Source: a virus (Duplodnaviria; Caudoviricetes). Taken from it: a stretch of 31,613 bases of DNA. Position numbers and translations under genes: made by a program. Each line of letters starts with the position of its first letter. The first letter of the stretch is position 1. Where the stretch lies: the IMG/VR virus record IMGVR_UViG_3300035135_001596, positions 1-31,613 of that record; one strand, written 5' to 3'. Below the pieces are notes generated by a model that did not search any database, was not told where the DNA came from, and worked only from the letters and a program-made list of their open reading frames with translations. Below are positions 1 to 31,613 of the stretch, piece after piece.

Positions 1-758
1 ATTGGTTTGAAGCACAAGACTCAAATATGCGTTTTGCTATTAATAGTAACTTAATTGCTAAAAAAGATATTGTAGACAAACTAATTGCTAAAACACAAGG
101 TATGAATCACTTTGAATTATACACAAGTTGCGAAGCAGTAGGCGCACAAGCAGAGTACATTCGTGATGGATTAGTTTATGAACAGTGGCTAACTAATATT
201 AAGCGTATTCTTACTGAAGCAAATACTAAAGGCGTACACATTATGATGACAATTAACAGTCTTTGCTTGTTTAGTATTACAGAATTCTTAGATGAAGTGT
301 ATAAACTAAAAGAACTTACCCAAAGTAGAACACCTACTGTCAGTTTAAATTTATTGCGTTTTCCAAGTTTTCAATCGCCACTAGCATTACCTAATCATAT
401 TAAAGATTATTGTCATGAAAAATTAAGCACTTGGTGGGAAGAAAATAAACACAAGCCGGGATGGCATGAGTTTGAACGTGCAAGTATTGAAAGATTAATT
501 GATTATCTGGTTACTGTAGATGCTCCACATAGGCGTACAAGTAATCCAGTTACACTTTGGCGAGATTTTAAAACATTTTATGCACAATATGATGTGCGTA
601 GAAACAAAAGCATTTATGTTTTTCCAAAAATCTTAACAGATTGGGTAGAAAGTATTCCAGATACAGATGCAAGCATTATGGAACTTGCCGATAAAGAAGG
701 TTGGATATTAAAACCTGATAATAAAAATATAGACGAACCGTTGGCAGCATATGACTAA
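1..758 (+). CDS. Radical SAM protein, C-terminal part (5'-truncated by the window edge)
   Basis: Frame is open from base 3 (WFEAQDSNMRFAINSNL). INSNL and YTSCEAVGAQAEYIRDGLVYEQW align with YNTNL and SIDGVGAVGEYIRTGLKWDEW of the next radical SAM. The CxxxCxxC motif would lie upstream of the window. Confidence 0.75.
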   Translation, partial: WFEAQDSNMRFAINSNLIAKKDIVDKLIAKTQGMNHFELYTSCEAVGAQAEYIRDGLVYEQWLTNIKRILTEANTKGVHIMMTINSLCLFSITEFLDEVYKLKELTQSRTPTVSLNLLRFPSFQSPLALPNHIKDYCHEKLSTWWEENKHKPGWHEFERASIERLIDYLVTVDAPHRRTSNPVTLWRDFKTFYAQYDVRRNKSIYVFPKILTDWVESIPDTDASIMELADKEGWILKPDNKNIDEPLAAYD

Positions 759-2061
759 AAAAGTTGGACCATATTTTTGTACAGCACCATGGACACATAC
801 ATACGTTAGCCCACAGGGAGAACGTAGGCTTTGTTGTGCAAGTAGAGAGGATGCCAGCTTTCAAAAGCAATACATAGACTCAGGAGACAAAAATAATGCA
901 GAATTTGCACCAGTGAGTCTAAAAGAACACTGGAACAGTGAATACATGAAAGATATTCGCAAGCGTATTCTTGCAGGAGAAAAGATTAGCCAGTGCGATG
1001 TGTGTAATAATCAAATATTAAACTTGCATACATATAAAAACTATTTTACAAATAACCTTTTCCCACACAAAGTAGATGAAATAATTGCTAGTACACGAGA
1101 AGATGGCTACACAACTATGCAACCTATTAGTTATGACTATCGTATTTCAAACTTATGCAATTTTAAATGTCGTATGTGCGGTGAGCAACTAAGTTCCAGT
1201 TGGGAAACAGAAAAGATTAAACACAATGTAGTCAACTACGAGCGTGAAAAATGGATGCAACCTGACACACGTAAGAAGATTGCAACGTTTCAAAAGGAAG
1301 TTCTTGAAACAGAACTACAAGCAGCAGTTGACAAAGGCATTGTAGAGGAGTTATACTGGGTAGGCGGTGAGCCTTTGATGTATGACATCCATTGGCGTAT
1401 TATGCAACAGCTAGTTGACGAAGGAAAAAGTCAAGATGTAGTTGTACGCTACAATACAAACTTGAGTAGAACGCACTACAAGGACTATAAACTGTATGAA
1501 ATGTTGGATAATTTCAAACGTGTCAACATTTGTGCCAGCATAGACGGTGTAGGTGCTGTCGGCGAGTACATTAGAACAGGACTCAAGTGGGACGAATGGT
1601 TACAAAACTTCAAAGACGGCATGTTCCTTATTGACAAGTACGGCAATGATGCAATGGTGTTTGATGTAACACTGACAACACCAGGACTTTTTGATTTACA
1701 ACGTATGTTTGATGTAGTTACAGAGCTAGATGTAAAAAGTTACTTTAAAATTACCTTTGCATTTGATCCTAGTGTGCTAATGAGTCCTATGTGTTTGCCA
1801 AGACACGTATTAGATGAACAAATACACAAACTACTAGACTATATCAAGCCAAGAGTAACACACAAAACTCGTGTGTATCAAGAAACACTTGAAAATATGC
1901 TTGAGCGTCCTACGTTTGAAGAAGAATACATTAACTATGCAGACGGTTGGCGTAGAGGTAAGAAGAATATATTGTTTGTTGAAAGTATTAGAACGCAAGA
2001 CGTTACGTTTAGAGACACGCTAAGTGACGCAGGCAAGGAATGGTGGGACAGCATTGAGTAA
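751..2061 (+). CDS. Radical SAM protein with N-terminal SPASM/twitch-like Cys domain
   Basis: CNFKCRMC, GGEP, YNTN and SIDG motifs. N-terminal FCTAPWTH...RLCC...HWNSEYMKDIR...CDVC. Confidence 0.9.
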   Translation: MTKKVGPYFCTAPWTHTYVSPQGERRLCCASREDASFQKQYIDSGDKNNAEFAPVSLKEHWNSEYMKDIRKRILAGEKISQCDVCNNQILNLHTYKNYFTNNLFPHKVDEIIASTREDGYTTMQPISYDYRISNLCNFKCRMCGEQLSSSWETEKIKHNVVNYEREKWMQPDTRKKIATFQKEVLETELQAAVDKGIVEELYWVGGEPLMYDIHWRIMQQLVDEGKSQDVVVRYNTNLSRTHYKDYKLYEMLDNFKRVNICASIDGVGAVGEYIRTGLKWDEWLQNFKDGMFLIDKYGNDAMVFDVTLTTPGLFDLQRMFDVVTELDVKSYFKITFAFDPSVLMSPMCLPRHVLDEQIHKLLDYIKPRVTHKTRVYQETLENMLERPTFEEEYINYADGWRRGKKNILFVESIRTQDVTFRDTLSDAGKEWWDSIE

Positions 2062-3232
2062 AACATTTTGCCCTTTACCGTGGACACACCTAGCAACACA
2101 CCCACATGGTAGTGTTACACTCTGTTGCGAAAGCGATATGACTAATCGTGCAAGCGAATCACAAAACTTGCCACGTGATTTTGTTACACTACATAACACA
2201 GAATATGACTTTGTAAAAATTATGAATTCCGACTTGTTTAAGCAAGTTCGCAAGGACATGTTGGAAGGTAAACAGCCAGCACCTTGTGCAAAGTGTTACA
2301 AACTAGAAGCACTAGGTAATGAAAGCAAACGTATAAGAGACAGCAACCTGTTGGATTTTAATGTACAAGATGCAAGATACATCACAGACGCAGACGGAAC
2401 ACTAACAGAAGTTAATTTTGAATTTATTGAACTGCGACTAGGCAACATATGCAACCTAGCATGTCGTTCGTGTAATCCGCAAAGCAGTAGTAAGTGGATA
2501 CGTGATTGGGAGAAACTAAACGAACGTAAATTTGACATGCCACAGAGCATGTTTGATTGGCCCTTAGATGAACGCTTTTGGGCAAGCCTAGCAGAACACT
2601 GTAATAACACCCGCAAAGTTTATATAAATGGCGGAGAACCTTTGCTTGTAGACAAGCATATGCGTTTCTTAGAGTTTTTAATTGCCAAAGACTTGGCTAA
2701 TAAAATTACACTAGTGTACAGTACAAACGCAACAATCATAAACGACAAATACATAGACTTATGGAAAGAGTTTGAGAAAGTTGAATTTATGGTAAGTATT
2801 GATTGTTTAGAAGAACGCAATACCTATTTACGGCATCCTGCAAAATGGGACAAAACAATCGAAGCATTTGATTGGCTACACAGTCTAGGACACAAGAGCT
2901 ATGTGCTACAAACCATAAGCATAATGAACATTTTCTATATCAAAGAGTTTTGGGAGTTTTTTAGAAGCAAAGGTGTATACGTTTCGCATAACATGGTACA
3001 TCATCCAAACTACTACAGTGCAGCAAATTCACCTCAACACGCCAAGCAGGCTGTGCTAGACAAAATTGTTGGTATGCCGTTCTATGACAATATAAATAAT
3101 TTTCTAAGTCAAGAAGCAAATACAGCAGCATTTGAACAGTTCTTAACAGAAAACAAACGTTTAGATGTTATACGCAATCAAAGTTACGAAAACATATTTA
3201 AAGAGTGGTATGATATATTGAAGGAACAATAG
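2054..3232 (+). CDS. Radical SAM protein with N-terminal SPASM/twitch-like Cys domain
   Basis: CNLACRSC, NGGEP, YSTN and SIDC motifs. N-terminal FCPLPWTH...LCC...CAKC. Start placed at TTG 2054, overlapping the upstream stop (ORF track gives 2024). Confidence 0.9.
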   Translation: MSKTFCPLPWTHLATHPHGSVTLCCESDMTNRASESQNLPRDFVTLHNTEYDFVKIMNSDLFKQVRKDMLEGKQPAPCAKCYKLEALGNESKRIRDSNLLDFNVQDARYITDADGTLTEVNFEFIELRLGNICNLACRSCNPQSSSKWIRDWEKLNERKFDMPQSMFDWPLDERFWASLAEHCNNTRKVYINGGEPLLVDKHMRFLEFLIAKDLANKITLVYSTNATIINDKYIDLWKEFEKVEFMVSIDCLEERNTYLRHPAKWDKTIEAFDWLHSLGHKSYVLQTISIMNIFYIKEFWEFFRSKGVYVSHNMVHHPNYYSAANSPQHAKQAVLDKIVGMPFYDNINNFLSQEANTAAFEQFLTENKRLDVIRNQSYENIFKEWYDILKEQ

Positions 3233-3233
3233 G

Positions 3234-4118
3234 TTGGCACAAATTAGTTTGAAGACAGAAAGCACAGAAGTTGTAATTGATGTAGCTAATACAGAATTTA
3301 TGCAAACATGGCTAGATTATATGAACAGTCTTACTATGCCTAGTTTTAGTTGCAGCAGATGGTTTTATTATTGGAAGGAAATCAGTGATAAAGGAGTTCC
3401 TGCTTCTATTGATTTATTAGAAGATGCTCTTTTATATTGTTCTAAACATATTACAAATTATGACTGGTCAAATTCTCTACAGGCACTAGAAAATTTTAAA
3501 CAGGAACCTTCACAGTCACACATGAATATTATTCATAGAGATTTCACTTCACAAATACTACAAAAAAATATTGAAAAATATTTAGATAATGATTTATTAT
3601 CAGTAAAAGTACATAACATCAATGCCGCAGTTCATCAACTAGAGGTCTATAAAACTTGGAATTTGCTTCCTATAAGAGAAAAATTTCCAGGTAAAATTTT
3701 TGCTATTACATTCACTGATGCAAACAATATGGAAGGGGTAGATTTTTCTCCGTTCAAACACAAACTTACTAATTTATCGTTTGACCATAAAAAAGAAAAT
3801 ACAGACTATAATGTTTGGCTTAATGAAGATATACTAGGAAAAGATCTCATAAGGTGTTTTTTAGATGGCGATGACCCTAATAACTCTGATATAACTGGTA
3901 ACACATTTATGACACCTAATTTAATGATAGATGTCAAAAAAACGAATCATGAAATTTTACAGAGTCCTGAGTTTAATGAATGGCATGCGGCAGTTTGTCC
4001 TGATAAAAATCTTAATAGGTGGCCAGTTGGTAACATAGATTTAACATCTTATAATTTACCTGAAAAAGATTTTGAAGACGTATTAGAGTATAAAATATAT
4101 GATAAATTTGTACTATGA
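3234..4118 (+). CDS. Hypothetical protein, paralog of 15965..16774, with His/Glu motifs
   Basis: 294-aa ORF, TTG start, tightly packed. HRDF...NAAVHQLE...LGKDLIRCFLDGD...PVGNI pattern is shared with the minus-strand paralog. Confidence 0.75.
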   Translation: MAQISLKTESTEVVIDVANTEFMQTWLDYMNSLTMPSFSCSRWFYYWKEISDKGVPASIDLLEDALLYCSKHITNYDWSNSLQALENFKQEPSQSHMNIIHRDFTSQILQKNIEKYLDNDLLSVKVHNINAAVHQLEVYKTWNLLPIREKFPGKIFAITFTDANNMEGVDFSPFKHKLTNLSFDHKKENTDYNVWLNEDILGKDLIRCFLDGDDPNNSDITGNTFMTPNLMIDVKKTNHEILQSPEFNEWHAAVCPDKNLNRWPVGNIDLTSYNLPEKDFEDVLEYKIYDKFVL

Positions 4119-5418
4119 CAAAATATACAAAAAGAGCCTGCCTTTACCTAACGGAATTAGGACTGCTGGTAACTTTACCTCTATAGGATTACCGTATGCT
4201 AATGATGAGTATAGTTCTAGCCCTTTATTGAGACACACAGAATTTTTATCTGCAATGAAGGTATGTAAAGTAAAATATAATCTATATACAGGTTCAACGA
4301 CAACAAAAAATTTATTTTATCCTTTAGAACTTAATCAAACGTTCCAATTAATTAATAATTCACTTACAAAGTATATTAGTGAAAAAGTAAAAAATAAAAT
4401 ACAAAAAGGCAAATTTAAATTATTACTTATATGTAATAGATTAGGTAATAATAATTATTCTTACGGATTATTAAAAAAAAGGATAGATGAATTAGTAGAA
4501 TATGGTATATCAAAAAATAATATTTTTGTTCTAACTAGTGATGTAAATTGTTCATACAAAAAATTTTTAGATATTCCTAATATGTACGGAATAGATTGGT
4601 GGCAAATATATTCTCAATCAGTATATAAATCGAAAAGACAGGGATTAAAAAGTTATGAAAATTTATTTCCTTTAGATTATAACTTTAAGCCTTCGCCTTT
4701 TAAATATGAATTAGATTATGAAAAATGGAACCCTAGCAGATTATATACAGCATTAACGATGATGCAAAGACCATGGGACTACAGTTTAATTGTTGAAATA
4801 CTATACCAAAATATAGACAAACACGGAGATTGGTATTTTGATGAAACCTTATTCAAATTACCTGATCGTGTTGAAGATGTATTAGATATGAAAAATGGAT
4901 TAGCAGAAGTTTCTCAAAAGCAATATATTTTAGGAAAAAAACTTTCAAGCAAAAAAACACATAATAAAAAAATGCACGATAGTTTTTATTTAGATAGAAA
5001 TGACTTTTATGAAAGTTTGTTTAATATAGTTGTTAATGATTCATGTGTTACACAAAATAATCCATATATGGATAGCATCAATCTACTTTCGCCGGGAACA
5101 GGTATATGGAGACAAATAGCAGAAGGTCATCCGTTTATAGTTTTAGGTGACATGAATACAATGACATATTTAAATAAGGAAGGTTATTTCAGCTACCATG
5201 ATTTAGCATTTCAAAATTACGATAGTTATATAAGTGTACCTAAGAGAGTCAAGGCAATATGTAAAGAAATACATAATTTGACTAATAAGAACATTAACGT
5301 AATCAAAGATAGTGTAACTCCTATAGCAAATAAGAACAAAGAAAAATTCTTTGCAAAAGATAATGGTAGAAAGTTTTGGCAACTTTTTCTTGACATGAGG
5401 TACGAAAGTCCTGTATAA
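4099..5418 (+). CDS. Hypothetical protein, possibly GT-B/GT10-like glycosyltransferase-related (degenerate)
   Basis: 439-aa ORF. C-terminal GHPFIVLGDMNTMTYLNKEGYFSY resembles GHPFLLGANPTIFNYIKELGFKTF of 30331..31392, but it lacks the TEK motif. Confidence 0.6.
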   Translation: MINLYYDKIYKKSLPLPNGIRTAGNFTSIGLPYANDEYSSSPLLRHTEFLSAMKVCKVKYNLYTGSTTTKNLFYPLELNQTFQLINNSLTKYISEKVKNKIQKGKFKLLLICNRLGNNNYSYGLLKKRIDELVEYGISKNNIFVLTSDVNCSYKKFLDIPNMYGIDWWQIYSQSVYKSKRQGLKSYENLFPLDYNFKPSPFKYELDYEKWNPSRLYTALTMMQRPWDYSLIVEILYQNIDKHGDWYFDETLFKLPDRVEDVLDMKNGLAEVSQKQYILGKKLSSKKTHNKKMHDSFYLDRNDFYESLFNIVVNDSCVTQNNPYMDSINLLSPGTGIWRQIAEGHPFIVLGDMNTMTYLNKEGYFSYHDLAFQNYDSYISVPKRVKAICKEIHNLTNKNINVIKDSVTPIANKNKEKFFAKDNGRKFWQLFLDMRYESPV

Positions 5419-5424
5419 TTAGAT

Positions 5425-7359
5425 ATGTATGACATAATATTCATAAACAATAATACTGAAATGGCAGATAACTCTTGGGATTTTTTGAAACATAGATTTC
5501 CTAGAGCAAAAAGTGCAGTTTCTTTAGAAGATGCTCAGTCCAAAGCTATGACTAAAATGTTTTGGATAGTATGGCCAGACCTAATTGTTAATGATAATTT
5601 TAATTTTGATTATGAAGTTGACCAATGGAGTACAGAATATATCCATACTTTTTTGAATGGTGAACACTACGATGGAATAATACTAGTTCCTAAACGTGCA
5701 AAAATTAGTGCAAAAGAATGGCGTCACAGATTTTTTATAAACAAAAAAGAAACAGGAATACAGGCAAGCATACCGCAACCTTTTGATCTATTTTATATAG
5801 ATACATGGGAAGAATATGAGTCAGCTGTACAAAATAGCACAACAGAAATGTTTTGGATGGTATCAAATAACTTGTTTTACAATTCGACATACATAAACAA
5901 TTTTTATTTTAGTCATCACAATAGTTATGATAGAAAGGAAAATCATGCATTTGTACATGATGTTAATGGCAGGAGATTATACAATGGCGTATTCTTATGT
6001 TCAAAAAACAAACTCCTCAACAAAAAACAAATAGAATATAGATTTTTAGTTAATGCTAAACAATGGGACGATGTAGTTAGCGGTCCATGTAAATATGACT
6101 TATTTGTAGCAAATGATTACGATGATTACTTAGAAGCATTAAAAAAATGTAGGACAGAAATGTTTTGGTTAATACCTACACATGTTCATATGGATGATAC
6201 ATTTGAATATGATTATTATTTTAGCCATGATAATGAATATGACAGAAAAATTAATCATGTGTTTAAAAATGGTGAATATTATGATGGTGTAGTGCTATGT
6301 TCAAAATATGCAAAACTAGGAGAACGTGAGTTTAAGTATAAATTTGTAACGAATAAGAAAGAACATGATGTAGTAGTAAGTTCGCCTAGATCGTATGATA
6401 AGTTTGTTGTAAATTCATATGAAGATTATAAAAAATTAGGGCAAATGATTTCTACTGATTTTTATTTTGTTATCCCTAGTGATGTTAACGTAGAATGGGA
6501 TTTCAATTATCAAATACCTTATTATGAAAAGGACAATGTTCACATTTTTAGAAATGGAAAATACCACGACGGTATTTTCTTAATACACAAAGATAAAAAA
6601 TTATCACAACGTGAATTTGATTATAAATTCTTTGTAAACAAAAAAGAAATAAATAAAACGGCTTCGACGCCAAAACCATATGACATTGTTTTCATAAGTT
6701 ATAATGAACCAAATGCTGACGAAAACTATGCTAGGTTATTAAAAAGATATCCACAAGCTAAAAGGATACACGGCGTCAAAGGCATTCATCAAGCACATAT
6801 AGAAGCGGCAAAGTTATGCACAACAAATATGTTTTTTGTTGTTGACGGCGATGCACAAATTTTGGACGATTTTGATTTAGATTTTCAAGTTCCTAAATGG
6901 CAACGTGATCAAGTGTTTGTATGGCGTAGCCGTAATCCAATAAACAATTTGGAATACGGGTATGGAGGAATAAAATTGTTTCCTGTAAAAGAAACAATAA
7001 ACATGGATGTTACAAAAACTGACATGACTACAAGTATAAGTCCAAAGTTTAATGCTATGGATAGTGTAAGCAATATTACAGTATTCAATACAGATGCATT
7101 TTCAACTTGGAAAAGTGCTTTTAGAGAGTGTTGTAAATTATCATCAAAAACAATACGAGGACAAGTAGATAATGAAACAGAAGAAAGACTTAACACCTGG
7201 TGCGAGATGGGAGCGGATTCATTGTTTGGAGAATACGCTATTTCTGGGGCTCGCAATGGTCGTCAGTTCGGTCATGATAATCGCAATCTCCCAGATCGTC
7301 TAAATTTAATTAACAATTTTGATTGGCTAAAGGAGCAATTTAATGCAACCTGTGCCTGA
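5425..7359 (+). CDS. GT-A (GT2-like) glycosyltransferase-like protein with five tandem homologous units
   Basis: C-terminal unit YDIVFISYNEPNA...GIHQAHIEAAK...FFVVDGDA carries a DxD. Four degenerate upstream copies follow the pattern (Y/F)DxF...T(E/K)MFW...NG.YxDG(I/V)xL. Confidence 0.7.
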   Translation: MYDIIFINNNTEMADNSWDFLKHRFPRAKSAVSLEDAQSKAMTKMFWIVWPDLIVNDNFNFDYEVDQWSTEYIHTFLNGEHYDGIILVPKRAKISAKEWRHRFFINKKETGIQASIPQPFDLFYIDTWEEYESAVQNSTTEMFWMVSNNLFYNSTYINNFYFSHHNSYDRKENHAFVHDVNGRRLYNGVFLCSKNKLLNKKQIEYRFLVNAKQWDDVVSGPCKYDLFVANDYDDYLEALKKCRTEMFWLIPTHVHMDDTFEYDYYFSHDNEYDRKINHVFKNGEYYDGVVLCSKYAKLGEREFKYKFVTNKKEHDVVVSSPRSYDKFVVNSYEDYKKLGQMISTDFYFVIPSDVNVEWDFNYQIPYYEKDNVHIFRNGKYHDGIFLIHKDKKLSQREFDYKFFVNKKEINKTASTPKPYDIVFISYNEPNADENYARLLKRYPQAKRIHGVKGIHQAHIEAAKLCTTNMFFVVDGDAQILDDFDLDFQVPKWQRDQVFVWRSRNPINNLEYGYGGIKLFPVKETINMDVTKTDMTTSISPKFNAMDSVSNITVFNTDAFSTWKSAFRECCKLSSKTIRGQVDNETEERLNTWCEMGADSLFGEYAISGARNGRQFGHDNRNLPDRLNLINNFDWLKEQFNATCA

Positions 7360-8404
7360 TATAAAAACAGTTCATATTGAACTTACAGATAAGTGTCAGG
7401 CACAGTGTCCAATGTGTGCAAGGAATTATCACGGAGGCAAAACAAGACCATTTATTCGTAATGGTGATATTAGTATTAGACAATTTAAAGAATGGTTTCC
7501 TAAATCTTTTTTAGCACAGTTATATAACTTTTATAGTTGTGGTAATTATGGTGATCCTGCATTTGCACAAGATTGTTTAGAAATTTATTCTTATGTTAGA
7601 GAGTGCAACCCTACAGCTCGATTAGCATTACATACTAACGGTGGCATGAGAAATCCTGCTTGGTGGACAAAATTAGCACAGCATAACATTGAAGTAATAT
7701 TCGCTGTTGACGGTTTCAAAGGAAAACACGAGTTGTATCGTAAAAATACAAACTTTGACAAGGTTATTGAAAACTTAACAGCATTTTGTGATGCAGGCGG
7801 AAATGCTAGAGTCGATAGTCTAGTGTTTGCACATAATGAACATGAAGTTGACGATTTAGAAAAGTATCTTCTAGGACTAGGAGTACAAAATGTAAACTTT
7901 GTTAGTACTACACGTTTTTATGAAATGCAAGAATATGAAGTACACGATAATTACGGTAATGTAGAATATACAATATCGCCTGCACAAACACCAAAATTTA
8001 AAAAAACACCTAATAAAAATTTAATACATTTGGTTGATAAAGATATTAGGGATAGTGCAATTGAAGCAAGTATTATTGATCCTAAGTGTGTAACTGAGAA
8101 GGGTATATATGTAGACCCTTATGGTGATATATTTCCTTGTTGCTGGTTAGGTGGTGATTACTTAGAACAACCTATTGAAGAAAAACTACCTATACATTAT
8201 CTTAGAAATCTAAGTGTAGAAAATACAAAAGAAGTTTTTAAGCGTGTAGGTGTTCCTAATTGTAGTAGCGGAGTTTTAGGAACAAAAGAAGTATTATTTA
8301 AATTATTGCCAGAGTTTTGGCAAGGTAAAGATAAATGCATGACATGTGCAAGACAATGTAGTAAGTTAGTATATGACAACAACAACAAATATTCCCTGGC
8401 ATAA
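7343..8404 (+). CDS. Radical SAM protein with C-terminal SPASM/twitch-like domain
   Basis: CQAQCPMC, GNYGDP, HTNG and AVDG motifs. C-terminal PKC...GDIFPCCW...CMTCARQC. Confidence 0.9.
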   Translation: MQPVPDIKTVHIELTDKCQAQCPMCARNYHGGKTRPFIRNGDISIRQFKEWFPKSFLAQLYNFYSCGNYGDPAFAQDCLEIYSYVRECNPTARLALHTNGGMRNPAWWTKLAQHNIEVIFAVDGFKGKHELYRKNTNFDKVIENLTAFCDAGGNARVDSLVFAHNEHEVDDLEKYLLGLGVQNVNFVSTTRFYEMQEYEVHDNYGNVEYTISPAQTPKFKKTPNKNLIHLVDKDIRDSAIEASIIDPKCVTEKGIYVDPYGDIFPCCWLGGDYLEQPIEEKLPIHYLRNLSVENTKEVFKRVGVPNCSSGVLGTKEVLFKLLPEFWQGKDKCMTCARQCSKLVYDNNNKYSLA

Positions 8405-9356
8405 TATTACTGAATTTGGCCAGAAAACCCTCCTAAAGAGCCATCTTTTTACGGTTTCTTGGATCCTGGCTAGATTTTGTAATTATAACTGCTCATATTG
8501 CTGGCCATACGCAAGATCTAGTACCCCAGATCACCAAAAATTAGAAATTTACTTAAAGACCCTTGATAGTATAAAGACACAAGCTCGTGCAAATGGGTTT
8601 ACAGACTTCCATTTTAGTTTTAGTGGAGGTGAGCCAACTGCTTATAAATACTTTGGGGAGATCATAGATCATTACTGTAGTGATACAGCACCCGAGTATC
8701 AAAGTATACATATGACAACTAATTTGTCTCCTGGCAGTAAATGGTGGAACAAATGGTTAGAATCAACAAGCAAACTCCAGCGTAGGAGTATTACTGCAAG
8801 TTATCACGCAGAGTTTGCAAAAGAACAGGAGTTTGGAGACAAGTGTCTTCAATTAATAAATGATGGTGTATTTGTTACGATCAATCAAGTTATGGTTCCA
8901 GAAATGTTCGAAGAACTTTACGAACGTTTGGAAAGATTTGCCGCCAGAGGTATTAACGTCACTCTCAAGCCCCAGTCCGATCCTACCGCCTCCTACGTGG
9001 TACATGGATATAATGAAGAGCAGATATCAAAAATGCAACAGGGCTTCTCACAAGAATGGCAAGGTGAAAAAGTCGCCCAAATCGCACTCTACGACGATAA
9101 AGGAATAGAGTACGAATTAGATCAAGCAGAAAGATTTAATGCCTTCGGCTTTAATAAATTTAAGGGTTGGTCCTGCAATGCCGGTTATCAAGGAATAGTT
9201 GTTAGAGAAAACGAAGTCAAGCGTAGTTATAGTTGTCACGAAGAACCTCTTGGTACAATTACAGAAGGGTTTGAAATATTCAAAACACCAAAAATGTGTG
9301 TAACACCTACATGTGTAAGTAGTGCAGATAGCAAACTGCCTAAAAAAAGGATATAA
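8373..9356 (+). CDS. Radical SAM protein with C-terminal Cys-rich (twitch-like) domain
   Basis: CNYNCSYC, SGGEP, TTN and SYH motifs. C-terminal FKGWSCNAG...SYSC...CVTPTCVSSAD. Confidence 0.9.
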   Translation: MTTTTNIPWHNITEFGQKTLLKSHLFTVSWILARFCNYNCSYCWPYARSSTPDHQKLEIYLKTLDSIKTQARANGFTDFHFSFSGGEPTAYKYFGEIIDHYCSDTAPEYQSIHMTTNLSPGSKWWNKWLESTSKLQRRSITASYHAEFAKEQEFGDKCLQLINDGVFVTINQVMVPEMFEELYERLERFAARGINVTLKPQSDPTASYVVHGYNEEQISKMQQGFSQEWQGEKVAQIALYDDKGIEYELDQAERFNAFGFNKFKGWSCNAGYQGIVVRENEVKRSYSCHEEPLGTITEGFEIFKTPKMCVTPTCVSSADSKLPKKRI

Positions 9357-9378
9357 TACATGGTAGACAATAAACAGG

Positions 9379-9407
9379 TTGCAAGTTCTGACAATTTGTC
9401 GTATAAT
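9379..9407 (+). promoter_or_regulatory. Sigma70-type promoter (TTGCAA-N17-TATAAT) with a palindrome in the spacer
   Basis: TTGCAA at 9379-9384, TATAAT at 9402-9407, GACAA-T-TTGTC inverted repeat at 9390-9400. ATG 9414 follows the -10 after 6 nt. Confidence 0.55.
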
Positions 9408-9413
9408 ATAAAG

Positions 9414-10154
9414 ATGCATAAGTTTGGTATATTAGGCTACGGGTATGTAGGTAAAGCAACACAAAAGGGACTTCTAAATGATCGAGATGTAGTAGTTTAT
9501 GACACTGCGTCAAAGGATACAAATAAGAGCGATTTATATGAAGCTGATACAATTTTTATTTGTATACCTACAAATGATGACAAAGATATAGATATTATTA
9601 TTGAAGAAATTAAAGATTTACAAAAGTATAACCCGGGTGTTGACATAATTATAAGAAGCACTTTGCCTTTAGGCACATGCAAAAAAATACAAGACGAAGT
9701 AGGATTAATAATCTATATTCCAGAATTTTTACGTGAAAGATATTGGGATACTGATTGTTTTAGAAGACCAATTGTATATGGGTATGATGGAGGTTACTTA
9801 CCTAAATGGTTGCAACATGAAGAAATATATCAATGTAGTACAGCTGAAGCAGAACTTGTAAAAATGTTTTCTAATAACTTTGCAGTAATGAGAATTGCCT
9901 TTGCAAATGTATTTTATGATTTATCGCAAAGTGTAGGTGCAGACTATAACAAAGTTAAAGATTTATTTTTTAAGGTAGAGCACGATCAGAGTTATATGGA
10001 AGTTCCGGGTCATGATGGAACTAGAGGATTCGGTGGTAAATGTTTACCTAAAGACTTAGATTTTCTTATTAGCACTCTTGATGAAAAAGGCATTGATCAA
10101 AATTGGTTTAAACATATAAGAGAGTTGAACAAAGGATGGAAAGAAAAGTTTTAG
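9414..10154 (+). CDS. UDP-glucose/GDP-mannose dehydrogenase family protein (short form)
   Basis: GYGYVG Rossmann motif, IRST, PEFLRE, AELVKMFSN and catalytic GFGGKCLPKD. Start 9414 fits the family N-terminus; ATG 9360 is an alternative. Confidence 0.88.
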   Translation: MHKFGILGYGYVGKATQKGLLNDRDVVVYDTASKDTNKSDLYEADTIFICIPTNDDKDIDIIIEEIKDLQKYNPGVDIIIRSTLPLGTCKKIQDEVGLIIYIPEFLRERYWDTDCFRRPIVYGYDGGYLPKWLQHEEIYQCSTAEAELVKMFSNNFAVMRIAFANVFYDLSQSVGADYNKVKDLFFKVEHDQSYMEVPGHDGTRGFGGKCLPKDLDFLISTLDEKGIDQNWFKHIRELNKGWKEKF

Positions 10155-11008
10155 TTACAGGAGCAAGTGGTCTGCTTGGTCTAGAGATTTGTAAACAACT
10201 TGCAGATGAATTCTATGTGGTTGCTGTTGATAGCGGATTCAGATCACATGAAACACCCCATTGTAATGAATTTATACAGCAAGACGTCAATACTTATGTA
10301 TCCTATGTTACTAATGATTTTGATTACATTTTTCATATGGGGAACATAAACGGTACAAAATATTTTTATAACATACCTAATAAACTTATTGAAAATAATA
10401 TCAAATCAGATTTTTCTATATTTAAATTTGCAGGACTTAATCCTAATTGCAAGTTAATATACGCTTCGTCTAGCGAAGTTGTAGCAGGGACTGACACTTA
10501 CCCCACACCAGAACTTAATAATATCTTAATAAACGATATACATAATCCTCGCTGGAGTTATAGACTAGGAAAACTTGTAGGAGAAAACTATCTTACAAAT
10601 TCTAATTTAAATTATTTAATTATTAGGTTCTTTAACATATTTGGAAAATATAGTAGTAGTGGACATTTTGTTAAAGATATTGTAGATAAAATAAAAGATA
10701 AAGATTATAGTTTAATAGGTGCAAATGAAACTAGATCTTTTTGTCATGTAGAAGATGCAGTTGATGCAGTCTTAAAAATTAAAGAAGTATCTAATACAAT
10801 CGTCAATGTAGGATCTAATGAAGAAATAAGTATATTAGAAGCAGCTAATCTTATTGGTAAACATTTAGGTATAGATAACATAAACTGGACCTTTGAACAA
10901 AGTGTAAAAGGAAGTGTTGTAAGAAGAAAACCAGATCTCACTAAGTTACTAAAACATTATCCTCAATATAGTCCTAAAAAATTTAAGGATGCAATACAAG
11001 ACCTATGA
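10136..11008 (+). CDS. NAD-dependent nucleotide-sugar epimerase/dehydratase (extended SDR)
   Basis: VTGASGLLG, YASSSEV, YRLGK (YxxxK), RFFNIFG and ETRSFCHVED motifs. Confidence 0.9.
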   Translation: MERKVLVTGASGLLGLEICKQLADEFYVVAVDSGFRSHETPHCNEFIQQDVNTYVSYVTNDFDYIFHMGNINGTKYFYNIPNKLIENNIKSDFSIFKFAGLNPNCKLIYASSSEVVAGTDTYPTPELNNILINDIHNPRWSYRLGKLVGENYLTNSNLNYLIIRFFNIFGKYSSSGHFVKDIVDKIKDKDYSLIGANETRSFCHVEDAVDAVLKIKEVSNTIVNVGSNEEISILEAANLIGKHLGIDNINWTFEQSVKGSVVRRKPDLTKLLKHYPQYSPKKFKDAIQDL

Positions 11009-11613
11009 AAGTTGAAATAGAGGACGTATTATTTTGGATGGATGCAATTCGCAACAGCGAAGATAGATATCGCACACTTGAAAGTTTTTGGAAAGGACAA
11101 GTTCACAGCAAAGTATGGCTTGTTGAAGAACTTGAGAAAACTTTACCTAAATATCATAAACAAAGAAGAATAGCAATATACGGCGGCTGGAATGGTGTAT
11201 TATCTAGCATATTGTTTAATAGTAAAATTAACATTGAACACATTACAAGCATTGACATCGATACGTCTTGTGAAGAAATAGCACGTACAGTAAATAAGCG
11301 TCAGGAAATGCAAGGAAAATTTAATGCAGTAACCGCAGATATGATATCTTACACTACAAATGCAGATGTTGCAATTAACACTAGTTGCGAACATATTACA
11401 CAAGAACAGTATGAGCAATGGGTAGATAACCAGCCTCATAATGCAGTTTTTGTATTACAAAGTAATAACTACTTTGATCATAACGAACATATACGATGTG
11501 CAACAGATTTAGAAGATTTTATAAAAATGAGCAATATTCAGGTTTGGTATCAAGGAGAATTTAAAACACCTAAATACACTCGATACATGATAATTGGAAA
11601 AAAACATGTCTAG
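11005..11613 (+). CDS. Class I SAM-dependent methyltransferase-like protein
   Basis: IYGGWNGV (motif I-like), SIDID (acidic end of beta2), ADM and INTSCEH. ATGA overlap with the upstream stop. Confidence 0.65.
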   Translation: MKVEIEDVLFWMDAIRNSEDRYRTLESFWKGQVHSKVWLVEELEKTLPKYHKQRRIAIYGGWNGVLSSILFNSKINIEHITSIDIDTSCEEIARTVNKRQEMQGKFNAVTADMISYTTNADVAINTSCEHITQEQYEQWVDNQPHNAVFVLQSNNYFDHNEHIRCATDLEDFIKMSNIQVWYQGEFKTPKYTRYMIIGKKHV

Positions 11614-12988
11614 CATAGACAAATACAGAGACGAAATTACCAAAGAATCAGGAAGTCCTACTTTTTGTATATTGCCTTGGATCCATTTTGCCACTCGTCC
11701 TAATGGTGACATGAGATTGTGTTGTTCGGCAAATGCTAGTGGAGCAGGCGAAGATCATACGGTCGGCCTTGTGAAAATGGAAAACGGCAAGCCTGCAAAT
11801 TTTGGCCGTGAGACTCCAATGGAGGCATGGAATAACGATTACATGAAAAGTGTACGCACTACAATGTTAAATGGCAAAATACCCGCAAGTTGTAGGAAAT
11901 GCTTTGAAGAAGAATCTAAAGGTGTTGCAAGTAAGCGTATATGGGAAAGTTACACATGGATGGAAGATGGTGTAGACATACCAGAACTCATTCGTCAAAC
12001 AAAAGAAGATGGCACTGTTCCTGAAAATTTAAAATATTTAGATTTACGTCTCGGACATACATGCAATATAAAGTGTGTTATGTGTTCCCCACATGATTCT
12101 AGTAAGTGGGTAAAAGATTGGCAACAATTAATTCCAGTATTAGAAGATACAGATGTAAAAAGACAAATGCGTTGGGATAAAAAAGAGTTTAACAATAAGT
12201 GGCATGAAAAAGATACTTTTTGGCAAGAAATGAATGCACAAATACCTAATCTTAGACAAGTTTATTTTGCAGGCGGTGAGCCACTCATGATTAAAGAACA
12301 CAAAACATTTATTGAAGAAATTGTACGACAAGGATATCAAGACAAAATACTGTTACGTTATAACAGTAACGGATTACTAGTTGATGATGATTTGATCGAG
12401 CTTTGGTCAAAGTTTAAGAAAGTTAAATTTGCTGTAAGCATGGATGCTAGTCACGAACGTGACGAATACATACGGTTCCCTACAAACTTTGAAACCGTAG
12501 AAAAAACTTTGCACATGTTAGATAATACACCAGACAACATACAAACAAGTTTGGCAACAGCAATTCAAATATTCAACGTAAAACACTTGCCAGATTTTAT
12601 GAAATGGAAACTAGAAAGCGGTTTTAAAAAATTAAATGTAGGTGAAGTTCCAGGCGGAATACAAATGGGCGGCGGACTAGTCAATATGCATCTACTATAC
12701 ATTCCAACATTTCTAAGTATACAAATTTTACCTAAAGAAGATAAACAAGAAGTTGAAGAACTTTTTATGGACTTTAAAGATTGGCTGTGGAAAAACTATA
12801 GACAAGATGACGAATATTGGAAACACAATCCATATGGTTGGAAGCGTTGGGAAGCAGTTCTTAATCACATGAATGCACAGGACAACAGTTACTTATTACC
12901 AGGCTTTAAAGAATACACAAATAAACTTGACGCTATACGCGGTTTAGAAGCAGCAAAGATATTTCCAGAGTTAGCACATCTACTATGA
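11606..12988 (+). CDS. Radical SAM protein with N-terminal SPASM/twitch-like Cys domain
   Basis: CNIKCVMC, AGGEP, YNSN and SMDA motifs. N-terminal FCILPWIH...RLCC...CRKC. ATG 11606 preferred over TTG 11594. Confidence 0.9.
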   Translation: MSSIDKYRDEITKESGSPTFCILPWIHFATRPNGDMRLCCSANASGAGEDHTVGLVKMENGKPANFGRETPMEAWNNDYMKSVRTTMLNGKIPASCRKCFEEESKGVASKRIWESYTWMEDGVDIPELIRQTKEDGTVPENLKYLDLRLGHTCNIKCVMCSPHDSSKWVKDWQQLIPVLEDTDVKRQMRWDKKEFNNKWHEKDTFWQEMNAQIPNLRQVYFAGGEPLMIKEHKTFIEEIVRQGYQDKILLRYNSNGLLVDDDLIELWSKFKKVKFAVSMDASHERDEYIRFPTNFETVEKTLHMLDNTPDNIQTSLATAIQIFNVKHLPDFMKWKLESGFKKLNVGEVPGGIQMGGGLVNMHLLYIPTFLSIQILPKEDKQEVEELFMDFKDWLWKNYRQDDEYWKHNPYGWKRWEAVLNHMNAQDNSYLLPGFKEYTNKLDAIRGLEAAKIFPELAHLL

Positions 12989-13998
12989 GAGAATTAATAA
13001 AAATTGCTACTACGCAAGATCCAGAAACATTAGATATAAGATTTTGGCCTACTGACATCTGTAATTTTTCTTGCGAATATTGTTTTCCAGGTAGTGTTAC
13101 TAACAGACTTCGCTATCCTAAAAATATAGATACAGTAATAAAAAACTTTAGAGCATTATTTGATTACTACACATTAGCACATAAGAAAACACATTTCAAG
13201 ATTAATGTTGTAGGCGGCGGTGAGCCTACACTATGGCCTCACTTTGCAAAGTTTTGTAAAGAAATAAAACAAAGTCATAGTGTTCATATACAATGCACTA
13301 CTAACGGAAGTAGAACTGTAAGATGGTTTGAAAAAAACACACAAGATGTAGACGAGTTTGTTTTAAGTTGCCATCAAAAAGATGTAGACATTGATAACTT
13401 TATTGCAGTTGCCGATCATCTATTCGAAAGAGGAACAGATGTAACTGCACTGATGCTTATGGATGCAACAGCATGGGATAGATGTATAGAACTAATTGAT
13501 AAAATGAAAACCAGTAAGCAACGCTGGATTATACAAGCCAAAGAAGTAGTAGATGCTCCTGGTTACGATATAGGTAGTTACAATGATGAGCAAATTAAAT
13601 ACTTGCAACAGCCGATAAAACGTGCTCCAGACTCAGATTGGATCATATCTAACTTGCACAGATTTAGAATACATGAAAGTATAGCAATATATGATAACGA
13701 TGCTGTAGTGCCTGCAACACCAAACAAATATATTATGGAACAGGCAAACTATTTTAAAGGATGGAAATGTAATGTTGCAATAGAAAATTTAGTTATCACA
13801 CATGACGGAAAGGTAACAGGAAGTTGTCAAGAACAGGTATTTGCTGATGCAAATATTAGTATGTTTGCAGAAGATTTTATTCAACGATTTAATAAGGCAA
13901 AGATGGACTTAAAACCTATTATTTGTCCAAGAACTATTTGTAGCTGTCAACCCGACACACATATTTCTAAAGAGTTAGTGCCAACTAGCAATGTCTAG
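12985..13998 (+). CDS. Radical SAM protein with C-terminal Cys-rich (twitch-like) domain
   Basis: CNFSCEYC, GGGEP, TTNG and SCH motifs. C-terminal FKGWKCN...GSC...CPRTICSCQPD. Confidence 0.9.
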   Translation: MRELIKIATTQDPETLDIRFWPTDICNFSCEYCFPGSVTNRLRYPKNIDTVIKNFRALFDYYTLAHKKTHFKINVVGGGEPTLWPHFAKFCKEIKQSHSVHIQCTTNGSRTVRWFEKNTQDVDEFVLSCHQKDVDIDNFIAVADHLFERGTDVTALMLMDATAWDRCIELIDKMKTSKQRWIIQAKEVVDAPGYDIGSYNDEQIKYLQQPIKRAPDSDWIISNLHRFRIHESIAIYDNDAVVPATPNKYIMEQANYFKGWKCNVAIENLVITHDGKVTGSCQEQVFADANISMFAEDFIQRFNKAKMDLKPIICPRTICSCQPDTHISKELVPTSNV

Positions 13999-15072
13999 AA
14001 TTTCCCTATTTGCTTCTTGCGTATAATTAAAATACACATCACTTATTTTACTTTTTATTAATGTTTGTAAATTTTCTTGAGCATTTATTCTATGAGGTAA
14101 AGAATATTTTGCAACAGTTCCTTCGTAAGAAAAAATATTAGAGAAATTTACAAAAGTTTTTAGTTTACTGTCAATAGCATCTATTAATTTAGTGTCGTTT
14201 AGTAAATTAGTTTGAACGAAGATACATTCAATGTCTGTTTTAATTTTATGATTTTCTTTCCAATAATCTAAAGACTTTTTGTTATAATCATAAAATACAA
14301 TTTTTTTAGTTGCGAGATTAGTGTACAACATTCCACTAGCAGGCACAATTACTTGCTCAAATTTTTGAGATATATCATTTGCCCATTCGGTATTATCTAT
14401 ATGTACGAATTCATTTTCACAATATCTTAATTTTTCTTCAATATATGGTTGTAATTTTTTGAAATCTTCTTGGCTTTCTGGATAATAATGCTTCTTATTA
14501 TTTCTAATACTATCTTCAAAAACAATAATAGGCAAGTTGTTTTCAAATGCTAGTCTTAGTATGTTCCATCCATGACAACGATTTGCATATCGTACTTTGC
14601 GAGTGCCTTGCATTACAAATGTGGGTGTATAATTGTCATGTATGTTGTCTAAGCTACGTGCAGGTTCTGTCTGGGTGTGTGACACATGTAATTCCTTAAA
14701 ACCCACTGTAGGGCTTTGTAAACGCTTATAATGCACCATATTTACAACGTAACACTGATGATGTAATTCATAATAAGCGTCATACATTGTTCTATCTAAA
14801 ATATGTCCTGCTATAAAAAAGTCTTTTTTTACAAGTTCTTCTAATGCTTCGAAAAATGCAAGTCCGTTTATGTATTCAGTACCAGGACTCATTACAACAG
14901 CAAAGTCAGTTTGTACACTTCTTAGTAATTCGTCCTCGTCTTTACCTGTAATAACTTTATAACCTTTTGTTAATATATTGCTTATTGTATAATCAGCAAT
15001 ATTCTTTACAGTAGTTTTAATGTAATCTTCGGCATAGCTATCAATATCATCTACAATACAAAATGTAATCAT
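13975..15072 (-). CDS. Hypothetical protein, possible transferase
   Basis: 365-aa ORF coupled by ATGA overlap to the upstream radical SAM. No confident family. AGHILD...YYELHHQCYVVN and C-terminal FYDYN...NFSNIF are only suggestive. Confidence 0.7.
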   Translation of the reverse strand: MITFCIVDDIDSYAEDYIKTTVKNIADYTISNILTKGYKVITGKDEDELLRSVQTDFAVVMSPGTEYINGLAFFEALEELVKKDFFIAGHILDRTMYDAYYELHHQCYVVNMVHYKRLQSPTVGFKELHVSHTQTEPARSLDNIHDNYTPTFVMQGTRKVRYANRCHGWNILRLAFENNLPIIVFEDSIRNNKKHYYPESQEDFKKLQPYIEEKLRYCENEFVHIDNTEWANDISQKFEQVIVPASGMLYTNLATKKIVFYDYNKKSLDYWKENHKIKTDIECIFVQTNLLNDTKLIDAIDSKLKTFVNFSNIFSYEGTVAKYSLPHRINAQENLQTLIKSKISDVYFNYTQEANREILDIASWH

Positions 15073-15977
15073 TCTACTTTAACCTTTGTCAAAGGAATGT
15101 CTGCGGCACATGTACACCATTTACGTGTACATATCACAGCATCCTGGGGTTGTTCGAAAGTGCCGTCATAGATATTACCTAAACTTCCTCCAACTCTACA
15201 AGTTGCCCTATGTACTTCGCCGTCCCAGTTAATCATTAAACTTTCTATACCGGCATTACAACTCCAACCTTCAAAATTGTTGTACTTATGTTTTATTACA
15301 TCATTAGCATGAATAAAAGTTTCTCCATCTATTACACAATTACCTTTTACCTTTGATTTATTTTGTAAAATCCAATCTAAATCTTTTTCTTTGTAACGCA
15401 TATCATCAAACCAATCTCTATCTTCTGCGTCTGTCCATCTAATTCTTCTTGTTACATATGGTATATTATGACTTTCTAATAGATCTGCAGATTCACGTAC
15501 TCTATCCATATATTCGTGATGACACATAAGATTGACTTGAAATGCAGTGTCAACATTATTCATGTCTTGTAATTGACTATACCTAACAATATTTTCTGCA
15601 GCTCTATAACTATGTTCATTGTCAAAATGCAAACTAAACACCCATTGGTCAACAGGTTGCTTTATATAAAATTCGGGAGGTCTTAGTGCGTTTGTTGTTA
15701 TGTTTACCCATTGTAAACGTGCTTTAGCACATTCTATTATTTTAATTATTTGTGGATGTACTGTAGGTTCGCCACCGGTAAAACTTACACGAATAGGTTT
15801 ACCTATTTTTTCTAGTGTGTATATGGCTTCCACTATAACATCTAAGTCTGTATGTGGAGAAAAATTATCATGTATTTCTGCAGGACAGTATGAACAATCT
15901 AGATTACATCTTTTTCCTAAATTCCATTCAACATGAATACTTTTGTCGTGACCCCATCTACTTTCTATTTTGTACAT
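15069..15977 (-). CDS. Radical SAM protein with C-terminal Cys-rich (twitch-like) domain
   Basis: CNLDCSYC, TGGEP, TTN and SLH motifs. C-terminal FEGWSCNAG...RATC...CTRKWCTCAAD. Confidence 0.9.
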   Translation of the reverse strand: MYKIESRWGHDKSIHVEWNLGKRCNLDCSYCPAEIHDNFSPHTDLDVIVEAIYTLEKIGKPIRVSFTGGEPTVHPQIIKIIECAKARLQWVNITTNALRPPEFYIKQPVDQWVFSLHFDNEHSYRAAENIVRYSQLQDMNNVDTAFQVNLMCHHEYMDRVRESADLLESHNIPYVTRRIRWTDAEDRDWFDDMRYKEKDLDWILQNKSKVKGNCVIDGETFIHANDVIKHKYNNFEGWSCNAGIESLMINWDGEVHRATCRVGGSLGNIYDGTFEQPQDAVICTRKWCTCAADIPLTKVKVE

Positions 15978-16774
15978 ACTATACCTTTAACCCTGTCAAA
16001 AGATTTTAAATATTTTATATCTACATCATTAGATAAGTCTGCAACAGGAATCATACCTAAATTTATGTTCTTAAATGTAAAAGGTTGTAGTTTAAGCCAA
16101 AGTTTAATGTATACTTTTCTTATAGCATATAACCAATATGGAATAGTAGGACCAAACTTAACCATAAAGTCTGCACTATAGTATTGCTGAGGTCGCACAC
16201 CTTCTGCTATATTATCTTTGTCTTTAAAAATATCTAACACAGTTTTTCCTACTTGACAATAGTTTATGTATACAGTACCGCGTGTCCATCTAAATGTAAA
16301 ATGCATCATGTCTTCTTCATTTAGATTTATTATCGGTCTGTCTTTAAACGTAACGACTACTGTAGGATGATTTTTTGTTCTTAGTTCTGCTTCTAGTTTA
16401 TGAATTAGTACATTAAAACGTTCAATTGCTTCTTGTGCTTCTGTGTGTGCGTTATTAAAAAACTCAGTACCTTCAATCACTTCGCCACGTAAATCTTCAA
16501 AGAATTTGTGTAAGTAGTTTAGATCGCCTTGCATATTAGTGCTTGCACTGCTTATATATCGATCTATATGAATACCGTGTTGTTTTATTGTATCAATACA
16601 TTTATTAAGCTCGGGTATAAGGTTTTGTGTACCCCAGTTGGTAAACCTATCTGTTTCGTATAACGGATAATTTTTACACAGCTCGTTAAACCATTTTTGG
16701 GCAATGTTAGTATTTCTAACTTTAAATGGTATTTTAGTATCTTCTTTGCCGTTTGTCAATATCAAATTAAACAT
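15965..16774 (-). CDS. Hypothetical protein, paralog of 3234..4118
   Basis: LNYLHKFF...NVLIHKLE...VGKTVLDIFKDKD...PVADL. ATG at 16774 overlaps the upstream stop (ORF track gives 16801). Confidence 0.75.
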   Translation of the reverse strand: MFNLILTNGKEDTKIPFKVRNTNIAQKWFNELCKNYPLYETDRFTNWGTQNLIPELNKCIDTIKQHGIHIDRYISSASTNMQGDLNYLHKFFEDLRGEVIEGTEFFNNAHTEAQEAIERFNVLIHKLEAELRTKNHPTVVVTFKDRPIINLNEEDMMHFTFRWTRGTVYINYCQVGKTVLDIFKDKDNIAEGVRPQQYYSADFMVKFGPTIPYWLYAIRKVYIKLWLKLQPFTFKNINLGMIPVADLSNDVDIKYLKSFDRVKGIVCTK

Positions 16775-18041
16775 AAAACTTGAACTCCGGATTAGTAGCA
16801 AGAAAATCTTGTCCGCGAGTTTTATCTAGTCTACGATTAAATTCTATACAGTCTTGCCAGTGTGTTTTGTACATACACTTTGCTTGTAAGAAATTAATAT
16901 TATCTTGTATTTGCTGAAGTGTAACAGTTTCTAATAATTTATTTTGTTGTACTAGTTGATAACCTAGCACTTCAGTTTTCATTTTTTCTAAGCGTTCTAC
17001 TATTTGTTTTTTTAGTTGAGGTGGTAATACTTGTGCAGACAACGACATAGGATAATTTACACGATGAGAATAAAATATAATCCCCATTTCATTTAAAAAG
17101 TAATCTATCACTTTGTCAATCTGCATAATATTATTTGCTTGTACAGTAAAAGCACCTACTATACGACTTACGTTAGGAAAAGATTTAAACACTTTTATGT
17201 TTTCTTCTATTTCACTAAACTTGCCATTTCCTCTAATGTACTCATAAACATCATGTAATCCGTCAATACTTACGTTTACAGCAATTGATTTAAACTTGGG
17301 CCAATAGTCGTGTATTGTTCTTCCGCCTTTGATACCTAGCGTAGTACCATTTGTAGCGTACTTTAATTCTATGTTTTCGCCATACTCTGCAAGTTTGTCA
17401 AGTATTCTGTAGTGATATGGATCCATTAAAGGTTCACCACCTGCAAATTCTACTCGTCTAAAATATGGTAATAGTTTTTCAAAACTTTCCCACCAATTAT
17501 CGCTGTTGTCAAACGGACCAATATATTGTCCTGGTTTGTCTACAAGTTTTTCAACTGTAGGTATAAGGTAGTTGTTTTCTTTTTTATAAAACTCAGTTAC
17601 TTGACCCCAGTCTTTCCAACTAGTTGAATCAAGTGGATTGCACATACGACACTTTAAATTGCACAAATTGTTAAGTTTAATCTCCATTGTAGGAAATTCA
17701 AACGGCATTGTATAATCTTCGTTTAAAGCGTCTAGTGCATCGGGGTATAAGTTTGCCCTTGCTTCTGGAATAACGCCTGCTATATGACGCTGTCGTAAGC
17801 TCTGCACACCTTGATCTTCTAAATCAAAGCACGGCTTACACACATCAGGACGCTCATTATTTAAAACTTGTTTGCGTACTTTACGCATTTTTTCGCTATT
17901 CCAAACTTCTTCTAATGTTTGATCTTGTATCCAGCCAATAGGCTGACTACGGCAACAAATTTTTATTGCGCCGTCCTCTCTAGTAGCAAGTCCTGTAAAA
18001 GGATGCATACAAAATGTACAACTATTTGGTTGCTTGCTCAA
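16767..18041 (-). CDS. Radical SAM protein with N-terminal SPASM/twitch-like Cys domain
   Basis: CNLKCRMC, AGGEP, YATN and SIDG motifs. N-terminal FCMHPF...KICC...CKPC. Start uncertain: TTG 18041 chosen, ATG 18080 possible. Confidence 0.88.
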   Translation of the reverse strand: MSKQPNSCTFCMHPFTGLATREDGAIKICCRSQPIGWIQDQTLEEVWNSEKMRKVRKQVLNNERPDVCKPCFDLEDQGVQSLRQRHIAGVIPEARANLYPDALDALNEDYTMPFEFPTMEIKLNNLCNLKCRMCNPLDSTSWKDWGQVTEFYKKENNYLIPTVEKLVDKPGQYIGPFDNSDNWWESFEKLLPYFRRVEFAGGEPLMDPYHYRILDKLAEYGENIELKYATNGTTLGIKGGRTIHDYWPKFKSIAVNVSIDGLHDVYEYIRGNGKFSEIEENIKVFKSFPNVSRIVGAFTVQANNIMQIDKVIDYFLNEMGIIFYSHRVNYPMSLSAQVLPPQLKKQIVERLEKMKTEVLGYQLVQQNKLLETVTLQQIQDNINFLQAKCMYKTHWQDCIEFNRRLDKTRGQDFLATNPEFKFYV

Positions 18042-18702
18042 TTGCCCATTCTCTTTCTTTACACCAAAAACATTTACCACATATTGGAACAGTATCTCCT
18101 GGAGTATATGTTGAATAATCTAAACCTTCAAATTCGCCTTCGCAACTTCTAGTTAGATTTAACAAATCCTCAATACCATTTTTATAGTACTGTTTGATAA
18201 TCCAGTCTTTCTTAGTATACACGAAAGGATGACAAATGTCAATACCATTATGAATAAAATGAGGTGGTATATGTCCTTCATCTCTTTCAGGAACTTTTCC
18301 CGGAATATCAATATCTGGATTTTTATTAAGCCCTGCATATAAAGCATCAAGATTGTATTTGTTTGCAATATACTCATTATGACTTCTAAGAATAATCCTA
18401 TTTCCGGGTTTTTCTTTACCGTATTCATCTGTAATTAATGTTGTGTGAGGTTCCTCCATTTCCGGCGGAACTAAGTTTTTATGCACATAAAATTTATTAT
18501 CAAATCGATTCATAAACCAAGATATTACATCGTCGGCAATATATTCTTGCCATGGTCTAGTTCTCCATAATCTAATTTGGCTAGTAAAATGTATATCAGC
18601 TGTAGTATTAGAGCAAATTAAATATGCTAATAATGCACTGTCGGCTCCTCCACTGATACTAATACCTATACGGCTCCACGAAGAATTCAAGAAAAGGTTC
18701 AT
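18022..18702 (-). CDS. QueC-like PP-loop ATPase (7-cyano-7-deazaguanine synthase-like family)
   Basis: ISGGADS PP-loop, HPF...K, TRSC and CGKCFWCKER Zn motif. True QueC activity is not established. Confidence 0.75.
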   Translation of the reverse strand: MNLFLNSSWSRIGISISGGADSALLAYLICSNTTADIHFTSQIRLWRTRPWQEYIADDVISWFMNRFDNKFYVHKNLVPPEMEEPHTTLITDEYGKEKPGNRIILRSHNEYIANKYNLDALYAGLNKNPDIDIPGKVPERDEGHIPPHFIHNGIDICHPFVYTKKDWIIKQYYKNGIEDLLNLTRSCEGEFEGLDYSTYTPGDTVPICGKCFWCKEREWAIEQATK

Positions 18703-18707
18703 ACGTA

Positions 18708-18724
18708 TACTTATTTGTTAAATA
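18708..18724. promoter_or_regulatory. Back-to-back T4-late-like promoter boxes (TAAGTA on -, TAAATA on +)
   Basis: TACTTA at 18708-18713 and TAAATA at 18719-18724. Each is exactly 5 nt from an ATG (18702 on -, 18730 on +). Confidence 0.65.
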
Positions 18725-18729
18725 TCTAC

Positions 18730-19386
18730 ATGCTAGAAAGAACTGATTATAAGGTTAATATACCTAAATTTGATGGATTATTTCAAGGATTTAAAACACC
18801 ATTGAACGAACCTACTGGTAATTTCTTTTATGATCCTTGGCTAATAAAAGACAAATACGTAGGTACAGTTTGGGAAAAATTACTTGCAAGTTTACCGCAC
18901 CCACATGGAGAAGCAAGAGTAATTATAATGGAACCTGGCTCTAGTTATATGGCACATTCGGATATTGACAACCGATGGCATTTAAACATACAAGGAGATT
19001 ATTCATACTTGATAGATCTAACTACATTACAAATGTATGAATTAAAAAAGGACGGATATTGGTATTATATGGATGCAGGAAAAATACATACTGCGTCGAA
19101 TTACGGAAGTGTACCTAGAGTGCAATTAGTAGTAAGAGAATTACTTACTTCTACAGATTCATCAGAACTTTCTCAAGTTACAATAAAGCCAGCAATGCCA
19201 CAATATGATTATAGATATAAATTTGATAATCAAATCAGTCCTTGGTTAAACCAGGTCAATAAAGAAAACAAAATTAAAGATTTTGAATACAAAGATGAAA
19301 CGGTAAAGTTTAAAATACCTGTAACAGAACTGTCTGGCCTAAAGTTAAGTAAGGATTTTCGTATTGAAGTGGCTTCCATACCTTAA
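18730..19386 (+). CDS. 2OG-Fe(II) dioxygenase, Asp/Asn beta-hydroxylase-like
   Basis: MAHSDID (HxD), IHTASNYG (distal His) and PRVQLVV (2OG-binding Arg). ATG 18730 lies 5 nt after TAAATA. Confidence 0.8.
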   Translation: MLERTDYKVNIPKFDGLFQGFKTPLNEPTGNFFYDPWLIKDKYVGTVWEKLLASLPHPHGEARVIIMEPGSSYMAHSDIDNRWHLNIQGDYSYLIDLTTLQMYELKKDGYWYYMDAGKIHTASNYGSVPRVQLVVRELLTSTDSSELSQVTIKPAMPQYDYRYKFDNQISPWLNQVNKENKIKDFEYKDETVKFKIPVTELSGLKLSKDFRIEVASIP

Positions 19387-20035
19387 ATTAGATAATCAAG
19401 GTCGTCCTTGTATGGCTCAACAAACATACGAGCCGTTAGTAAGTTCTGATGGTAAAGTTTTTTGTAAAAATTATAATTTTCCTAACGATTACGCATATAG
19501 AGATACAACTAATAGACCGTTGTATACTGAAGAAGTAGTAAATTGGTTTTACGAAAATGAATTAAAATATATAGAAAAATTTAAAAACAAATCTTATGCC
19601 CCTGAAGTAATAGATATAAAAGATAAAAAAATATATATTAAATGGTATAAGGAAAGTTGTAATCAAAGGATATACAGCGGCAGACCTTGGAAAGAAAATC
19701 AGTGGCGTAAACACATAAAGTTTATTATGACGGATATTTATAAAGAGGGTGTATATAAATTGACTATGTATCCTCATTGTCATTATATTAGTGATGATGG
19801 AAATATGCGAGCTATTGATTGGTATGGTTGTGTTCCAGTAGAAGCACCATATATTGAAGAAAAATATATGCAAGGTATTATACACGAAACAGCACAATTT
19901 AGATTGCAAGAAACAGGAGAAGCAGTAGATCGAATGTTAAATTTAGAAATTATGTTCAAGCGTAGTTTAGGTACACATGTTTTATGGGGAGATAAAAATA
20001 TGGGAGACATATACAAGGAGTTGTTTCATGCCTAA
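19364..20035 (+). CDS. Protein-kinase-like fold protein with a degenerate catalytic loop
   Basis: FCK...YENELKYI...YAPEV...KLTMYPHCHYI...RAIDWYG match the order of beta3 Lys, helix-C Glu, catalytic loop and DFG. Paralog of 23295..23984. TTG start. Confidence 0.55.
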   Translation: MKWLPYLKLDNQGRPCMAQQTYEPLVSSDGKVFCKNYNFPNDYAYRDTTNRPLYTEEVVNWFYENELKYIEKFKNKSYAPEVIDIKDKKIYIKWYKESCNQRIYSGRPWKENQWRKHIKFIMTDIYKEGVYKLTMYPHCHYISDDGNMRAIDWYGCVPVEAPYIEEKYMQGIIHETAQFRLQETGEAVDRMLNLEIMFKRSLGTHVLWGDKNMGDIYKELFHA

Positions 20036-20603
20036 ATTTTTTGGTAGCACAAAGTCTATCATTGACTGGGATCCTGTTGTAGAAATTTGTAAGGATTGCA
20101 CTACAGGTGATTATAATTCAGTGAAATCAGTTGTTGAACGTTCAGAAGGAAACTGGAAGGACGATCCTAATTTGCTAGGAAAGTATCACGAAATTATAAA
20201 CACTTGGGATAACGCTGGATATAACTTAGAAGAAATTGAATGGTGGGATTATTATCCCGGTGAACATTTTGATATAGAAATACAAAATAAGTTTGCAGAA
20301 ATAGTAAATGCAGAACCGTTAAGAGTTTTTGTAAGTGATGTACGTCCTGGAACAAACGTACCATATCATTGGGACGTTGAAGACAATGAAGAAGAATGGT
20401 TAGCACAAGGAGAACTAAAACGCTGGGTTTGCTTTATGGATAAGCCTCGCTGGGGTAGTGTGTTAATATTAGAAGACAAAGCATTTCATAATGTGCCACA
20501 AGGTGAAATATGGGAATGGGATAATTACAGAAGTTATCACGCAGGAACAAGTTGTGGTATACATCATCAATATTTGTTTCATTTTTTAGGGAGACCCAAA
20601 TGA
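20028..20603 (+). CDS. 2OG-Fe(II) dioxygenase/cupin
   Basis: PYHWDVED (HxD) and YHAGTSCG. AAGGAG Shine-Dalgarno at 20015-20020 before ATG 20028. Confidence 0.8.
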   Translation: MPKFFGSTKSIIDWDPVVEICKDCTTGDYNSVKSVVERSEGNWKDDPNLLGKYHEIINTWDNAGYNLEEIEWWDYYPGEHFDIEIQNKFAEIVNAEPLRVFVSDVRPGTNVPYHWDVEDNEEEWLAQGELKRWVCFMDKPRWGSVLILEDKAFHNVPQGEIWEWDNYRSYHAGTSCGIHHQYLFHFLGRPK

Positions 20604-21133
20604 TGGTAAGAAGCATTGGAGTATGTAACACAATCAACTGGGATGCAGTAATTAAAGACTGCGAAAATTCAAATCCTGAGTACGTAGGACCTAGTCATAA
20701 GCGTGGAGATAATATACCTGGTTTAGATCCTATATTAGACATGTGGGAAGAAGCAGGATATAAAACTGTACACGAAGGTGGAACTGCTGGATGGGATATG
20801 TTTATTCCAGGTAAACAATTTGACACAAGCATAGTAGATGCTTGGAACGAACACTACAACTTAGACTGTAAAAATGTTTGGATAAGCAGAGTATGGCCCG
20901 GACGGTTTGCTCCTATACATTGGGACGTACATGATGACGAAGAAAACTTACCCGATTGTGCAAGATATCACTCGCATATTGGTAAGCCTCAGTGGGGACA
21001 TATTTTTATTGTAGACGATAAATGTTTGTATAATAGAACACAAGGTGAAACGTTTAGATGGGAAAATAGAAAATTATGGCATGCAGGAACTAACTGTGGT
21101 ACAACACCTAAATATATATGGAATGCTTGGTAA
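20600..21133 (+). CDS. 2OG-Fe(II) dioxygenase/cupin, tandem paralog of 20028..20603
   Basis: PIHWDVHD and WHAGTNCG. ATGA overlap with the upstream stop. Confidence 0.8.
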   Translation: MMVRSIGVCNTINWDAVIKDCENSNPEYVGPSHKRGDNIPGLDPILDMWEEAGYKTVHEGGTAGWDMFIPGKQFDTSIVDAWNEHYNLDCKNVWISRVWPGRFAPIHWDVHDDEENLPDCARYHSHIGKPQWGHIFIVDDKCLYNRTQGETFRWENRKLWHAGTNCGTTPKYIWNAW

Positions 21134-21142
21134 GGAGAAAAG

Positions 21143-21739
21143 ATGGAAAAAGTATTATCAGAGATGCCTAGAATATCAGTTTTTACTGATGTACTTACAG
21201 ATGAAGAATCAGATTACTATGTAAAAAAATACAGTGAACTAGGAATGAATCCTGATGCAGGATTAGAATCACGAGAGCAAACAAATGGGCAAATCACAGA
21301 AGAAGTAGAACAGCGTAGTATTAGCTGGGATACTGATAACGAAGATAGAGAGTTTTTTAAAAAACGTCTTGCAGAAACAGTTGGATTTCCGATTGAACAT
21401 ATAGAAGCAGGCGATATTTATAGATATCAACCTGGACAGTATTTTGGTCTGCATCACGACTTTCCTTACACTCCAGAAGAAATTGCATATTATGAAAAAG
21501 GTGGTGACAGAAAAGCAACAGGTATTTTTTGGTTAACAGGTGACTTCGAAGGCGGTACTTGTGATTTTCCTGAACTAGATGTATCAGTAAAGCCTGTAAA
21601 AAATGGTATGTTTTATTTTGAATATGACTACGAAGATGAAGCAATTAATCAGTCAACTATACACGAAGCAATGCCTATTACAAAAGGAGAAAAATGGATC
21701 GCAGCATTTTTTATTGCTAATGGTCCAAGGGTAGAATGA
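21143..21739 (+). CDS. Prolyl 4-hydroxylase-like 2OG-Fe(II) oxygenase
   Basis: RYQPGQYFGLHHDF, GGDRKAT, EGGTCDFP and IHEAMPITKGEKW are typical P4H motifs. AAGGAG Shine-Dalgarno upstream. Confidence 0.88.
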   Translation: MEKVLSEMPRISVFTDVLTDEESDYYVKKYSELGMNPDAGLESREQTNGQITEEVEQRSISWDTDNEDREFFKKRLAETVGFPIEHIEAGDIYRYQPGQYFGLHHDFPYTPEEIAYYEKGGDRKATGIFWLTGDFEGGTCDFPELDVSVKPVKNGMFYFEYDYEDEAINQSTIHEAMPITKGEKWIAAFFIANGPRVE

Positions 21740-22179
21740 AATTTTATATAACTGGTGCAAGCAGAGGACTAGGAGAATACTTAGCAAAATATTTTCACTG
21801 TGAGAGTTTTAACAAACCTTTTGATCTTAATTCTGACATCGAAACAATTTGTGATAGTATTGAAGAAGGCAGTATTGTAATACTTAATGCTCACGCTAGT
21901 CAATTAAAATATGTAGAACGTCTTAAAGACAAGTGCAATTTGGTTGTAATGGGAAGTATTGCGGCAGTGAATTTTGATCGTGAAATGCCAAAGTACAGCA
22001 AAGAAAAATGGGAACTAGAAAAAACTGTACAACAGTTAGCATTACATAACAAATACGCTATTTTATATTTACAATTGACAAGTAGCAGTTATAAAAACTA
22101 CCAATTGGTTGCAAACAGTATACAGTTTTGGTTAGACAATCCTGATACAACTTTTATAGGGTATAATATAAATGACTAA
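21736..22179 (+). CDS. Short SDR-family oxidoreductase
   Basis: ITGASRGLG, ILNAH, VMGSIA and YSKEK (YxxxK). Only 147 aa. Confidence 0.75.
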   Translation: MKFYITGASRGLGEYLAKYFHCESFNKPFDLNSDIETICDSIEEGSIVILNAHASQLKYVERLKDKCNLVVMGSIAAVNFDREMPKYSKEKWELEKTVQQLALHNKYAILYLQLTSSSYKNYQLVANSIQFWLDNPDTTFIGYNIND

Positions 22180-22771
22180 AAAAATAGTAATTACAGGACA
22201 CACTAGAGGTATAGGCAAAGCAATCTATGATAAATTTACAGAAGTAAGTTGTCACGAGATTGTAGGCATTAGCAGAAGCAACGGCTATGACATAGATGCA
22301 GATTTTGATAAAGTTGTTGCAGAAGCAACTGGTGCAGAAATTTTTATTAACAATGCTTATAGAGATCAACAACAACTTAAACTGTTTCATGCATTAAAAG
22401 ACAAAGTTGATATGATGGTTGTTATGGGAAGTGTAAGTAGACATTATCCTGAACTTATTCCTACCGATTATGTACATGATAAACAAGCACTAGCAGAAGC
22501 ATGTCGATTAGAAAGTATTAATCCAAATGGTATTCCTATACTACATTTAGATTTAAGTTTTATTGAAGGGACTGAAATTAACTATGATGATCCTACAGCA
22601 TTCAACAGCGATTACAATACTAGTTTTGAAGATATTGTAGACACAATTATTTTCTGGGCACAGAAGCCTAGCATTAGACAAGTAGAGTTTCGTTGGAAAT
22701 TAACAGATCATGTTATGAGTGAATTTAAAAGGATTAATCCAAACTTAGACCCATCTCGGATAAAGTTTTAA
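22172..22771 (+). CDS. SDR-family oxidoreductase
   Basis: ITGHTRGIG, INNA, VMGSVS and YVHDK (YxxxK). Confidence 0.8.
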   Translation: MTKKIVITGHTRGIGKAIYDKFTEVSCHEIVGISRSNGYDIDADFDKVVAEATGAEIFINNAYRDQQQLKLFHALKDKVDMMVVMGSVSRHYPELIPTDYVHDKQALAEACRLESINPNGIPILHLDLSFIEGTEINYDDPTAFNSDYNTSFEDIVDTIIFWAQKPSIRQVEFRWKLTDHVMSEFKRINPNLDPSRIKF

Positions 22772-23302
22772 ATTAGCATAAAATTTATCAGGATGTATTT
22801 CCCAAACAGTTTGATCAGTGTGTCTATAATGTACATCTTTAATTTTAGATACAATACCTAGTTTTGCAAGTGTAGGAAAGTAATAACTATGCACAAGACG
22901 CTGACTTGCTTCTTTACTTGCATTAGATGTAGCAAACATTCTTCCACGTCCTCCTACCCATTCGATGCATTGAGGCAGTAAAAATTGATCTGTCAAGTTT
23001 TGATGTTCTGCTACAAGACGTTTAGGAGTAATAAGTCCTGCACCTTTACGCTCTTCAGCAAATGTACATACTCTTGTAAGTATACGATATCCACCAGGCA
23101 TAACATCATCAAACGAATGTGCAGCAACACTTCCTACAGCACGATTGCCATTATAAAGTATCCAAGCACTCCAATCAGATTCATTACGGAAACAATCTAT
23201 CATTGCTTTCTGACTAGAGTTATTTACAAAACCACGACGAGTTGCTTCTGAATAAAACTCAGTTAAGTCTAAATCTTTACTCCATTTTACAAGGCTATGC
23301 AT
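22745..23302 (-). CDS. Hypothetical protein, possible GNAT-fold acyltransferase
   Basis: AWILYNGNRAVGSVAAH...YRILTRVCT...LLPQCIEW...FATSN fits the GNAT strand/helix order by eye. Confidence 0.55.
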   Translation of the reverse strand: MHSLVKWSKDLDLTEFYSEATRRGFVNNSSQKAMIDCFRNESDWSAWILYNGNRAVGSVAAHSFDDVMPGGYRILTRVCTFAEERKGAGLITPKRLVAEHQNLTDQFLLPQCIEWVGGRGRMFATSNASKEASQRLVHSYYFPTLAKLGIVSKIKDVHYRHTDQTVWEIHPDKFYANLKLYPRWV

Positions 23303-23984
23303 ATATTTCTTTTGCCAATTCCATTACATCATCTCTAAAGTTTGTTTTAAAACTTTCGAATGCTAGTAACTGTATTTCTTTGTGTGCAGTGGGTTTATCA
23401 ATGTCAATTCCCATAGAAGCCATTTTAGGAAATAAGTCTGCTTGTCTATCTTCACTAATATGACTCATTACACTACGCAAACTTATATCATTATCAGCTT
23501 GATCATACGTAAAGAAATAATTTATACTTTTAAGTTTACCGTTTACAATAAAGTAACTTGACGGATGCAAACTGTATTTGGTTAATCCTAAGTCTTTGTG
23601 TGCTTGTAGTATTTCGAGCATCTGTTTATCCCAGTCAGGCAATACCTGTGAGTAGTCTGTTCCTACACAGCCGGCAAGTTCCCACATATCAGGTCCATCT
23701 ATTTCTAAATAAACTTTTCGTTCCTTTTCGTTGATACTAAACTTAGGAATATGTTCAGGATAGTGTGTTTTCATTATCCTTAAAAATTTAACCTCACGTT
23801 CAAATTTTTCATCCATCAACGACGGGTCAACAACTTGATTATGCCCACCGTGATAATTTTCGTCGTTGTAGTACCATTGACAAAAAAGTCCGTTTTTTGA
23901 AATTAAGCTAGTATAAATTAGATTATTTCTACATAACCCTTTGCCAGGAACGTTGTTGTAATAATATTCATAATTCCCGTTCAT
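23295..23984 (-). CDS. Protein-kinase-like fold protein with a degenerate catalytic loop
   Basis: FEREVKFL...HIPKF...KYSLHPSSYFIVNGKLKSINYF. Paralog of 19364..20035. Confidence 0.55.
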   Translation of the reverse strand: MNGNYEYYYNNVPGKGLCRNNLIYTSLISKNGLFCQWYYNDENYHGGHNQVVDPSLMDEKFEREVKFLRIMKTHYPEHIPKFSINEKERKVYLEIDGPDMWELAGCVGTDYSQVLPDWDKQMLEILQAHKDLGLTKYSLHPSSYFIVNGKLKSINYFFTYDQADNDISLRSVMSHISEDRQADLFPKMASMGIDIDKPTAHKEIQLLAFESFKTNFRDDVMELAKEIYA

Positions 23985-23989
23985 GCAAC

Positions 23990-24006
23990 TACTTATCTGG
24001 TAAGTA
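23990..24006. promoter_or_regulatory. Back-to-back promoter boxes, perfect inverted repeat TACTTA-N5-TAAGTA
   Basis: TACTTA at 23990-23995 and TAAGTA at 24001-24006. Each is 5 nt from an ATG (23984 on -, 24012 on +). Confidence 0.68.
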
Positions 24007-24011
24007 TATGT

Positions 24012-24821
24012 ATGATTAGAGGAATTGGTGGCAAACCATACATTAACTTAGATCCTTATTTAGACATAAAGGGTTTTAGGAATCTGCATCCAGAAATTTG
24101 CAAAGGTTTTGCATTAGCAAGAGATTATGCAAAAGAAGGAACGTGGATGGCTCCTGGCTTTGACTGGAAGGACGCTTCTTATATTTTAAATTGGAAACCG
24201 ATTTATCAAGCGTGGGATGACTATCAGTCATTGCCAGACGACCACCCTATTAAGGTAGAAGGCAATAAAATATTACCAACAGACTTTGGCGACTATAGGC
24301 AACGAAACATTTTTACAAGATATTTAAAAACAACTATGGGTGCAAATGACCCATACATATATTATTTTTTATGGAATGAAGGAGATTGGAATGAAAGGAA
24401 CGCTGAACGTCAAAAAACTGAAGAAGCGGTTTACTTTCCGGGTATCGTTAAGTGGGTTGAAAGCCTCCAAGAAGAAGGTATCATTAGCCAAATCGGAAGG
24501 GTAATATTTTTTCACTGTGATCACAACGGTAAAGCATTTGAACATAGAGATTTAGATGCAAATAATGGAGTACATGATGATAAGCAATATAGTCCGCACA
24601 ATAATGAATTTATACATATACGCTATCGTACAAAAAGAGGATTTTATATTTGGGATCCCGAAAGCGAAAATAAACATTATATAAATTGTAATGCTGCATT
24701 TTGGAATGATCAAGACTGGCACGGCGGAGAAAGTAGTGCTGAAGTAGAATACGGCTTACGTGTTGATTGCAAATTTACTCCAGAATTCCGCAAAGTCATA
24801 GGCGTTACCGGAAGCTATTAA
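24012..24821 (+). CDS. Putative 2OG-Fe(II)/cupin oxygenase
   Basis: GRVIFF...FEHRD (HxD)...DWHGG...LRVD pattern. Confidence 0.65.
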   Translation: MIRGIGGKPYINLDPYLDIKGFRNLHPEICKGFALARDYAKEGTWMAPGFDWKDASYILNWKPIYQAWDDYQSLPDDHPIKVEGNKILPTDFGDYRQRNIFTRYLKTTMGANDPYIYYFLWNEGDWNERNAERQKTEEAVYFPGIVKWVESLQEEGIISQIGRVIFFHCDHNGKAFEHRDLDANNGVHDDKQYSPHNNEFIHIRYRTKRGFYIWDPESENKHYINCNAAFWNDQDWHGGESSAEVEYGLRVDCKFTPEFRKVIGVTGSY

Positions 24822-25312
24822 TGAAATTACTTGGTAATTTTAATTTTATCCAAGACACTTGGATAGACGAAGTTCTTAATAAAGAAGGACAAGCCCGGCC
24901 CCGAGATTGGCCAGCGATAAATGCTATTGAAAGTGCTGAATATTCTCGTGCAGAAGAAGCAGGATATGATTTAAATGCTATACATTGGTGGGTATATGAA
25001 AAACAAGATGTAAGTTTTGATTTTGTTCCAACTTTTGTTAAAGGTAATTATCATTGGTGGATAACTAAACTATATCCCGGGCAATTTATGCCTGTACATA
25101 CTGATCCGCATACACACAGTCAATCGTGTAAGCGTTATTGGTGTCCATTACAAGATTATCATCCAGGACATATTTTTTTGTATAAAGATACTGTTCCTGT
25201 TAACTATAAGAAGGGTGATGTTTTTGTATACGAAAACGAGCAAGATATCCACGGAGCAGCAAACATAGGACATATTCCTAGACTAGTATTACAAGTTACG
25301 GAGTATATTTAA
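24821..25312 (+). CDS. 2OG-Fe(II) dioxygenase/cupin
   Basis: PGQFMPVHTD, IHGAANIG and PRLVLQV. TAATG overlap supports start 24821. Related to the 20028 and 20600 proteins (AGY, W, GHIF). Confidence 0.8.
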   Translation: MKLLGNFNFIQDTWIDEVLNKEGQARPRDWPAINAIESAEYSRAEEAGYDLNAIHWWVYEKQDVSFDFVPTFVKGNYHWWITKLYPGQFMPVHTDPHTHSQSCKRYWCPLQDYHPGHIFLYKDTVPVNYKKGDVFVYENEQDIHGAANIGHIPRLVLQVTEYI

Positions 25313-25342
25313 TTTATTTTTTATTAATTTAACGGAGTATAT

Positions 25343-25894
25343 ATGAAATTTATTTTCACACTTTTTATTTTATTAGCAACAGCAACAGCAGCACAAGCAG
25401 ATAGTATTAATTTTCAATTAGGCGATCAAACAAACAGCAACGGCACGAGTAGTAATGTCTATACTATCAAATACATTCATGACGTAAATAAAAATTTAGA
25501 TGTTGGCGTTATGATTAACAACTCTAGAAATACATCTACAGAAGGAGTAGTATCTTTATATGAAATCTCTACAAGATATAAAATTCCAGTTGTTAACAAG
25601 ACTGCTATTTATATTGGACCGACTTTAGGATCATTGCAACCATCTGGAGTAGACAGTAGAAATTATGTAGGTTTAGAATTCGGAGCCATGACAAAAATTA
25701 CTGATAGAATAGGTTTAAGAGCAGATTATACTAAAATGACAGGAATAAATGTAGATACTATGGATAATACTTATTCCAGAATTTGGGCATCATACGATCT
25801 TACTAAGAAGAACACTATCGGCATTCGTAGAGATTTTATGAGAGGCGATTTAGAATTTGATACTTGGAGTTTAATGTTTCAGCATAGATTTTAG
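25343..25894 (+). CDS. Outer-membrane beta-barrel protein with Sec signal peptide
   Basis: MKFIFTLFILLATATAAQA signal peptide (AQA cleavage site), alternating amphipathic strands, C-terminal LMFQHRF ending in Phe. GGAG Shine-Dalgarno upstream. Confidence 0.75.
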   Translation: MKFIFTLFILLATATAAQADSINFQLGDQTNSNGTSSNVYTIKYIHDVNKNLDVGVMINNSRNTSTEGVVSLYEISTRYKIPVVNKTAIYIGPTLGSLQPSGVDSRNYVGLEFGAMTKITDRIGLRADYTKMTGINVDTMDNTYSRIWASYDLTKKNTIGIRRDFMRGDLEFDTWSLMFQHRF

Positions 25895-25901
25895 TGTAAT
25901 C

Positions 25902-26876
25902 TTAGTTTCTGCTATTTTTATGTATCTTTAACACATTGATTTCATTCTTTTCAACACCCATGTATTCACCAGGGCACATGCTACATTCATCTACACTGCA
26001 ATAATGTGTGTTAGCGAAATGTTCAATCTCTTTATCTGTACAAGTTTCTAAATTTACAGGTTTATATTTTAGATACTTTTGCCACTCGGCATCTTGTAAT
26101 AAGTCATATTTTTCTAAAAGCCTTCTTAATGTACCTAATGCTCCACACTTGTAAATTTTCTTGTCGTGTAAAAAAGCACAAAATTGACTTGGGCAACTAT
26201 TCTTGTAAGCATCTGCCGGATTACTATTAAACGGCTTTGGTATTCCATTCACTTTATTTACAATAGTTTGAAAGTATGGAGACTCCATATAATGAATCCC
26301 CCAATTTCCTTCCATGTATGTAATATCATTTGGATCACGGCCTTCAAAGTCGTCTATCCACCCTTTTTCTTTTAGATACTTCTTCCAATTATCTGTTCCG
26401 GTATCTGCTTTAAATACATCATACCACCAAAGATGAGCTGGAATTGTTTCTTTGATGCCTAAACGTTGACCAATTGTGTGTACAGCATTCACCATAGTAT
26501 CTTTGGAATAGAACAGCGGTGTGTGATTACAAACTTGAACCCAGATATGATATTCGTTTACAAGATCAACAACCCAGTCAATATTTTTATGTAACAACAT
26601 TCCGTTCGTAGACATAAAGATAGTTTTGTTTGGTTCAAAGCTACGTATACACTTTATAATTTCTAATATCTTGTCTTTGTATAAAAATGGTTCGCCACCT
26701 ATCATACTCCAGTTTTCAACATCAAACTTTTTGTTAGCTAGTATTAAACTTTCTCGAATTGATTCAATACTAGGACCGTCAAAATCTAACTCGTCGCTTC
26801 TACTATCACAATTAGAACATGCTAGATTACACTTATTGCCATAAAATGCATCAAGTAATTTAATGTGTCTGTTCAT
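25902..26876 (-). CDS. Radical SAM protein with C-terminal Cys-rich domain
   Basis: CNLACSNC, IGGEP and STNG motifs. C-terminal CPSQFC...YKC...CSMCP. ATG 26876 preferred (ORF track gives 26900). Confidence 0.88.
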   Translation of the reverse strand: MNRHIKLLDAFYGNKCNLACSNCDSRSDELDFDGPSIESIRESLILANKKFDVENWSMIGGEPFLYKDKILEIIKCIRSFEPNKTIFMSTNGMLLHKNIDWVVDLVNEYHIWVQVCNHTPLFYSKDTMVNAVHTIGQRLGIKETIPAHLWWYDVFKADTGTDNWKKYLKEKGWIDDFEGRDPNDITYMEGNWGIHYMESPYFQTIVNKVNGIPKPFNSNPADAYKNSCPSQFCAFLHDKKIYKCGALGTLRRLLEKYDLLQDAEWQKYLKYKPVNLETCTDKEIEHFANTHYCSVDECSMCPGEYMGVEKNEINVLKIHKNSRN

Positions 26877-27525
26877 TTTGTTTCCTATAACTTCTTGCAA
26901 TCAATTCTATAAATTCCTTTTTACGTTTGCCTGGAATACCGTGTGCAATTAAATGTATTCTAGATATATTTGAGTTATTAACAAAACTGTGTACATTGCG
27001 TATATTAATAATAAATGCTTTGCCTTCTTTGAAAGGTACAGTTCCGTGTCCTTCTAAAGTCATATAACAATCATCTGGATGTATGATTGCTATATTTATA
27101 GGAACGCCAAACTCTAGCATGTCTAAATTATCTTCTCCTGGTAAGCGTCCAGGAGCATCACTATGCGGGTTTATTCTGCCACCAGATTCAAGTTGCATGA
27201 AACGAATTCTTCTATAACTCTCGTAAGGAAATTGCTCCCAAAAACTTTTTATATTAGGAGTGTGTTCGCTTATACTAGTCCATTTGTAAGGGACTTCATT
27301 TTCGTTTTTCCAATCGCCGTAATTTGTCCATGCACCTGTTTTATCAACATCAATACCATGTATACAACTACTGTTCCAGCCTGGATGCTCTTTACCTCTA
27401 TGATCTACAAATAGTGCCGCATCAGTTTCACGCTTCCATGCATCTAAGTCAAACTCAATATCTAGTTCTAGCCAACCCGTACTCGGATCATTTAACACTT
27501 TGTTTGCAATATCATAATCGTTCAT
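26860..27525 (-). CDS. 2OG-Fe(II) dioxygenase, Asp/Asn beta-hydroxylase-like
   Basis: RIRFMQLESGGRINPHSD, VHSFVN and SRIHLI. ATG 27525 lies 5 nt after ATAAGTA (ORF track gives 27540). Confidence 0.85.
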   Translation of the reverse strand: MNDYDIANKVLNDPSTGWLELDIEFDLDAWKRETDAALFVDHRGKEHPGWNSSCIHGIDVDKTGAWTNYGDWKNENEVPYKWTSISEHTPNIKSFWEQFPYESYRRIRFMQLESGGRINPHSDAPGRLPGEDNLDMLEFGVPINIAIIHPDDCYMTLEGHGTVPFKEGKAFIINIRNVHSFVNNSNISRIHLIAHGIPGKRKKEFIELIARSYRKQNEQTH

Positions 27526-27530
27526 ATTTG

Positions 27531-27560
27531 TACTTATCATATAAACTGCGTGTATAAATA
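27531..27560. promoter_or_regulatory. Divergent promoter boxes: ATAAGTA (-) and exact T4 late consensus TATAAATA (+)
   Basis: TACTTAT at 27531-27537 and TATAAATA at 27553-27560. Each is 5 nt from an ATG (27525 on -, 27566 on +). Confidence 0.7.
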
Positions 27561-27565
27561 GATTT

Positions 27566-29032
27566 ATGAATACAATTGATAGAGATTTTATTAGTAGTAA
27601 TTTTTCTGCTGTAAATCTTGTTGACGGATACTGTCAAGAACGTGTTAATTTTAATAAGGCAGATTTAGTTGAAAAGATTAATTTGTGGAAATATATTCTA
27701 GTACATAGGTGTAAAGCAAAACCACAAGAGTCAATTCTTATAGGTAGTCATACACTTAACATTGATTATATTGCTTCAATATATGCCGCGGCTGAACTTT
27801 CATTAATAATTACAGTTGTTGATTATATTAGAACAGACGACTTTCGTGATTCAAAGTATAAAGATCCAAAAACACAAGCACTTCTGCCAATACATATATT
27901 CTTACATGATTTCCCAAAAGATTTAGCTGAAAAGGATCCAGAAGCATTTTCAAAGTATATATACTTTCAAGAAATATCTGAAAGAACTTATAGCATTGTT
28001 GACGATGATATTAATTTTAAAATAGATAATCAATTTGACTACAGTCAAGCTATAAGTATTATGCCTAAGCCTGATGATATTCTAGTGAAGGCTACTAGTA
28101 GTGGAACTACTAACAAGCCTAAAATAATTGAACATACCCATGCATTCATTCGAGGAGTTGCTGAACGTAACATGTGGATGTTTGGCGGTACAGCTCTACA
28201 TGTAAAAAATCTTAACCATGGCGCTTCTGCTGCGGTAACATTATTTCCTGTTTTAGCAAATGATGATGTTAAACAACATGTAATTTATGCAATAAATGAA
28301 GACGACCCGTTAGAACATTTTGTTAAAAGTATAGAAGAATTTAGAGAAGATCTATGCACAGTGTCTTTTCCATATCCGTTCTTTATAGAAAGATTTATTG
28401 CATCCAGTAGGAAATTTAATCTAAATTGGCCTAACTTACGTGTCTTAGTTCTTACATACACCCTAGAAAGCATAAAACTTGCAGCTCGTGATGGTATTAT
28501 AAAGAATGTAACTAGTTTATTTGGGTCTAATGAAACATTAGGACCACTTTTTATTAATGTTTTTGATAAAGAAAACTGGGACAAAGATTCTCGATTATAT
28601 ACAAAATTCGATGACTGGTATAACTTAGAACTTTCAGAAGAAGGAAAGCTCATTGTAGAGTTACCTGTATATAATAGATTAGAAACAATGAATGATGTAT
28701 TTAAAATGGAGGATGGGTTTTGGGTACATCAAGGAAGATCAGATTTATTAAGGATCAATGGTGAAGACATTGAGATATCAAAAATTGACGACCTTAATAA
28801 ACAAAACGAAGACTTTTATGTTATAGTAGATACAATAAATCATTGTCTATATATAGCGTATTGGGTAGTCAAAACACAACAAGAAGTTGATGACTATATA
28901 AGCAAAGTAGAGTCTAATTTTAAGCAAATTGAAGTTAAACATGCAATGCAACTAAAAAAAGAAAATTATTACTATGGTTTTAAAATTGACAACGAACTAT
29001 TAAGAGAATATTTTAGACATCATATCTATTAG
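27566..29032 (+). CDS. Adenylate-forming enzyme (ANL superfamily, acyl-CoA/phenylacetate-CoA ligase-like)
   Basis: ATSSGTTNKPK P-loop, FGSNETLGP, ND and GRSDLLRINGE hinge motifs. Confidence 0.8.
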   Translation: MNTIDRDFISSNFSAVNLVDGYCQERVNFNKADLVEKINLWKYILVHRCKAKPQESILIGSHTLNIDYIASIYAAAELSLIITVVDYIRTDDFRDSKYKDPKTQALLPIHIFLHDFPKDLAEKDPEAFSKYIYFQEISERTYSIVDDDINFKIDNQFDYSQAISIMPKPDDILVKATSSGTTNKPKIIEHTHAFIRGVAERNMWMFGGTALHVKNLNHGASAAVTLFPVLANDDVKQHVIYAINEDDPLEHFVKSIEEFREDLCTVSFPYPFFIERFIASSRKFNLNWPNLRVLVLTYTLESIKLAARDGIIKNVTSLFGSNETLGPLFINVFDKENWDKDSRLYTKFDDWYNLELSEEGKLIVELPVYNRLETMNDVFKMEDGFWVHQGRSDLLRINGEDIEISKIDDLNKQNEDFYVIVDTINHCLYIAYWVVKTQQEVDDYISKVESNFKQIEVKHAMQLKKENYYYGFKIDNELLREYFRHHIY

Positions 29033-29041
29033 GAGACAACG

Positions 29042-29479
29042 ATGATCAAAGAAACACACGCAAGAACTATCGCAAAAGCAGTAATTTATAGAGCATTAGC
29101 TGTATTAGCTATTATGTTAATTTCAGTTTATATTATGGGAGCAACTTGGACAGAAGCAAGTCAAGTTGGTGCTATAGTTATTATTTTAGGAACAACAATT
29201 TATTATATTCATGAAAGAGCATGGCTGTTTACTACTTGGCTTCGACTAGGAGACGGTAAGGATAGACATTATCGTAGTCTAATTAAAACACTTATTTACA
29301 GAGGACTTACAATGATAGCTGCATTTATTGTTGCTACTTTTGTTCTTAAAGCATCAACAGGAGGTGCAACTAGTTTTGCTTTAATGCAGGCCGCGTCTAA
29401 TATGACCTTATTTTATATTGTTGAAAGAATATTTAATATGACTAATTGGGGAATAATGATTGACAACACCGCCGAATGA
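29042..29479 (+). CDS. Membrane protein with a duplicated DUF2061-like domain
   Basis: ETHARTIAKAVIYR...YYIHERAW is repeated as DRHYRSLIKTLIYR...FYIVERIF. Four hydrophobic segments. AGGAG Shine-Dalgarno upstream. Confidence 0.75.
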   Translation: MIKETHARTIAKAVIYRALAVLAIMLISVYIMGATWTEASQVGAIVIILGTTIYYIHERAWLFTTWLRLGDGKDRHYRSLIKTLIYRGLTMIAAFIVATFVLKASTGGATSFALMQAASNMTLFYIVERIFNMTNWGIMIDNTAE

Positions 29480-30341
29480 TAAGCGTTTGTTGCCATATGG
29501 CGGTGCCTTTGCTATACAAGATACAGAGATTATAGATTTTATAAAATCTGTAGACCTTGTTAATTCTTTGTGGGAAGAAGATATAACCCAACAATTTTGC
29601 AAAGAATATAAAAATTGGATTTCTACAACACAAATTAATAGTGTTAAATGTTTAGAAAAGTTTGAATATAGCGTTTATTCAAACGGAACTAGTCAAGCAT
29701 TTGACATGTTTTATATCAAAAACAAAGACAGACGCTTTAGATGCTGTAAAGGTGAGTATATGTATCATCAACTGGCATGGCGTAATAACTGGCCAAACTG
29801 GAAGTTTCTAGACGACGGCATTATTAAAGAAGGTGATGCAGTAGTAATTAGCTTGCCATTTTCCAATACAGGTAACAATCCTGATAATTTAAAAGTTCTA
29901 CTTAATCAATGTGACGAACTTAAGGTTCCTGTTTTACTTGATTGTGCTTATTTTGGTATTTGTGCAAATATAGATTTTGATTTTACACACGATTGTATTA
30001 CAGATATTGTGTTTAGTTTAAGTAAAACATTTCCAGTAGCACATGCTCGCATTGGTATGAGATTGACAAAAGTAGACGACGATGACTTAATGTTTGTATA
30101 TGATAAGATAAATTATAATAATCGTATAAGTGCTAAGTTGGGTTTAGAACTAATTCGCAAATATCCCCCAGACTACATATACAAAAAATACCAAGCCCAG
30201 CAAGAAGCAATGTGTAAAGACTTAAACATAAAGCAATCTAATACAGTTATGTTTGGATTAGACTTTAATAACTTATATCCTGAATATAATAGAGGATGCA
30301 ATGTTAATAGATTAGGGTTACATAAACATTATGCCGTCTAA
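29460..30341 (+). CDS. PLP-dependent enzyme (fold type I, aminotransferase class I/II-like)
   Basis: NGTSQAF, PFSNTG, LLDCAY (DxAY) and FSLSKTFPVAHARIG (PLP Lys and Arg). Start uncertain (TTG). Confidence 0.8.
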   Translation: MTTPPNDKRLLPYGGAFAIQDTEIIDFIKSVDLVNSLWEEDITQQFCKEYKNWISTTQINSVKCLEKFEYSVYSNGTSQAFDMFYIKNKDRRFRCCKGEYMYHQLAWRNNWPNWKFLDDGIIKEGDAVVISLPFSNTGNNPDNLKVLLNQCDELKVPVLLDCAYFGICANIDFDFTHDCITDIVFSLSKTFPVAHARIGMRLTKVDDDDLMFVYDKINYNNRISAKLGLELIRKYPPDYIYKKYQAQQEAMCKDLNIKQSNTVMFGLDFNNLYPEYNRGCNVNRLGLHKHYAV

Positions 30342-31392
30342 GATTATTAATTTTGAATATTTTCCTGCCATTGAAAGTGATACTTACAAACGTATTATAA
30401 CTGATATAGAAACAGCAGCAAATGAAGGATACACTTCTATTATAGGCTTATTGCTTGTAGATGGATTTCTATACAAGCACAACGATAAATGGAACCAACT
30501 ATACAACAAGATTGTATCCTATGCAAAAAATATTAATGTTAGTATTACAATAGTATCTGGAATGAGTCATGATAATGCAGTAAATTGCAAAACAATTCCG
30601 TTTGATTTTTATATGCATACAGTCTGGAATAGTTATAAAGATAAAGAATTAAGTAATTACAATCCTAATACTAACAAGTTTTTATTCTTAGGAGGAGTTC
30701 CGGATAGACTTAATAGAATAGGTTTATTATACAAATTATACAATGAAGGTTTGTTAGAAAATGCAGAATGGAGTTTCTTTCCACCTTGGACACAAAAGCA
30801 AAAAGAAAACTCATTAAAATATTTTCCTTCTACTAAAGAATATTATAATTTTATACAGTTTGCAGAACGCAAAGTAGATGACTTGTATGAATCTTCTAAA
30901 ACATACTGCACAAATGAAATTCCTATAGCAACAGAATGGACTAATAATAGTGCTTGGATTGATCCTAGTCTATATAGTCAAACTAGTCTAAGTGTAATAG
31001 CAGAAGGTCATCCAGGAGATAATAATAACAATAGTAAGTTCTTAACTGAAAAGATATTTAGAGTTTTTGTCCAAGGGCATCCGTTTTTATTAGGTGCAAA
31101 TCCTACAATTTTTAATTATATTAAAGAATTAGGATTTAAAACATTTGAAGAATATTTCCCTATTACAGACTATGCTGTAGATACCTCTGAAGATGTACGT
31201 CTAGAAAAACTAGTTACAAATTTACATTATTTTGTAAATAACGGTATAGATTGTGCTGAAGATATAGAGTATAACAAGAAACATTTTTTTAAACTAGCAA
31301 AAGAAAACGCAAATATACTAAACATATTAGATGCTAGTAAAGAAGAAATAAATTTTTTCTTTGACAGAAAAGGCTTTGGACATTTGATATGA
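30331..31392 (+). CDS. Hypothetical protein, GT-B/GT10-like glycosyltransferase-related
   Basis: KFLFLGG...R, LSVIAE...FLTEKIFRVFVQGHPF...GFKTF. The E...TEK arrangement resembles the GT10 nucleotide-sugar-binding motif. Confidence 0.6.
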   Translation: MPSKIINFEYFPAIESDTYKRIITDIETAANEGYTSIIGLLLVDGFLYKHNDKWNQLYNKIVSYAKNINVSITIVSGMSHDNAVNCKTIPFDFYMHTVWNSYKDKELSNYNPNTNKFLFLGGVPDRLNRIGLLYKLYNEGLLENAEWSFFPPWTQKQKENSLKYFPSTKEYYNFIQFAERKVDDLYESSKTYCTNEIPIATEWTNNSAWIDPSLYSQTSLSVIAEGHPGDNNNNSKFLTEKIFRVFVQGHPFLLGANPTIFNYIKELGFKTFEEYFPITDYAVDTSEDVRLEKLVTNLHYFVNNGIDCAEDIEYNKKHFFKLAKENANILNILDASKEEINFFFDRKGFGHLI

Positions 31393-31613
31393 TTATTAAG
31401 TCAAACAACGATTGGGATCCTTTAAAAGAAATAATTGTAGGTAGAGCAGATCGTGCTCGTATACCAACAGTTGACGCTAGTACTATGAGCATGAGCTATG
31501 CTAATTACAATATAGAAGATATAAAAGAGCTGGAGGGAGAATATCCACAGTGGCTTATAGACGAAGCAAACGAAGATGCAGAAGAGTTGTGTAGCGTATT
31601 GCGTAATGCAGGT
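31389..31613 (+). CDS. Amidinotransferase (glycine/inosamine-phosphate amidinotransferase family), N-terminus, 3'-truncated
   Basis: Not in the ORF track. Translates as MIIKSNNDWDPLKEIIVGRADRARIP...EANEDAEELCSVLRNAG, matching the family N-terminal SxxEWDPLxEVIVG. ATGA overlap with the upstream stop. Confidence 0.8.
   Translation, partial: MIIKSNNDWDPLKEIIVGRADRARIPTVDASTMSMSYANYNIEDIKELEGEYPQWLIDEANEDAEELCSVLRNAG

Follow-up and report, generated by a model that had tools for sequence, protein, structure and literature searches.

A radical SAM-rich island of tailoring enzymes in an uncultured giant bacterial virus

Introduction

Phage clusters of 11–12 radical SAM genes with amidinotransferases or glycosyltransferases are on record in the accessible text of three papers (PMC5332604, PMC7029224, PMC2853527). 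In pelagimyophages and cyanomyophages, the host recognition cluster is described, in the available part of the report, as a large variable island in the structural region, located between vrlC and the neck gene gp14, in which tail fibers, glycosyltransferases, sugar enzymes, and radical SAM cassettes are gained and lost (Zaragoza-Solas et al., 2020; PMC7029224). The marine T4-like phage TARA_ERS488813_N000010 carries 12 radical SAM genes, which the accessible passages interpret as Fe-S metabolism (Nishimura et al., 2017; PMC5332604). Campylobacter phages CP220 and CPt10 have 11–12 radical SAM genes per genome and a swappable module of five such genes plus an amidinotransferase, with no function assigned in the sections at hand (PMC2853527). 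Furthermore, mycobacteriophages bear virion glycans (Freeman et al., 2023, as described in the accessible part of PMC12619734). Reports of radical SAM-rich phage islands date back to 2010 and assign no product.

Here, we analyzed a 31.6-kb stretch of DNA (the window, taken at its whole length). A preliminary description had called this type of island undescribed, a view overturned by the clusters cited above. Radical SAM-rich islands like this one are common in related phages; the island type is already known, and any novelty would lie in its chemistry and its target.

Results

The window contains 37 ORFs (Table 1) with a coding fraction of 99.6% and a biggest gap of 30 nt. Pfam, PHROGs, and NCBIfam searches of the window gave no match to structural, housekeeping, or NRPS/PKS genes, and the near-contiguous, scaffold-free island running off both edges that had been reported is thus upheld. 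The same searches gave no match to a flippase, polymerase, exporter, or scaffold gene, and a tRNA search of the window found none. Both window edges cut through the island; in G009, the closest large relative, approximately seven extra island genes lie leftward, and the rightward end is a few genes on. Pairwise dN/dS was 0.04–0.23 for the 31 of 37 genes measurable against an orthologue of >50% identity (three others were saturated and three had distant homologues only), and the measured genes are under purifying selection. The window genes are intact and stem from an uncultured giant bacterial virus. Membrane segments or signals are absent from 35 of the 37 proteins; g30 and g34 are membrane proteins, both rare among relatives (each at 3 of 80 g28 loci).

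Table 1. Predicted genes and promoter sites of the window (nucleotide positions)
Feature	Position	Strand	Assignment and evidence
g01	3..758	+	N_Twi_rSAM, C-terminal half; NF033640 116.5 bits as fragment
g02	751..2061	+	N_Twi_rSAM; NF033640 318.7; PF04055; N-terminal PF13186
g03	2024..3232	+	N_Twi_rSAM; NF033640 340.4
g04	3234..4118	+	Unclassified family; distant relative of g16 by alignment; no library match
g05	4099..5418	+	g36 family (BLAST g05–g36 E 4e-4); putative GT-B fold via g36
Sigma70-type promoter	5390..5419	+	TTGACA, 18 nt, TATAAT; ends 5 nt before g06 ATG
g06	5425..7359	+	Core transferase; degenerate N-terminal repeats; C-terminal predicted GT-A/nucleotidyltransferase-fold domain, DxD
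g07	7343..8404	+	Radical SAM; PF04055
g08	8373..9356	+	Radical SAM; PF04055
g09	9360..10154	+	Short UDP-sugar dehydrogenase; PF00984, PF03721; no C-terminal domain match
g10	10136..11008	+	NAD-dependent epimerase/dehydratase; PF01370 E 6e-27
g11	11005..11613	+	Methyltransferase-like by glycine-rich motif; no library match
g12	11594..12988	+	N_Twi_rSAM; NF033640 392.4; Bdellovibrionota homologues 44–46%
g13	12985..13998	+	Radical SAM; PF04055
g14	13975..15072	-	Unclassified; N-terminal part like GT2 models
g15	15069..15977	-	Radical SAM; PF04055
g16	15965..16801	-	Unclassified family, together with g04
g17	16767..18080	-	N_Twi_rSAM; NF033640 333.3
g18	18022..18702	-	QueC-like PP-loop protein, Zn-type Cys motif; phrog_1550 E 6e-7
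TAARTA pair g18/g19	18708..18724		Divergent; each 5 nt before ATG
g19	18715..19386 (ATG 18730)	+	AspH-like oxygenase (weak); PF05118 under cut-off
g20	19364..20035	+	Kinase fold without catalytic Asp
g21	19977..20603	+	Oxygenase-like; HxD...H
g22	20552..21133	+	Oxygenase-like; HxD...H
g23	21143..21739	+	2OG-Fe(II) oxygenase; PF13640 above cut-off
g24	21736..22179	+	Minimal SDR-like; YxxxK in 14/14; no library match
g25	22172..22771	+	Minimal SDR; weak PF00106 and NCBIfam SDR matches
g26	22745..23302	-	No library match
g27	23295..23984	-	Kinase fold without catalytic Asp; profile E 7e-6 to TTK kinase
TAARTA pair g27/g28	23990..24006		Divergent; each 5 nt before ATG
g28	24012..24821	+	Oxygenase-like, highly conserved; H178, D180, H237, R250 invariant
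g29	24767..25312	+	Oxygenase-like; HxD...H
g30	25343..25894	+	Outer-membrane beta-barrel-like, hydrophobic N-terminus; PF13505 below cut-off
g31	25902..26900	-	Radical SAM; PF04055
g32	26860..27540 (likely start 27525)	-	AspH-like oxygenase; PF05118 above cut-off
TAARTA pair g32/g33	27531..27560		Divergent; each 5 nt before ATG
g33	27566..29032	+	AMP-binding (adenylation-like) enzyme; PF00501 E 1e-5, below cut-off
g34	29042..29479	+	Tandem DUF2061 membrane protein; PF09834
g35	29460..30341	+	PLP-dependent aminotransferase-like; PF00155 E 0.0012, just below cut-off
g36	30331..31392	+	Predicted GT-B fold; very large unnamed family
g37	31389..31613	+	Amidinotransferase, N-terminal 75 aa

Ten radical SAM genes had been counted, and this number is correct. 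Nine score above the PF04055 cut-off; g01, the remaining one, is truncated at the left window edge, and its full-length form in locus L001 (482 aa, 100% identical) scores 303.5 against NF033640 (N_Twi_rSAM), for which the curated whole-protein cut-off is 170. Full-length g01, g02, g03, g12, and g17 are the five N_Twi_rSAM members. In the latter four, the twitch/SPASM domain PF13186 is found at residues 10–103, ahead of PF04055, while g07, g08, g13, g15, and g31 gave no PF13186 match. Radical SAM enzymes of the BtrN/NeoN type, which oxidize or epimerize sugars or aminocyclitols, have their twitch domain after the radical SAM core, whereas it is N-terminal in the window's N_Twi_rSAM genes, and the earlier comparison with BtrN and NeoN is therefore loose. 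The five paralogues, kept side by side, are old, with a mutual identity of 26–29%. The best-conserved window gene is g17 (77–90% in 80 loci). Neither the name N_Twi_rSAM nor its accession was found in the literature searched.

Seven 2OG oxygenases had also been claimed, of which g23 and g32 exceed Pfam oxygenase cut-offs. The HxD...H motif occurs in all seven; g21, g22, g28, and g29 were assigned from it, and g19 scores under the cut-off. As these five have the motif or a sub-cut-off score only, they are termed oxygenase-like and their use of 2OG is putative. The motif is kept in 26/27 (g21), 43/44 (g22), 20/20 (g23), 77/78 (g28), 48/48 (g29), and 31/32 (g32) homologues, and in 23/44 for g19 with a narrow pattern. 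Homologous stretches of g28 number 192 in viral contigs. A profile of g21/g22/g29 weakly matched a beta-hydroxylase (E 0.19).

The sugar enzymes reported earlier are present as g09 (catalytic Cys motif in 9/11 orthologues) and g10, together with the folds predicted for g06 and g36. In its structure model (pLDDT 91), the C-terminal domain of g06 has a GT-A/nucleotidyltransferase fold; it matched B4GALNT1 (Z 10.8, rmsd 2.6, 131 residues) with MobA-type ties, and its DxD is kept in 69/69. The g36 model (pLDDT 90) predicts a GT-B fold for which T4 BGT (Z 10.7, rmsd 4.7, 247 residues), AGT (Z 10.6), and PimB' and PimA (both Z 10.6) are level, and WbnH also ties. The g36 family has 10,725 representatives at E ≤ 0.001. 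The similarity of g14 to GT2 models of the ESM Atlas (TM 0.57 by row, 0.40 by query) is a lead only.

Among the other tailoring-type genes, the amidinotransferase g37 has an orthologue in L081 (83% identical) that matched StrB1 (1BWD) at E 8e-88 and, more weakly, glycine amidinotransferase at E 4e-56. Its catalytic Cys motif is kept in all 27 full-length copies, and a PLP enzyme co-occurs at 25 of 27 loci with the amidinotransferase. The catalytic Asp position is occupied by Ser in 72/73 homologues of g27 and by Thr, Ala, Ser, or Asn in 44/46 homologues of g20. The methyltransferase-like g11 retains GGWxG in 54/56; neither g11 nor g35 matched a PDB entry. The protein g26 may be GNAT-like. The stand-alone adenylation-like protein g33 has relatives with the P-loop kept in 9/10. 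The PP-loop and Zn-type Cys motifs of g18 occur in 73/76 and 76/76, respectively. An identity as QueC proper was ruled out by a PF06508 score of 11.3 bits (cut-off 22) and by multiple copies in relatives, with up to four weak PF06508 matches each; 12 of 14 control genomes had matches above the cut-off.

The preliminary description had argued from late-type promoters. The motif TATAAATA is not enriched in the window (7 seen vs. 8.06 expected), the actual motif being TAARTA. Its divergent pairs are conserved in 57/69 and 25/25 (g18/g19), 35/67 and 45/71 (g27/g28), and 12/30 and 3/10 (g32/g33) orthologue segments. The g06 promoter is an exact sigma70 consensus, and a similar site lies 6 nt ahead of the ATG in five of the seven long g06 orthologues. 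Upstream of the core's first gene, a sigma70-type site was found with ≤1 mismatch in 15 and ≤2 in 26 of 35 segments, two slicing artefacts having been dropped. Two promoter classes are seen, TAARTA pairs serving g14–g37 and host-type sigma70 sites starting g06–g13 and the core; the late-promoter argument would hold for the former, at three divergent junctions, and not for the latter. In the complete relative G006, TAARTA precedes baseplate and fiber genes and also non-structural genes, so that the designation as late is itself putative. The sigma70 sites at the core and g06 suggest early expression, which host-surface or DNA targets would fit at least as well.

A synteny comparison had been proposed, and window genes indeed recur, largely in the same order, in many viral contigs, with phage orthologues 70–98% identical. 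That the cluster is phage-borne is confirmed by the virus record and by a Gp23-type capsid gene in 8 of 10 related records examined (the two misses are 38- and 44-kb fragments). In the T4-like jumbo relatives of approximately 350 kb, the island spans 33–44 kb between tail-fiber genes and an Mtd_N fiber gene. In G006 (162.9–196.3 kb), it begins 94 nt past the fiber block and ends at the Mtd_N gene; the placement in G009 is the same, and both have non-structural ORFs beyond this terminal fiber gene. CxxxCxxC occurs in 13 of 36 island ORFs of G006 vs. 0 of 96 other ORFs (140 kb covered). The G006 capsid protein is closest (65–70%) to those of the jumbo phages Phosso, Vibrio 2.275.O, PA5oct/MIJ3, and CBB/GAP32 (285–470 kb). 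A NifU/IscU gene is present in G006. PF12851 matched in none of five large relatives, and control genomes gave none either.

Gene content shuffles among relatives, and the invariant part is a six-gene core with four transferase-like proteins. The core keeps its order behind fiber genes in relatives with or without tailoring genes and in the soil phage RsoM2USA. As 41 of 80 relatives have the core without a nearby radical SAM gene, the tailoring enzymes are optional. A role of the two small core genes as fiber-assembly proteins gained no consistent Pfam support among 28 sequences.

By title, 28 of 75 cellular loci belong to Bdellovibrionota. On these chromosomes, homologues of the g06 pair, g12, g07, g08, g11, the QueC-like gene, and g35 (27–50% identity) lie among GT2 genes, in loci resembling those for cell-surface glycans. 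No g20/g27 or g28 homologues were found at cellular loci.

Discussion

We consider it plausible, if not quite probable, that the product is a glycan on virion fibers, its variety generated by radical, oxidative, and amidino reactions. The window would cover the variable inner stretch of a jumbo-phage island whose four glycosyltransferase-like core proteins would assemble an oligosaccharide on an acceptor made by the phage itself, with the adjoining tail-fiber or other virion proteins as the most probable candidates. Optional radical SAM, oxygenase-like, amino- and amidino-transfer, methyl-, acyl-, and amide-forming enzymes would edit its sugars: g09, g10, g24, and g25 would make NDP-sugars, g35 would add amino groups and then g37 guanidino groups, and the ten radical SAM and seven oxygenase-like proteins would perform C–H chemistry. 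The transferases would be made early from sigma70 sites and much of the tailoring set late from TAARTA sites, and the varied coat might alter host binding or shield the virion. The fixed position behind fiber genes in G006 and G009 supports this reading, and a core conserved across differing hosts would be easier to reconcile with an acceptor that the phage encodes than with one peculiar to the host. The GT-A and GT-B folds, the bacterial homologues among GT2 genes, the scarcity of membrane segments or signals, the lack of flippase or polymerase matches, TAARTA ahead of baseplate and fiber genes, and the co-occurrence of amidinotransferase and PLP enzyme also speak for it. Against it, g06 ties with nucleotidyltransferases, the best g36 matches include T4 DNA glucosyltransferases, and the bacterial homologues sit in apparent cell-surface glycan loci. 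More speculative, and rather doubtful, is an extended version in which a widespread clade of aquatic phages of approximately 350 kb coat their tail fibers with a self-made glycan, a fixed four-transferase backbone with strain-specific radical SAM, oxygenase, pseudokinase, and amidinotransferase cassettes yielding guanidinylated, radical-edited sugars; this hypervariable viral glycocalyx would have been acquired from predatory Bdellovibrionota, or be common to both, and would offer many new radical reactions on carbohydrates.

It is unlikely that the soluble transferases modify lipid-linked O-antigen or core precursors of the host at the inner membrane, host transporters then exporting an altered glycan that blocks superinfection, as read for pelagimyophage and cyanophage islands (PMC7029224, in its accessible text; PMC7824862). 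Such a target would agree with sigma70 promoters at both the core and g06, with the GT2 genes around the Bdellovibrionota homologues, with the tie of g36 with PimA/PimB'/WbnH, and with the membrane genes g30 and g34; however, the same ordered core is found in phages of differing habitats and presumably hosts, including RsoM2USA, the two membrane genes are rare, and most tailoring genes follow TAARTA sites common to structural genes.

In the glyco-hypermodification of phage DNA (T4 BGT/AGT, or TET/JBP plus a glycosyltransferase), the base to be glycosylated is provided by a TET/JBP dioxygenase or a hydroxymethylase. That the transferases here glycosylate a modified base whose sugar is then further decorated by the tailoring enzymes seems distinctly improbable: BGT and AGT are among the top g36 matches, level with non-DNA enzymes, the core has early-type promoters, and its conservation suggests a phage-encoded acceptor, but no window oxygenase matches Tet_JBP or any DNA-modification family, the QueE/FolE locus of G006 (205–207 kb) lies outside the island, and the island is tied to fiber rather than replication genes.

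The streptidine branch of streptomycin biosynthesis employs StrB1, StsC, and a kinase step. The window resembles it in a StrB1-like amidinotransferase with the catalytic Cys kept and tied to a PLP enzyme, beside SDRs and an adenylation enzyme, and similar readings have been proposed for cyanophage clusters. It differs in that g35 lacks an StsC-type match (weak PF00155 only) and no cyclitol synthase was matched. A free aminocyclitol- or amino-sugar-type molecule (antibiotic, signal, or defense inhibitor), its units merely joined by the transferases, is nevertheless very unlikely, since the kinase-like g20 and g27 lack the catalytic Asp, no scaffold gene or exporter was matched, and content shuffling around a constant core points to combinatorial decoration more than to a single invariable product. 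The glycan pathway of the preliminary description retains the backing of folds and bacterial gene context, with the small-molecule alternative ranked below it. A cellular chromosomal cluster, for example from Bdellovibrionota, where several core genes have homologues, has a negligible chance. Against it stand their low identity relative to the phage orthologues with shared order, the Gp23, portal, and baseplate genes in relatives, and the absence of g20/g27 and g28 from the cellular loci found; it is largely refuted by G009, which carries a Gp23 capsid gene alongside orthologues of g01 (94%), g02 (95%), and g28 (90%).

The core-plus-optional layout narrows the problem to six conserved genes. 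If the virion is the target, as in the favored model, a heavily edited phage glycocalyx would influence which hosts abundant aquatic phages infect and how well they persist. For any target, uncharacterized enzyme space is opened up by five N_Twi_rSAM paralogues, an unnamed GT-B family of 10,000 clusters, and two pseudokinase families.

Compared with described systems, the island shares radical SAM genes with an amidinotransferase with the CP220-type module; the accessible text mentions no transferase core or oxygenase array there (PMC2853527), and CP220-type records were not matched by g12 or the g06 domain. TARA_ERS488813_N000010 is similar as an aquatic T4-like phage in which roughly twelve radical SAM genes and Fe-S assembly genes share a genome, whereas the available part of its report draws no link to glycosyltransferases or fibers (PMC5332604). 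Mycobacteriophage virion glycosylation parallels the favored model in soluble phage glycosyltransferases near structural genes; the radical SAM and oxygenase set here is far bigger than in the accessible description (PMC12619734). In the accessible text, the host recognition cluster is likewise variable, with tail fibers and glycosyltransferases in the structural region (PMC7029224). In contrast to that cluster, the G006 capsid lineage is that of jumbo phages rather than pelagimyophages or cyanomyophages, the transferases belong to unnamed families instead of mainly GT8, and an ordered six-gene core is present in an island dominated by radical SAM genes.

Gene content of the window

The window, a single virus record (GC 26–39%), is densely coding: 37 ORFs cover 99.6% of its 31,613 bases, and the largest intergenic gap is at most 30 nt. 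With no space for one in any gap, a RiPP precursor was ruled out. The dN/dS values were 0.04–0.23 in the 31 of 37 genes where they were measurable.

The ten radical SAM genes of the preliminary description were recovered. Nine proteins passed the PF04055-type radical SAM cut-off (Pfam). The tenth, g01, is truncated at the left edge of the window, and its complete 482-aa form was obtained from L001, a related locus identical to the window across g01–g08 (NF033640 score 303.5, cut-off 170). Five of the ten belong to the family N_Twi_rSAM (NF033640), in which the twitch domain precedes the CxxxCxxC motif. Their mutual identity is only 26–29% and four of them have orthologues at 85–95%; they are therefore regarded as old, separately maintained paralogues.

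The seven genes previously named 2OG oxygenases are oxygenase-like, but Pfam cut-offs were passed by g23 and g32 only. Gene g19 scored under the cut-off, and the label of g21, g22, g28, and g29 is based on invariant HxD...H residues and one weak beta-hydroxylase match (E 0.19). Genes g09 and g10 encode sugar-nucleotide enzymes, and the best match of a full-length g37 orthologue was StrB1. The g18 protein is QueC-like; its assignment as the QueC of the deazaguanine pathway was rejected. A putative methyltransferase (g11) and a putative SDR (g24) were named from motifs, without a library match, and g26, with no library match behind it, is presumably a GNAT protein. Searching the PDB by sequence gave no match, or none that was informative, for the g36 family, g11, the g06 domain, g18, and g35, and an ESM Atlas search of g16 returned nothing usable (best 0.76).

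Genes g04 and g16 belong to a family that has no name and in which N, H, E, G, K, and D residues are invariant. Its members always lie within radical SAM runs, with one copy in the Bdellovibrionaceae locus L333, and the family could be a radical SAM partner.

Transferase folds and pseudokinases

The predicted fold of the g06 C-terminal domain (pLDDT 91) is GT-A/nucleotidyltransferase (Z 10.8, rmsd 2.6, 131 residues), MobA-type enzymes tying with GT-A as matches. For g36 (pLDDT 90), a GT-B fold was predicted (Z 10.7, rmsd 4.7, 247 residues). The N-terminal 420 aa of g06 contain roughly four degenerate repeats, each a copy of how the protein's own transferase domain begins, and its relatives come in 225-, 520-, 640-, and >1,000-aa forms. 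In another lineage (loci L028–L032), g06-type domains are fused in a 1,180-aa protein ahead of neck and sheath-like genes, and radical SAM genes are absent nearby.

The products of g20 and g27 have a kinase fold with Ser or Thr in place of the catalytic Asp. Both pseudokinase families are conserved and under purifying selection.

Relatives and phage origin

Scans of viral contigs yielded stretches related to g06 (n = 101), g17 (n = 220), and g28 (n = 192). The best 80 per scan were retained; these loci are redundant (not dereplicated). Neighbors were counted as orthologues with at least 40% identity no more than 10 kb away. This synteny check, proposed in the preliminary description, showed that the window genes recur together. 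Near g17 (best 80 of 220 loci) we found g15 in 80, g12 in 78, g18 in 70, g11 and g19 in 68 each, g08 in 54, and g28 in 49. Near the oxygenase-like g28 (best 80 of 192 loci), the pseudokinase gene g27 was present in 78, mostly as a divergent pair, followed by g17 (72), g18 (66), g19 (65), and g26 (59).

A Gp23-type capsid gene was detected in 8 of 10 related records tested, the misses being two fragments of 38 and 44 kb. The large T4-like relative G006 has a genome of 357,559 bp that is rated complete. Its island begins 94 nt past a cluster of genes for baseplate and fibre proteins, and an Mtd_N fibre gene marks the other end. The CxxxCxxC motif occurs in 13/36 island ORFs of G006 versus 0/96 other ORFs (140 kb fetched). 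The closest large relative, G009 (g01 94%, g02 95%, g03 87%), has a 43-kb island with the same borders. The G006 capsid protein is 65–70% identical to its counterparts in Phosso, Vibrio 2.275.O, PA5oct/MIJ3, and CBB/GAP32. Because of the capsid genes, the phage genome context, and the borders shared among relatives, an origin from a cellular chromosome was rejected and the phage origin assumed earlier is supported.

The moraphages were set aside as a lineage, as nothing in the accessible text (PMC12619734) tied them to the window. Seven matches in bacterial MAGs (L268, L317, L342, L270, L320, L326, and L337) have a low GC content and genes ordered as in the phage islands; they probably represent jumbo-phage contigs that were binned wrongly. 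G006 additionally carries a NifU/IscU Fe-S scaffold gene (L262), in the same genome as 13 island radical SAM genes.

A conserved core and optional tailoring genes

Upstream of g01, relatives carry five genes: one of 115 aa, two transferase-like ones of ~280 aa, one of ~190 aa, and a g06 paralogue of 300 aa. Together with g06, these form a six-gene core. The two ~280-aa genes were labeled by eye, Pfam and NCBIfam giving no match. The two small core genes were considered as candidate fibre-assembly proteins, but 28 sequences gave no consistent Pfam match.

Among the best 80 of 101 g06 loci, 41 had no CxxxCxxC protein in the available DNA, and 18 of those span at least 15 kb. In the related loci L049 and L057, the six core genes lie immediately behind fibres and are followed by unrelated genes. 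As the core is present alone in relatives, the tailoring genes are interpreted as insertions inside and after a fixed core.

Phage RsoM2USA was the only match among 50,697 GenBank phage records, for the g06 domain as well as for the first core gene. Its core, with one N_Twi_rSAM-like and one g11-like gene, is located behind sheath and tube genes and a fibre-like gene. Ten virion bands, none from core-region ORFs, are reported for this phage, and the accessible text holds no glycan analysis (PMC8504454). Downstream of the core, RsoM2USA has a long run of ~200-aa paralogue-like ORFs; many share the same few starting residues, and they are unrelated to window proteins.

Of the cellular loci found by g06 alignment, 28/75 were titled Bdellovibrionota. 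These contain g06 pairs and homologues of g12, g07, g08, g11, the QueC-like gene, and g35 among GT2 genes (59 of 124 neighboring ORFs scanned, 10 loci). Such island-type homologues also adjoin housekeeping genes, e.g., dnaB, rplI, and pheST.

Promoters

The T4 late box TATAAATA was not enriched in the window (observed 7, expected 8.06). At three divergent junctions, the motif TAARTA is found on both strands ahead of the ATG. Since it was picked after viewing the sequence, conservation in orthologues served as the independent test. TAARTA was present upstream of g18 in 57/69, g19 in 25/25, g27 in 35/67, and g28 in 45/71 distinct orthologue segments, and in the controls g17, g15, and g26 in 0/83, 1/76, and 0/47, respectively. 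The G006 genome has TAARTA ahead of genes for the baseplate and fibres, and ahead of some non-structural genes too. From this placement and comparison with the T4 late-promoter consensus, we infer that TAARTA is a late promoter.

Gene g06 is preceded by an exact TTGACA-18-TATAAT, with a like site in 5/7 long orthologues. The first core gene has a sigma70-type site in 15/35 segments at ≤1 mismatch and in 26/35 at ≤2 mismatches (two slicing artefacts dropped); in RsoM2USA, TAARTA takes its place. Therefore, g01–g13 are probably early or host-driven and g14–g37 probably late. The late-type promoters described before are thus retained, as TAARTA, for g14–g37, but not for g06 and the core, nor in the form of the T4 box, which occurs at chance level.

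All six TAARTA sites and the g06 −10 box stop exactly 5 nt short of the ATG. This spacing leaves no space for a ribosome-binding site, and the transcripts are therefore predicted to be leaderless or nearly so.

Positions of features in the window and in related sequences
Feature	Sequence	Position
g04	window	3234-4118
g06, TTGACA-18-TATAAT	window	5390-5419
g06, -10 region	window	5414-5424
g06, N-terminal 420 aa	window	5425-6690
g16	window	15965-16801
TAARTA, g18/g19	window	18708-18724
g20	window	19364-20035
g27	window	23295-23984
TAARTA, g27/g28	window	23990-24006
TAARTA, g32/g33	window	27531-27560
Island	G006	162.9-196.3 kb
QueE/FolE locus (L261)	G006	205,082-214,533
NifU/IscU gene (L262)	G006	233,647-234,042
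Run of ~200-aa ORFs	RsoM2USA (L088)	27,400-41,300

Proposed function

Tentatively, and with slightly less than even confidence, we propose as the likeliest function that the core transferases assemble an oligosaccharide on an acceptor made by the phage itself, namely the fibres next to the island or other proteins of the virion. The optional enzymes would edit the sugars of this chain or their substituents. NDP-sugar oxidation and epimerisation are predicted for g09, g10, g24, and g25, amination followed by amidination for g35 and g37, amide or acyl formation for g18, g33, and g26, and methylation for g11; radical SAMs and oxygenases would perform C-H chemistry. Gene g35 is present in 25/27 amidinotransferase loci. 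That the fibres bear a tailored glycan coat, a viral glycocalyx, is conceivable but doubtful.

The virion-protein glycan is favored because the island position is fixed and the core is conserved across habitats and, presumably, hosts. Furthermore, 35/37 proteins are soluble and an export system was not found. The early-type promoters of the core and g06 speak against it, as do bacterial homologues in apparent surface-glycan loci. Remodelling of the host surface, the interpretation given in the accessible parts of PMC7029224 and PMC7824862, is less likely. The tie of the g36 fold with DNA glucosyltransferases also counts against a virion-protein glycan. DNA glycosylation by the island transferases is improbable. 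A Tet_JBP search was blank, but as no positive control gave a signal it carries no weight against this reading; in G006, QueE and FolE are encoded at a locus of their own. This locus, with unnamed neighbors, is possibly a DNA-modification locus. Its 519-aa gene is common to PA5oct-like phages, Phosso, and Vibrio 2.275.O; a DpdA-like transglycosylase was dropped as a candidate, the matches being hypothetical proteins only. A free metabolite, suggested by the StrB1 match of the g37 orthologue, is less probable still.

Comparison with known systems

The comparison with BtrN and NeoN is loose: five radical SAMs carry a twitch domain, but here it is N-terminal and not C-terminal as in BtrN and NeoN.

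This phage island of tailoring genes is real, large, and widespread. It can no longer be called undescribed as a type, since multi-radical-SAM phage regions are in print. According to the accessible texts, a marine T4-like genome has 12 radical SAM genes (PMC5332604), Campylobacter phages carry five-gene radical SAM modules with an amidinotransferase (PMC2853527), the pelagimyophage host recognition cluster contains radical SAM cassettes (PMC7029224), and cyanophage S-SCSM2R encodes an AHBA-type PLP enzyme, a radical SAM protein, and an inosamine amidinotransferase (PMC12801897). The supplementary gene tables of PMC5332604 and PMC7029224 may list the same families. Our literature search, mostly of non-subscription papers, found no paper naming the NF033640/N_Twi_rSAM family or joining radical SAM, jumbo phage, glycosyltransferase, and oxygenase. 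The island functions are like those of the host recognition cluster, but its lineage does not place it there. The window contributes a division into core and optional genes, two classes of promoter whose transcripts are apparently leaderless, predicted folds for two unnamed transferase families (the g06 domain and g36), and the conserved pseudokinases g20 and g27.
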